Assembly: GCA_964019335.1 (NCBI GenBank)
Contig: OZ025692.1
Span: 186,001 to 250,000, forward strand
Origin: Diplonema japonicum
Taxonomy: Eukaryota > Protista > Euglenozoa: Diplonemea
DNA: 64,000 nt
Reading direction: 5' to 3'
Shown: positions 1 to 64,000 of the stretch, piece after piece
Layout of the letters: the number at the start of each line of letters is the position of its first letter
Position numbering within the stretch: position 1 is the stretch's first letter
The notes under the pieces: generated by a model
Database searches by the model: none
Told to the model about the DNA's origin: nothing
What the model saw: the letters and a program-made list of their open reading frames with translations, nothing else
Made by a program: the position numbers and the translations under genes

Positions 1-473
1 ACAGCTTGCAGTGCTAACATGTTTTCACCTGTTGCGGCGTAGCCCGCGATGACCTCCCGCGCGGTGTTCCCCGATACGTTCACTCCGGTGTTTTGCATTT
101 TTTCGAGTGTGGTGCCAGCCTCGTCCATGGCGCCGATTCGTGACATTGCTGTCACCATGGCGTTGTGTGTCAGGGGGCCGATCTCTGCTTTCATGTCAGT
201 CATCATAAAGAAGCACTCCCATAGGGATCGTGGGGTGATGGCGGTGTCTGCTTGGTCTAACCGGTTTAATATGAATTCGCCGCATTTTTGGTCCGACCAG
301 CAGTTGTACCACTTAGCTTGCGTTTGTTTTTGTTGTTTTTGTTGTTTTTGTTGCTTTTGTTGTCGTTGTTGAAGTCTCTTGGCGGGTTGCTTTCGGGCCG
401 TATTTTGTTTAACTCCTTTTGCAGCCGCTGTCCATGGTGCTCTTGCCCCGCCTAGAACTACAACTCTGCTCAT
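1..473 (-). CDS. Pentatricopeptide-repeat (PPR) protein, 5' part (runs off window); probably mitochondrial
   Basis: Open frame from ATG at 473 to the window edge, absent from the ORF track. Basic N-terminus, (QQK)n tract, then PPR-like motif LTHNAMVTAMSRIGAMDEAGTTLEKMQNTGVNVS and the start of a second repeat. Confidence 0.7.
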   Translation of the reverse strand, partial: MSRVVVLGGARAPWTAAAKGVKQNTARKQPAKRLQQRQQKQQKQQKQQKQTQAKWYNCWSDQKCGEFILNRLDQADTAITPRSLWECFFMMTDMKAEIGPLTHNAMVTAMSRIGAMDEAGTTLEKMQNTGVNVSGNTAREVIAGYAATGENMLALQA

Positions 474-1270
474 GTTTAAATTCCCCTCCCTCCTCTCTCC
501 CAACCTTTTCACTTTTTTTTTCTCCTTCTTGTATTGGGTATTTTCTTTTTTTTCTTTTTTTTACGGCAATGTAAAGAATAATAAAAAAAAAGCGAAACAA
601 AAAAAAGCGAAACAAAAAAAGGAGAATTCCTCCCCCCCCCCTCCCCTTTTCCATTCTTTTTTTGTTCGTTTTTTGTCACATTTTTTTCCCCCATCCTCTC
701 CCCCTTTTTTTTTTTTTTTTTTTTTTTTGCAATTCTGGTGGGATTGCAAAAGTAAAAAGATATCCTTTCATATTTTTCAGGTGTATAAGGGTTTCAAAAA
801 AGGAGGGGTTACAAGAAAATATTTTTTTTTTTCAAGACTCAAGAATAGAGAGGAATAGGGAGGGAACGCGGAAAAAAAAAAAAAGCAGCATGAACTCGCA
901 CCACCACAATAAAAAAGGATAAAAAAAAAGAACGGAAGGAAAACTCAAAAGAAAGGGAATCGGCACACACAAAAAAAAAAAAAAAAGAGGAGGAACAAAC
1001 AAAAATCAAGTTGTTTTTTTTCCCCCCACAGTGCGGGGTTTTTTTTATTTTTTTTTTTTTCCAATCAAACATTACTCCTTTTTTTTCTCCCCCTCCCCCA
1101 GTAAAAAAATAAAAAACGAGAGAATTATTTGATCACCACTTTTCTTTCCCTTTTTTTTTTAAAAAAAATATTTTAGACCCCCCCCAGGAAGAAACAAAAA
1201 GAAACAAAAATAGGGGGGAGAGGGAGGGAAAAAAAATCCCCCCCCCTTCTCTCTCTCTCTCTCTCTCTAT

Positions 1271-2194
1271 CTAGAGCTTCGAGTCGGACATATCCTTCTT
1301 CACCTTGCGTACATCACCCCTTTGGAAGGTAAAATTGTTGAGCGTGGTGGTCTTAGGAGCAAGCAAACGGGGAGGCTCGAATGTAGGGTCGAATCTGTAA
1401 ATAGCAAGATCTTCCTTGGTAAGGTTGAAGCGTTGCATCAAAGCGTCGTCATCGATCAGCTGTTGCCCGTTGCAAGTGGGGTCGGAAACAATGGCGAGAA
1501 CGCAGTCCGACAGGATACTGGCCTTCCTCCACAATTTTGTGTCCCCAAGCTTGAAATTCTTCGATGCTTGCGACTCAATAACCGTAGCAGGCCACAGTGA
1601 GTTTCCTGTGATACCATTTGCCTCGCCCTCTGCTGCAGCACCCATTGCCACCATGGTCATTCCAAACTTCGACATGTTGTAAGCAGTGAACCCCTTGAAT
1701 CTTTTGTAGTCACTCTCAATAGGAGGCGACATTGTAATGACACGGCCCCACTTCTGCTTCATCATGTGAGGGATGCACAATTTTGTCAGGATGAACGATC
1801 CACGGGCGTTAATCTGGTTGATAAGGTCGTACTTGTTAACAGGGGTGTCTTCAATGGTGTGCCACCAGAGAGCCGAGGCGTTGTTGATGACAATGTCAAT
1901 GCGGCCGAAGTGTGCGATGGTGTTTTCCACGCAGGCTGCAATGCTTTTCTCATCTTTCATGTCGACCTTGCAGGGGAGGGCGTCGGGCCCCAGGGCCTTC
2001 ACCTCGGCGGCCACGGAGAAAATCGTCCCCGGAAGCTCTTTTGTCTCCACCGTTGTCTTTGCGGCCACCACGATGTTGCACCCGTACTTTGCAAGCGCCA
2101 GAGCGCATTCCCTCCCGATGCCTCTTGTGGACCCGGAGATGATCGCCACCTTGCCCTTTAAGTTCATCGGCTGGATTTTCGGTGAGGTTGCCAT
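1271..2194 (-). CDS. HSDL2: HSDL2-like short-chain dehydrogenase/reductase with C-terminal PTS1 (SKL)
   Basis: SGSTRGIG Rossmann motif, AAKT..LPGTI, NNASA, YxxxK (YNMSK), LWPAT; ends in -SKL. Confidence 0.85.
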   Translation of the reverse strand: MATSPKIQPMNLKGKVAIISGSTRGIGRECALALAKYGCNIVVAAKTTVETKELPGTIFSVAAEVKALGPDALPCKVDMKDEKSIAACVENTIAHFGRIDIVINNASALWWHTIEDTPVNKYDLINQINARGSFILTKLCIPHMMKQKWGRVITMSPPIESDYKRFKGFTAYNMSKFGMTMVAMGAAAEGEANGITGNSLWPATVIESQASKNFKLGDTKLWRKASILSDCVLAIVSDPTCNGQQLIDDDALMQRFNLTKEDLAIYRFDPTFEPPRLLAPKTTTLNNFTFQRGDVRKVKKDMSDSKL

Positions 2195-2227
2195 TTTTTT
2201 CTTCTTTTTTTTTTTTCTTATTGTGGT

Positions 2228-2265
<38 letters not shown>

Positions 2266-2490
2266 TTTCGTGGGGGACAACAAAAAAAAGGAAAATGTGG
2301 GGAAAAGGATGTGCGGGGGAGTATTATTATTTTTTTTCTTTTTTGGTTGTGCTACACTCCTGTCACTTTTTTTTATAAAAAAAAAGTGAGGTAAAAAAAA
2401 AAAAAAACAAAAAAAAGGAAAAAAAAAGGCAAGTTTTTTTCTTCTTCTTTTTTCTTTTCAATATTTCTTTTTTTTTTTATCGTTCTAATA

Positions 2491-2678
2491 TCACATCACG
2501 GTGCAATCTTTCTTATCCTTCCCTCCCTCGGGTGTTGCCGGCACGTCCTCCGAGGATGTTGCCTTCGGATGGTTCACGATGGGGGCGTGGACCACAGTGT
2601 CTGTCACATCAAGCTCGGATTTTGTAAGTTGGACTCCGGAGAGGTCAGCTGCTATTTTTGTAAACGCCGCATTGACCT

Positions 2679-2709
<31 letters not shown>

Positions 2710-3265
2710 CCTCACACCTTGTCACCTGTTTTAGCCGACACAAAAAAAGGAACCATTCCATTCTCCACAGCGAAAAGGGAGTGTTTTTCAGCCTTTACGG
2801 ATCTGAGGTGGTTCAGATCCATTTTATTCCCAACTAACGCCAGGTAGGGCATAGTTTTCTTATCTTTGAATGTCGTTTTCACGAACTCAAGCCATTGCTC
2901 CAAATTTTTGAAGGATTCCATGCTTGTTACGTCATAAGTCATGAGGATAGCATGGCTGCCGAAGAGATAGTTCCCGAGCATCTTCCCCCCAAGTTGCTGG
3001 CCTCCGATGTCCCAGATCTGCAATGTTGTGTTCACCTGCCCAGGAAGCGCTAGTCTTTTGTTGAAGAAGTCCAACCCTACTGTCTGCCGGTACGACTCTT
3101 TGAAGCCGCCTTCGCAAAATCTCATGATTAAACTGGTTTTCCCCACTGCCCCGTCACCTTTTTTTTTTTTTTTTGATTTTTTTTTTCTTTTGTGTGTGCC
3201 ATACCAACTACAAGCACTTTGTACTGCAAATGATCCACCGCATCATCGCTGTCTGAGTCAGACAT
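2491..3265 (-). CDS. RAB28: Rab28 small GTPase, 3 exons
   Basis: Exons 3265-3205, 3157-2718, 2676-2491 (687 nt). Splicing restores P-loop GDGAVGKT. WDIGGQ, GNKMD, SAK and CAAX box CTVM present; acidic MSDSDSDD N-terminus as in Rab28. Confidence 0.92.
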
Positions 3266-3543
3266 TTCTTTTTTTTTCTCCCTTTTTTTTTATGTAATTC
3301 CTCCTGTTATTTTTTTTTTTTTTTCTTTTAACAGACAGGGGGAGAAAAAGAAAAAAAAAAAAGAGAAAAAAAAAACCCTGAGATCACCCAAGGGATAGGA
3401 AAGAAGAAAAAAAAAAAAAACAAACCAAAGGACGCCATTGACACTTTTTTCTTTTGATAGGGGGGAACAAATGGAAAAAAAAAAAAAAAAGAATCAGAAA
3501 TAAAAAGGAAAGGGACCTTCCCCCCCCCCCCCCCCCCCCCCGT

Positions 3544-3631
3544 TCACAGTTTCCACCCAGAGTGCAGTGCGACAACACCGAACGTTAAAGAGTCGTAAGA
3601 GACACCCTTGAATCCTGCTTCGCGGATCTGT

Positions 3632-3686
<55 letters not shown>

Positions 3687-4521
3687 CCCCACCCAAACAC
3701 ACCATCCCGGCAAATTCCTCCTGGCGAGGGAACTTTCTTATAGACTCAACAAGGTACTGGTAACTGTGCCAGTCGTTCGCGAAAAGCTGGCCAAGCGCCT
3801 TTTTTTTTTTTTTTTTTTTTTCCCTCCCCCCCTTTCCATCACATACCGGGATAACATTCATAGAGTACGCATCATACAGCATCCGGAGTGTCTCCTGCTC
3901 GACATGGGAAAATTCCAGTACAAGCAGCCGGCCGTTGGGCTTCAGAACACGATGAGCCTCTGCCAGTGCCTTCTCAATGTGTGTCACATTACGGATCCCG
4001 AACGCAATGGTGTAAGCATCAAAACTCGCGTCAGGGAAAGGAAGCTCTTCGGCGTTGGCCTCCTTGAAGTTGACGGGGGCAGCGTCGCCTGCCTTCTTTC
4101 TGTCCAAGTATCGTATTTCGCCTTGTTCAAGCATTTTCCCGTTAATATCGGATATTGTAATGCCGGCCTCCGTTGCCGAGAGGGGTGGTTCTGTCATTAG
4201 TTTTTCGTTGAGTGCGTCCAATATTCTAAAGGCGACATCGCCCGTCCCCCCTGCTACGTCAAGGTACTGTTTGCCAAGTTGTGGGTCGAGCCTTCCAACC
4301 ATGGTGTCCTTCCAGCATCTGTGCATCCCCGCGCTCATTACGTCATTCATGATATCGTACTTTCCGCTAACCTGCTCGAAAAGCTTTTTCACCATCCCTT
4401 CCTTCTCGTCCTCCTTCACCGACTGGTAGCCAAACCAGGCTTTTTTCTCTTCTTCACTTTTCCCGCTCTCCCATCGCCTCCCCACTACCCTTTTGCTCAA
4501 GGCTGTTCGTGCGGTCCTCAT
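3544..4521 (-). CDS. COQ5: COQ5/UbiE ubiquinone biosynthesis C-methyltransferase, 3 exons
   Basis: Exons 4521-3847, 3798-3703, 3627-3544. Motifs [46 protein letters not shown]. The two poly-Lys inserts in the raw ORF are in-frame GT-AG introns. Arg-rich mitochondrial-type N-terminus. Confidence 0.93.
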
Positions 4522-5408
4522 AATTCCTTTTTTTTTTTTTAATTTCCCCCCAAAAGTTTACGCACGTGGGTGTCATAATAGATATCAATAATTTGAGGGG
4601 ATATGGGAGGGAACAGGGGACCGGAGAAAAAGATGGGAAGAAAAAAAAAAGATGATGGGGACGGGGGGGGGGGATGAAACATAAGGTTGGGTGTGTCTGT
4701 GTGTGTGTGTGTGCTTTTTTTTGTGGGGGAACGGGGGGGGGGGGGGGGGGGGCAGATATTCTTTTTTTTCATAATAAAAAAGTTCTTTGTTATTTATTTT
4801 GTTATTACCTCAACTCTAGACTTCTTTTTTTTCTTTCCCAAAAAGGTGGGGGGGAATTGGGGGGGGGGGGGGGGGGGTGCAAGAATGGGGAGGGGACGAA
4901 CAACACAGAACTATCCCTTTTTTTGATGAGGAAAAAAAAAAAACACAACAAGTACAATAAAGGGACCTTTCTTTCCCCCTTTCTTCTTTTTTTCTCTTTA
5001 TAAACAAATAAATAAGGGAAGGGATGGGAAAGGGGTAAGGGAACAACTCACGAAGTGTTTAAAAAAGAAGAATATAAAAAAAGTTTAAAAAAAAAAAAGG
5101 GGGGGACCATCAGGGGATAGGGCGTGAGATTTTTTTAAAAAATGAAACTTGATTTTTTTTTTTCTATTCTTTTCTTTCTTTCCCTTGAAAAAAAAATCTT
5201 TCTACCGTATGAAGCTGAAAAATGGAAAAAAGAAAAAGAAATAATAAAAAACAAGAAAAAAAGAAGAAAAAAACTTAATCACCCCTTCGCCTTTTTCTTC
5301 TTCTTCTTCTTTCGTACACTGATAAAAATACCTCAAGGAGCATAAACCCCAAACTTTTCTTATTCCCCCTCTCCCCCTTTTTTTTTTACTCATGTTCTAA
5401 TAACCATT

Positions 5409-5444
<36 letters not shown>

Positions 5445-5637
5445 CCGACACTTTTTTTTTTCCTTCTTCCCTGAAGCATGCAAGGGGAGGGGGTGGGACA
5501 ACAGCAACTTTTTTTTCCCATTATTTTTTTTTTTTTTTTTTTTCTTTTCTTGTTTCTTGGGGGAACGGGGGGAAGGGGTGGTGGGGGCAAGACAATAATA
5601 ATATATAAAAAAAAAATTTTTTTTTTAAAAAAAGAAA

Positions 5638-6466
5638 TCACCCTTCCCCCAGTTCAACGTCAAGATCAACATCAGCAGGGAGATTCCAGAACTGGAACGT
5701 GTTATACCGCGCCTCGTGTTCTTCCTCAATCTTATGCACGAGGTGTGGGTGCATTGCGGGTGTAGGAGATGCAGCAAGATCTGTATACTGCACATGAGAA
5801 GCGTCGGTTGTTAAAGGAGAAGCAGATGGCTCCGAGTCATGCTCCTTTTCGGGAAGCAGCTCCTCAACAGTGTCCATAAATTGTGCTCCCGAACTGGCAC
5901 CAGTTTGTATGATATTTGTGATGGCCTTGTCCCAGTTGTTATTCGTGAAATCGTTCAGAACCTGCTTCTCCTCTTCCTCCTTGGGCTCCGAGGACTGGAT
6001 ATCGTGGCCAAGATCCTGAGAAAAGAGACCCTCAACACCAGAAGCATCAGTCCCAGCGGCCTCGGACTGGTTTTTTTTTTTTTTTTTTTTTTTTTCCCCT
6101 CAACATACCTCATTCGCAACGGAGTTATGGTATCTACTGAGCTTGGAATTGCTGATTTTATATTTATCCTCTGTCGATGCACCTTCGCTTTCCTCTTCTG
6201 CGGTATTGCTCGACTCAGCATAGGTGTTTGTGTGCCGGTCGGGTTCTGTGTTAATGAAATTATTCGTGGACGCGGACTCCACTTGGTTCCCTCCCTGCCC
6301 AAAGGCTATTTTCCCCAACGAATCGAAGGTAAGCCCTTCCTCCTCAGGAACCACCGGCCACGGCGACACACGTTCGATCTCCAACCGGGTTTCCAACACT
6401 ACAATGTATTCACTCCACCCCCGTACATGCTCAAGCAACGGCATCGCAAGACCTTCCTTTGGCTGT

Positions 6467-6499
<33 letters not shown>

Positions 6500-7902
6500 A
6501 AAAATCATACTATTTTGCAAAGAGGTGGCTTGTGGATATATTCGCTCATTAGGTTAAGCTGTCCCATGTAGCCTTTCGAATAATTGCGTTCCTTGATCTG
6601 CTCGGAGTTCGCGTCGTTGCAGCTCAATATGAACTCGGGAAGCTTGCACTCGTGAATGAGATGGTTCAGCAGCCCGTAGCTCGCGCTGTCGTCCGCGTCA
6701 AGAACAGAAATAGACCCCTCGACAACCTCTGTGAGACAGCAGTGTGCAATGTTGTGCATTTCGTACGTTTTGAAGATTTGCAGCATGGGTTTTAAAATGC
6801 TTGATTTTGCTATGTGTTCATGGGTCACGGAGGGGCGTGTCCGTGCTAGGTGGCTGACCATTTCCATAACCTTCACCCGGCACGGGCCAAGCGGAACGTT
6901 GAGCTCCTCCGCCTGCCAGGTTACCTTCATAGGCGGGAGCTTCCCGGGATCTTCAAGAACTGTTTTAAACCCATCTAAAAAGCTCAAACAAACGTTTAAA
7001 ACCGTGTCTTGAATATCTGCCTCTTCCTGCGCAGGTTGTATCTTACACAATGTCATGGGTGGGGTCTTCTCAAGGTTGATCAACGTGACAAGGAGAGCGG
7101 CGCCTTCTTGAAACAGGACGGAGTTCCCGTCGTCCCGTTCTGATTTCAACATGGAAGTGATAAGTTTTATGAGCGATTCCTTCGTTGCAATGGCTTGTAT
7201 GTAAGGTAGCAGCTTCCTGTTTGGGAAGCTGAACCTCCTGACAAGGTCCACAAGAAACCTGCACCCGGATATGGAATGGTCAATGCCCCCGTTGACTATC
7301 ATGTCAAGAATGTCAGTGATGAGATTGTTTTGCAGCCACCAAAGATGTATATTTGGAGGAACTCTGAGATCATCCTCGTTCAACGCGCCGAGGAACGAAC
7401 CCAGAAGGTCGCAGAGTGGCGGGGAGGCAATGTGGTAAACAAGGCGGTTCACAACAGGCTTTCTCTTCTGCAGCTCGCGGAGGAAATCCATCATCTGTGG
7501 AGGGGACTTGATATAGAGCTTGTGGACGCACTCTGTCAGCTTCAGAGCCAACCAAGGGTTGATCACATCCAGGTCGAGAAAATTGAACAGTTTTTCCAGT
7601 AATTCCGGGGTGTCGTGAAGCTTTGTCATGACCTCATCGACATCCCTAGCAAGTACCTCCGTAGCTTTGTACGGATATTTCAGCCAAGTGGGAAGGTCTT
7701 CTATAGAGTCTGCTGCTATAAACTCTTTCCGGCTCTTCTCCTCCTCTTCCTCTGTGAATGGGTACAGCATGAACTCGATGAGTCCATCCAAAATGTGGTT
7801 TTGGCTGAAGTAGGTCCCCATTTCCGCTGCGTCTCCCGGGACATCGCTCGAGGCGAGCATCTCCTCCAGCGGGCAGTCCAGGTTGTCTTCGTCTGCAAAC
7901 AT
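5638..7902 (-). CDS. SAPS-domain protein (SIT4/PP6 phosphatase regulatory subunit), 3 exons
   Basis: Exons 7902-6511, 6462-6109, 6066-5638 join three ORFs in frame. SAPS motifs KYPYKATEVL, PLGPCRVKVME, HNIAH, GYMGQL; acidic C-terminal tail. Confidence 0.85.
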
Positions 7903-8290
7903 CTCTAGTTCAGCGTTTCTTTTTTTTTATTGGTATTTTATTTTTTTTTAATTCCCCCCCTCTCTTCTTTCCCCCCCCTCCCCACCCTATTTTTCTTTTT
8001 TTAAAAATTTAATATTTTAATTTCACAAAAAAAGGGGGGGGTAAATGTATGTCAACAAAAAACTCAAAAAAAGGGGGGGGGAGGAACTTGCATCTATGGG
8101 GTAGGAAAAAGAGGGGTGGGGGGAGGGGGAACGTATTCTAAAAACGAGGGGGGGAGAGGGGGGAGTAATAAGAAGAAAAAATACAACAAATTCATTTTTT
8201 AAACCCCCCCCGCCATAATATACAGGGGAGGGGTGAGACTCTACCCTAACGGCACATTTTTACACATCCCCCCTCCCCTCCCCTTCATTC

Positions 8291-10171
8291 TTAACTCCGC
8301 ACGCTAGACGTGGTGGCAGCGTAGCCATCGAGCATAGTTGTAATGGAACGAACTGCTGTTTCGAGGTTTACGCTCTTGTGAGGAGTGAAAGGTGCAGGGG
8401 TGTGGAGGGGTGAAGGTGATGCTATTGAGGCAGGAACGCTTTTTTCTATCTGTAGCCTTTGTTCAAAATGTTTTTCTTTTTCCCGGATAAGGTCCCACCG
8501 CTGCTTGAGCTTCGCGTACTCCTTCTCGATCTGCTGCTCTCGCAGCTCGTTGAGCCGTTGTTGCTCCTGTGCTTTTGTCCGCATCGTGTGAACGGCTTCA
8601 AGCCTTTGGATCACCCGTGCAGCCTCGTCTTCAATCCTTCGTGCCTCGACCTCCCGTGTCGAGACCATTACTTTGTCTTCGTTTAATTTCATTTGTTTTT
8701 GGTCTAACACTTTCTCTCGTTTCGCCACCTCTCGGACTCTCTCCGCGACGTCGAAGCGTTGCGCCTCCAAGCTTCTGTGTTCGACCTCCCTTCGTAGGAA
8801 CGCGGCCCATTGTGTTTCCTTGTCGCGCATTGCTGCTTCTCTCGCTTTTAAATCTTCTTCTGACGTGGAACCCGTGTCGGTACGCACGCCCAGCACCTGC
8901 TGTATCTGGATTGCCTTTTCGTGTAGCATGGTGCGTACCCCCTCCAGATCGCTTTCCCATGCTTCCAATGCCTCTGCGTCGTCGTTGTTTACTTGCGTGC
9001 TCCTCATGAGGACCATGCGTTCCCTGCTGTGTAGCCGTCGCGTGAGGCGTTCGTCTAGTTCGTCGGATAGTTTTGACTCGGCTGCCGCTGCTGCTTTTTT
9101 TAACATTTCGGTCATCGTTGATGCCTTTTCAAGTGTGTGTTGAATGTGGGAGCATTCTTCTTCTTTTTTCTGCACGGTGTCCTCTCTTGATTTCAGCTGT
9201 TCTTCCCATTCTTGCAGCATCCCTTCTCTTCTCTTAGCGCTTGCCCACATTGCCTGTGCGTGGCTGACCTTGTCGCCCGCTTCTTGTTCCCGCTGGTTGA
9301 CCATTCTCAAATCGTTCGCCCATCCGTCCATTTCGTCGGTGGCGGTGCCCGTTTCGTAGCATAACGGAGTGTGTTGTGTGCTGTTTTCGATAGTCTCGCA
9401 ATCGGTTGAGGTTGCCACGGTGCTTTGCGTTGCGCGTTGCATCCGTTTGTAGCCAATATTTTGCTTCTCGAGCCTCACGATGGTGATCTCTCTGTCTTTG
9501 AACGTTTTTTCTTTTTCGAGAAGACGTGTTTCGAGGGCATTAAGCGACGCAGATTGTTCGTGAAGGACAGCAAGCTCCTGGTCGAGCCTGGCCCGCCGGG
9601 GGGAGTAGCGTTGCTCATCGAGACGTGTTTTCATATCGGCTTCCTTGGCATCGATGTCGCGTTCGCGTGCCTTGACAGACTCGAGCTGTTCCTCCATCAG
9701 CTTTTGTTGCAGGGCCATCATTTTGTGTAGTTGGCGGAGCTCGTCATCTTTTTGAAGCCATTCGCGTTCTTTTTGCTCTAAAAGCAGGGTGGACTCTTGC
9801 TTTTGGGTGGCGAGGAGCGCGCTCATCTTCTCCTCATGCGAGGCGTAGTCCGCCTTGAGGTTGCTCTCCAGTTCGCTGTACTCTCGCTGCACCTTCAGGA
9901 ACTTTGCTTTAAGCTCTTCTTGCAATTTTTCGTACTTCTGTTTCTCGCGGTCGTCGCTCGTATCTTGTTGTTGTTGTTGAGGCGGTGGCGGTGGCGGTGG
10001 TGGTTGCCGTACTCTGCTTGAAAACCCTGTCCCTCCTTTATATGAACCCTCGGCTCCGCCCCCTGGATTGTACGGCCCCGGTGCGGGAGGAGGTGTGGTC
10101 GATGCTTGTCTGACATCCACATCAAATAAAGGAGGGTTCGGGGACACTGACATCCGGTGAGGCACGTCCAT
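8291..10171 (-). CDS. Long coiled-coil protein, unknown function
   Basis: Long open frame, Pro/Gln-rich N-terminus then heptad-rich E/K/R sequence; first ATG at 10171. Confidence 0.8.
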   Translation of the reverse strand: MDVPHRMSVSPNPPLFDVDVRQASTTPPPAPGPYNPGGGAEGSYKGGTGFSSRVRQPPPPPPPPQQQQQDTSDDREKQKYEKLQEELKAKFLKVQREYSELESNLKADYASHEEKMSALLATQKQESTLLLEQKEREWLQKDDELRQLHKMMALQQKLMEEQLESVKARERDIDAKEADMKTRLDEQRYSPRRARLDQELAVLHEQSASLNALETRLLEKEKTFKDREITIVRLEKQNIGYKRMQRATQSTVATSTDCETIENSTQHTPLCYETGTATDEMDGWANDLRMVNQREQEAGDKVSHAQAMWASAKRREGMLQEWEEQLKSREDTVQKKEEECSHIQHTLEKASTMTEMLKKAAAAAESKLSDELDERLTRRLHSRERMVLMRSTQVNNDDAEALEAWESDLEGVRTMLHEKAIQIQQVLGVRTDTGSTSEEDLKAREAAMRDKETQWAAFLRREVEHRSLEAQRFDVAERVREVAKREKVLDQKQMKLNEDKVMVSTREVEARRIEDEAARVIQRLEAVHTMRTKAQEQQRLNELREQQIEKEYAKLKQRWDLIREKEKHFEQRLQIEKSVPASIASPSPLHTPAPFTPHKSVNLETAVRSITTMLDGYAATTSSVRS

Positions 10172-10655
10172 ACCCCCACCAACTGTGGTGTTTTGTTGTT
10201 GTTGAGGGGCAAGGCAAAAAAAAGGGGAGGGGGACACATTTATGCGTAGAAAGGTTTAAATATTCTTTTTTTTTTCTTTCTCCCCTTTCTTTTCCCTCTT
10301 TTTCTTAATCTCCACCCCCCCCCCCCCCCCCCTCTTCATCTTCTTTTTTCCCCTCTCGTTTTATTTTTTCGTTCTTTTTTTTTTAAAATAGTTCTTTCTC
10401 TTTTGCGGCTTCTTTATTAACCTTTCAATCACAAAAAAACGTGTGGATACCAAAGAAAAAAAAAAAAACCAGACCGTTGCCCTTCACATTTCTTTTCTAA
10501 ACGAAATTAAATATCCCGATGGCAGGGGAGCACTTTAGATAACAATGAAGCGCCAGTAAAGAAAAAAAAGAGAACAAAAAACAAATATGGGGGGGGGGGG
10601 GAGCGAGGGAGAATAATTTCTTGTCCTTTTCTTATAAACTTTTCTCTCCCCCCCT

Positions 10656-11479
10656 CTAGACCCAATCGGTGTCATCTGGCCGACTGAGTTCTTCCAAAGC
10701 CAATTCTGCTTGTGTGGCAGCTGCCTCCCGCATGGTAGCATGGCCCAGGATGACGATGATGCAAGTGGTGACAAGCCAAAATACAGTACTCGACCCTCCT
10801 GTGAAGTAGAAGAGCAAGAAGGTCAAGAAGGCAAGCCCTACGTAGGCCTCAATGGGCCGCAACTGCTTGTCGCCTGCGAGGTGCACTGTGTTTCTGCCGC
10901 CGTCAGAAAATTCGAAGTAAATCTTCCACGCGCAACCGGACGCCACCATTGAGAGGGTAAACATTATATTACTCAGCACGGTCCAGACCGTGAGGATCCC
11001 CATGAGGAACATGTAATTCGACTTGAAATATACAAGGTTCACCTTAGCACGGCTTAGTGCGTCCATCTGATTTTTTTTTTTTTTTTTATTCTTTCCCTTT
11101 TTTTCCGAAATACCTTATTCGGGGGGTTGAACTTTGAACGGTCCGCGAAATCCCTCCATCCACGCATGCCTCTCCAGCTTTTTTTTTTTTTTTTTTTTTG
11201 GGTTTTTTTTTGGGGGGGGTTTACTTACCTTGTTTCAGCCATTCCTTTTGCCATATAAAACATTTGCATTGCTCTTTGCCGGATGCCCATTCCTACGCCC
11301 GCTTCTTTTTCACCGTCGGTCTTTGCGTTGCCCCCGCATTCCCCGCTCCCACCATTATCCATCCATTGCAGCTCAGAGGGCTCCTCGTGAGCTCTGTATA
11401 TCAAGGGAGCCGACATGAGTGGGGCCGGGCTCGACTCAGAGGCTATCTTCTGGGACTGATCCACAGCAGGGGATTCCAT
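10656..11479 (-). CDS. PRA1 family (prenylated Rab acceptor) membrane protein, 3 exons
   Basis: Exons 11479-11229, 11177-11114, 11066-10656. Splicing yields RGWRDFADRSKFNPP..RAKVNLVYFKSNY, the PRA1 signature, then hydrophobic hairpins and HATMR. Confidence 0.85.
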
Positions 11480-11839
11480 TATCTTTTTTTTTGTTTTAAA
11501 TTCTCTTCTCCTATCCCCTCTTTGTTTTAACGGGTTTCTTCTTGGCCGGCGGGAAAGAGGAGGGTGGGGGGGGGGGGGGGGGGGGGGGGGTTGTTGAAGG
11601 GACAAAAAAGGGAGCCCAAACACGTGTAAATGAGAAGGCTTTTCTTTAAACATTTCATTTTCTTTTTTTTTCTCTTTTTTTCTTATATTCATCTTTTTTT
11701 TTTTTCTTTCCAGACGTGTGTGCTGTCTTTTTAATGGCAAAGAAAGGAATAAAGGAAAGGGAGAGGTAGAAGGGGGTCAGGAGAACAGGGGTGAAAAAGA
11801 TTTTACCCTTTATTTTTTTTTTCTTTTTTTTTATTTTAA

Positions 11840-13657
11840 CCATCTACCAACGGACCATTTTTGCCCACCAGGGGGTAAATTTTCAAAACTTCAAAAAAAG
11901 CTATTCCAGCGCAACGCCGGGGCTATATGCCCCCGGAAATGCCTCCAGATGTCCCAATTCTAGAGAGAGGGTGCCCACAGCAGGGTCCACCCCCACAACA
12001 TTGTCAAAAATATCGTTCCTGAAGTGCCCGAGAGGGGATACAAAAAACAAGTCAAAAAAAATCGACTGTAAAATTCTATAAAAAGCTATTTAAGGCCTTC
12101 TTGACGCGGTTCGTATGTGCCCCAGGGCTGGGGGACTTCTTTTTTGACCCCGGGAGGGGTTTCTGGGGGGTATCCCCGGCAAGGTGGTAGTCTTTGAAGC
12201 ACGGAGTCACGCAAAGTTGTACCAAGCAGGCTGAACACTGAAATAGGGGTCTTTTCGACTTGCAATGCTTGCACCGCACGTTGCACTACTTTTTCGGGGA
12301 AATGGTCCCAGAAGGTACTGTCACGGCGCATTGGGGTCTCAGAGCACTCGTTCTGTGTTTCGGGGCATGGTATTGGGGCAGCCTGCTCTGTAGTTGACTT
12401 TATCTGTTGTTTAGACTGCCTCCCTAGTAGCCCTATAGTAGCCCTTCGATGACTGCCTCTTTGAAAGGCGTAAATCCACTGTCGTTCGTACTCAGGGCGT
12501 TGGGGGGCAAGGCTTCTTTCCAAACAAGCCAAGCATTCGCCAGAGATTTACCTAACAAGTACAAAAATACTTTTAGGGGCCACTTTTAAGTCATAAGGGA
12601 GCGTTTATGGCGTTTTGTCACAGCATCACCCAGCGTCGGTTCCGCCCATTGCGGTGTTGTAAATATGCACTTGGTGGGGGGCGGGATGTCCTTTCCGGCT
12701 TTCATTCTCTTTTGGCGGACACGTCAAATTCGACTTCACCGGAACATCCAACGTCGACAGAAAGCACGCTGGCATGATGTCATGCCACGTTGTGGTGCAA
12801 AGGATGCTCGCGTGCTGGTGGAACTGGGTGTCCCTACGGGATGCGCGTCCTTGGCATGCGGCCTCGCTTCTTTGGGGCATCCATGATCTCCGGGAGGCCT
12901 TTGCGATAAGTAGAAGTCAGCACGCTTGTTTGTTTCGCTGTGGAAACACAGATTTCCCAGAATAGTCAAAAAGCGGTCTCTTGACATGACGGTGGCGTAC
13001 CCAGGGGTGTAGTTGAGAGACGTGGAGCCAGTGTGCCAGTAATCAGAATAATCTGGCTTGATATCCAAGTCCATCGACAAAAGGACACCTAGGAAGGTAT
13101 GCAGAGAAGCAGCATCGAGATCCAGGGAGACACCTTTTTTAGCCGCATTTGCCACATTGTTCGAAGTTATGACCCGAATAACGTTTGGGACGAGCATTTG
13201 GAGAATATATGGTATGGCATTGAGCCTTTGATGTCAAAACAGGGTCCACAAGGATTTCGATCTTCACGAAACCGGATGCCTTCCAACTGCTCCGGCTTTG
13301 CCGTCCAATCACCCTGCTGTGACTCGGAATCGGTCGAATTCGTATCAGAATCACTGTTTGTATCAAAATTGCATAATAGGGATGAGCCATCAGTGCTGCC
13401 ATCACTCATAACGTCCTCTTCCAGCCTCTTTCCGGGCGCCTTTTTTTGAAGTGATTTTTAAGGGTAAATTTGGGCTGGCGTTTTTTTTCATTTTTTCATT
13501 TTCTTGTTAAGTTAGGGCAGCATTTAGTTTATTTTTTTCATATTTTCCGCGCAGGACCCTGCCGGCAAGAAAGGGCCGGGCCGTATTGCATTGAAAGCCC
13601 TTTGCGTAAAAGATTTTTTTTCAAATCGTCTATAAAGAGACGCTCGTTGATAGATGG
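11840..13657 (-). mobile_element. piggyBac-superfamily DNA transposon, defective
   Basis: TTAA at 11836-11839 and 13658-13661. 13-bp TIRs CCATCTAYCAACG (11840-11852 and 13645-13657, one mismatch). Internal transposase fragments. Confidence 0.9.
12076..13409 (-). pseudogene. piggyBac transposase pseudogene (frameshifts, stop, internal deletion)
   Basis: Fragments FLGVLLSM..DYW..MSRDRFLTILGNLCF, WHD..FLST, YNTAMGGTD, KWPLKVFLYLL..NAW and C-terminal Cys-rich CKHC..CSAC..LC..PCFKDYH, spread over several frames. Confidence 0.85.
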
Positions 13658-14052
13658 TTAAAAATATTTCTTGAACATAATTGTAAATTGTAATGAGCTG
13701 CTACCGGTAGTTGTACTTAAAAGAGAACGGAAAAAAAAAAATTCCAAATCCGAAGTATTCCGCCATTTTTTGTTCCACTTTTCATTCCGTCCAAAAAAGA
13801 AAGAAAAAAAAAAGTAGAAGAGATAAAGGGAAAGCTCCATGATTTATAAATATTTTCCCTTCTATTTTAAGTCCAAATACGGCATAAAGAAGGGGGGGGG
13901 GGGGGGATTCTTGGAGATTCTTTATGACTATAATGTCTTTGTCATTCGCACGAGCAAAAAAAAAAAAAAAAAGTTTCAAAAAGCTACGAATTTCTTTTTG
14001 CTCGGCAACAAGTTGCATATAGTTACAAAAAATCTTTTTTGTTTCTTCTTTT

Positions 14053-14087
<35 letters not shown>

Positions 14088-14235
14088 AAAACGGTTTTTC
14101 GAGTATCACAGTTAGTGCCGCCTCAACCAGTCCTGTTCCACAGGCCTCGAGGTTGCATGTGTTAGACAACGGAGGGAAAAGACAAAAACTGAAGAAAAGG
14201 AGGAAAAAAAAAAAAAAAAAAAAAAAACCCATCTT

Positions 14236-14655
14236 TTAGACACCATTTTTCTTTTGAATAGAATGCAAATTTGGATAGAACTTCCTTGAGGGCCTGCGGC
14301 GGGATCGCCTGTGAGGTGACTGCGATGACAAGTATTTCAAGTAGTACGAGTGCAGCGAGAATGCCACGAGAGGGTCATCAACACTCAACAGCGAACTGTT
14401 GTTCATCACATTGTACTGGATGTGGTCCACGGTGCACTCCTCCCTTGGCGCGTGCTCGCCTGCCTCCCTCCTCAACACCTCTTGCACCTCCTGTATGCTG
14501 GGCACCGGCGGTGTGGCCCATGTTCTTGCCCTGTCCTTTTCTTTATCCCTTATCGGCGATGGTTTCCTGGCACCCTGCGCAGGTATTTTAGCCCGCACAC
14601 CCTCCCGCAGAGTGGGCGGCTTGGTCAGGCCGTTCTTGCTGTTTTTGGTCGGCAT
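14236..14655 (-). CDS. Small hypothetical protein
   Basis: GC-balanced ORF between homopolymer spacers, with an A-run directly before the ATG like neighbouring genes; no recognised motif. Confidence 0.6.
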   Translation of the reverse strand: MPTKNSKNGLTKPPTLREGVRAKIPAQGARKPSPIRDKEKDRARTWATPPVPSIQEVQEVLRREAGEHAPREECTVDHIQYNVMNNSSLLSVDDPLVAFSLHSYYLKYLSSQSPHRRSRRRPSRKFYPNLHSIQKKNGV

Positions 14656-14769
14656 TTTTTTTTTTCTTTCCCTGTTGGAGAAATAAAAATGGGAAGGGAT
14701 TTCTTTTTTTCCTTTTTTTTTTCTTTTTTTTTTTTCTTGGGAATAATAAAATATCTATCTCTATTTGTT

Positions 14770-15327
14770 TCACACCCCAGTGACCGCAAACCTATCAAAG
14801 TGTTGCGAGATTAAGGAAAGTTGGAAGTATATTTGCCCCGCAGGTCTGCTGCTCAACGTGAACCGGTTCTCCATTCGGTGGACCACATCCACGTCACGGA
14901 GCTGAGGAGTCCCGCCAAGGAGGAACTCGCGCAGGCGGGCGAGGCAGGAGACGGATGAGGTGTCAACAGGAGTCCACGTCTGTATCTCGATTTCTTCATT
15001 GCTGAAGCCGGAAGTGTAGCACGGAAGGTAAGCCATCCCGTATGCTACAAAGTCCTTCCTTCCGTACCCGTCCTGATGCCAGACGTGGACTACCAGCTTG
15101 GGCCAGCCTTGGATGTTCTGTGTCCTGAAATGGATGTCAATAGGGTGTGCGAACACTGCCCCAACTTCATCGTCATCACCAGACAAGATATGGGTCTGTC
15201 CTTCTTCCGCACCCTCGATGTGCTCCCAGTGTGACCCCGTCACGATTTCCCACAGGACAAACAGGTTGTCTTTGTTAAAACTCTTTGCATGGCTCAGTTG
15301 GCCTATTATGTGCAATTCGCCAGGCAT
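14770..15327 (-). CDS. B9D2: B9 domain protein 2 (ciliary transition zone, MKS complex)
   Basis: ELHIIGQL, EGQTH, HPIDIHF..QGWPKL..VWHQDGYGR..YG; ATG at 15327 after an A-run. Confidence 0.88.
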   Translation of the reverse strand: MPGELHIIGQLSHAKSFNKDNLFVLWEIVTGSHWEHIEGAEEGQTHILSGDDDEVGAVFAHPIDIHFRTQNIQGWPKLVVHVWHQDGYGRKDFVAYGMAYLPCYTSGFSNEEIEIQTWTPVDTSSVSCLARLREFLLGGTPQLRDVDVVHRMENRFTLSSRPAGQIYFQLSLISQHFDRFAVTGV

Positions 15328-15941
15328 TTTTTTTTTTTTTTCTTTCTCGCCCCCCCGCCCCACCCCTTACCCTGGTTTTTTTTTTTTTCTCTTTTTTTTT
15401 TTTTTTCTCCCAACAAAAAAAAAAAAAAACGAAATACTTGGAGCAAGAAAGGGAGGAGGGAAAAAAAAAGGTTTTCTTTTTGTTTCGCCACACCCTTTCC
15501 ACCTTTTCTCTTTTTTTTTCGAACTGATACTACGACGAAACGGAACAAGAGTTGGGGGGGGGGGGGGGGGGAATCAAATTTGGTTACCAGGTTTTTTTTT
15601 GTTTCCATGTGAGCCAGCACACGAAAGCCGGCGAGCTATGGAATATGCCACGTACTGGATGTGAAAAAAGGAAGGAGCCGGCCGTGTTGGGGGGGGGGGG
15701 GGGGGGGGGGCAGAAAGCCTAAGAGGAGTTTTCTATACCCATACAAAAGAACACGTTGCCAACCCTCCTTTTGTTGTCAAAGACTTTAGTATAGACACTT
15801 TGAGAAAATAATCTTTCTAGATCCCCCCCCTCCCCACCCCTCCCATTTCTATTTTTTTTCTTCGTATAAAAGAAAAAAAAAAGAGCGGGAGGGACCTTTT
15901 TCCAAGAGTTGCTCAGTTGGTTTGGGTTCCCTCCCGGGGGG

Positions 15942-16586
15942 GCTATGCTGGCATGGAAACGCGTTTCCATGCATTTTTTGAAAAAAAGGGAAACGGAAAC
16001 GGAAATGTTTCCCTATTTTGGGGCCGTTTCCTTGGGGCAGAAACGTTTCCTTATTTTGGGGGTTTTAGAGACTTATTTTTTTGGGGGCAAATTACTCGGA
16101 AGAAATATACGAGACAAAGGGGGCCAGTGTTGGTGGCGCCCTGCCTCAGCCTTCGCCTCCGCTGTCGCTTTCTCCAACAGCTTCTTGTGGGGCTCCACAC
16201 TATCCCCTTTTGGGGACACACGTCGCTACTCCTTGGCCTTTTGTTTGGAACATGTGGGCGCGGAGTCTGCTGGTTGACGCTACTGTGAAGACCATATCAC
16301 AGAAGCGACATTTTACTGTCTTTTTCTTCCCATCCTCCGCCTGAACTCCACCCCATCCCCAAAGCGCCTCCCGGGGGTGCTTTCTCTGGACCTGTTTACT
16401 TTCGTTTTTGTAGAGACCGACGTGCGCTTTCCTTGTAAAACCCCAAAAGTAAGTATCTTCAAAAACCCCAAATAAATAAGGACCTTCTAAACAGTGTTTA
16501 CCGAAATATACATAGCCGTTTCCATGAGAATTTTGAAAACATGGAAACGGAAACGGAAACGTTTCCACGTTTCCTGCCAGCATAGC
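15942..16586 (-). mobile_element. Non-autonomous hAT-like element retaining a BED zinc-finger fragment
   Basis: TIRs GCTATGCTGGCA at both ends, subterminal GGAAAC/GTTTCC arrays, flanked by GGGGGG on both sides. Internal W..VKCRFCDMVF..RLRAHM..VATC (BED finger) at about 16200-16385. Confidence 0.8.
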
Positions 16587-16701
16587 GGGGGGGGGGGGAA
16601 TCAAAACAAAAGAAAAAGGGGTTTTTTTTTTCAATGCCTTAATTCAAACAGTGCCGGTATGAAGAAGAGGAGACGTTATCAATACCACGCGTGATTCAAG
16701 G

Positions 16702-16735
<34 letters not shown>

Positions 16736-16906
16736 AACTTCTTTTTTTTTTTAAATAAAAAATTGCATGTATCATATTTTCCATCATTTAGATGTTTTCC
16801 TAAGTGCGAAAAAAAAAAAAGAAAAAAAAAAAATCCCCGACGATCACTACATCGCCGTGCAACTGTACGCAACCATAACGGGGTAATAATAAAAAAAAAT
16901 GGGGTG

Positions 16907-16942
<36 letters not shown>

Positions 16943-16969
16943 CCCCTCCTTAATTTTTTTTAACCCCAT

Positions 16970-19900
16970 TCAAGAGGGAAAAGCCTCTGTAGCGATATTG
17001 GGGTTAGTGGGGTCATATTGCATGTGGATAGTAGGGGAAGGTGGGGGTTGTTCAGAAGAAGGGGAATAATCAGGGGCAGACTCGGCAGGAGGAAGAGGAG
17101 GAGGAGGTGCAACAGATGGCAAATCATGTCTCGCGGAGGACTCATTCATGTCATCCGAAACATGTGTATGAACATTAGGATGATAAATGTCATCGTCCGG
17201 CTCCGACGGCTGTTGTTCATGAACCCACCAAACTGTCTGCCCAGCCCAGCGGTGGTAGAAAATCCCACCGATGATGGACAAAACGAAAACAGGGAGGAGT
17301 AAAGCAAGGTACGTGCAAAATTCTTCACAGTTGCTGTCAACATGTCCCGAACCGCCATTTCCTTTACTGGGGGGGGAAGGTACCAAGGAATCTTCCGGGG
17401 TTGTCCACGAATACTCCACCGCATCTACAACAGAGAATCTAGCCACGATTTCCAGATCTACTGTGGAGTTTGTAGTCAGTGCACCGTAACGCCCCAGCGC
17501 CTCCTCTGTTGTCACCCATAAGTACCCGCACATGACGGCTTTCCCCAGAACCGGCCGTGTGGCATTTGTCTTTCTCTCTCTGGGTATGTCCACGCAACCT
17601 AACGAATTCCTCTTCTCCACTGTGGTGGGGCACATGTCATAGGGGCACGCCTCCATCGGGCAAATGAATATCAACACAATGTGGTTCACAGGGTCATCGT
17701 GAACCAGCATTAGCTCCACCGTCCATTCTTGCCACATTACTTGTATCATTTTATTCGGTTTCCTCCCCATGCACGCCATCCACCCCCCAGGGGGGCATGT
17801 GTTGTTCTTGAACGCTGGTATACACGTTTTCGGGGAGAACTGATTCAAGCACAGCACGTCTGAAGAATGCGTCAACGAGGAGGCGTACACTGTGCAGTCA
17901 CAGCTCTCTGCTGTGGAGCCCAGTTCGGAGAGGAATCCCGGGAAAGCTGTGCACTCTGCATGTGGGCAGTTTTCTTTACATTCGCACTGGTCGCATAACC
18001 GGCTTCCGCTGGGGCAATTCCCCTCTGAGTCCACGTTGTAGCATGTGCCAAAACCGTCTCCGAGAGCGCATACCTTACTTGAGGAAGTGTCCCTGACTGT
18101 CGTGTCTGTGAGGACATATCTTTTGCACGAGCAAAGGTTTCCCACAAACACGGGATTGAGATCCTCGCAAACCGTCCCGCCGCACTGCAAACAGGAGTCC
18201 GGCGACAAGGTGCAGTACCCTCTACTATGCCACGCCTCGCATTTTCCGCACCGCCCCCGTGCACAGCACTGCGTTGTGTTGAAATCCCGCCCCGTCACGA
18301 TGTTAGTAGACATGCACGTGCAGTTAGCAGGCGGAGTCGGCCTGTTTAACCACTCCGAGCACTGCGTGCTGTTCAAACACGACAGGTAGTCTCCGCATTC
18401 TGGTATCCTTGCAGGGATAACGTTCTTCAGTGTGTTGATGATGCAGCTGCAGCTGTTGCTGCAGTGTGTCACGGTGGGGAAGATGTTCCCGGACAACGTC
18501 ACGACACGGTGGCAGGCGGACATAGAGCACTGCGTGCTTGGGGGGAGCTTGCAGTCGTTGTCCACTAGATAGTTGCCTGGGGTCTTGTGCCAAAGAGCGC
18601 ATTCTTGGTCTGGCCCACGTTGGCAGTCGCCACTAGCGTACACCACTGTGGTGTCGAGGCCTTGTAGTGACGCCAGTAGCTTGCACCTCCCCCCTGAGAT
18701 GTCCGCGTTGAACCCAGCACACCCTGGAACGCCCAGGCAGAGACTCTCACACAAATTCACGACATTGGAGTCGATATCCATGTCAGTGACCTCACAGAGT
18801 ATGGTGTTTTGCTCGTTGCAGATGTACTGCCTTTCCGGAGTTGAACACTCCATGGTAAGCGTGTCTTGGCACAGCCTCCCCGTGTATTGCTTGGACGAAA
18901 GTGTGTTCTTGTTTTTGCAGCCGCAGATCGAGGGGAGCCCCGGCCTTTGTATTGTCCACCACATGTCTTTGCTGATGTACCCCGGCACTTCCGACCACCA
19001 AGAGCTCTCAGGAATGATCACTTCCCCCTTCAACTGGCCGTGATATGTGGCACACTGTTTGTGTGGCCTCTCGGGAACCGTTACAGCCGCACACCGACAT
19101 GCCTTCTTGACAGGTGGCGTGTAACACGAGCTAAGCATCTCCCAGCCTAATGCCTGACCGTGGACTACATTTGATGTGCACATCGACGACTCCAGGGCAA
19201 ATGAATTCGGGTGCGGCGTCGTAGCATTGCCTGCCATCGTGCACGTCTCGTAGGTGCTGTACACAGCGATGTACACGCCGCTCCCTTGACACCGCACTGC
19301 AGCCCAAAATGGCAATCGGTTTTCAGGGTTGAGGGCTTGGTACTCGTGGCACAACGAGTCTGCTGTCATTTCAACAGAGTATATGATTTTCTTGTTGTCA
19401 CAGGAGTCGTAGGCATTCACCGTCGTGACTGGAAGGGACGGCTTCCCTGCACAGTGCTCGATGGTTGGGTTGCTGGAGCATGCTTCTGAGCACCATGATG
19501 ACTTCAAGTTGAACAACATAGCACTAGACGGTGTGGCTTCCCATCGCACACACACTGCTTCGTACTTTTGAATACTCCTTCCGGCAGTTGCCCCGTTGAT
19601 GTCTAACCCGACTGTGGTGCTGGTGAACAGCGTGCAGAGCGGTACTCCAGAGGTATTAACAACCTGCCACCCGTCACACTGCTGGATTTTATCGCACACC
19701 TTGGCGCAGTTTCCGGGTGGGTCAGATGGGAACTGGAGCCCACCGTTGGCAAGGGTGACAGTGCCTTCTGGCAACCATGGGAGCCACGCTGAATGGCTTG
19801 GGAGAAGCTGACCCGTCAGGCCCACACCAGGTTCAAGACGGCTTGCCTCTTTAGGGTGGTAACAGGCACCGGTGTGCATAACCCAAGAGAAACCGGGGAA

Positions 19901-20452
19901 GTCGGGAAGTTGGATGCAAACGCCTGCGTCCTTAATAGTGTCGAAGTAGATGCTGCGCCCGCTTAGGTTTTGCTCGCAGTTTGCCCGCGAGGAGTAAAAG
20001 ACAACCTTAAGGTAGGGAATGTAGGAAGCAGGATCCGTATCACACGACGCACGTGCCCACACACCCATCACAGGGGTACCTGCCGCAACATGAAGGCGGT
20101 GGCAAGTCCCGTCTGCGGGGGACAGAACACTGGAGCATGCAACTTCAGAGCAGGACGTACCGTTGTAAATGGTGAGGGCAGCTTGGGTGTGATAGGTTGT
20201 GAGGTCCGCGCAGGCAGCATCGATGAGACAGTCCACCAACACCATGCACTCGTCGCTTTCGATATGGGTTTGCATCCTCGCCTCCGTCTTCACACAGCTG
20301 CAGTACTCTGCCTCATTCGTCACCGTGCTACATTGAGTGAGGTTTGTTGCCTGTGCCTGAGCACACGCGCTCCACCCGCACTCTTCCAAAAGCAAGTTCG
20401 ACCCTTCTAAAAATTCGAACCCCAGAGCTGCCGACAGCGCCAGCAGCAGCAT
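16970..20452 (-). CDS. Cysteine-rich type I membrane protein with PAN/Apple-like modules
   Basis: Signal peptide; two CxxxCxxxxxCxxF/W...C-x-L motifs (CAKVCDKIQQCDGW; CESLCLGVPGCAGF); TM helix near the C-terminus; Pro-rich cytoplasmic tail. Confidence 0.8.
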   Translation of the reverse strand: MLLLALSAALGFEFLEGSNLLLEECGWSACAQAQATNLTQCSTVTNEAEYCSCVKTEARMQTHIESDECMVLVDCLIDAACADLTTYHTQAALTIYNGTSCSEVACSSVLSPADGTCHRLHVAAGTPVMGVWARASCDTDPASYIPYLKVVFYSSRANCEQNLSGRSIYFDTIKDAGVCIQLPDFPGFSWVMHTGACYHPKEASRLEPGVGLTGQLLPSHSAWLPWLPEGTVTLANGGLQFPSDPPGNCAKVCDKIQQCDGWQVVNTSGVPLCTLFTSTTVGLDINGATAGRSIQKYEAVCVRWEATPSSAMLFNLKSSWCSEACSSNPTIEHCAGKPSLPVTTVNAYDSCDNKKIIYSVEMTADSLCHEYQALNPENRLPFWAAVRCQGSGVYIAVYSTYETCTMAGNATTPHPNSFALESSMCTSNVVHGQALGWEMLSSCYTPPVKKACRCAAVTVPERPHKQCATYHGQLKGEVIIPESSWWSEVPGYISKDMWWTIQRPGLPSICGCKNKNTLSSKQYTGRLCQDTLTMECSTPERQYICNEQNTILCEVTDMDIDSNVVNLCESLCLGVPGCAGFNADISGGRCKLLASLQGLDTTVVYASGDCQRGPDQECALWHKTPGNYLVDNDCKLPPSTQCSMSACHRVVTLSGNIFPTVTHCSNSCSCIINTLKNVIPARIPECGDYLSCLNSTQCSEWLNRPTPPANCTCMSTNIVTGRDFNTTQCCARGRCGKCEAWHSRGYCTLSPDSCLQCGGTVCEDLNPVFVGNLCSCKRYVLTDTTVRDTSSSKVCALGDGFGTCYNVDSEGNCPSGSRLCDQCECKENCPHAECTAFPGFLSELGSTAESCDCTVYASSLTHSSDVLCLNQFSPKTCIPAFKNNTCPPGGWMACMGRKPNKMIQVMWQEWTVELMLVHDDPVNHIVLIFICPMEACPYDMCPTTVEKRNSLGCVDIPRERKTNATRPVLGKAVMCGYLWVTTEEALGRYGALTTNSTVDLEIVARFSVVDAVEYSWTTPEDSLVPSPPSKGNGGSGHVDSNCEEFCTYLALLLPVFVLSIIGGIFYHRWAGQTVWWVHEQQPSEPDDDIYHPNVHTHVSDDMNESSARHDLPSVAPPPPLPPAESAPDYSPSSEQPPPSPTIHMQYDPTNPNIATEAFPS

Positions 20453-20463
20453 CGTCCCCCGAC

Positions 20464-20517
20464 CTGTGTAACATTGTGATACGAAGAAAAAAGAAGAGAG
20501 AAAAAAGTGAAAAAAAG
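20464..20517 (-). promoter_or_regulatory. Putative SL trans-splice acceptor (polypyrimidine tract + CAG)
   Basis: Minus strand TTTTTTTCACTTTTTTCTCTCTTCTTTTTTCTTCG...ACACAG, with the AG 11 nt before the ATG at 20452, inside a 75-bp intergenic spacer. Confidence 0.6.
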
Positions 20518-20527
20518 CATATGAAGG

Positions 20528-21841
20528 TCACATCTTTGGCGGGCCCTTGCTCGCCACCCTGACAACGGTCGGTGCGTAGTAAGGAGACGCACTGAGGCCC
20601 AGGCTTCTGCACAGGGCACTGCACTGGTGCATGGCGAAGAAACGCCCGATCGTTTCACGCCCCTTAAAGAGACTCTTTCGATGGTGCTTCGAAGCCCACG
20701 ACCCGTGCTCGGGCGCGCTTAAAGCCGTGTCAGTGAGTGCAATCGTGACCTCAAGAGGGCAAGCACTACAGAATTTAGAGACGATGACTATGAGGGTCTG
20801 ACAAGACCTAGAGAACGTGAAATGTGTAAATGCATGCATGCGTTCTTGTAAGTTCGCACTACGCAGACTGGTGTTGACCCTTTTCGAGTCCCCGTTCCAC
20901 AGAGAGTACGACATGTCCCGTTCCAGAACACCATACAACTGCCCTTGCCTATAAGGGTTTGGGGTGTCCAACCTGTAGTAACACGACGCCTTTCCTTTAG
21001 GATCCACCTTCAGGAGGTGTGCCTCGGTGAAGGTCACAGGGTCTCGCAGGATGGTCTTGTTCCAGATCCGCGCGAACCCCGCTGCGACAGTGTACCCCGC
21101 AACGTCTATATAGTAAGCCTCCTTAGGAAGGGGGATCCTTTTGGCTTGGATGGACATGCCACGGTAGTCCCAACCGGCAAGCCGTGGATCTTCCATGAAC
21201 AGCGAGCTCGCTAAGAACTGCTTGTTGGAGCACCCTTCGAAATAGCTGTATGTTGCCCGTTGTACAATCGACCTCTCTGTGGCGCTGGCATCGACCGAGC
21301 ATGACACAGGCCGTGCAGCCCACGTGTTCTCAGTAGGGTGGAATGTGTACCGTGAGCCTGTTTCGTCGATCAACGAAGTCGCGGAGCTGAGGGGGAGCAG
21401 GGCCGGGCTCAAGTACTGTGGAGGCCTGGGCTGTCTTGGAGTAGGGGTTCTCGAGACTTTCTCTATCTTACACCTGCTGACTATCATCAAGGGCCCGGCT
21501 GATCGTTTGCGGAGAACGATTACTTCTGTTGGTTCTTTTCCCGCTTTCCCTCTACCCCTTGGCTGCAATTTATTGGCACTCATACTTGGTGCACGACGAG
21601 GCAGCGATTTTTCAGGATCCTCAACTTCCTTCTTAGATGCTTCTTTCATATCACGCGACGCTCCCCTTGCGACAAGCTTTCCATCTACCATTACTATCCG
21701 CCTTGTCCCCGCGGACAACGGTCTCGCCACAGGCGGCGGCGTGGGCGTGTGACCTGCATCGACGTCACCTTCTTCCAATGGCACACCGCCCTGCACAAGA
21801 ATCTTGCCCAGCACATATCGGAGGTCTTGCAAGGTGGCCAT
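20528..21841 (-). CDS. Alpha-kinase (eEF2K/MHCK family) domain protein, probably catalytically degenerate
   Basis: C-terminal HAFTHFTF, LTD, GRETIGRFFAMHQCSALCRSLGL match the alpha-kinase end (AFSHF...TDP...FF..H.C...C..LGL); DxQG motif absent. Confidence 0.7.
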   Translation of the reverse strand: MATLQDLRYVLGKILVQGGVPLEEGDVDAGHTPTPPPVARPLSAGTRRIVMVDGKLVARGASRDMKEASKKEVEDPEKSLPRRAPSMSANKLQPRGRGKAGKEPTEVIVLRKRSAGPLMIVSRCKIEKVSRTPTPRQPRPPQYLSPALLPLSSATSLIDETGSRYTFHPTENTWAARPVSCSVDASATERSIVQRATYSYFEGCSNKQFLASSLFMEDPRLAGWDYRGMSIQAKRIPLPKEAYYIDVAGYTVAAGFARIWNKTILRDPVTFTEAHLLKVDPKGKASCYYRLDTPNPYRQGQLYGVLERDMSYSLWNGDSKRVNTSLRSANLQERMHAFTHFTFSRSCQTLIVIVSKFCSACPLEVTIALTDTALSAPEHGSWASKHHRKSLFKGRETIGRFFAMHQCSALCRSLGLSASPYYAPTVVRVASKGPPKM

Positions 21842-21983
21842 CCGTCCTCATAGCCTATGGTGTGGTGGGTACGAAGCAAATAACGAAACGAAGAAATAAG
21901 AATGACTTTTAGTTGCTGACTTATGAGCAACTTCTAAAAAAAAAAGGGGGGGACTCTATATTTTCTTTTTGGTTTACTCCGTT

Positions 21984-22877
21984 TCATTCCTCTTTTTTGT
22001 GGTTGGTGAACGATTTTGCCTTCACGGTACACTTCTCAAGGGAGCACATGTCGGAGGGTCGGGACAGGTTCTCGAAGAGCTGGAGGCCGGTGAGAGACTC
22101 GACTTCAGAAGTGGGGACCTTGTATGCGATAGGGGCGTCGTTGGAGGGGCTGTTCGGCACAATGAAAGAAGCACTGTAGTGGTACCCCCTGGAGGTCTCG
22201 ATGACAATCGTTTTGAAGAGGTGAGTAGGTACAGCCACGTCGTGTGGGCCAACTACCTTGTACGTCACTTCCTTAGCTCCATTTTCAGAATGTTGTTCGG
22301 GCTTCCAGATGGGCCCTGAGGCAACCCATGTGTGGGGGTGCTTCTTTGCGACAACCCTGACCAAGTTCTCCAGGTGGAACCACGACCCGGTGTTTGACCC
22401 GCTGTCTTGAGGAACCACATTGTGATTCAGGATGAAAGTTGCGTCCATTACATCTTGGTTTAGCTTCATGTCGGCGGCGGGAACCATGTGCCCTCTCACA
22501 TAGTCGCCGTGGGAACGGGCTTCTTTGTAGTCGGTAAGGGATGATCTGAAGGCTTCAGGAACTTCTTTTGCAGCTTTAAAAGAGCTTTTCTCACGTCCAA
22601 CAGAGCCTTTCAGGCTCTCTGGAGTGAGGTGTTCCAAAACCCAGTTGGGGCACCTCGTCCTCCAGTTGTCGGAAGTCACGAAAGACTGTTCCACCACGTT
22701 GATGTGCTCGTCAGACGGCAGGCCCCACTTCACCAGATCCCCCTTCATCTCCACCGCGCCCTTTAGGATGATCTTCTCTTCTTTCTTCCCTTCGTTCCAC
22801 CACATCCCGCCGACCAACCCAAGGGACCCCCCCGTCACACACCCCAACCCATACAGCATCCCTTGCTTGCTAAGCAT
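21984..22877 (-). CDS. ENDOG: Endonuclease G / Nuc1-type DNA/RNA non-specific endonuclease
   Basis: PNWVLEHL, RGHMVPAAD, TF..N.VPQ..N.G.W..LE, SGP, VAVPTHLFK, EVESLTGL. Confidence 0.88.
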   Translation of the reverse strand: MLSKQGMLYGLGCVTGGSLGLVGGMWWNEGKKEEKIILKGAVEMKGDLVKWGLPSDEHINVVEQSFVTSDNWRTRCPNWVLEHLTPESLKGSVGREKSSFKAAKEVPEAFRSSLTDYKEARSHGDYVRGHMVPAADMKLNQDVMDATFILNHNVVPQDSGSNTGSWFHLENLVRVVAKKHPHTWVASGPIWKPEQHSENGAKEVTYKVVGPHDVAVPTHLFKTIVIETSRGYHYSASFIVPNSPSNDAPIAYKVPTSEVESLTGLQLFENLSRPSDMCSLEKCTVKAKSFTNHKKEE

Positions 22878-23007
22878 CGTTGCGTTCTGTGAGGCGGGTG
22901 TTTGTTAATTAAAGATAGATAGCTGAAATAACAATCTATGTCTACTCTAGTAGGGGGGGGAGGGGGGTTTTTTTTTGGTTATTAAAACTCTAACATATCT
23001 ATAATAT

Positions 23008-26000
23008 CTAAGGCGCTGCTGCGGGTGTTGGGAAGTAGACCCCGTCTGCGTAAACCACTTTCCCGCAGTACGCACAGAACCGGCCCCCGTTCCAAGGGTG
23101 GCCGCAGTGGGTACAAGCATTCTGAGCAATGGGCAAGGCAGGGATGGGATGGGGTTTGCCTGTTGGAGTTGGGGCTGTAACGACCATCTCGATATCTGTC
23201 GTGCTGACACTATCCCGCGAGTAGTGAGGCTTCTTGTGAGTTGCTGGTATGGTGGAGGTCCCGGAGCTGCTGCGGCTGATTCCCTTTGTTGTGCTTGCTG
23301 TAGAAGACCTTTTCGGCGGTACAGGAGGGGGGAGGACTTTCCCCGAGATCTGTGTGCTTGTCTCTACTTCCCATGACACGCTGCCCGAACTCTCGGAGAG
23401 CTCCATCTCTTCGTCTATCCTCTCAGGAAGAGGGTTTTCCCTAGCAGGGCTCCCTTCCACCATGTCGTTGATGGAGCCCTTCGACCTTGCTGGTGATTGG
23501 CTTTTATTCATATTGTACCGCCGTATCACGAGCACTAGCACACAGAGACCGCACGCAGCAAGCCCAGCTAAGGCGGGTATCACGACGAACTGCATCCACG
23601 CGAACCCGTCATCCGACTCATCGCCCGGAGAGGCTTGCGGTGCTGTGTCCCCTTTCTCGACCTCGAAGCCCACCATGTCCCATCCCATCACCTTGAAAGG
23701 ATTATTCGTTTTCCCCGCAAGTACGTATTCGGACAAAGCAGCCACCTTCGCGTCTGCTGTAGTCTTGTTGTCGGCGAGTAAGCTGAAATTCACCGTCACG
23801 GACCCCGGCTGGACGCCCAGGACCTGTATCTTTAACGGAAGCACATCAACAACGCCAGATATGCACGCAGGGACAGCAGAGGGTGTGAAGTCGTCCACGC
23901 TGATGGCCAGCTTGACCTTCACAGCTTTGGACGCAACGCTCGTGTCAACCGGCGTGATGCAAGATGCGAAGTCCGCAGCCAACTTCGTCTGACAATCATC
24001 GAAAGTCTGGAGGCACTGCTGAATGGAAGCAAGTTCACAGCTGGAGAACGAGGTGAAGCAGGTACTCCTGAAAACGGAGTAGATGGCCGGCTCCGTACAA
24101 GCAGGAGGCTCTGGTGCATTAGACGGCTGCTGCGTGGGAACTGCTGTGGGTTCTGCTGTGACTGGACTTGTCTGCTCAGGCTGTACAGTAAAAGACGTCT
24201 CGCTTGAGACAACGGAATTGTAGACAACACACATGACGTAGCTTATGTTTCCGCCGCGGGTTACTCCTGGCACTTGCATCGACAGCTTTCCAGAACTCAA
24301 TGCTGAAGACACAGACGGCCTAGCCCGGCCGGTGCAGTCGCCTTCCTGCACCTGCAAAACAAACCCATTCGAACCAAGATCAGTTCCTGACACATTCACT
24401 TCTGTGTACCCAAGGCTCTCTTTGAATACCGCCTCCACACTGTCCACATGCGGTATTCCTGTCACCGTGGTTGACCACCCATTGATCCTTGTCTTGTTTG
24501 TCCTCCACATGGGTAGATCGATGGACCAGCAGAGGCCGTATTGCCGTGTGACGCTGTATGTGGTTAACACTTCGCGCGGCAGGGCAGCACGCAGGGCACC
24601 GCCGCTGAATGACGTTGTTAGCGGGTCTTGAAAGGCTGAGCAGTCACCTTCCATCGACAGCCACAACAGCGTCTGCGTCAGTTGTTCCGTTGTGACAGCT
24701 ATCCACGCAGTCCCGTCCCACACATCGGACACTTGTGCCGTACCGCTGATCGAAGGGAAGACAGGCGGTGCGGGTGAGATGAAAGCCACCCCGGTGGCGA
24801 AGACACCAGAAGTCATGCTTGGTGCCCAGCATAATACCCACTGGCCCGTCCTTTTCCCTCGCTCAGCAAACAGGCCAGAGCTTCCAATCATCTCTAATCC
24901 CGAAGCACCCAGCAGGTATCGCCCTAGTTCGTCGCCATCACAGTTCACGTCACGAACCGACAACCAAATAGGAGGAGCCACGACGTGTGCGCTGGGCAAC
25001 GGTACTATGCTGTCTGTTAAAACCTCCGTTAGCGAAAGAGTGATGGGATGTGCAGCGGAGAAGTTGGGTTCTTTTTGCAAGCTCACCTCTACATTACTGA
25101 CGGCAGCCCATTCACTGCCCCCTTGCACCGCCCAACACAGACTATACGCTCCGCCTTTGTACCCAGCGAGCGCAATGTTCACGTTCAGAATACCATTCTG
25201 TCCTATGGCCACTGCTTGTGAAACACTAGAGGTGCAAGTGTTGTCACTGATCTTTGCTTGAATCCCTGGGTACAGGTCAGAGCCCGTTAATGCTATCTCT
25301 GCAGCACCATCTGCTATCATGCCTAAAGTGAGGGAATAGGTGCGTGGTGCAAAACTAGGCTGCCCCATCCATTCCAAGGTGAGGCCTGTGTCATAAGTGC
25401 TGCCTTGCAGCGCGTACGCAAAACATATAAGGTACTGCTGATTAGCAGTCAGTCCAACCACTTTAGGGTAGTAGACAGCAGTAGTGTCCTGAACCTCCGC
25501 ACGTACCATGTTGAGACCTCTAGCGCATGCAAGACCATTCTCTGAAAGGCCAAAATACATCTGTGAATCAAGGTAGCTACCAGTGAGGAAAAGAGAGTTT
25601 GTAGCAGTACCATAAGTGCGTTTAGGAGTGTCCTGAGGAGTGAACACCGCAAGCCTCGGAAGTACTACACGTACGTCAGACTCTCTGAAAGCAGCCTCGA
25701 TGTTTATCTTCCAACACAAGACGGCCGTAGACCCTGGGAAGGCCTCTGCGTACTGCCTGTCGACGTATGCTATGCCATTCAGAAAGTCGAAGTCATCACC
25801 GCAGTTGTTGCAATTGCTGTTCAAGCACAGCTTCCCCTCGAGGGGCTGGTTGAGGTCTGTGCCGTGCACCGTGATGTTAATGGTACCGGAGACGGATGAC
25901 CAGAACTCTGACAGTGTGGGTGAGAAGATCTCAGCGGTTACTGAAGGAAGGGGTAGTACATGTACCTTCGAGGGATGCTGTCTCACGTCCAACCCGGGTG

Positions 26001-28551
26001 TCGATGGTCTCCAACATATCTGGTACTCTTTCCCCAGCACCAGCCTGGTGTCCATTTCCGCAAACGTGATGTGCGAAGACGACGTGTTCGGTGTCCCTGG
26101 CAGCCGTGCAGCTGTCTCCGGCAACGGGCTGCACTCCGAATCTTGCTCTACGACAGCCACCCACACACCCCCGATGTTCGTGCCAGTGAGTGGGAGCTGG
26201 AACCCGTCCTCCCACAGAGGGTAGGTCACTATGATGTCGTTAGCCGAATTAAATACAGGGCGCTCCAATATCTCCAATTTGATGGCGGTCGGGTCTCCGT
26301 TGTGGCACACGGTGTGCACCCCTGGAGTAACACTTCTGGGCACTGTGAATATGGCTTCATCACAGTACGGCAGGTCGCCAGTCGGGCAGATAATCGCTGC
26401 GCTGGGCCTTCCCTCCATACATCCCATTGTGAGCTGCATGTTTGTTTGCAGGAACTTCCCATGTATAGTGATCACAGGCGGGGTGTTGCTCTGCACGTCT
26501 AGTTCGTTCACTTGGTGAGTTGTGGCAGTTGCTGTGATAACTGCCGCGGGAATCACTTTGTGCACGAGCCCAGAAGTATTCCAGCTTGTCGGGGAAGTTG
26601 TTGAGGCAGCCCAGCAGATGGCAACCGCCACAGCTTCTTGAAGACCAGATGACAGTGCGAGGTCGAGCACGGAGTCCGAGGGCAAGACGAGGAAGTCGTT
26701 TGCCTCCGATGGCACAGCACGAGAGCCGGTCGCAGTACCACAGGTGTCATCCAGTGAAATGCCGATCCACAGATCTGTAGTGGGGATGAGGGATGTGCCG
26801 CGGATGGTTATGTTGACACCCCGCTGCCCGAGGCCAATCCACGGCACTTGTGCAGGAACTGTGAACACAGGCACGTCTGCAAAGACGACAGTGACACCCG
26901 TCGCAACGACGTCAAGCCAGTCTGCACTCCCCGATGGCTCTGTAGGGTTCGCAGCAACGCAGAGCTGCTTCTCACCACTCGATGAGATCGCCACATCTGC
27001 ACTGAGGGGTGAGTTCCCCACCAGCTGTATGCCAGTCAGAGGGGCTACAGCCTGATCGCCACACGGACCAAACACAACCCACAGCATTGAAGGCCTGTTC
27101 CTGGTGGATAAGTACATTCCTGGAATGGTGATGACAGGGTCTTCCCAATGCTGCGCAATGCTAATCTCATGCCTGGTAGTGCCCTCGAAGACAGGGCGCG
27201 GTGTGGTAGTGATTGTGACGTTGGTGGGTTCCCACACACCGTCCTTCACAGAGTAGCAAACGGACAACGGCTGCCCTGCTTGCGTCACAGGAAGCGGGAA
27301 CGACCCGCTATCAGGCGTACTGCTCTGCAGGTCGTAAGAAGGTGTTGAGGCGTCGCCTGCACACAGTGGGTGCGCGTGAAGAGTGACTCGTATCTGCTGG
27401 TCTAAGCTGCTACCCGCAAGGACTACTTCATAGCGAGGTGCCATGAGGGACTCCGCGTAAGTGAGCGCTAGGGAATTTTCGATGAAGGTAGGCGGTGACT
27501 TGAACCTCACGTACAGCGGTGTGCGTCTGAGTTCGGCGACGTCCGGTTCGCCATTCCATGCAGAGATGCACACTGCGATGTCTGTGTCGTGCTGCATGTC
27601 CGTCAGCTGCGAGATGTCAATGGTCGCACTCCGTCCGTCCGGCAACGGGACTATCTCGAGTATTGGTCGCTTGCATTGTATGCCGACCCACACATTTGTG
27701 GTCAGACCTTCGCCTGTAATGGTTGCAGTCACATCGCCCTTCGTGATGACAATGGTGCCAAAGTCGAGTGTGGGGTGCGGCGGTGTGACGACAGTCACAG
27801 GCGCTGCTGTAAGACGAACAGGAAAGGAAGACGATGTCAGCGTGGGCCCGTGCCAGCACAAAGTGTATGACGTCCCTGCTGCAAGCGACCCAGATGTGAA
27901 AACGCCCTCAGAGGTGAGAGCTGTGAGGTGTGTGGGAACGCTTGATCCGCACCCGACTGAGCTTTCTTTCAACGTTGCTAAAATATCAGAAGCCAGACCA
28001 ATGCCTTTGAGAGTGAGTTTGAAGGGCGATCCACCAGCAGAGGCACCCAGCGCCTCAGCGAGTGTTGGTGTAATAGTCTCCTGCGTGAAGGTGATTGCCC
28101 GTTTCTCGCAAACGAAGACCATCGCACCCTGGCAGTCCCACGCATAGAGCTTCCCGTCCTGCGATATAAAACCACATTGGGAGGCTTCGCCTGAGGGCAC
28201 ACTGCCTGCCCACAGGCTACTATCCACAATAGTGCCGTCCCCCCATGCCCACTTGCTTGTCGTTGTGTTGTACCGAGCACCGACCCATACATACTGCTGC
28301 ATCTTAGTCACGGTTGTGGCTACATAGCTGGCAGTTTCTGTGGTCCGTGGCTGGGCAAGACTCCCGCCGTCCAGTCGGCAGAGCTCCTTCGAGTTCTCCC
28401 AATTGCTAGAAGTCCACATCAGTCTATAGCAACTCCCTCCCGTTGAATGGTACACAGGTATGTCTGCCGCGTTGCACTTGTCCATGCAAGGACACGAATC
28501 ACTGACCCCCACTGCTGCAGTCACCAAGACCACCAACCACCGCAACAACAT
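23008..28551 (-). CDS. Large type I surface protein: C-type lectin domain + about 13 IPT/TIG-like repeats + TM
   Basis: Signal peptide; CTLD (GSCYR..WE..CRLDGGSLA..VWVG..WAWGDGT..C..WDC..FVCEK); repeats of about 100 aa with ITIxGxxL...YxLCW; TM VVIPALAGLAACGLCVLVLVI; C-terminal CTHC..FCAYC zinc ribbon. Confidence 0.85.
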   Translation of the reverse strand: MLLRWLVVLVTAAVGVSDSCPCMDKCNAADIPVYHSTGGSCYRLMWTSSNWENSKELCRLDGGSLAQPRTTETASYVATTVTKMQQYVWVGARYNTTTSKWAWGDGTIVDSSLWAGSVPSGEASQCGFISQDGKLYAWDCQGAMVFVCEKRAITFTQETITPTLAEALGASAGGSPFKLTLKGIGLASDILATLKESSVGCGSSVPTHLTALTSEGVFTSGSLAAGTSYTLCWHGPTLTSSSFPVRLTAAPVTVVTPPHPTLDFGTIVITKGDVTATITGEGLTTNVWVGIQCKRPILEIVPLPDGRSATIDISQLTDMQHDTDIAVCISAWNGEPDVAELRRTPLYVRFKSPPTFIENSLALTYAESLMAPRYEVVLAGSSLDQQIRVTLHAHPLCAGDASTPSYDLQSSTPDSGSFPLPVTQAGQPLSVCYSVKDGVWEPTNVTITTTPRPVFEGTTRHEISIAQHWEDPVITIPGMYLSTRNRPSMLWVVFGPCGDQAVAPLTGIQLVGNSPLSADVAISSSGEKQLCVAANPTEPSGSADWLDVVATGVTVVFADVPVFTVPAQVPWIGLGQRGVNITIRGTSLIPTTDLWIGISLDDTCGTATGSRAVPSEANDFLVLPSDSVLDLALSSGLQEAVAVAICWAASTTSPTSWNTSGLVHKVIPAAVITATATTHQVNELDVQSNTPPVITIHGKFLQTNMQLTMGCMEGRPSAAIICPTGDLPYCDEAIFTVPRSVTPGVHTVCHNGDPTAIKLEILERPVFNSANDIIVTYPLWEDGFQLPLTGTNIGGVWVAVVEQDSECSPLPETAARLPGTPNTSSSHITFAEMDTRLVLGKEYQICWRPSTPGLDVRQHPSKVHVLPLPSVTAEIFSPTLSEFWSSVSGTINITVHGTDLNQPLEGKLCLNSNCNNCGDDFDFLNGIAYVDRQYAEAFPGSTAVLCWKINIEAAFRESDVRVVLPRLAVFTPQDTPKRTYGTATNSLFLTGSYLDSQMYFGLSENGLACARGLNMVRAEVQDTTAVYYPKVVGLTANQQYLICFAYALQGSTYDTGLTLEWMGQPSFAPRTYSLTLGMIADGAAEIALTGSDLYPGIQAKISDNTCTSSVSQAVAIGQNGILNVNIALAGYKGGAYSLCWAVQGGSEWAAVSNVEVSLQKEPNFSAAHPITLSLTEVLTDSIVPLPSAHVVAPPIWLSVRDVNCDGDELGRYLLGASGLEMIGSSGLFAERGKRTGQWVLCWAPSMTSGVFATGVAFISPAPPVFPSISGTAQVSDVWDGTAWIAVTTEQLTQTLLWLSMEGDCSAFQDPLTTSFSGGALRAALPREVLTTYSVTRQYGLCWSIDLPMWRTNKTRINGWSTTVTGIPHVDSVEAVFKESLGYTEVNVSGTDLGSNGFVLQVQEGDCTGRARPSVSSALSSGKLSMQVPGVTRGGNISYVMCVVYNSVVSSETSFTVQPEQTSPVTAEPTAVPTQQPSNAPEPPACTEPAIYSVFRSTCFTSFSSCELASIQQCLQTFDDCQTKLAADFASCITPVDTSVASKAVKVKLAISVDDFTPSAVPACISGVVDVLPLKIQVLGVQPGSVTVNFSLLADNKTTADAKVAALSEYVLAGKTNNPFKVMGWDMVGFEVEKGDTAPQASPGDESDDGFAWMQFVVIPALAGLAACGLCVLVLVIRRYNMNKSQSPARSKGSINDMVEGSPARENPLPERIDEEMELSESSGSVSWEVETSTQISGKVLPPPVPPKRSSTASTTKGISRSSSGTSTIPATHKKPHYSRDSVSTTDIEMVVTAPTPTGKPHPIPALPIAQNACTHCGHPWNGGRFCAYCGKVVYADGVYFPTPAAAP

Positions 28552-28614
28552 GGTGGTCACCCTCCCCCCCTTCCCCTCTGAAGAAGCGTTTTTTTTTTTT
28601 TTTTTTTTTTTTTC

Positions 28615-28676
28615 CTAGGTGAAAATTGGATAGTATAAAAAGGAAAAAAAAGCCGAATAAGAAAGAAGGAAAAAGT
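28615..28676 (-). promoter_or_regulatory. Putative trans-splice acceptor (polypyrimidine tract + TAG)
   Basis: Minus-strand pyrimidine tract followed by CACCTAG, then an A-rich 5' UTR leading to ATG 28551. Confidence 0.55.
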
Positions 28677-28690
28677 AGTACGCCTCAGCG

Positions 28691-30091
28691 CTATATTGAT
28701 ACAACTCTCTTTTGTTCGGCTGCTTCGTGGTCCCTCTCCAACCAGCCTTTGGTGACATGGGGTGTTGTGGGTTTCGAGAGAACGTTCTTGCAGGACCTTC
28801 TGAACCGTTCAAGAACGGCTCGCTTCGTGGCGATGAACTCGGGGGGGAGTGTGGCGTCGAGAACTGCCATGTCAACGGTCTGCTGGAGCTCCAGAACGAG
28901 CCCGTGGTGATAAGGCCCCGCTTTTTCTACAACAGTAGATGCGATGATAAGGAAATCGGTGTAGGCGAGAAGCTTGCCAGGTTCAGGGGAGGCGTGGGTC
29001 ATAAGTTTAAGCAGACGCGCCACAGAGGGAAGGAGTTCAAGATATCCCCAATTGTTCTGCAAAAGCCCGACCAACAACGGTGTGAACTCAACCGATTGGA
29101 AGCCTGCCATGGCAACGTCCGGGTCTGCAACGAAACAGTCTCTTGCAAGACGAACGTAGTACTGCAGAGACCATGTTTCCTTGAAACGACAGCCTTCCTT
29201 GATAACAGAGAACACGGTCATGGGGAGCCCATCAGCGTCATTATACTTCCCGTTCATCTCCGAAGATAGTACCTCAGGGTAGCATCTTAAAATACAGCTA
29301 AGCAGCTGCGAAGGGTACCTTGCTTCGAACACTGTGTCGGCGTCGTCTTGTAAAATCGACATCAGGTGAGGGATAGCTGTCCTTGACTGAACCAGCATTT
29401 TTTCGAACTCGCCAGAGCGCGGCTGGTGGATGCCAACCAGTACAAGAGCTTTTAAGTTGAAGATGGTATCAACTTCGCTATTTGACGAGTCCTGCAAGGA
29501 TTTAACCATGTGGTCCACCATGTTTTGTCGCAGCATGAAACGAGCGTTTTCTGGTGCCTGGCAGAGAGCTGCCAAAGAGGCTCCAAACAGCCCTGGAGTC
29601 ATTTTACCGTTGTGTCTTACTTCAACGATCTTCTCCAGAAGATCTTGCCGGATGATATATTCGTTGACTGGCCAGTCGGTTTGAGGGGATCCCCTGTCCT
29701 TTGCGAACAGAGCTAGGTAGTGAAGGCCTCTTTCAAGATCTCCTTCCTGGAACCACTCTACTAACGCGTTCATCTGGTCCTCCATGGGTTTGTTCAGAAA
29801 CTTCTCGTCGTCGGTGTGCTCCAGCACTCCCTTCTCCATGCTTTCTATTAGCTCTAAGGCAGGGTTCATGGATGATCTCAGGGTACTTTTGCTTGTATCA
29901 GCGGCGCCTTGTATCCAGTCTGATACCGCCGAAGCTGCCCGCCCTTCGTTCTGAAAAGCATCCATGAAATACAAGCAAGACTATAATAGGTTTAAAAAAA
30001 AAAAAAGTTTTTTTTTTTTTCATACCGCTGTGGCGCCAAGCATCCATGGCAATCCCTCCTTTAAATGCTCTGCTGCACGTACTCTCGACAT
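28691..30091 (-). CDS. Hypothetical alpha-helical (ARM-like) protein, 2 exons
   Basis: Exons 30091-30026 and 29980-28691. A 45-nt GT-AG intron joins MSRVRAAEHLKEGLPWMLGATA in frame to the 427-aa ORF. Confidence 0.7.
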
Positions 30092-30274
30092 GTTCCCTTT
30101 TTTTTTTTTTTTTTTTTTTTGCGGGCTGGGGAGGTTTTTTTTTTTTTTTTTTTCTACTTAAAGAAATCGAAACAAAATAGGAAGAGAGAGTGGTAAACAA
30201 GAGCAAGGAAGCAAGAAGAAGAAAAAAATGGGCGGAAAAGAATTTAACGAGATAGAAAAAAGAAGAAGAAGAAA

Positions 30275-30324
30275 AGACAAAGGCCAGTGTTGGTGACGCT
30301 TTGCACAAGCACTGTCTACTTGAT
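30275..30324 (-). repeat. Short relic of the hAT-like family 3' region
   Basis: ATCAAGTAGACAGTGCTTGTGCAAAGCGTCACCAACACTGGCC is nearly identical to 51662-51704 and partly to 16107-16144. Confidence 0.7.
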
Positions 30325-30867
30325 ATAAAAAAAAAAGGTTGTGGATAATCATAATGGAGAGGTTAAGAGGGAATATAAAAAAAAAAAGAAGAAAGAAAAG
30401 GAAACTGCAAAGATTTTCCTCGATTTCCTCTTTTTTTTTCCACTTCATAGACAAGGACAAAAAAAAAAGTTGGAAGGTAATAACTCAACGCAAAATAAAA
30501 AAAAAAAAAAAAAAAAAATCGAAAACGGCGCTCAGTACGACCATCACAGTTGGCTCCAAGTGTACCATAATTACATGGGGTGGGGGATGTCTAGATAAAC
30601 AACACATTAGCTTCCTTGCAGTAGGGTGGGACATTTTTTTTTTTTTCTCTTTTGCAGAAGCCAAATGCGATCCATGTTTACCCCTTTGAGAGGTCTATTT
30701 TGTACCCTAAGCGAACCGTCGTTACGCACCTAGGCCCGGCCAAAGGTCTTACTGCCGAACTATTAAAGAAAAAAAAAAAAAAAGATACAAGCGGAGTTAA
30801 AAACAAAAGAGGTTAGAGGAAAAAAAAAAAAAAAAAAAATTAGCTCGAAGTGGACTTCTTTGGGTCC

Positions 30868-31530
30868 TCAAGGATGGAGGTAGATCTTATCCCGCCGGTC
30901 ACTGTTTCGTGATGTGCTACGATTCTTGGACAGTCGCTTGATACGAAGGGCCTCAAGGACCTTGTCGCTGGTGTGGGTTAACTTCTTACCGTCATCACCA
31001 TAAAGAGGCTCATAACGGGTTTCCCGTCTAGAGGCACGCTGAGAGATGTAATCAGCGTTTTCACGAGACACCCTCGTGTAGGACTCGTTCACCACGCGTC
31101 GGTAGGCCCGTAGCTCATCCTCGGTTCTTCGTGAGCCGATGATGACTGCGTCATAGGTGGAACGGGGGTTCTCGTTGGAGGAGGTCTCGATTTTCGATTT
31201 CCATTCTCTCAGTGTCTTCAGACAATCCTTCTGCCACTTGTGCTTTATGACAATACCGTGCTCGTTCAGCCTCCTGGGGGGCATGCTCTTGGCGGATTCT
31301 TTCTCAAGCCTCGCTTTTTCCTTCCTCTTCTGTTCCCTGTTCCACTCCCTCCTGGCCTCCAGCCTTTCTTCCGGGACCCTTCTTTCTACGAAATCGTCAC
31401 CGTCGGCATTCCACGCCTCGCTTGTGCTGGGCAGCTCCTCGCCGATTGGTTCGTCGTCCTCATCGTCCTTCGCCCAGTTTAACCCCAGAGTCCTCCATTT
31501 GGCCAGTCCAGTCTTCGGGGTGGTGTCCAT
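30868..31530 (-). CDS. Hypothetical charged protein
   Basis: 220-aa ORF with coding-like composition between homopolymer spacers; A-run before ATG. Confidence 0.75.
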   Translation of the reverse strand: MDTTPKTGLAKWRTLGLNWAKDDEDDEPIGEELPSTSEAWNADGDDFVERRVPEERLEARREWNREQKRKEKARLEKESAKSMPPRRLNEHGIVIKHKWQKDCLKTLREWKSKIETSSNENPRSTYDAVIIGSRRTEDELRAYRRVVNESYTRVSRENADYISQRASRRETRYEPLYGDDGKKLTHTSDKVLEALRIKRLSKNRSTSRNSDRRDKIYLHP

Positions 31531-31854
31531 TTTTTATTTTTATTTGTTTCGCCTTTTTTGTTTTGTTGTATACTCGCATAGCGATGAATGATGAAGAAGG
31601 ATATAAAAAAAACATTTGACAGAAGGGAACAAAAAAAAAAGAAATAATGCGGCAATGGCAATGTAACAAGTTGTGGAGGAGGTGGGGGGGGGGTCTAAGA
31701 ACTCTAATAATTCAATAACAAAGAAGAAAAAGAAGGGGGGGGGTCTATCTAAAGGGTGCGAGCGGGAATTCTTTTTTATCAAAAAAAAAAAAAAAGAATC
31801 ACAAAAAAAAATAATAACAAGTTTTAAAAAAACAACAAATAAAAAAAAAAGAAT

Positions 31855-33471
31855 TCAAGGACAAGCAGCGTAGGAAGACCGTATGGCCCGTATCTCAGAG
31901 AGCCAAGCGTTCTTGTTCGCCTCGACGGTTTGTGCCGGGTCATGGTGTTTGACGGGGTTGTTGGGGTTGCCGTTTATCTGAGGAGAGAAGGTGCAATGTT
32001 CCTCTTCAGCTTTCTGAAGCTCCCGACGAGAGTGGGAAAGCCGGATTTCACGTCTGCGCTCCCAGTTGTTCTGCTTAGCGAAGGTTGAGCTGTTGTCCTT
32101 CAACACTGTGCTGGGCTGTGCCATCGACTGCAGTTCCAACTCATCGTGTGCTTTACGCTGTTCAAAGAGGCTCAGCCTGTTGCGTTCATACTCTTCTTTC
32201 TTCGCAACAAGAAGCTCCACCCTGTCCTTGTCTCTTGTCCCGTTGGCCGATCTGCTCATTCTGTCTATCTCTTGGCTTGCAGCAGAGACGTAAGGCGTGA
32301 AGGATTCGTTCTTCACCTCAGCGCGTACTGCTTCTATGGTGGCGTGCGACTTCACATGCCGTGTGTCCTTGAGTAGTCTTGCTGCAGAATCTTCGCCTTC
32401 CCTTTCCGTTTTGAGAGAAGCTAGCAGTTTAGAGTACGCCCCCAGAGATGGTTTCCTTTGGCGTCCCTTCTTCGTGGACATTTCCGACCATTCCGCTGCA
32501 CGCCGCTTGCGATACTCCTTCTGCTTCCCTTCCTCCACAAGGTGTTCCCACACGTTGCTTGTGCGCGGCTGTGTTGTTGTTGTTGTTGCCGCGTACTTGT
32601 TCACCTTTGGAGTGAACAAGGACTGGCCTGTCTCGGGGTCCTTCAGAGGAGACGCCCTGGGTTTTCCCATATGAGCATTCTTCACAGGTGTGGATATTTC
32701 AATCAGTCTTGGTGAAGGTTGCGACGTGCAGTGGCGGGATGAGTGGGATCGTTTGACAGGTGTGTCTGTGCGGGAGAGGCTTTCCTCTCGTCGGCGGGTC
32801 GCTTCTGCTACCTTTGCGTTGTGATCCTTGAGCAGCGACTCCTCCACTCGGCAAGACCGGTTGGCCGTGATCTTCTTGCTGATGGGGTTGAGGGAAGGTG
32901 TGGGTTGCACGCCTTCCAGCTCGCTTGATTCCTTCAGCTGCTGGCTGCGGAGGATCTTCTGCTCCTTGATGTACTGCCATTCCATCAGGTGGTTGGTTGT
33001 TCTTGTCATCCCACGGCTTGATGAGTTGATTTGAGGGGTGCAGTCGGGTGTTTCTGTTGGTGTCAGGCTAGCCTGTATTGCGGCTCGTTTTGTTGCCTCT
33101 TTGTACAGTCTTTCGTGGGCGTGTTGTCGTTTCCCCAGCGACCTCGACCTTGCTGTGATATGCGGGCCTCGTAGTTGCAGCAGTTCCTCCATCTCTCTCC
33201 CTCTTCTTAGGATTTCTAGTTTGGCGTTGTATTCGTCTTTTCTCCTCAGCAGCTGGTCCTCTACCTTCCCTTCCCGGTTGAGCTTCTTCGCCAGGGAGGT
33301 GATGACGGGCTTCCCCTCCTCCGTTTCCGCGGCGCTGCAACCCATCTTTGCCCCAGTGAAGGAGGCCAGTACGTTGCCCTTGCTGGTATAAGGTGCTTCA
33401 ACAGCATCGAACTCGCCATAAAGGTCCACAGGCAGGATCGTGGTGGAGTCGGACCATGCCCCGAAGGACAT
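31855..33471 (-). CDS. Hypothetical basic coiled-coil protein with (C)TF.P.IN-type repeats
   Basis: 538-aa ORF; recurring CTPQIN, FTPKVN, FTPYVS, CTFSPQIN motifs resembling those in protist cytoskeleton-associated proteins. Confidence 0.8.
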   Translation of the reverse strand: MSFGAWSDSTTILPVDLYGEFDAVEAPYTSKGNVLASFTGAKMGCSAAETEEGKPVITSLAKKLNREGKVEDQLLRRKDEYNAKLEILRRGREMEELLQLRGPHITARSRSLGKRQHAHERLYKEATKRAAIQASLTPTETPDCTPQINSSSRGMTRTTNHLMEWQYIKEQKILRSQQLKESSELEGVQPTPSLNPISKKITANRSCRVEESLLKDHNAKVAEATRRREESLSRTDTPVKRSHSSRHCTSQPSPRLIEISTPVKNAHMGKPRASPLKDPETGQSLFTPKVNKYAATTTTTQPRTSNVWEHLVEEGKQKEYRKRRAAEWSEMSTKKGRQRKPSLGAYSKLLASLKTEREGEDSAARLLKDTRHVKSHATIEAVRAEVKNESFTPYVSAASQEIDRMSRSANGTRDKDRVELLVAKKEEYERNRLSLFEQRKAHDELELQSMAQPSTVLKDNSSTFAKQNNWERRREIRLSHSRRELQKAEEEHCTFSPQINGNPNNPVKHHDPAQTVEANKNAWLSEIRAIRSSYAACP

Positions 33472-33495
33472 TTTTTTTTTCTTTTTTTTTTTCTC

Positions 33496-33553
33496 CTAGA
33501 AAAAAAAATTGTTTTTTTGAAAAAAGAAAAAAAAAAAAAGCAAAGAGGGGGGA
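33496..33553 (-). promoter_or_regulatory. Putative trans-splice acceptor (polypyrimidine tract + TAG)
   Basis: In the 91-bp spacer between xpt and the next gene: pyrimidine runs, TTTTCTAG, then an A-run and ATG 33471. Confidence 0.55.
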
Positions 33554-33562
33554 TTTACTGTT

Positions 33563-34153
33563 TCACAGTAGCACGTTCTCGTGGGTCAGCGGCACGCCAC
33601 CTTCCATGAGCTTCACGAGGCATTCGATCCTCGCACCGGGGTGTTCCTTTTCGATTTGCGATCTCCCTGGTTGGTAGCTCTTCTCCAGCAAAGCAGCGAA
33701 CCCTGCCACTGTGGCTCCACAAGAAGTGACGAGGGATGCCAGACAGGTCATTGTGTGGCCTGAAGCGATGATGTCGTCAGCTATGAGGACGCAGTCGGAG
33801 GGGGAAAGGGCTTCCTTTAAGATGGAGAGGGTCACTTCTTTGGAGGTGGTGTGGCTTTTAGATGTAATATCAACAGTAGTCTTCCCTTTGAACGTGGCGG
33901 GGATGGCGCCTCTTGTGTAAATAAAAGGAACGTCGAGTTCCACCGCCAAAGGCTGGGCCAGCAGGAGCCCGCTGGTGGGAGCTGTAAGAACCTTCGTTAC
34001 CCTTGTTCCTGCAAACCTCGAAGCAATGTCAATCCCACAGTCCCGCATCATCCTGGCGTCCACCGTGTGGTTGAAGAACGACGTCATTCGTATGATCCCG
34101 TTCTCGAGGACCTCTGACTCCTCTATGACCTTCTTGCGTAGCTTTTCCGTCAT
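33563..34153 (-). CDS. xpt: Xanthine phosphoribosyltransferase, Bacillus Xpt type
   Basis: LRKKVIEE..VL..SFFNHTVD..M..G..IASRF..VTKVLT..SG resembles the B. subtilis Xpt N-terminus; PRPP-binding motif VLIADDIIASG; EKSYQPGR. Confidence 0.8.
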   Translation of the reverse strand: MTEKLRKKVIEESEVLENGIIRMTSFFNHTVDARMMRDCGIDIASRFAGTRVTKVLTAPTSGLLLAQPLAVELDVPFIYTRGAIPATFKGKTTVDITSKSHTTSKEVTLSILKEALSPSDCVLIADDIIASGHTMTCLASLVTSCGATVAGFAALLEKSYQPGRSQIEKEHPGARIECLVKLMEGGVPLTHENVLL

Positions 34154-35300
34154 TTTTTTTTTTTTTTTCTTGAAAGTAGTGGTAGCATTGTTGGGCTTAT
34201 CCTTCTACAGGTTAACCCCCCGGCTATGCACAAACAAAAGTTGAAGGTCTTCGACCGCATACTGGAAACGGATCGTCAAAAGGGACCAGGTACTTCTTCA
34301 GATAAGAGCTCTCCACGACCACTGGTCAGATGACGGCGGCTCTGTCGATGCAGTGGAGTTGCGCGGCGAGGTACGCGGACCTAGAGAGACTTCTGATCCG
34401 ACTGTGCACAAACAGCAATCAACCGACTCTTCCCCCCCCCCCCCCCCCCGAAAATTGCGGTGACGTATGGAGGGGAAAAAATAATAATAACAAGGTGATC
34501 GTAAGGGAACCAGGGGATTGAAAAGAAAAGAAGAAAAAAAAGAAAAAAAGACGAAATAAATAAAAGAAGATAAAATATTTCTTTGTAGTTCAGCTCATGG
34601 GGGAGGGGGGGGGCAAAGGGGTTCTGGGGTATGTTGTTGGCTTTTATTTTTCCCCCTCCCCCCCTGCTTCAGCTTTCTTTTTTTTTTTCCCTTTTTTTTT
34701 TCTTTTATGTTTGTAAATAAATAAAAAAAGCAAGGGGAGGGGGGATCGAGAACTATAAAAAAAAAAGAAGAAAAATCAATGTGGAAACAAAAAAACAAAC
34801 AAAAAAAAATCTTCTTCCATTTCTTTTTTTTTTCCCTCAATTGATACTTACTTTTTTTTTTCTCTTGTATTTTTTTTTTATTTTTTTATATTCTTCTTCC
34901 TCAGGTAAAAAAGAAAAAAAAATCCTACTTTTTTTTTAGGGGGGTTTTTTTTTTGAACTCCCTCATTTCTGTATTCTTTTAAAATTTCCATGGGAGGGGG
35001 AGGGGGCAGTAAGAAAAAAAAATCTAATTGACCAAGTAACAAAAAAGAAAAGAAAAAGCAAAAGCAAATCAACCGTAATAATCGAAAAAAAAATGGGGAG
35101 CGTGCCAATGGGTTACCACGGGGCAGTTCTTTCTTCTTCTTTCTCTTCTCGTGAAGAAGAAGAATAAGAAAAACTATAAAAAAAAGGGGGGGGGAAGGGG
35201 GGAAACACAGTCGAGCAACGGTTTCAGTTTCCTAAAGCTTTGTCCAGAACTCCTCGCCAAAAGAAGAAAAAAAAAAACGGTTTGGCTCTTTTTCGGACGG

Positions 35301-35331
<31 letters not shown>

Positions 35332-35623
35332 TCGATACTTAGCATCTGTGGACAGTACATATCCTGAGATAAGTACTGCATGCCACCACTACTTTTTTTT
35401 TTGATTTCACAAGAAACTGTTAAAGACAAGAAAAAGCCACACACGCAGCATCTTCATTTTTTTTTATTCAGCCAACACATACATGGGAGAAAGAAACAAG
35501 GAGCAGGGGGGGAGAAGCACATAAAAGATTTCATTGTTTTTTTTTTTTTTTTTTTTTTCCTTTTTTAAAATATTTTGTTCTATTTTTTTTTCCCCTCTTT
35601 TTTTTTCCCCCCCCTCTGCCACC

Positions 35624-36799
35624 CTATCCAAAGGTGGTCACAACCTCTTTACCTGAGCCTCTGACAAGCAGGGTGGGGCCAAGGTCCTTCGTCAGCGTCT
35701 CAACAAATTCCATCACGTGCTTGGGGGAGATGCTGTTCATCATAAGAGGGAAGTTCGTGACAATCAACCGGGCTTGAGAGGAGTGCTTCTTTATCTACGT
35801 TTTGAAGTTTTTTTTTTTTCCCCTCCTTCCTTCCCCCCCCCCTAGGGCTATGCTGGCAGGAAACGTGGAAACGTTTCCGTTTCCGTTCCCGTTTCCATAC
35901 TTTTCAAAATTCTTATGGAAACGGCTTCCTTCTTAAGGAAACATAAGGAAACGTTTCCGTTTCCGTATCCGTTTCCGTTTCCCTTTTTTTCAAAAAATGC
36001 ATGGAAACGCGTTTCCATGCCAGCATAGCCCTAGGGGGCGGTCAAAGGGGTTTGCGAAATTAGGCCAAAAAAAAAATCTTGCACATTTGTGACACAAAGG
36101 CGCAAAAAACCACCTTAACCACCCCAAAGTCGCCTAAAAACCCATTTTTGGGCCGAGTTTCGACGAAATTTGCAAGTTGGCTACCCTAAAACGCCATTTT
36201 AATTTTTTGTGACAGAACCGGTACTTTGCTGCCCTCTACGCTGTACGAGGGCACAACTGCGCACTGACCTTTCAAGTAAGCTAAAGGATGACCTCAAAAA
36301 ACTGGTTGATAATCGCAAGTTGGACACCTAAGGGGGCGAGACGGCACCAGAGCTGCATGGGCTACTCTTGAACGACATGTAGGACGATTTTTACCCGCTT
36401 GCTGCTCGTTCTGATGACTCTGATAATGTGTGCACAAAATAGGATTCTGCAGGTACCGGTTCTGTCACACCCGCTCAAAATTGTGAATACGTCACATAGA
36501 AGTCAACAAAAACCCCCAAATAGCGGCGGAAAGTTGTTTTTTTTTTAGCATCTGGGTGGAATTTTCGGGTATAATTTACCCAGGGGTGCGTTTCCCGAAA
36601 AACACGAATTTCGAGCTTTTTAAGGGGCGGTGACCCCCCCCCCCCCCCCCCCCCCCCCCGGCGGTCATACATCTTTGTTGAAGGCCTTCGCCACACCACG
36701 CATAAAGGCGAAGCCATCGTCCTCCTCTCCTTGAGTCGGGGACATCGGTTTCAGTTCTTGTTCTTCGGGAGTGCCCTTCTCGGACATCACGATGGGAGG

Positions 36800-36836
<37 letters not shown>

Positions 36837-39560
36837 CCCCCTCCACAAACCTGCTCCAAGCCCCTTAGCCCCATTGCTGTTAACGGAAGCCCTGATGCCT
36901 TCTGACGACTCTCGTCAACCTGCTGTGTGATGTCTGCTCCGCCTCTGTTCTGGAGGATCCCATGGTAGATTTTGGAAAGCGGCACAATTCCATGATCGGC
37001 ATCGACAACTTTTTTTTTTTTTGTTTTTTTTTTTTTTTCCAAATTCCCACATACTGTCATTGACATCCAGCTCTTCAGAGGTAAGGTTGATGGGGATGAC
37101 CTCCGCCTTGATCCGCACCTCGTCCAGGAAGCGGGAGATCCTGACCGTGAATTCTTCTGTCGACTCATTGTTCTCTGTGTACTCGTTGATAACAGAGAAG
37201 ATCCTCAACCTGCAGCCCCTCCACGCCTTGTGCAGCCTCAACAAATGAGGAAGCAAAATCAACAGCCCACCATCATGCACAATCCACCACACATCAATCG
37301 TGTTGGTCAACACCGCCCTTGCCGACATGTATGTAAGGAGTTTGGACCCGTTCTTCAGAAGGATGACGGCCTTCTGGCATCCGACGATGGCTTTGACAAG
37401 ATTAATATATGTTCCAGCTTGTTGATCGGTGTAGGATTGGTCTGAAGCCCATTGCGGCCAACCCATGACAACTGTATTGGGGCGGAGTGCCCCGCATCCC
37501 ATCGACTGTAATGCCGCGCTGACAGCTTCGTTCAGATCGTTGTGGTAGAGGAGTACTCTTGGGAAGCCTTCCAGACCGTTCTCTTTCATGTGCATGCGCA
37601 TCACCTCTGTGAAAATCTCGCTCTTTGTGAACTCGTGGGTAACATCGCCTTTAACAAGCCCCAGCGTCATGAGCAAACCGCGCCCTTTCTTGAGCATTGC
37701 CGCGAGTGTTATCAACTCCGGTCGCACGGGGTTGCCGTTCTCATCCAAGTTCAGCAACACCAGCAGCTGCGGCCTCCAGTTCTTCGGGTGGTAGAACGTG
37801 CTTCGGTCCGTCAATGCGATTAGGTTATCCCTGGCAACCTGGAACCTGATGCCCGCAATGGAATCACCCCAATCCTTCTTCACCTGCTGCTTTCTAATGT
37901 ACACAAGCAGAAGCACCGCGAACACAAACGAGATAAGCGCCATCTTGAAATCAATGAGCAACATCAATGTGAGACACAACAGGAATCCGAAAATCGCTGT
38001 GTGCCACGAGAAGTACCTCCACGTGGGCCTCCACCCCGGGGCACGCAGCACCGTGAGAAGGAAACAGGAGAAGTTGACGGTTGCGTACATGAGCAAGAAG
38101 AACATAGTGATGATGGGGGTGATGGCGTCGAGGTTGCCTGCAAGACAAGGCAGGGCCGCGATGAAGCATGTCAACCAGACAGCTTTTGTGGGTTCACCGT
38201 TAGATGCGAAGGGCGCCAAGATAGGCATTGTACCATCAAGCGCGATGGCAGACAAGAGACGGGGCGCACCGGTGAGGCATTGCAGCCCAGCACCCACGCA
38301 ACTCATGATGATACCCATGTTGACTACGACCTTGTGGGGCCAGGCTGCGAGCGTCACAATGAGCTTATTGTCCATCAGTGTCTTGTTGGACAGCACGCAG
38401 CCATAAAGCCACACAACAACGAGGTAGATCACAGTCGTCACCGCGATGGCGCTCAGCGTTCCGACTGGGATCGACTTCTTTGCGTCGAGCAGCACACCAG
38501 ACCTGTTAGACCCCGCCATGATCCCTGTCACAGAGGGATAAAACAGGCCAATGCACCACAGGAAGTCGGGTGTTAAACTAATCGACGAGTCGTATGTCCA
38601 ATTCGTTCCCATGTTGTCACCTATGATGACAGAATCGCTCCCACCTGGGAGATCGCCGTAGAACGCGGACACACCAGCCAAGAAGCACCCAAAACACAAA
38701 CAGAAGATGGACACAAGCACGATGGCCAAGAAGGCCTGCGCTGACATGTTGACGTATTTCACGCCAACAGCAACGATGCCCGCGAGCACGAAGCACAGGA
38801 TGAGCGACAGGAAGACGGTCTGTCCTCCGCCCATGCCCATGCTGTCCTCAAGGCTGAACCCGTCTTCCAAGGCTTCAACCCCACCGAGGATGTACATACT
38901 CGAGGCAATGGTGGTCCCGAGGTAGAAGATGATACCGATGGCACCACCCACCTCGTGTCCTAAGTTGCGCGACACCACGTAGTAAGGCCCACCTGCTTGG
39001 ACCTGGCCGTTTGTCGCGAGCGCAGAGAGTGACAGCGCGGTGACAAATGTCGACAACGCACAGAGAAGAACAATACCTGTGGCTTGGAACACACCTGCCT
39101 GTGCGGTGATCCACGGCAGTCTCAAGAACAGAATAACACCAAGGATGTTCTGCAAGCAGGGTAGGAAGACACCCTTGAACGTTCCGAGTTTTTCAGAGGC
39201 GGCAGGTTCTTCCGTGGCTGCCATGCGGGGGCTGCCCTCACCAAAGTCAGACGTGCTCCCAACGCTGTTCGTGGAGTACTGACGGGACCGTCCGATCTGG
39301 TCGCTCCCCCACAGCAGCGTCTGCTGCTTGGACATCGTCATCGTTGTGTTGTTCATGCTTGTCGACTGCGTGCTGTCGTTCCTGCTGCCCACCGGACCGA
39401 ACGTCGAAGCAGGGGGGTGGTAGTGCTCTTCCTTGATCCTCTGCAGCACCCTGTCCCTCGGTACAGAGTCGTCTATGTCAAGCGAGGCACACGACGCCAC
39501 ACTCGCTTCACAATCTTCAGGATGCATCCCCGGAGATCCATATTTTGTAGGTGTCGCCAT
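35624..39560 (-). CDS. SLC12 cation-chloride cotransporter (KCC/CCC type), 4 exons
   Basis: Exons 39560-37055, 37008-36851, 36802-36671, 35794-35624. KLGTFKGVFLPCLQNILGVILFLR, PSVTGIMAGSNRSG, KNWRPQLL, IDVWWIVHDGG; the last exon supplies the canonical end LLVRGSGKEVVT. Confidence 0.93.
35847..36029 (+). mobile_element. 183-bp MITE of the same hAT-like family, inside an SLC12 intron
   Basis: TIRs GCTATGCTGGCA; both ends align with the 15942-16586 element in opposite orientation; flanked by CCTAGG (35841-35846, 36030-36035). Confidence 0.85.
36047..36659. mobile_element. Unclassified insertion of about 613 bp with internal 17-bp inverted repeat
   Basis: GGGG...CCCC termini flanked by GGCGGTCAAA / GGCGGTCATA; perfect inverted repeat TGTGACAGAACCGGTAC at 36208-36224 and 36453-36469. 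Confidence 0.5.
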
Positions 39561-39687
39561 GTTTTTTTTAAAACACCCGACTTCTCAGGGTGTTCTCTGA
39601 GCGGAGTACGGGCACGGGAATCTTCAAAAAAAAAAAATAGAAAACGAAGAAAAAAAAAACTGTAGCCCTGGAAAGGGTCCAAAGGGG

Positions 39688-41547
39688 TCATGCTTCGATC
39701 GATTGCATTGTGTGCGCAGACGACCACGTCTCGATGACAGCCGCTGCGGCCTCGACAGGCATGGAGAAGGGGACCCTGGCGGAGGAGAGGTACTCTGTTG
39801 AAGGCTTGCATGCGGTGATGTTGTAGTTGATGCTTTCGGCAAGCTTGGCTTTTCGTTCAAGATGCGTGGCCTCTTCTTGCTTGATGCGGAGGATCCAATT
39901 CAGGTACGTGGCGGCCAATGGGTCGTTCGTCATCTTGCAGAAGGAGTAGGTTCTTCCTGTCGTCAGTGCTGTCTTCTTCCACGGTCCCACCAGCTTGTCG
40001 TTCAGGTAGATGACTCGGCTCTTCGCCGTGATGAGTAACTCTGTCGATGTAACGATCATCTTGTGCAGTCTTGTGAAGCTCTTCTTCGCTGCCACCGCGT
40101 GGCTTGTCTCGTCCCTCCCCAGAGCTGTGCTGCATGCGTACAGGAATTGGATTGCGAACGATGCGATCTCCGCAGCAGTGGAGCTCAGCCTGTGCGTCCG
40201 CTCCAAGTCCTCGCACCTTGGATGGATGACTTCTGTGATGCCTGCAATGCTACTCCTCATCTTGTTGAACACTGCCATCTTCTGCCGTGCATTCTCTTCC
40301 ATGTCCGCTTCTAGGGCTTTTTTCTCCTCCTGCAGTGCATGAACCTGCCGCACAATGTCTTCTTTCTTCAGTACCTCCTTCGCCTCCAGGCTCTCCAGCT
40401 CCGCAAGTGTGGCGTCCCTCTCACTGTCGAACTCTTGCAGCATTGTTTTCGACTGTTGCAGTGCTCTATCTATCTCAGCAGTCCGTGCAGCGGCCAAGGA
40501 CTCCAGCCTGTCGGTCAGGATCCTTTTTTGTGCATTGTACACCTCGGGCAGGTTTGCAAGCTCTTGTTTGGCTGTCTCCAGCTTCTGGTTGTGCTCGTTC
40601 ACCACCACAGAGCATTGGGTGTACCAGTCTTGGTATGAAGAATGCTCGTTCTTCACGAGCCCCTCGCCCCGTTTGCACATTTCCATAAGCATCGCGTGGT
40701 CTGTTGCGCAGCGTAGTCTGAGGCTCTCGGAGTTCTCGAAGCTTGATGCGAGCAGTGCGTCGACATCGCTCTGCAGGCCGACGACGTTGCTCATAACGAC
40801 GGACGGCATCTGCGTCACGGAGTCCACAAGCTTCATAGACTCGTGTGAACGGTGCACGATGCTCTCCAACCTCACGGCCACGTTGCTGAGATGGGTTGTG
40901 AGCTCGGAGCATCGCTCGGCAAGGCTCTCCACGCTCGAGGCTTCCTCAGCTGCCGCCGTGCGGTTAGAATGGTCCCACAGAACATCATCGCTGCATGCAG
41001 CAGCAGCATGCAAGGCGAGGCCAGTAAGGTCCTCGTTCAAAAGGCTTTCGATCGTCTCACGGGAACGACGCATTTCATCCTCAAGGTGCAGGAGCCTCTT
41101 GTTGAGCTTATCTGTTTGGACAACCTGCTTGCAGTGATAATCAGTTAGGAGGTTAATGCAACTCTCGATTTTCTCGTAACCTTTATCCGTCCCACCTAAA
41201 GGGCACACCTTGGCACGGTCGATGATGGGCCTTAGGCTGACAAGGTACTTGATTGAGAGCCGTTCAAGGTTTGGGCTGAGCTGCTCGGTGCCTTCTTCAG
41301 GTATAAAGGTGTGGAGTGCATCTTCGATTTTTTGAAGGACGCTGGCGGTGTAGCCTTCCTTTTGCACGGCGGCTGGGGCGACGATCTCCCAATCTAACAC
41401 CCTGCACAGGCTTAAAACCTGTTTTTTGTCCGAAGTAAGCGCTTTCTTAAGCAATGCATCTACTTCTTCTACAGCCACGGGTTCTTCTAGCATACCATCG
41501 TCAAAGGAATAAACTGTTGCATCATCTGAACATGTGATTACTGACAT
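39688..41547 (-). CDS. Divergent paraflagellar-rod (PFR) family coiled-coil protein
   Basis: RLRCATDHAML, LESLAAARTAEIDR and FTRLH...YSFCKMTNDPLA resemble, in order, the PFR1/2 segments RCxxDL, LxxLxxERxxEV and FxxLY...FxxETxDPxA (recalled, not aligned). Confidence 0.6.
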   Translation of the reverse strand: MSVITCSDDATVYSFDDGMLEEPVAVEEVDALLKKALTSDKKQVLSLCRVLDWEIVAPAAVQKEGYTASVLQKIEDALHTFIPEEGTEQLSPNLERLSIKYLVSLRPIIDRAKVCPLGGTDKGYEKIESCINLLTDYHCKQVVQTDKLNKRLLHLEDEMRRSRETIESLLNEDLTGLALHAAAACSDDVLWDHSNRTAAAEEASSVESLAERCSELTTHLSNVAVRLESIVHRSHESMKLVDSVTQMPSVVMSNVVGLQSDVDALLASSFENSESLRLRCATDHAMLMEMCKRGEGLVKNEHSSYQDWYTQCSVVVNEHNQKLETAKQELANLPEVYNAQKRILTDRLESLAAARTAEIDRALQQSKTMLQEFDSERDATLAELESLEAKEVLKKEDIVRQVHALQEEKKALEADMEENARQKMAVFNKMRSSIAGITEVIHPRCEDLERTHRLSSTAAEIASFAIQFLYACSTALGRDETSHAVAAKKSFTRLHKMIVTSTELLITAKSRVIYLNDKLVGPWKKTALTTGRTYSFCKMTNDPLAATYLNWILRIKQEEATHLERKAKLAESINYNITACKPSTEYLSSARVPFSMPVEAAAAVIETWSSAHTMQSIEA

Positions 41548-42293
41548 TCCAGGCTGAGCTTTTCTTTTTTTTATCTAGAGTGAAATATTTTGATGTTATA
41601 GAGTGGGGGGGGGGGGGGGGAACAAAATAGAAAGAATAATAAAAAAGGTGCAAAATGAGGGGGGGTTTCCCCCCATTTTTCTTTCTTCTCCTTTTTTTTG
41701 GTTTCCCTTCTCCTTTTCAATTTTCTTTTTTTTTGGGGGGGGGAATGAGAAAACAGTAAAAAGAAAATATAGGGGGGGGTGCTTTTTTTCTTTTAATTCT
41801 TCTTTATTTATCTTCATTTTTTTTTTTAAAAAGAACGCAATAAACGGGGTCTTTGTTTTTTTGTTTATTTCTTAAAATCTTTTTTTTTGAAGCCCTGTTT
41901 TGTTTTCCCCTTCAAAAAAAAAAAAAGAAAAACAGAATCTTTTATTTTTAGAACATTTTTATTAATATTTGAAAAAAAAAGGAGGTGGGATAAAAAAAAA
42001 GGGGGGGAATGGGTAGCTTTTAAAACATGGAAGATATCCATTTGAGAAAACAAAAAGGGAGAGAAAGATCACTACGGAGATTTTAATAAGGAAAAAAAAA
42101 GAAATGTTGTATGGGGTAGATAATAAGCTCAAAAGAAGCTCAAAACAAAAGAAAAAAAAAGAGAGGGGGAAAAAAAAAAAAGAAAATGTATATATTGAGG
42201 AAAAGCTAGGCCCTATAATAAAAAAAAAAGAAAACACTTAGCCACACTTTTTTTCTCTTCTTCTTCTTCTTTTTTTTTTTTTTTTTTTTTTTT

Positions 42294-43256
42294 CTATTCT
42301 GTCTTCACAACCTTCTTCTTCGCACCTGTGAGGTACTTTCGCACCGCAAAGTGCAGGAAAAGAAGAAGGTATGAGAAATACATTCCGCTCGCCAGCATCA
42401 GATTTGTTTCATTGTTGTGACAAGGGTTCTCTGTTTCCCTTCGGGTATATGTGAAATAAATTGACGCCCCACAAATAAACATTCCCACAAACATCTGCAG
42501 AATCTGCATCGCAGTAATAATAACAGGAGGGAACCATTTAGGAACAATACGCAAGGTGGAGAAGGCAAAGTAGGCATACATGACAGCATGCACGACATAG
42601 TTCATTGCAACAAAGTACAGCCCCGCACCACACTCTGTGGCGTACGCATGCCAACAGTACAGAAGAACTGTAACATGGTGGTACCAGTGCAGGAAAATTA
42701 ACGGTTTTTTTCGCAAGACAATGAAAACAGTGTCCACGAGCTCAGGGATTTTTGAGAAGATGAACAGTTGTACCCACAGACCGGTGGCACCAACACCCCA
42801 TGTAACATCAGGAGAGTCGCAAATTGTTCCTTCAAAGGAGTTCGACAAGTTTGAAAGCAAGTGTGGGACGGTCCTCACAGCTCCGATTAGAGAAAAGACC
42901 GCGAGAAACCAGTTCCATGCCGCCAACGGGATTCTGAGATCGAACGGCTTCATGTATGACATAATTACTTGCCCCACCACGACCAGGCCGAATAAGTACG
43001 TAGCGACAGCTCCAACTGGGACCTCCCAGTATAGCTTGCTGAAGTCCAACCCCGGACCGACGTTCCACTCTGCTTCGAACTTGGTGTAGAACTGCTTCAT
43101 TTCCGGGTGACGCTGGAAGATCTGCGGAACCTTGACCCCCCTGAAATTCTCCCTCACCTCCTCGAAATCGACCTGGCCGCCTTCTTTGAAACCATAACAC
43201 ACCGCACCCACCGCCGACATGACGAAGACCGCCCCTATTATCCCTCCATACTTCAT
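42294..43256 (-). CDS. Fatty acid elongase (ELO/GNS1/SUR4 family)
   Basis: FIFSKIPELVDTVFIVLRKKPLIFLHWYHH, MNYVVHAVMYAYF, ITAMQILQM. Confidence 0.95.
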   Translation of the reverse strand: MKYGGIIGAVFVMSAVGAVCYGFKEGGQVDFEEVRENFRGVKVPQIFQRHPEMKQFYTKFEAEWNVGPGLDFSKLYWEVPVGAVATYLFGLVVVGQVIMSYMKPFDLRIPLAAWNWFLAVFSLIGAVRTVPHLLSNLSNSFEGTICDSPDVTWGVGATGLWVQLFIFSKIPELVDTVFIVLRKKPLIFLHWYHHVTVLLYCWHAYATECGAGLYFVAMNYVVHAVMYAYFAFSTLRIVPKWFPPVIITAMQILQMFVGMFICGASIYFTYTRRETENPCHNNETNLMLASGMYFSYLLLFLHFAVRKYLTGAKKKVVKTE

Positions 43257-43700
43257 TTTTTTTTTTTTGCCCTCTCCCCTCTTTTTTTTTTTTCAGGGGT
43301 TTTCTGGGGGAATAATATAAAAAAAAAAAAATCCTCTGATACTGACTGGGGGGGGCAAAAGTGGTTACTCTTTTTTTTGGGGGGGGGGAGAGAAGAAGAA
43401 GAACGAGAGGTTACTTTTCTTCTATCTATAGTTTCCGCACATTTTTTTTTTTTTTTTTTTTGGACTGAAAATATTCCGACTAAGCATTTTTCTTTTTTCT
43501 TCATTTTTTTTTTTGTTCTGAAGAACGTAGACACGCGCACAACGGTGCATTTTGGTGAATTCTGTGCAGCCCGGAAAATTTCAATGGAAGTAAAGCTCGA
43601 GAGGAAAGCTTTTCGGCAAAAGACTGAATTGCATCGTTCTATTTTTTTTTTTTTTTCTTGTATCTTGATTTTTCTTTTCTTCTTCTCTTTGTCATCGGAG

Positions 43701-43739
<39 letters not shown>

Positions 43740-43994
43740 CCTTCTTCTTTTGCCGTTGGTACAGTCGGTCGTATCTACTTGGTAGGGAGGAAGCTCACGA
43801 AAAAGAAAGGAAACAAAGCATAAGAATAAGAAACAAAAAAAAAAAGGCAGCAAATACACACATTTTTTAAAAAAAAATCTTTTTTTTTTTTCTGCAAGCA
43901 CGCTGGCGTTTGCTTTTCTTTTCTCTTTTTTTTTTTTTCTCCCTTCATCTTATAACCTTTTTTTTTTTTTTTTTTTTGTTCCCATCCCTTCAAC

Positions 43995-45233
43995 TTATTT
44001 TGCAGCCAACTTCTCAGCAATCTTCTTAGCTTTCTCGCGACTAATCCCACAGTGAATGCGAACCTGAATTTTTTTATGATTTTTTTAAAAAAAATAAAAA
44101 ACTTTTTTTAAAATCCCCCCCCACCCCCATACCGTATTTGTGTTTGCAGTAGGAGTAATCCCTTCCTGAGTGAACATAGACCCGGGGCAAATCCCAACCC
44201 CAGCAGCCAAGGCCGCCGTGGTAGCCTCTAGATCCGACGAAAAAGTGTGGACAAAGTTTCCATACATGGTACCCTTGGGAGGGATGGGCGTCCAGGAAGG
44301 GAAGCGCGACAAGAATCCTGCACTTAAAACAGACCAATTGTCGTTTAACAAGGAGTTCAACTCTTTGATGTGGACATCATATTCGTCGAGATGGCAGTTG
44401 AGGAAATCGGCAACGGCGTGCTGGAGGAGGGGGGTACAAATGTACACAGGGTCCATAACAGCCATCATGCTGGAAATAGTTGTCTTGCTGCTCACAGCAT
44501 AACCAATTCTCCACGACTGCGCGCCAAGCGTTTTGCTGAAACCCCTGCACACAACCACGTCGTCGTCCAAACCGTTTCGGATGATAGACGCGTGTTCAGA
44601 ATCACCAAACACCATATCACTGTAGCACTCATCTACAATAAGTTTCTTCCCCATTTTCTTGACGGTGTTGTACACAGCCAGAACCTCGTCCATCGACCAC
44701 ACCTTGCCAGTCGGATTCTGAGGTGTGCACATTAACAGGACATCTGCGTCGGCAAGTTTTTCCTCGGCTCCTTTGATGTTCGGGGTAAATTTCACCCCTT
44801 TGAAATTCTCCGATTCCAAGCCTTCCACATATATCGGGGTCACACCTGTGACAGACAGGATCTGGTGCAGATGGTACGTGTAGAATGGTTCCATGAGGAC
44901 CACCTTTGGGGGTCGGCCGAGGGTTTTTTTGAAGTGGAGCAGGCTTGCTACAATGGCACCTGTCACGCCTTGTGTTGCTAGGATGCATCCGGTGAGGTCG
45001 TGGGTTAGGCCTTCTCTGTTTAGGATTTTTTCCAGGGCTTTTAGGTAATCGGGCTCGCCGGCTCTGGCTCTGTAGCAATGTGTGTCTTCCCTCATGGCAA
45101 CTTCTCCCGCGATCTCCCTGAGTCTCCGGGGAGGGGGGAGTTCGATCATCCCTTGTGCCAAAGTGTCGATGCCGTTCGCCACGCAGTAGTCGTTGATGTC
45201 CCTCATGGACTTCATGTTTTCGAGGCCCGTCAT
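43995..45233 (-). CDS. PLP-dependent aminotransferase class I/II, 2 exons
   Basis: Exons 45233-44133 and 44063-43995. LAQG, EPFY, PQNPTGKV, DECY, GFSKTL..WRIGY; exon 2 supplies the conserved VRI arginine strand. Confidence 0.9.
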
Positions 45234-45338
45234 TTTTTTTTTTTTTTTTGCCCTTTTTTTTTTTTATGTACACAAGTGATGAAACAGAATTCGACGACTG
45301 CTGTTGTTCTGGTTTCAAGTATAGGAAACAAGGCTATT

Positions 45339-45392
<54 letters not shown>

Positions 45393-46457
45393 GGTTATCG
45401 AGGTCGGAATGGGCTCAGATCGCCAAGAAGAAGAAAAGTTTCAAACCCCGACTAAGATCGAAAATTTAAAAAAAAAATTGCTCGGCGGTGATCGGTTAGA
45501 TTTGGAAGGAAAAAAAAAAAGAAAAAAAAAAAAACTACGACATGTTGTTGACATTATCCCCCCCCGCCTCCTTGCTAGACCTCAAGGGGGAGAAGAAGGG
45601 GGGAAAAAAAGAATAATAAAAAAAAAAGCCCTCTCTCCCATTTTTTTTTTTTTTTTTTTTAATGTTTCTCCCCCACACTGTCCCCCTCAGTTCAAGCTTT
45701 TCGAAGGGAAAAAAAAATAAAAAAATGAAATGAGGCGGGGTTCCGTTGTGGGTAGCGCGAGAGAAAGGGAAAAAAAAAAAAAAAAAAAAAAAAAAGAGAG
45801 AAGAACTGGCAGTCTCAATTATTTTTTACCGTATTCGGACTCAATATGGGGGAAACCGATTCTTCATTGCTGCTTCCTGTTAGGCAGGTCAGTGAAGCTG
45901 CCAAACTGCCCCACGAAAGCAGTATTATCCGCATCCCCTTTGCAAAAGATAAGTTGGAAAAAAACTTTTTTTTCCGTTTCATAAAATCCAAATACGGCTT
46001 TTTCTTTTTCTTTCTTCTTCTTTTTGTTACTTCATGCTTCTATGATTGAATTTCCCTAAAAAGGGAGAGGGGGGGAAAAAATAAATAAGAAAGGAGGCCA
46101 TAAGCAGATCTATTCAATGTTCTTTTCTTTTTTTTTCCCCTCCAAATATTCCTTCCCCCCCAAGGAAGAAAGGTATTAAAAAATTACACTTGAAAGAAAA
46201 AAAAGGACGAAAAAAAAAAAAGAAAAAAAAAACGTAACTTATGGAAAGAAAAAAAGAGAAGAGCAGGCTATTTTTTTTTTTTTTTGAATAAGAAAACCAG
46301 GGCTTTTTTTTTGTGTCCTTCATCCATTTTCCCTCAGCACACTATTTTACGGAGAAAGAAGAGGGAAAAAAAAAGAAAAAAAGAAGAAGAAGAAAGAAGA
46401 AAAGAGGGAAGACACATTTCTTTTTTTTTTTTTAAATTATTTGTTTCAATCTTTTAT

Positions 46458-46723
46458 TTATTTCTTAGTAGAAGCCCTGGCAATGGCTTTTTTCGCCGCC
46501 TTTTCCGCGTTCTTGTCATCCTTTTCCGCCTATTTTTTTTTTTTTCCTCTTTTTTTTTGCCCCCATTTTTTTTTTTTTTTTTTTTTCCCCCGTACCTGTC
46601 TTGCAGCAGCCCTTCTATCCTTCCTGGAGTAACCCTGGATCCTTTGACCGGGACCAGGCTGCGGCTGAAGAGGGTTCTGCCCAGCCGAGTGCCGCTCAGC
46701 GGCTTTCTTGAGCATAGGGCCAA

Positions 46724-46758
<35 letters not shown>

Positions 46759-47181
46759 CCCCCCCCTCCAGCATACCGTGTCCCAGGCCTTGTAGACCCC
46801 ATACAAGGGAACAAGCACGTAAACAAACCAGGCATATGAGGTAATGAGGAGAAGCACCTGCACTGTCCAGCAAACCCAAAGAAGGTCCTGGACATAGGTG
46901 TACAGGCCCAGGTCTTTGGGGTCAGCCAGGTTCACGCAAGATACAATTTGGCCCTCGCTGCCCAACTGGGGTTTCCCGTGTTTTTCAAGGTGCTGCAGCG
47001 CAAAGTACTCTTGAACAGCAAAAAACGCCACATACAGGATGGTGCTTACGGAGAAGAAATCGCCCTTGTACCCAAGGTGGTACGCAACAACGAAGGCGTT
47101 GATCCCCAAGCTGATCTTTTGAAACAGAGCGATAAGCTTCTTGTTCTTCGCATCGTTGGCTTTGGCGTTGCCCTTCGCCAT
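46458..47181 (-). CDS. TMEM208: TMEM208/SND2 (DUF788) ER membrane protein, 3 exons
   Basis: Exons 47181-46777, 46724-46596, 46529-46458. MAK..AK...N, KP....G.I....NL, Y..DLL.V...VQ, VPLYGVYK, basic tail. Confidence 0.8.
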
Positions 47182-47547
47182 TTTTTTTTTTTTTTTTTTG
47201 CTTGTCTTTTTTTTTTTTTCTTTTCCCCCAATCAACGAGAAAAAAAAAAAAAAGAATATACGCCAAATCAGCTAAAGCCGGTTGGTAAAGAAAAAAAAGG
47301 GGGGGGGGGAGGGAGTGAAGAAAATCTAAAACTGAAGAGAAAAAGAAAGGGGGATGGTTTTTTTTTTTATAAAGAAGAAAAAAAATAGTAAAAAGAAAGG
47401 GAAAAAAAAGCTCTATCATAAAGTAAATACTCCCTCCCGCCCCAAGAAAAAAAAAATGAGATAAGAAAAAAGGCAAAAAAAAAAAAAAAGAAAAATCCAT
47501 CAACAATAATTTCTAAAATAAAAAAAAAAAGAATAAAAAAAAAAAAT

Positions 47548-47627
47548 CTATTTCCGCCTCTTTTTGCTTGCATTTTCTGTTGCGTTCTCGTTGGGTCGCT
47601 TCTTAATGGTGTTGTCGTGGCGGACGA

Positions 47628-47667
<40 letters not shown>

Positions 47668-50600
47668 CTCTCACTCCCATACCTGCGACTGTCCATCAGC
47701 CAGCCTCACCCTAAAAAGCACATTTGCATTGTTGAACATGCCCTCTTTGAGCGAGACAACCAAAAACTGAGAATTTTTGAAATGCGTCGAAAGCATCTTC
47801 CCAATATTCTGAGTGTGCGACAGATCAAGCGCTGCATCGACCTCATCAAGAATATAAACCGGCGCCGGCTTGTACTTCAGCAAGGACAATATGTACGAAA
47901 GTGCAAGGAGAGACCGCTGCCCGCCCGACAATTCTGTGAGGGATTCTTTCCAGTTGTTGCCCATGGCCACTCGAATGGTCAGCCCTGTGATGGTGCTGTT
48001 GGATGTCTCGCCTTTGAGTTGCGCGCGTGCCCCAGGGAGGAGAGAAGAGAAGATGCTGCTGAAGTCCTTGCTAACCTTTGCGAAGGTTTCGCCGATCGTT
48101 TTCTTCTTCTGCTCGTCGAGCTCCTCTATTGTCCTCAGAACATGCTCCTTATCCCTCTGGACCTGCTCCCTCTTCTCCAACACGTCTTTGTACTGAGCTT
48201 CAACACTCTCATACATTGCAACCACCTTGTGGTTCACGCATTTGCTCATTTTTGCGTCTTGTGTTTTTAACGATTCCAGTCTCGCGAACTCTTTCACGTA
48301 ATCGATGGCCCTCCAGTCAAGATCCCCGTTCTTCCCAAAGTTTTTCTTGTTTTCCACGACAAACCCTGTTTTTTCCAACTCTTTCAATTTTTTTTGCTTG
48401 TCATCGAGCATCTTGCTCAGCTCCTTGTGGCGGAGGTTCAACCGCTCCACCTTCGCGTTTAGGTCGCCTTTCATGTCCTTCAGGTTCGACAGTTCCCTTT
48501 GCTTCACAGCGACACCTGTGTTAGCGCTTGTGAGCTTGTCCTTTAGTTCATTCATAGCATCTTCCTTTTCTTTCATGCCTTCCTTTATCGTCTCGAGCTC
48601 TCTCTTTCTTCGTTGAATGGTGGATTTTAACTGTGCCAGTTTTGATTCTTCCTCCTGTTTGTCCGATTGTATCCTTCCGAGATCGCCTTCCATTTCCGAT
48701 TTTGTCGCATCGGCTTCTGCGACCTTCTTCCTGGTGTCCGTTCTTTTGGGTTGGAGTGCTTTGATGTCCTGTTTCACTTTTACAAGCTTTCCCTCGGCTT
48801 CTTTTTTTTTCTTATCGATGTCGCCGCCCTTCTTCACCTCTGTGTCGAGGTTGCCGATCTCCTTCTTCAGGTTTTCCGCTTTTGCTTTGTTCGTTGTAGC
48901 AGATGCTTCAGCTTCTTCGATCTGCGACTCAAGCTTCGTGATCTGCTCTGCGATTTGATGCTGTTGGTTGGTCGACAACTTGTACTTCAAGGTGTCCACG
49001 CCACGGCGTTGTGATTCAAGCGCTTGTTTCTGTTCTTCAAAACGGTGTCCTGCGCCAAGGATCTGGGCATGCTGTTTTTCAAGTGTGACAAGCTCTTCCT
49101 TCACCTTCTTCAAAACTTCTTTCTTTGTTAGGTACCTACCGTAGAGTGCGAGGGTCTTGTCGAGGTCCTTGGTAGACCCGCCCTGCATGACACCGCCCGG
49201 TTGGACAACCTCACCATCTGTTGTGACAGAGACCTGTTTGACGTCTTTGTGAAATGTCACTGCTGCTGCAGTGTTGATGTCGGAGCAGATAAACCTCTTC
49301 CCGAAGACGAAACGGACAGCGGGGGCTACTTCGTCGGAGTACGTTATGAGTTCCAAAGCAAGCTTTGCCTCGCCGCCTTTGCTCTTTGCGGCTTTTTCCG
49401 CGATCTTGCACATATCCGGAGGGCACACTTGGTCTGTGATCTTGTTTAACGGGATGATCGTAACCCGGTTCCTCACCTCCTTCATCATCTTCTTGCCCGT
49501 CTGTTCGTTGTCGACCACTAGGTTGTACATTGCCCTGCCTGCAGCTTGTGTTAATGCTGTTGTGTACTTTTCCTCTTTGACATTGATGAGCTTTGCGATA
49601 ACACCCATTACCTTGCCTTCCATGTCGCTGGGGAGGTTTCCTCTTTTGTATTGGATGTCAAGGGCTGATTTTGTCACTGTTTCCAATTGCAGGACTTCGT
49701 GTTCGAGTTGCGAGACCTTCGGGGCCATCTCGCGGATGGTCTCTCGGAGTTCCTTCTCCTTCGCCTCGTCGTAGCCGCCTGTCTGTTGTTTAAGCTTCTC
49801 CTCCGCTGCTGCAAGGCTGTCCTGTCCCTCTTGAAGCTGGCGCTTCATGGTGGCGTAGTCCGAGTCAGTGTGGCGGGCTTGGGTTTTCTTTGTCTTCAAT
49901 TGTTGTTCGGACTGCGATTTGAGGAGATCTGCTTGGCGGACAGCGCCTTCGCATTGGATGAGCTGTTTTTTGTATCTGTCAAGCTGTTCTGTGAGGGAAA
50001 CGCCTTCAGCGGAAGCGGCGATCCCAGATTTGAGAAGCTGGAGCTGGCGGGAGAAGTTCTCTACCATAACTTCGTACTCTTGGAAGAGCGTGTCTTGCTT
50101 GATGAGATCTTGTTTGGCTTTTTCGGTCTCGGAGTCGTGCGACTTGAGGTTCCTCTGAACGATGCCTTCCTCTTGAACGAGTTTTTTAACGGCAGATTCT
50201 TGTTTGATGGCTTCAGACTCCGAGTTGCGCAGCTCGGCTTGCTTCGTGACGTAGGTTTTGTTCGCATCGTCGAAATCTTTTTGAGAGGCGCCGAGACCGA
50301 ATGTCAGGGATGTTGCGTGCATGCCTTTGAGGCTTTCGACTTCTTCGGCGAGTTCTTCAATAGAATCGGCAAGGTCGCTGATTTGTGTCTTGACGCCATC
50401 ACGTTCGCCTGCAATGTCGCGAGCTTCGTTTGACAAGCGGGTGCATGTTTCAGCTAGGTGTTCATAGTCGTAGGCTTGCTTCATTCTGGATAGTTGGGTG
50501 ATGGTAGACTTTCCTTGGAGGTACAGGTCGTATTCCCGACGGTCAGCTTCGCGTTTCTGAAGTGTGGGTTTCATGTCTTCCTCCAGCTGGCGATCGATTT

Positions 50601-51180
50601 CGCTTAGCTTGATGTCCTTCTTCTGCACCATTGCTTGCGCACTTGTTTTCTTCTGCTCGAACATTCTGGTGCCGGCTGCCTCCTGAAGCATCGACAGCCG
50701 TTCAACTGGCTTCATGTTGAGCACCTTTGTGATGGTTCCCTGCATGATCAGGAAGTGTGGGTTGTTGACGTTGAGCTGTACGGAATGGAACAGATTCTGA
50801 ACTTGTTGAAGCTGCGCGCCTGTTCCGTTTATGAAGAATTTGTTTCGTCCTGCTGTTACGATCTGCCTGGTCACGGTTATGGTGTCGCAATCTGGGAACC
50901 CCGGAGGCTTCCCTTCCTCGTCCGTGTTGTCGAAGTCGATGGTAACACTGGCCTTGGAGATACCTGCTTGGCCGCTTTTGTAAATTAACTCAGAGATGTC
51001 CCTGACGCGAACTTTGTGCAGGTTGGAGATTGCGAACACGAAGCAGACTGCGTCCAGGATGTTGGACTTGCCGCTTCCGTTGAGGCCTGTAATGGCGTTG
51101 AATTCCCTATCGAAGGGGCCTATAACTGTTCTGTGGGCGTAGGATTTGAACCCATCGATGATGACCTGCTTGATCCACAT
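47548..51180 (-). CDS. SMC2: Condensin subunit SMC2, 2 exons
   Basis: IDGFKSY, FNAITGLNGSGKSNILDA, VQLNVNNPHFLIMQG, hinge, ELSGGQRSL, YILDEVDAALD, SLKEGMFNNANVLF. Exons 51180-47683 and 47628-47548, ending in KKRRK. Confidence 0.97.
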
Positions 51181-51646
51181 TTTTTTTTCTCCCTCTTCCC
51201 TCCTCCCCCCACCCTACCAAGTTGATAAATCGAGAAGGGAAAAAAAAAAAGGGGGAGGGGAAACAAAAAAGTTAATTCCGGACAGAATACAGGAGAGGGG
51301 GTGGGGTGGGGTGGGGTGGGGGGAAGAGTGTAGAGAGTCGGGGAAAAAAAAAAAAAAAAAAAACTAGAAGATTTTTGTGTGTGGAAAGCAAAGAAATTGC
51401 ACTGACAAACAATAGACCGAAGAATCGGAAGAAAAAAGAGGCAAAAAAAAAAAAAAAAAAAGAAAAAAAGAAAAGAAAAAGAAAGGGAGCATTCGCTTTT
51501 TTGCGGCTTTTCCCCTTCCCATCTCCTTTTCTTCGGTGATGCCCCTGTGCTATGAGCTGCGAGCACAAATTGTTGCCCTATTATTATTATTTTTTTTTCT
51601 AATATATTTCTTTCATCCCTGCAGGAGGAAGTAGAATAAAAAAAAA

Positions 51647-51934
51647 ATATGAGTTAAAGGAGGCCGGTGTTGGCGGCGCCCTGCACAAGAACTGTCTACT
51701 TGATTACAGGGGGCGCACCGCGGCCAAGTTGTAGCTTCTTCTGCGTTCCGCGTCGTGTCCTTAATGCGTGCGGTGTACAGCTCAACCCCAGCCCGTCCCG
51801 GGTAACCAAGACTTTTTGCGCTCGTGCAGTTTGCTGCCTGTTCGTCACCCTGAGCATCTGCATTATGTTCTTCCACTCGGGCGCTACCGGTGATGACCGA
51901 CGAGGAGGTCAACAGCGAACAACACATCTGATGG
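51647..51934 (-). mobile_element. Degraded hAT transposase C-terminal (dimerisation-domain-like) fragment plus 3' region
   Basis: Across frameshifts FAVDLL..GSA..EWKNI..NRQQTARAQKVLV resembles hAT dimerisation consensus ER.WS...RNRL...RA.KLV; ends in the motif shared with 16107-16144 and 30275-30324. Confidence 0.5.
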
Positions 51935-52902
51935 TTTTCTTATATTTTCATGTTATCCCCACCACCAGAAAAAAATAAGGAGAAAAAAAAAAAAGAATAA
52001 GAAAAAGAACAGAGAAGAACCTGACTAAAACGTATGAGAAATGGAAGAGGGAAAAAAAAAATTTAAAAAAAAAAAAAATGGAATAAAATTCACAATGATG
52101 GAGGTAGAGGAACTGGCCTGTTATGCTTGTGCGTGCCGGGCAGAAACCTGGAGAAAGGTTTTATAACCCGAAAAACCATAGCAGGGCTCCCTCCTTTCGT
52201 TTGCAACCACAAAGACTCGTTCTTGCAAAAGAAGAAAAGAAGAAGAGAAAAAAGATTTTCTTTTTGAACGTCTTGACACAGATGAAAATCGCCAGCACTG
52301 AACATTGAGGAGAGGGGGTTACATATAACTACTTTCTTTCAATTCCAGGGGGGAGGGCTTTATTTAAGGACAACAAAAATTTCTTTTTTTTTATTCCTTT
52401 TCTTGACCCATGTGGTTCTTGGAGTAAAGTAGAGCCGTCTGATTGGAGGAGTCTATGCAAACTGTGTTCTTACCTACAAGGGACAAATGGGCTGAGCTGC
52501 CTCTACTCTTTTTTTCTTTGCAATAACAATTCGTCAAGGTTTATATTCCAGCAAAAAAGGATTTTTTTTTTCTTTTTTGAAAGACAGAGAGCAGGGTGTG
52601 CATTTTTTTTTTTCTTCTTTTTCTTAAAAAAATTTAAAAAAAAATAGCAAACTGAGTCACATCCTTGTGACCCTTTGCATTTAAAAAAAAAAAAAGTAAG
52701 AGTGGAAATTCTTTTTTCTTTTTCTTTCTTAGTTAATGATCCCAACCAGTCTTCCCCCCCCCAAAAAAAATGGATTCACTGTGATAGTGGGGGGGGGGGG
52801 GGGGGGGGTGTTTAGCAACTACTAAAAAAAAGAAAAAAAAAAAGAGACATTTAAAAAAGGAAGATAATACATGCAAATATTTTTTCACCTTTTTTCTATT
52901 TG

Positions 52903-52935
<33 letters not shown>

Positions 52936-53541
52936 AGAGAAAACTAATGCGCCCTCCTTCTTGGTCTGACGAGACGTTCGTTTGTTGTAAACTGATTTTT
53001 TGTAGCCGCAAAAAAAAAAGGAAGAAAAACTATATAAAATCAACAAGTTCTCGCTGCAGTACGCAGTTCTTCTAGCTCAAACAATATGGTCAGTTATTTA
53101 AATACTTGTCCGTGACTTTCTTTGATATTTTTTTTTGGTTGGGGGGTGTACTTTTTTCTGATCCTAAAAAAAAAAAAAAAAAAAAAAAAGGCATGGAGTG
53201 CAAATATGAACATTTTTCTAAAAAGAAAACAATGATGCATAGCACAGGGACAGGTTTATGAAGAATTGGCATTTTGTACCATTGTTAATGCTACAACAGA
53301 GGAAAAAAAGAAAAAAGAAAAAAAAAAGGTGGAAAAAAAAAGAAGAAGACATTGCTTTAAAGGGCAAGCCCCACTTTTGAGGACCCCCTTTAAAACTAAA
53401 AGGATCCCAATCCTTCGGTTCGTTTCTAGTTCTTTTTGTATTTTTTTTTGTTTGAAGAGCGAGCAGAGGGGCGTGCTCTTTAAGTAAAAAAAAGGGGGGT
53501 GGGTGGGCAGACGGTTTACACCAAAAGGAGAAACATCCCCT

Positions 53542-53572
<31 letters not shown>

Positions 53573-53770
53573 ACTTAATGCAACAACCACCTCCGCTTCC
53601 TTGTTTTAAACGTGGTTTTCTTTCTTTTTTTTTTTGAGGAAGAAAATTGAAAAGGGGGGAAAATTGTATTTCTTACCACCCTCGGGGCCCCAGTTATTGG
53701 AAAAACAAAAAAATGTGGGAGGGGGGGGAAGTATCTAAAAAGTTTTTTTTTTTCACCCCGCCCCTCCCCA

Positions 53771-53836
53771 TCATGGACCTGATTCTTCAATGCTCAGTTC
53801 GAGTGGGGAATTCCGTGTTATTTCCTAGGTTTTTTT

Positions 53837-53868
<32 letters not shown>

Positions 53869-54665
53869 GTTAAAAACCACTCCCAACATACCCAACTCAG
53901 TGAACTCGACGTGAACTCAATGGGAAAGGGAGGTGAAGGGCAGGATGAGCCTGCCTCCTCCTCATCAGCTTGGCAGATTTCCGTTGTGGCGTCACTATCA
54001 GTGGAGAGAGACGAAAGACTAGGCGTGTAAGGAGGAGGCGGGGGCGGGTGCGACGGGAACATCTCCCCCGACGCAGGAGGGGACGGGACGGACTCCGCGG
54101 GCAGGGACCGTTTTTTAAACGAAAACTCTAATTTGTTTAGAATGTCCGGAGGGATAGGGTTGTCCCGCAGGTCGAGCAACAAAAGGGAAGAGCTCGCCCC
54201 AAGGTTGGCCGTGATAAGCTCTGGGTCGGTGGTCTGTATGTTATTCCCCGAGACAGATAAAAAACGAAGGTTCGAGTTGGTTCTCAGCGACTGCAGCAAA
54301 ACCTTGCACCCTGACTCCTCAATTGAATTTGATCCTAAATTGACATAAGTCAGGCTTGGGTTCTTCCTCAGTAGATGCGCCACTGGGGACACATTTCTGA
54401 TGTTGTTCCCGTTCAGGACGAGAGTCGAAAGTGCTTGATGGGTGCTCGCACTCTCACATATTGTTGTCATCCCCCGAAGCGAGAGGCCTGTCCAACCCAA
54501 CAGCAAGGAGCTCATGCTCCCGTTTTCTTTTACAATCGCCATGACTTGCTCTACTTTTATGTCAGTCAGGTACCTCTCGTTCAGATCTATCTTGACCAAT
54601 CCTTTCTCATCGAGTTTGTTGCTTTCTAAAACTGCTGCTCCTGAGCAGCTGCATGTCAATCCCAT
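53771..54665 (-). CDS. Leucine-rich repeat (RI-like) protein, likely N-acylated, 2 exons
   Basis: MGLTCSC N-terminus; LxxLxLxxNxI repeats; exons 54665-53892 and 53824-53771. Confidence 0.8.
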
Positions 54666-54719
54666 TTACCAATGGCCACTGGAATAAGGTGTTTTGAATG
54701 GTGCAACAAATTGGAAGGG

Positions 54720-54750
<31 letters not shown>

Positions 54751-54763
54751 GGTGCGTACGTGC

Positions 54764-54806
<43 letters not shown>

Positions 54807-55043
54807 GAGAGAGAGAGAGAGAGAAGAAAAGGGGAAGGGGAGAAGGAGAGAGGGAAGAAAGGAAAAGAAAAAAAAAAAGACAAGAAAGAAAGTCTAACGA
54901 CCCTTAGTCTATTTCTTTTTTTTTTTTTTTGCATACCATTTTTATAAAAACAGAAAAACAAACAGAACAAAAAAAAAATGCTGAGACTCTTAAGAAAGTC
55001 AGCTCAACAGCAAGGAAGAGAATAAAAAAATCTTTTTTTTTTT

Positions 55044-55617
55044 TTTTATTTCACTCTTCGTCATTTTCTTCACTCACTAGGGGCCTCATTATTTAACGCG
55101 AAATGGCCATTATTTAACGCGAAACGGCCATTATTTAACGCGAAATCGCCATTATTTAACTAGTTAAATAATGAGATTTTGCAGTTAAATAATGGCCCTT
55201 CAGAGTGAAATAATGGCCCTTCAGAGTGGAAAAATGAGTCTCGCCGTGGAAAAAAATGCACCCAACCCCTTGAAAATTTTTTTTGGGGTGGGCGTATTTT
55301 GACTATTTTTGGCCATCTGAGGCCATTCCAGCCCTTAAAAGTGGGAATAAGTGCCTTACTTCCCCTTTAAATGCCACGGCGAAATAGCAACCCCATATTA
55401 CCTTAGGAAACTCCCCAAAAAGGCTGACCTGCGTGAAAAAAAACAGCAGTGAAAGCAGTGAAGAGTGAGTGACTCAAATGACGAAAAGTGAAATAAAACG
55501 ACTTACTTGCCGCCAAATGAGCCATTATTTAACTCTCGTTACCCGTTACCCCCTGCGGGCCCTCGTGCAAAAAATTCAGGAACTCGAGTTAAATAATGAC
55601 TCATTATTTGTTGGCAA
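55044..55617. repeat. Foldback-like non-autonomous element / repeat complex
   Basis: 23-bp inverted repeat 55044-55066 / 55476-55498; three 21-bp tandem units CATTATTTAACGCGAAAYSGC (55087-55149); 24-bp palindrome CATTATTTAACTAGTTAAATAATG (55150-55173); second hairpin 55508-55617 with the same core. Confidence 0.7.
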
Positions 55618-55675
55618 TAAATAGTTATTTTTCTTCTCTCTTTTTTATTTATTTTTTTTTTTTTTTTTTTTCCCC

Positions 55676-57382
55676 TCACTTCTTCAACACCGGTTGTGCC
55701 TTGCTGTTGTGTAAAACCGAGGTTAAAATGTCGGATTTTCTAATGCCCAACAGCGGCGGCGGCGGCTGTCTTTTCTTTTTCACAGGTTTCAAACTATTGT
55801 TGAAGAACAATGATGAGGAAGAGAGGGTTGCTTCCCGCAGTCCAGAAGGAGGCTGAGAGCACTGCTGCGACTGCAGACAAGCAACCTGCTCCGACAGCAC
55901 ACGTACGTCTTCCTTAAGGGAAAGAACAACGGAGGTCAGGCTGCCCACAGACGACAAAAGCGTCTGAAGGTGATCGGGCTTCTTTTCTTCCTTCCACTTC
56001 ATCCCTTGAATAACTGCTTCGTGGCCATTGTGTTGCTCCCGCTTCTCCATGTCATGTATGGTGTGCCCGTGTAAGGTTTTCCCAAACACATCACCATTGG
56101 TACGATCGCTCTCTTCTGAGTTTTTTTTTTCCCTCCCACCATTGTTGGGAGGTTCATGGAGAACGACTCTGTTATCCGGATATTTCTTGGCCAGCGCGTC
56201 CCGCAGCTTGTGTAGAATACTGGACCTTGCCATCCAGAAGGTTTTCTTTTGGTTTGAATCGACAACAGGCGGGAGGGTGTTCGACCGTGCAAATAGTTCA
56301 AGCATTTCAGCGTGCTCCTGTTCGCAAGTTGCAGGTGCTACCAACTTCACCTTCTTCAACACCGCCCGCTCCAACATCTGCGGGAATTTCTTAATATAAA
56401 CCTTGTCCTTCTTCGGCGGTGCTGGTGGTGAAGGTGGAACACCTGTAACACCATCATCGGTTGCGACGCTGCTTAGAGTGAAGTCTGCAACATGCTCCTT
56501 CAACCTCTTCCCTGGAGGGATATTCGCATTTGTTACAGTAGCCAACGACGCACCGTCGCAACACTGCAGCCGGAGAACGGAATGATCTGGAATGGAAAGT
56601 CTGTTATTCGGGGTTCGTTTCAAGCCTTCGACCACATAGTGTGAGTAGTCCGGGTGTGCCGTTCTGCTGTGCTGTGTTACTTCGTCTTGAGACAGACTGG
56701 GTTTTACATCGATTGTTCCCCCGAAGAATTTCAACCCAAAACCTTTAGGATGTGAGGCCAGTATCGGGTTTGGAAACCCCCTCGCGGTCTTCATGCTGGA
56801 CCTCACTGGGCGGCGGTTCACATTGAATGGTATAGTCGGGGAGAGGGATTTATCAAGGTCTCCAAATGTGTTGAGCCCAAGGTCCATTTTGATGACCTGC
56901 CTTCGACGTTCTGCTGGGTCCTGGAGCTCGCTTGCTTTTTCTTCAATCCATTTCGATTTGTTCTTTTGGTACTCCGCGCGGACAGTTGCTTCCTTTGCGA
57001 GGTTGTTGTGGTGCTTCTCCACCAGCCTCAGAACGTCCACCAGGATGGCGATCTTTTTCTCTGCGTGGCCTGTGCTTTGAAACTGCGCTGCGGATAAACC
57101 GGGCTCGTACCCGTACTCTTCCCTCAACAGCGCCCACACCGTCCGCACCAACTCTTCGTCCCCCAACGGCACAATGAACCATTCGTGCTTTTGATAGTAG
57201 TCATCCGCTACTATAGAAGACACCCCGCAGACAAGCAGCCTCAATATCATGACCATTGGACGTGGATTGCCAGCTTCCAACAGCTTCCTGTCGAACTCAC
57301 CTTCCAAAGCCTCGGCCACACCAATGTCTCGAAGGCATGCTAACAGCCTTTCTAAATTGCGGAGCCCATGGTACGAAATGGC

Positions 57383-57385
<3 letters not shown>
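55676..57385 (-). CDS. CEP44: CEP44-domain centriolar protein
   Basis: LRNLERL..L..GNP..D..LVRTVWALLREEYGYEP.LS..QF...GHAEKKI..DVL..V..HH matches the CEP44 N-terminal domain pattern; C-terminal coiled coil. Confidence 0.7.

Positions 57386-57414
<29 letters not shown>
57385..57414. repeat. (GT/CA)n microsatellite directly upstream of the CEP44 ATG
   Basis: Uninterrupted tgtgtg run. Confidence 0.9.
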
Positions 57415-57417
<3 letters not shown>

Positions 57418-57499
57418 GCGAAACTGCATAGGGGTATGGTTTATGAGCAACATGGGGAAACAAAAAGAAAGGGGGTAGGGTTTGCCCAAGTTGTAAAAC

Positions 57500-59473
57500 T
57501 CAAGTCTCGGGACTCTTTACGGCAAGCCCCTTAGCACGTTCTTGCATGGTGTTGAGGTAGTGCACGTCGCAGTTAGCATTCCGCGTGCGGCGGAGGGAGC
57601 GCACCACAGAGAGGGATTCCGTTAGCCGTCGATCGGCCTGGCGAAGCTGCATCCTGAGAATAACCTGCACGAGAGCGTCGGGGTTGTCTTGAAGGTGAGC
57701 AACATGGCGTTTGATTGTGTAACGATAGGAAACACGCTTGAAGTTGGTACCAGCTATCTCACGGCTTAACTTGAGGTCCTCTGAGAGCATACGGCGCAGC
57801 TTCTCAGCGTCTTCGTCTGGAAGTTCGTACGTAAGAAGACGCTCAACCCTCTCCTTCAGCTTCTGACCGATCACTACGCCTTCTTCACACGGCTCAGGAA
57901 GTAATCCCTTTTCCAACACAATACCACAGGTCTTCGTGTATATCTTTTGGAAGGTTTTGATGTTTGAGACTACCATTTGCGCTCCTTCGTAACCAGCGTG
58001 TTCCTTGACATACATGTAGAGGGGTTCTTGGTGTTTTGTGTAGCTCCATGGGTGTTCCTGCCCGCTCCATTTGAACTCCGGGTTCAGAACCGGTGTGATG
58101 AGGAACGAAGCAGCTGAGAAGAGATGACACAGAGCAGTTCCTTTCAAGACAATGGGTTGTTGTTGTTCCACTGCACTGTACAGTCTTGTGAACTCGTCAG
58201 TGAACATGCTTAGGCAGTCGCGAAAGTTGCCTATGTGTCTCTCGATGGCGTTGGAGAAGGTGTTGAACTCGCCCTTCACGACATCCACTGCGTCTTGAAG
58301 GGTGTACACGTCCTCTTCGGTCAGAACGTTTTTCTTCTCGTCGAGAGCGTTCTGTTTCTCCGCCACCATTGCTCTGAACCGCATGTGGAGCTTCATCGCC
58401 TCCTTGGCCCATAGTTGTTTCTCCATCGCGTGCTTTTCCTTCAGCTTCTTGATCTCCCCTTCCGCGGCTATCATTCTGTGTACAGGATGTCCCTTCCCCA
58501 CCTCCGTCGGGTCTGGTTCCTCCAGACCGCCTATCGACTGGTCGATGATCGACAAGATCGAGGAGAGGTCTTTGGCCTTGTGCCCTTCTGTCGGATCTTT
58601 CAAGATATGGCATTGTTCTCTTAACAGACAGATTTCCTTGTACAACCCGATGCGGAGGTCCGACACGGCTCTGGCTTTGGCTGCGAGGTTTGTTCTCGCC
58701 ACGGAGAGGCTTGCTTCGAGCTTTGTGACGGTCTTCTGGTGGTTTTTGGCGGTGGCCTCTGCCTGCAGCACCTTTTCGAGGAGGCTGCACCGCTCGGATT
58801 CTTGATAATCTGTTAAGAGCTCCGCGTCAGTTTGCACGGCGACCCCCTTGTGCATGGTGCGGTGGTACGCATCTTTGCCAAGCAGCCCGATCGCAAGGTG
58901 TGCATCAGTTTCCATAACCGAGGCACCAGCATACGTGCTGCTTTTCTTTCTGGCAATACGTCGGACAAGGCGGTGGTCGACGCTGGACTGCCGACGCTTT
59001 GCGGCGAAAGGTGCTACAGGAGCGTGCTTGAGCTGTTGCTGTGAACACGTTGATATTCGTGTCCGCCCGCCAGTTCCTTTGTATTGCATTTTGGGCAAAA
59101 CGGGCTGCAGTCCTCTGCAGGCTTTGATCAACGGGTCGGTCCATGTAGGGACGCAGTCGGAAGGGTACCCACACAGGTTGGGCAGGTCGGTTAAAAGATC
59201 GTTTAAAGCCCTTTCCGATTCTACTATGTAGTATATGGACGTGGCGAGGGGTGTTACGGTCGCAAGGTGCAGCCTGGACCCCACCAGTTCTCGTACATGC
59301 TCGAGCTGTGCCCGTGCAAGCGGTGGGATGGGACCGTCTCCGGTGCTCGCCACTGCTTTCTCTAACAGCTTTTCCACCATTCGTTCATTTTGAAAGTCAT
59401 CTTGCCTCATGTACACGGGTTGTTCCTTACCCCCCAAGAATTCATCACTTGACGTGCTGCCTTCATCGATCAT
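57500..59473 (-). CDS. Hypothetical coiled-coil protein
   Basis: Long ORF. The upstream in-frame extension is poly-F/poly-K spacer, so the start is placed at MIDEGS (59473). Confidence 0.8.
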   Translation of the reverse strand: MIDEGSTSSDEFLGGKEQPVYMRQDDFQNERMVEKLLEKAVASTGDGPIPPLARAQLEHVRELVGSRLHLATVTPLATSIYYIVESERALNDLLTDLPNLCGYPSDCVPTWTDPLIKACRGLQPVLPKMQYKGTGGRTRISTCSQQQLKHAPVAPFAAKRRQSSVDHRLVRRIARKKSSTYAGASVMETDAHLAIGLLGKDAYHRTMHKGVAVQTDAELLTDYQESERCSLLEKVLQAEATAKNHQKTVTKLEASLSVARTNLAAKARAVSDLRIGLYKEICLLREQCHILKDPTEGHKAKDLSSILSIIDQSIGGLEEPDPTEVGKGHPVHRMIAAEGEIKKLKEKHAMEKQLWAKEAMKLHMRFRAMVAEKQNALDEKKNVLTEEDVYTLQDAVDVVKGEFNTFSNAIERHIGNFRDCLSMFTDEFTRLYSAVEQQQPIVLKGTALCHLFSAASFLITPVLNPEFKWSGQEHPWSYTKHQEPLYMYVKEHAGYEGAQMVVSNIKTFQKIYTKTCGIVLEKGLLPEPCEEGVVIGQKLKERVERLLTYELPDEDAEKLRRMLSEDLKLSREIAGTNFKRVSYRYTIKRHVAHLQDNPDALVQVILRMQLRQADRRLTESLSVVRSLRRTRNANCDVHYLNTMQERAKGLAVKSPET

Positions 59474-60163
59474 TTTGTGGTGTTCTGTGGATTTGGGTGG
59501 GTGGTGGGGGAAGGGGAAACAATGAAGAAAGAAGGGAAAAAAAAAAAAAAAAAAAACGTCCACCCAAGTATGATGAAAAAAACAGAGGAAAAAAAAAAGA
59601 GAAAAAAAAAAAAGATAACTTGAAAAGCTTTTTTTTTTTTTCTTTTGGCATATTTCTTTCTTTATGTGTGTGGAAGATACCCCCCTTATCCTCATCATAA
59701 GCCACAAGTTAAGTCAGTCAGGGAAGAAAAGAAGTTCATTTTTTTTCCTTCTCTCCATGCTAAGTTCGCAACTCGGGGCTATCAATGAAGGTAGGAGGGG
59801 GGAGGCGTTTAGGGTTGTGTTACATCACCTATTACATGGAAGAAGAGGAAAGAAAAAAAAAGGGGGGTGGAAGGCGATTTCGCAACTCATTACGCCACCT
59901 TACCCTTTTTTTCAATATTGCTCTTTTTCTTCATTCTTTTTTTTTTCCCGAGTGTCCCTGAATGGGAGCGAGGTTAGGTTCTGGTCTATAAAAAAAAAGG
60001 GAGGGGGGGAAGAGAGAGAGAGTATACGGGTTAGGGAAAAGGGGATTCTTTTCTCACCCCTTTCCCCCCCCCCCCCTTTCGACTCAATCTCGTACTCAGT
60101 AGCACGGTGTACCCTGTCTGTCTTTCCTCCCCTCCCTTTTTTTTTCTCTCCTTCATTTTTTTT

Positions 60164-60626
60164 TTATTGCAGATTTAACTTTCCTAGCTTGGTAAGCAGC
60201 TCATCGGTGAACTCAAGACCAGGTGTTAGCTCCACACCGGGGGGGATCTCAGAAGCAGGGGTGGCCCTGTTTTTTTTTTTTTTTTAATCTTTCTCCATAC
60301 CATTTCCATCCATCTTTTCCCTTAGGTTTCACTGATGGAATGTGCACATTGACATCCACACCTTTTTGTTTTGTCAGAGGTTCCACGGTCCCGTCGTCAA
60401 GAAAACGATTACCGGTAATGGCGGTCGGCTCTATTTTGACACGTTTCCTCACCAAGGGCTTGGCCGGCACCTTCGAAGGTACTTCGCTGCTGACGGAGCT
60501 AGCAGTGCTGAGCCCTTGCACAGAGTCTAAGGACTGATCGGTTTCGCTGTTCCTCAGTTCCAGCTCATCCGCACGCCGCTTGCCCTTGGAAACCCTCTGA
60601 GGTGTGGGCTCGTTCTCGTACATCAT
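60164..60626 (-). CDS. Small hypothetical protein, 2 exons
   Basis: Exons 60626-60301 and 60266-60164; a 34-nt GTATGG..A-run..CAG intron restores a frame ending LLTKLGKLNLQ. Confidence 0.65.
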
Positions 60627-61558
60627 CCCTCCCTCTCCCCCCTTTCCTTGCAGTTGTATGATGTGGAGACGAAGAAAAAAAAAAAAGAAAGAAAGAAAGA
60701 ATAACTTTTTAAACATGCTTCACATCATCTTGCTTAAAAAAAAAAAGAAATCTGGGATTTCTTTCAGGAAAATTCGATAAATTTTCAACGTACAGAGGGA
60801 GGTGGAAAAAAGAAGAGAAAATGAGTATAACGTAAGCTAGCAAAGAGAGGGGAGAGGGGGGGGGAAGCATGACGTTCCAAGGCAAATTGGTGTCTTATGG
60901 GGGAAAGATGGGGTTTTTGTTTTATTCTTTTTTTTTTTTTTTCCTTTTTTCTTTGTTGGAACCCAGCTGAATGGGACAGGACAAAAAAAAAAATATCCAA
61001 AAAAAAAAGAGGGGTCCCTTTTTTTTGTGAAAAAGTTGAAGGGCGGAAATTTAAAAAAAAAAAAGAATTAGGGTTCTTCTTTTTTTCCTTTTTTTTGGGG
61101 GGGGACGTTTTCAGCAACTTCTTTTTTTTCTTTTTTTCTTCTTGTAGTGGTTGTTACCACTAACTACCCACCGCTTTGGAGTAAAAATTTAAGCCTTATC
61201 ACAAATAATAGGTAATGTTGGCGTAAAAAGTTTTTCCTTCTTCCGTCAGGAAAAGAAAAATACCATATTACTGAAGGACACTTTTGGGTATGACCTCTAA
61301 GAGAGTACGGTGCCACTCCCAAGAAAAATAAGGTTGTGACTTCGGGCTCCTCTAAAAAAAAGTTTTCTTATTACAATTTCTCCCTGTTTTTTTTTTCTTT
61401 TTTTTTTTTTTTTTTTTTCTGTTTTCCCGAATCCGTTAGCAGCATTTACCCAAAGGAAAGTGATGAGATCTGAGAAAAAAAGTTACTGAATTTTTTTTTT
61501 TTTTTTTCTTCTTTCTTTCTTTTTTTTTTTTTTTTTTTTTAAATTCATTTATCATCTT

Positions 61559-64000
61559 TTAACGAAGAATGTAGGAAGAACCACCAGATGGGAGGCGAAG
61601 AAGCTCGCCGTCTGCCTGCAGCAGCACCCCATCCAACAAGGAGATTGAACGGTTCGAAGTGCGCAAGGAGAAGGCAGCCCCAATAGGTATTTCAACATCA
61701 ACTCTAGTAACCGGCACATTGGAGCATTGCACAGTATACTTGAAATGCGGGGAGCAGGTGGACGGAAGCACATTAACATCAAACACAGACAAATCGATAC
61801 TGCAGCTCTTCAATCCAAGACAAGCTTTCTTCGCAACATTTAAGGATTCAGGGTGGTGGCACATTGCAGACTCCTTGTACCCTCCACACACCGTTCCTGT
61901 GGGCTCTCCATAACTCGCGAAAACCACGTCAGTGACAACACCCCCTCCACACGATACTTCTGCTTTGTTGGCGTTGCCATCATTCACGTTTCCTTTGTAC
62001 CCTTTACCGCACTGCAGCCCACCCTCCTTTGCCCATGAGTACTTCAACACACCGTTACTCAGTTGCATCTCGATCTCAGAGGAGGACAAATCAACATCAA
62101 TAGAAGGGCTCAGCACCTTGTTGTTCAAGTCGACCCCTGCTAGGCGCTTCACAAGGTAAGCACTGTATGATGACCACATGTGGTGGTTGCGTGAGTTCAT
62201 CCCGGGGCCTTCAAAGGGTCCGTCGATGAGCTCCCATAGGTTCTGTGTAGCGTCCTCAAGAGGGTTCGTCAGCATGTAGCCCACAGACGGGTAGTCAGTC
62301 GCCTCTAGTACTGCAAGTGCGTCGCTTGCATGTCCGTTGTCGTGCAGGCCGTCGAACATGAACTTGAAGCCAATGATGCCGGTGTCGAAGTGGTGTGCCT
62401 TGGCAACCACGCTGTTGTACAGCTCGCTTGCAGCGACAGTCGTGTTCATGCCCTCTCCGAGGGCGAGGGCCAAGGCGTTGTTCGTCTGGATGTTCAGGTC
62501 GTACTTCCCATTCTTGAAGAACACATTGTTGAACTCTTTCTTGAGCTCCGTCACCTGCCCTGCCATGTACTGCGCCACAGTCGTGTTCCCAACCGCTGCC
62601 GCCATCTCACCAACAATTTGTGTGATGACGATGTAAGAGAAGGCCGATGTGTAGGGTGCGCTGGGTTTCACAGCCGTTCCGGGGTTGCCCTTTGTAGCAG
62701 GTGGGGGCACCCAGTCGCCGTACGGGGTGTGCATGTTGCCGAGGCCGTTGGCTGCCTGGCCGGCAACGTTTTTCTGATGGAGCACCATGAGGTGCAGGTT
62801 CTCCTTGATGCCTTCAATGTCGTTGTTCATCTTCCAGTTCACGTACTGCACTTGGGGGTAGGCTGCGCTCCAGGAAACGTCGGCAGGCCTGCCACCGTAC
62901 CTGTAGTAGGGCACCACATCAGGGAGCGAGCCATCGCTGTCGACCTCTGTAGCTTGGATGTCGGTGCAGAACTTCAAGAAAGACGTCGCGTCGTAGTTCA
63001 GAGCGATGGAGTTGCTGCTCAGGTCTGCGTCGCCCATCCACCCAAGACGCTCGTCACGCTGGTCGCAGTCAGTCAGCACAGACATGAAGTTAGACCTCTG
63101 TGCACCGAGGGCGAGCTGCTGCATGGAGTTCAAGAGCGGGCTGGAGAACTTCACGACCGTCTTTAATGGAATTGCCGAATGGAAGTGATGCATCTCAATC
63201 TGGTTCATCTCAAGGGCCACCCCTGTCACCTCCACAAACCTGAAACCATGGTAAGTGAACTTGGGGAAGAACTTGCCCACCTTCCCATTCGAGATGTACA
63301 CGTCAGTTGCCTTTGCTCCACGCAAGTTCCCTGTGTAGATCATCCCAGGCTCGTATGTGTTTCCTGGGATGCCGGGGTGCTGCATGATCTCAGCGTGTCG
63401 CAGTGTCATGCTCTTCCCTGCAGGCAGGTTGATGCCTGTGACCATAACGACACCTGCTTGGTTAACTCCGAAGTCGAAGATCTGGATGCCTGGCTTGGGG
63501 GTTGTCACGTTGATGGGCTTCACAATCCTTGACACGGCGACGTGCGGTGCAGACCAGGGCACCATGGGGCCCCTGGGCGGGAGGAGCACCCCAGTTTCGA
63601 CGGCAGTCCAGTTTCCCTGGAAACCCACAAGATCCCACCCAGGCATCTCCTTCCTTGCGTCGTAGGTCTCGCCATTGTAAACATTGTCAGCGACAACAGG
63701 CCCTGCAGCAGTGGTCCACCCGGCAGAAGACGTCGTAAGGATTGTCTGCGTCCCGTTGGCCGCTGTGACCTGCAGGATGGCGCGGAGCACTCGGTCTGTG
63801 GAGTCGCCTGCTGTGTCCTCCCTGCGAGTGAAGGTCCTTGAGTCCCTCCATCCGTAGCCCAGTGCAACACCGATTGAGTTTGCGGTGTTTTGCTTCAACA
63901 AAGCAGTAACGTCGTACGTAGAGTACATCACTAGTCTCTCATTCTGCGTCCACGGCGCCGACACCAGGTGGCTACTAGAGACATTCACACCGTTCACCGT
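61559..64000 (-). CDS. GH78 alpha-L-rhamnosidase with C-terminal SUEL/Gal_lectin domain (5' end outside window)
   Basis: YNGETYDAR, FDFGVN, FTYHGFRFVEV, TDCDQRDERLGWMGDA, YGDW, MNSRNHHM; then SC..VVFASYG.P.G.CG..C..ACLGLKSCSI. Confidence 0.92.
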   Translation of the reverse strand, partial: TVNGVNVSSSHLVSAPWTQNERLVMYSTYDVTALLKQNTANSIGVALGYGWRDSRTFTRREDTAGDSTDRVLRAILQVTAANGTQTILTTSSAGWTTAAGPVVADNVYNGETYDARKEMPGWDLVGFQGNWTAVETGVLLPPRGPMVPWSAPHVAVSRIVKPINVTTPKPGIQIFDFGVNQAGVVMVTGINLPAGKSMTLRHAEIMQHPGIPGNTYEPGMIYTGNLRGAKATDVYISNGKVGKFFPKFTYHGFRFVEVTGVALEMNQIEMHHFHSAIPLKTVVKFSSPLLNSMQQLALGAQRSNFMSVLTDCDQRDERLGWMGDADLSSNSIALNYDATSFLKFCTDIQATEVDSDGSLPDVVPYYRYGGRPADVSWSAAYPQVQYVNWKMNNDIEGIKENLHLMVLHQKNVAGQAANGLGNMHTPYGDWVPPPATKGNPGTAVKPSAPYTSAFSYIVITQIVGEMAAAVGNTTVAQYMAGQVTELKKEFNNVFFKNGKYDLNIQTNNALALALGEGMNTTVAASELYNSVVAKAHHFDTGIIGFKFMFDGLHDNGHASDALAVLEATDYPSVGYMLTNPLEDATQNLWELIDGPFEGPGMNSRNHHMWSSYSAYLVKRLAGVDLNNKVLSPSIDVDLSSSEIEMQLSNGVLKYSWAKEGGLQCGKGYKGNVNDGNANKAEVSCGGGVVTDVVFASYGEPTGTVCGGYKESAMCHHPESLNVAKKACLGLKSCSIDLSVFDVNVLPSTCSPHFKYTVQCSNVPVTRVDVEIPIGAAFSLRTSNRSISLLDGVLLQADGELLRLPSGGSSYILR

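Follow-up and report, generated by a model that had tools for sequence, protein, structure and literature searches.

Cis-intron and spliced-leader acceptor regions differ sharply in composition in a gene array of Diplonema japonicum

Introduction

Organisms that carry out both cis- and trans-splicing must keep the spliced leader off internal acceptors, and the accepted answer to how the leader is excluded is competition from an upstream 5' splice site. In the outron model of C. elegans, an acceptor is trans-spliced if there is no 5' splice site upstream of it. Leader trans-splicing in kinetoplastids uses a polypyrimidine tract and a downstream AG, and is coupled to upstream polyadenylation. 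The window analyzed here, a stretch of 64,000 nt of the D. japonicum contig OZ025692.1 (positions 186,001 to 250,000), raises the question of whether base composition also contributes to this sorting. A first-pass annotation had proposed a possible code for it, in which U-rich acceptors would be trans-spliced and A-rich acceptors only cis-spliced.

Results

The window is part of a single long minus-strand gene array in a diplonemid nuclear genome. Of the 99 ORFs that reach 300 aa in a 264-kb stretch including it, 89 are minus-strand, and those of the plus strand overlap with these. A spliced leader is added to mRNA in trans in this organism, as the first-pass annotation had assumed. The leader's 3' end with GT directly after it is matched exactly 169 times in the genome (control, 0), the leader sequence is nearly identical to the published D. 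papillatum leader (PMC10161547), and a leader junction is found on mRNA at position 31553. The U2 snRNA (RF00004) is present in seven full copies of 139-141 bits, and its standard GUAGUA branch-site box is intact, i.e., U2 is canonical.

The leader acceptor with RNA support (31553..31650, minus strand) has its AG at 31554/31553, a T/C tract at about 31580-31650, and an A-rich 5' UTR of 22 nt leading to the ATG at 31530. RNA contig X7 aligns to 30849-31553 and carries 16 extra letters, the reverse complement of which, GTTTCTGTACTTTATT, is the leader's 3' end. The AG is directly preceded by the A-rich 20 nt acaacaaaacaaaaaAG, and the U/C tract is 25-90 nt farther upstream than these. RNA verification covers this single trans acceptor, and the four spacers named in the first-pass annotation are predictions.

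All four of these spacers, each on the minus strand, have the layout described for them, with a pyrimidine tract, an AG, a purine- or A-rich leader region and an ATG. As read from sequence, the predicted outron 3' end at 20464..20517 has a T/C tract at 20517-20478, the AG at 20465/20464 and an 11-nt leader region that is G-rich, and the ATG at 20452 opens an ORF of 1160 aa. The one at 28615..28676 has a T/C tract at 28676-28618, the AG at 28616/28615 and an A25 leader region, followed by a C-type lectin ORF (Pfam) starting at ATG 28551; the RNA read layout is repeat-masked here. The third prediction, at 33496..33553, has T-runs at 33553-33498 broken by A7, the AG at 33497/33496, and an A-rich leader region before the ATG at 33471; the spacer is 92 nt, and RNA contigs break within the A-run. 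At 39622..39659, T-runs (39659-39626) are followed by a predicted AG at 39623/39622 and a leader region of about 60 nt, after which the SLC12 transporter (Pfam) starts at ATG 39560. The same layout can be seen in the sequence upstream of Rab28 (ATG at about 3262) and the HSDL2-like gene (ATG 2194), also as claimed.

The U/C-rich tract between genes is usually located 20-100 nt 5' of the start codon. Across the 264 kb, the 150 nt preceding 69 of 107 putative starts (64%) contain 12 or more consecutive pyrimidines, compared to 6% of coding controls of 150 nt each. When anchored on the ATG, the profile shows a T maximum of 0.35-0.38 at -90..-61, and A climbs to 0.40-0.46 at -30..-1.

For the cis side of the contrast, we curated 16 introns in the window, all on the minus strand, from GTATG sites and run-containing donors. 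The curated set is small and leans toward low complexity, since it was partly picked by eye. Two introns of the COQ5/UbiE methyltransferase gene are confirmed by the PF01209 profile, which is continuous over exons 1, 2 and 3 (3-175, 177-207 and 208-233 of 233). Intron 1 (3799..3846, 48 nt) consists of GTATG, a G-rich stretch, A22 and AG, and intron 2 (3628..3702, 75 nt) of GTGTG, a G-rich stretch, A54 and CACAG. In the Rab28-like gene, removal of intron 1 (3158..3204, 47 nt, A-runs, AAG) joins ...KVLVVG to DGAVGKTS, which restores the P-loop of a Ras family match, and a single phase remains open over the junction of intron 2 (2677..2717, 41 nt, GTGTG AGG A30 CAG). The SAPS-domain intron at 6463..6510 (48 nt, A31, CACAG) accounts for the lone in-frame stop between the ORFs 6508-7926 and 6103-6504, and the gene has a further intron at 6067..6108 (42 nt, A25, CCAG).

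An intron at 11067..11113 (47 nt, GTATT donor, A17, TCAG) precedes the PRA1-domain exon, and another in the PRA1 gene, at 11178..11228 (51 nt), has a GTAAG donor followed by C8, A9, A21 and AG. The SLC12 gene holds two tiny introns, 37009..37054 (46 nt, A15 C A13 G) and 36803..36850 (48 nt, GTTTG donor, G-rich stretch, A33, G), and a long one of 876 nt (35795..36670). The long intron contains runs of G27 and T11 as well as an inverted-repeat element, and its 3' end consists of a G-run, A12 and CTTCAAAACGTAG; the exon after it, which is the last, matches positions 362-417 of 418 of the Pfam SLC12 profile. Introns were also curated in the TMEM208/SND2 gene (46725..46776, 52 nt, G8, A33, G), near the 3' end of the SMC gene (47629..47682, 54 nt, A33, G) and at 60267..60300 (34 nt, A16, CAG). 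The candidate in the LRR gene (53825..53891, 67 nt, A19 G A19 CCTAG) is the weakest of the set, as an open phase of 25 codons was not found on both sides of it. The remaining intron, 29981..30025 (45 nt), is mixed and reads GTATG A13 C T13 AAACCTATTATAG. Open phases run across the junction in 15 of the 16.

Fifteen of the curated introns measure 34-75 nt and one 876 nt (median of the set 48), and GTATG is the donor in 11 of 16. The interior of the 15 tiny introns is 74% A, and the last 20 nt before the AG across all 16 are 87% A, 7% T and 6% C, which bears out the claim that A-runs precede cis acceptors. A polypyrimidine tract is thus not what precedes the 3' splice site in the curated introns, and a YTRAY branch-site motif 5-50 nt upstream of the acceptor was found in only 1 of 16. 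In every intron of the set, splicing would use the AG that comes first once the last A-run has ended. Only 1 of 16 contains 12 or more consecutive pyrimidines, which is far rarer than in the upstream regions of gene starts (Fisher p=1e-5). An A-run without a T-run is seen in 15 introns and a T-run without an A-run in none (binomial p=6e-5). The composition of cis-acceptor and trans-acceptor regions is therefore sharply different, and the difference is real. The sense strand of the 264 kb has 555 A, 527 T, 100 C and 64 G homopolymer runs of at least 8 nt; as A- and T-runs are about equally common overall, the partition within introns is not a global base bias.

The same tendency is seen when GTATG sites are counted without curation. 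An A-run follows 23 of 168 sense-strand GTATG sites, compared to roughly 4% for typical permuted pentamers (about 3-fold), and a T-run follows 1 of 168, without enrichment. Genome-wide, 5021 sites match GTATG..A10..AG and 2679 match its backwards control; for GTATG..T10..AG and its control the numbers are 1248 and 771. This latter excess suggests that U-tract introns probably exist in some number.

Individual cases also cross the contrast. The mixed intron has its T13 tract 11 nt upstream of the AG, and the matches of RNA contigs X7, X1 and X2 end at 29981/29980 with 93, 61 and 31 extra letters, two of which exceed the 39-nt leader length. A DNA-like run, X6, continues to 29986, and the intron keeps the frame in phase 0. 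All three RNA runs thus point, indirectly and with the junction itself under the repeat mask, to cis-splicing of this intron despite its T13 tract. In addition, the predicted acceptor of the HSDL2-like gene sits downstream of an A-run of about 38 nt. The composition split is a strong tendency and not a strict rule.

Discussion

The intron half of the contrast is already in print. RNA-seq of D. japonicum gave 10,131 introns with a median of 41 nt and G/GTATG donors, in which A is the commonest base of the 20-nt tract before the 3' splice site and YTRAY occurs in 13.9%, and both U2AF1 and U2AF2 are present (RNA 2025;31:1826, PMC12621601). The introns curated here share the tiny GT-AG form, the G/GTATG donors, the A-dominated last 20 nt and the scarcity of YTRAY. 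The published introns also have genome-wide RNA-seq and RT-PCR support, which comes from outside the evidence of this window (PMC12621601). However, spliced-leader acceptors were not analyzed in that study and cis/trans discrimination was not proposed; the A-tract was read as a sign of a flexible spliceosome only. In the searchable literature we found neither a comparison of cis and trans acceptors nor the idea of a code for D. japonicum. The statement in the first-pass annotation that the pattern was undescribed therefore fails for the intron poly(A) tract and stands for the contrast with trans acceptors and for the code.

The contrast is apparently lineage-specific. As in the organism studied here, the donor in (Para)Diplonema papillatum is of the GGTATG type, complementary to U1, and its leader system is the same, but the 30-bp contexts of its cis and trans acceptors are 'very similar' (PMC10161547, Valach et al. 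2023, Additional file 1, Fig. S12), whereas they are opposite in composition in this window. Introns and outrons also have a common tract in Euglena gracilis and Leishmania donovani (PMC11170887). In Euglena, this is a C-rich tract and CAG in both classes, and compositional separation is neither needed nor seen; like C. elegans and the organism studied here, it uses a single spliceosome for both reactions. The array resembles those of kinetoplastids in its same-strand genes, the U/C tract 5' of the AG and the short 5' UTR, and the kinetoplastid leader is closely related (39 nt, ending ...CTGTACTTTATTG). Unlike in kinetoplastids, spacers here can be shorter than 100 nt and the cis-introns are A-rich, while kinetoplastid cis-introns retain polypyrimidine tracts (PMC11613528). 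The proposed pressure against leader capture thus exists elsewhere without this outcome.

With modest confidence, we consider that the contrast mainly mirrors the differing needs of outrons and tiny introns under one U2-type spliceosome. The 39-nt leader would be joined at the AG after a U/C-rich tract, with a short purine- or A-rich 5' UTR next. Since outrons lack their own 5' splice site, recruitment of U2AF, U2 and the leader RNP probably depends on a strong pyrimidine tract, which would parallel kinetoplastids. The tiny cis-introns (about 34-75 nt, with GTATG, often a G-rich stretch, and an A-run) may instead be recognized by intron definition, where the close U1-bound donor would render a pyrimidine tract dispensable. 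The A-run could offer branch adenosines at any position, and since a run of A cannot include an AG, the acceptor would be whichever G or CAG comes first beyond it. U-tracts in introns may additionally be selected against because they would risk leader capture and premature cleavage. The observed parts of this explanation are the anatomy, one leader junction, the two introns with continuous profiles and the canonical U2.

This explanation leaves aside why A is used over other non-U filler and why the tracts are still C-rich in D. papillatum, a close relative. The 15:0 ratio of introns with only A-runs to those with only T-runs, despite 555 A-runs and 527 T-runs overall, also requires strand-specific selection or origin, for which a sorting code would supply a cause.

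In such a code, a U-tract would instruct leader addition and upstream cleavage, A-rich acceptors would be cis-only, and introns would have been driven to the opposite composition, which would keep the leader RNP and the polyadenylation machinery coupled to it from acting within genes. Besides the strand-specific partition and the exclusion of a global base bias, it is favored by the GTATG sites followed by a T-run, which are if anything depleted, and by spacers as short as 92 nt, since an intragenic U-tract with an AG would resemble a gene boundary. However, in its strict form the code is contradicted by the apparent cis-splicing of the T13 intron, by the verified acceptor at 31553 with its A-rich proximal 20 nt, and by the other euglenozoans, as pyrimidine-tract cis-introns coexist with leader trans-splicing in D. 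papillatum, E. gracilis, L. donovani and kinetoplastids. The T11 run followed by AGs inside the long SLC12 intron and the genome-wide excess of GTATG..T10..AG matches also argue against it. We therefore regard a code of this kind as unlikely, even though some sorting role of the composition contrast is plausible.

Alternatively, the A-runs could have no role in sorting or splicing and be by-products of slippage expansion or of the spread of poly(A)-bearing insertions, tolerated in tiny introns that need little besides GTATG and AG. The genome is extremely rich in homopolymers of all four bases, A-runs vary widely between the curated introns (12 to 54 nt), and the length is divisible by three in 9 of 16 introns, with several introns lacking an in-frame stop. 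The A-run trait is also weak or absent in other diplonemids, which suggests that it is recent. However, neutral slippage predicts equal sense-strand A- and T-runs in introns, which is not what we observe, and the order of donor, G-rich stretch, A-run and first AG recurs at the 3' end of the 876-nt intron, which suggests a constraint at the acceptor. Both the by-product origin and the mere tolerance of the runs are thus improbable.

Beyond the differing needs of outrons and tiny introns, a bolder reading is that D. japonicum has two non-overlapping 3' splice-site modes, a U-tract for the leader RNP and upstream cleavage and an A-tract invisible to the leader; we find this rather doubtful. In this reading, the A-tract mode would work through intron definition, possibly aided by an A-binding factor, and intronic A-tracts would be kept by selection against leader capture within genes. 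Should the opposite contexts hold genome-wide, D. japonicum would be a natural system for studying what the leader RNP requires, whether a spliceosome can dispense with the pyrimidine tract, and what reads the A-tract. If the two-mode reading is true, it would be the first compositional signal for cis/trans sorting in any trans-splicing eukaryote.

Results

The window and its flanks (200 kb) form a 264-kb stretch that looks like one polycistronic unit, with 89 of the 99 ORFs of at least 300 amino acids on the minus strand. Pfam searches, run on exons one at a time, named alpha-kinase, non-specific endonuclease, C-type lectin, phosphoribosyltransferase, SLC12, COQ5, Rab, PRA1, B9, ELO, aminotransferase, TMEM208, SMC and CEP44 genes in the window, while an Rfam scan of the window gave no match. 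In genome-wide counts (62.5 Mb, 132 contigs), the 3' end of the 39-nt spliced leader followed by GT is found in 169 copies, and the leader sequence is nearly identical to that of D. papillatum. In one genomic piece (L001, 1481-1560) the sequence after the leader exon is GGTGGGGATAACATGGAAATATAAG..., which recurs without the leader in the 264 kb (window-relative 51962 and 163304, flank).

Contigs from sequencing runs were aligned to the window. We take X7 to be RNA of the same strain, because it shows no differences from the window and its depth changes gene by gene, and X6 to be DNA, because its depth is even and it reads into an intron. X1 and X2 resemble RNA from a related strain, their aligned contigs diverging from the window by about 1-7%.

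The first-pass annotation described gene spacers with a sense-strand pyrimidine tract, an AG and a short, often A-rich leader segment. The tract and the AG are borne out at all four named predicted acceptors (20464-20517, 28615-28676, 33496-33553 and 39622-39659, minus strand), each interval running from the start of a T/C tract to the G of the AG, with the start codon 11 to about 65 nt downstream. The segment after the AG is A-rich at three of them and G-rich at 20464. Across the 264 kb, a pyrimidine run of 12 nt or more falls in the 150 nt upstream of 64% of 107 putative starts (69/107), compared with 6% for coding controls, and in the ATG-anchored profile T is maximal at -90 to -61 and A at -30 to -1. 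The RNA evidence consists of contigs in which homopolymer zones are masked, and one leader junction was read in them. An X7 contig aligns over 30849-31553 and then carries 16 extra letters whose reverse complement, GTTTCTGTACTTTATT, is the leader end; this places leader addition at AG 31554/31553, 22 nt before the ATG at 31530. The 20 nt before this AG (tatacaacaaaacaaaaaAG) are A-rich, with the T/C tract 25-90 nt further up, and in this contig an earlier AG (31574/31573) is passed over. Elsewhere, some 19 units of a (CA)n repeat (57386-57425) lie immediately 5' of the ATG of the CEP44-domain gene, and the preceding ORF enters this gene's frame over a 115-nt spacer, so that the boundary looks like a read-through stop.

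For the cis side we curated 16 introns in the window by eye and reading frame, a small, partly hand-picked set that is biased to low-complexity introns. Two introns in the COQ5/UbiE family gene are placed exactly by profile continuity (3-175, 177-207 and 208-233 of 233), and the final SLC12 exon matches Pfam profile positions 362-417 of 418. The introns measure 34-75 nt, apart from one of 876 nt. Eleven of the 16 donors are GTATG, and the remainder are GTGTG, GTTTG, GTAAG or GTATT. The interior of the tiny introns is 74% A, and the 20 nt preceding the AG are 87% A in the 16 introns, in line with the earlier statement that cis-intron acceptors are preceded by A-runs. The acceptor (AAG in seven, CAG in six, TAG in three) is the first AG past the last A-run in 16/16, while YTRAY occurs in 1/16. 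The 876-nt intron ends alike, with a G-run, A12 and the first AG. On the sense strand, GTATG precedes a run of ten or more A at 23 of 168 sites, where typical permuted pentamers do so at about 4% of theirs, and it precedes a T-run at one of 168. Counted over the whole genome, GTATG..A10..AG has 5021 matches and its backwards control 2679; for GTATG..T10..AG the figures are 1248 and 771.

Intron length is a multiple of three in nine of the 16 cases, and several introns are without an in-frame stop, so that a retained intron would encode poly-lysine. The ORFs at 6508-7926, 6103-6504 and 5641-6099 share a frame with single stops between them, and these stops fall in introns of 48 nt (6463-6510) and 42 nt (6067-6108), both multiples of three. 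The 876-nt SLC12 intron holds an inverted-repeat, MITE-like element at about 35850-36060, with ends ctagggctatgctggcatggaaacg ... cgtttcctgccagcatagccctagg and GGAAAC repeats inside, which is a transposon within a cis-intron; a similar inverted-repeat end lies near 16600-16650. G- or C-runs of 18-30 nt (3520-3546, 36634-36660, 4733-4750 and elsewhere) are placed right after stop codons, in the 5' parts of introns and in spacers, and on the sense strand of the 264 kb, runs of 8 nt or more number 64 for G and 100 for C.

The compositional partition between cis and trans acceptors is strong. Fifteen of the curated introns contain only an A-run and none only a T-run (p=6e-5, binomial), and a pyrimidine run of 12 nt or more is present in 1/16 introns versus 69/107 upstream regions (p=1e-5, Fisher). 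Since A-runs and T-runs are about equally frequent on the sense strand of the 264 kb overall (555 vs 527), the imbalance in introns points to a strand-specific force acting on them. The separation of the two contexts is not clean. The first-pass annotation had proposed a code in which a U-tract calls for trans-splicing and A-rich sequence permits cis-splicing only, yet the single RNA-verified leader acceptor (31553) stands behind an A-rich stretch, the predicted acceptor of the HSDL2-like gene follows an A-run of about 38 nt, and the 876-nt SLC12 intron holds a T11 run followed by AGs. A further exception is the mixed intron 30025-29981 (minus strand; GTATG A13 C T13 AAACCTATTATAG), which appears to be cis-spliced despite its T13. 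Contigs of X7, X1 and X2 end their match exactly at the exon border 29981/29980, with 93, 61 and 31 letters beyond it. Those of X7 and X1 are longer than the leader, and the 93 letters fit exon 1 (66 nt) together with some of the A-rich 5' UTR; the DNA-like run X6 continues into the intron.

De novo intron calls from codon bias and ORF joining over the 264 kb were discarded and their figures are used in no result, as antisense and permuted-donor controls did nearly as well as real donors (17 calls against 11) and, at a length of 60 codons, 35% of control sites were accepted; long open frames are abundant in all phases of this genome. Exon mapping across whole families with Ras and kinesin profiles over the genome had too low a yield, most domains being uninterrupted, and a candidate intron at 44132 was dropped because the aminotransferase ORF allows no frame-consistent junction. 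Candidate T-run introns in the flanks lie at window-relative 101861, 92725, 88236, -3256 and -17873, and no Pfam domain spans the junctions of these five. Candidate cis-introns with a T-run or T-rich interior (up to T44) in pieces of the flanks (L023:2038-2128, L024:6668-6744, L008:7807-7863, L007:8660-8725 and L007:4191-4236) gained no Pfam confirmation. The genes that host them are GH113, CFAP58, NIF-phosphatase, cofilin-domain and dyskerin genes, and several of them share the form T-run plus AAATT/AAAC...AG.

Two segments are unusually deep. An element of about 60 nt at 34179-34239 (minus strand), just upstream of the phosphoribosyltransferase gene and with a related copy near 34400-34440, has a depth of 127,000 in X6 against about 200 for adjacent genes, a level that points to several hundred copies in the genome. 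Its depth in the RNA runs is likewise very high, and contigs connect 34216 with 34398, leaving out 181 nt. Between two genes, 30530-30760 has a 6- to 35-fold depth excess in the DNA-like run and high RNA depth, terminates in a long T-run and has no Rfam match; a dispersed repeat and a cluster of small-RNA genes are both conceivable.

Discussion

The first-pass annotation knew of no description of the proposed code. The A-tract half of the contrast is already published: 10,131 RNA-seq-supported D. japonicum introns have a median of 41 nt, 98% GT-AG borders, G/GTATG donors and A as the commonest base of the tract, and the general A-tract claim leans on that study and not on our 16 introns (RNA, December 2025, PMC12621601). 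Leader acceptors were outside its scope, and we found no description of opposite cis and trans acceptor composition within one species, or of the code idea, in the searchable literature. The contrast sets D. japonicum apart from its closest relatives. In D. papillatum, 23,720 leader sites and the cis acceptors have a "very similar" upstream context (Valach et al., 2023, Additional file 1, PMC10161547), Euglena gracilis and Leishmania donovani have one tract common to introns and outrons, the regions upstream of leader acceptors (PMC11170887), polypyrimidine tracts are universal in kinetoplastid cis-introns (PMC11613528), and other diplonemids have C-rich tracts in their introns (PMC12621601).

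The idea that cis-introns were driven to the opposite composition by the danger of leader capture accords with the partition, yet these relatives face the same supposed danger without separate contexts, and selection against leader capture may reinforce the lack of U in introns, although we consider this rather unlikely. The strand asymmetry of A- and T-runs within the A-run introns makes a purely neutral origin of these introns unlikely. The branch-site box of U2 snRNA is canonical, which rules out a compensatory U2 change for reading A-runs and leaves no sign of adaptation to A-tracts at the RNA level; D. japonicum also has U2AF1/2 (PMC12621601). At least seven near-identical U2 copies are scattered over different contigs, and one of the genes has an SRP RNA gene about 800 nt away (L026 1501-1693 and 2468-2772, contig C12).

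We favor a difference in how the two acceptor types may be defined. Outrons, which are without a cis donor, would need a U/C tract. Tiny introns could instead be defined across the intron by the strong GTATG donor and would then require just a branch adenosine and the next AG. The A-run would supply adenosines throughout and stay AG-free to its end, which would explain why the first AG is used in all 16 introns.
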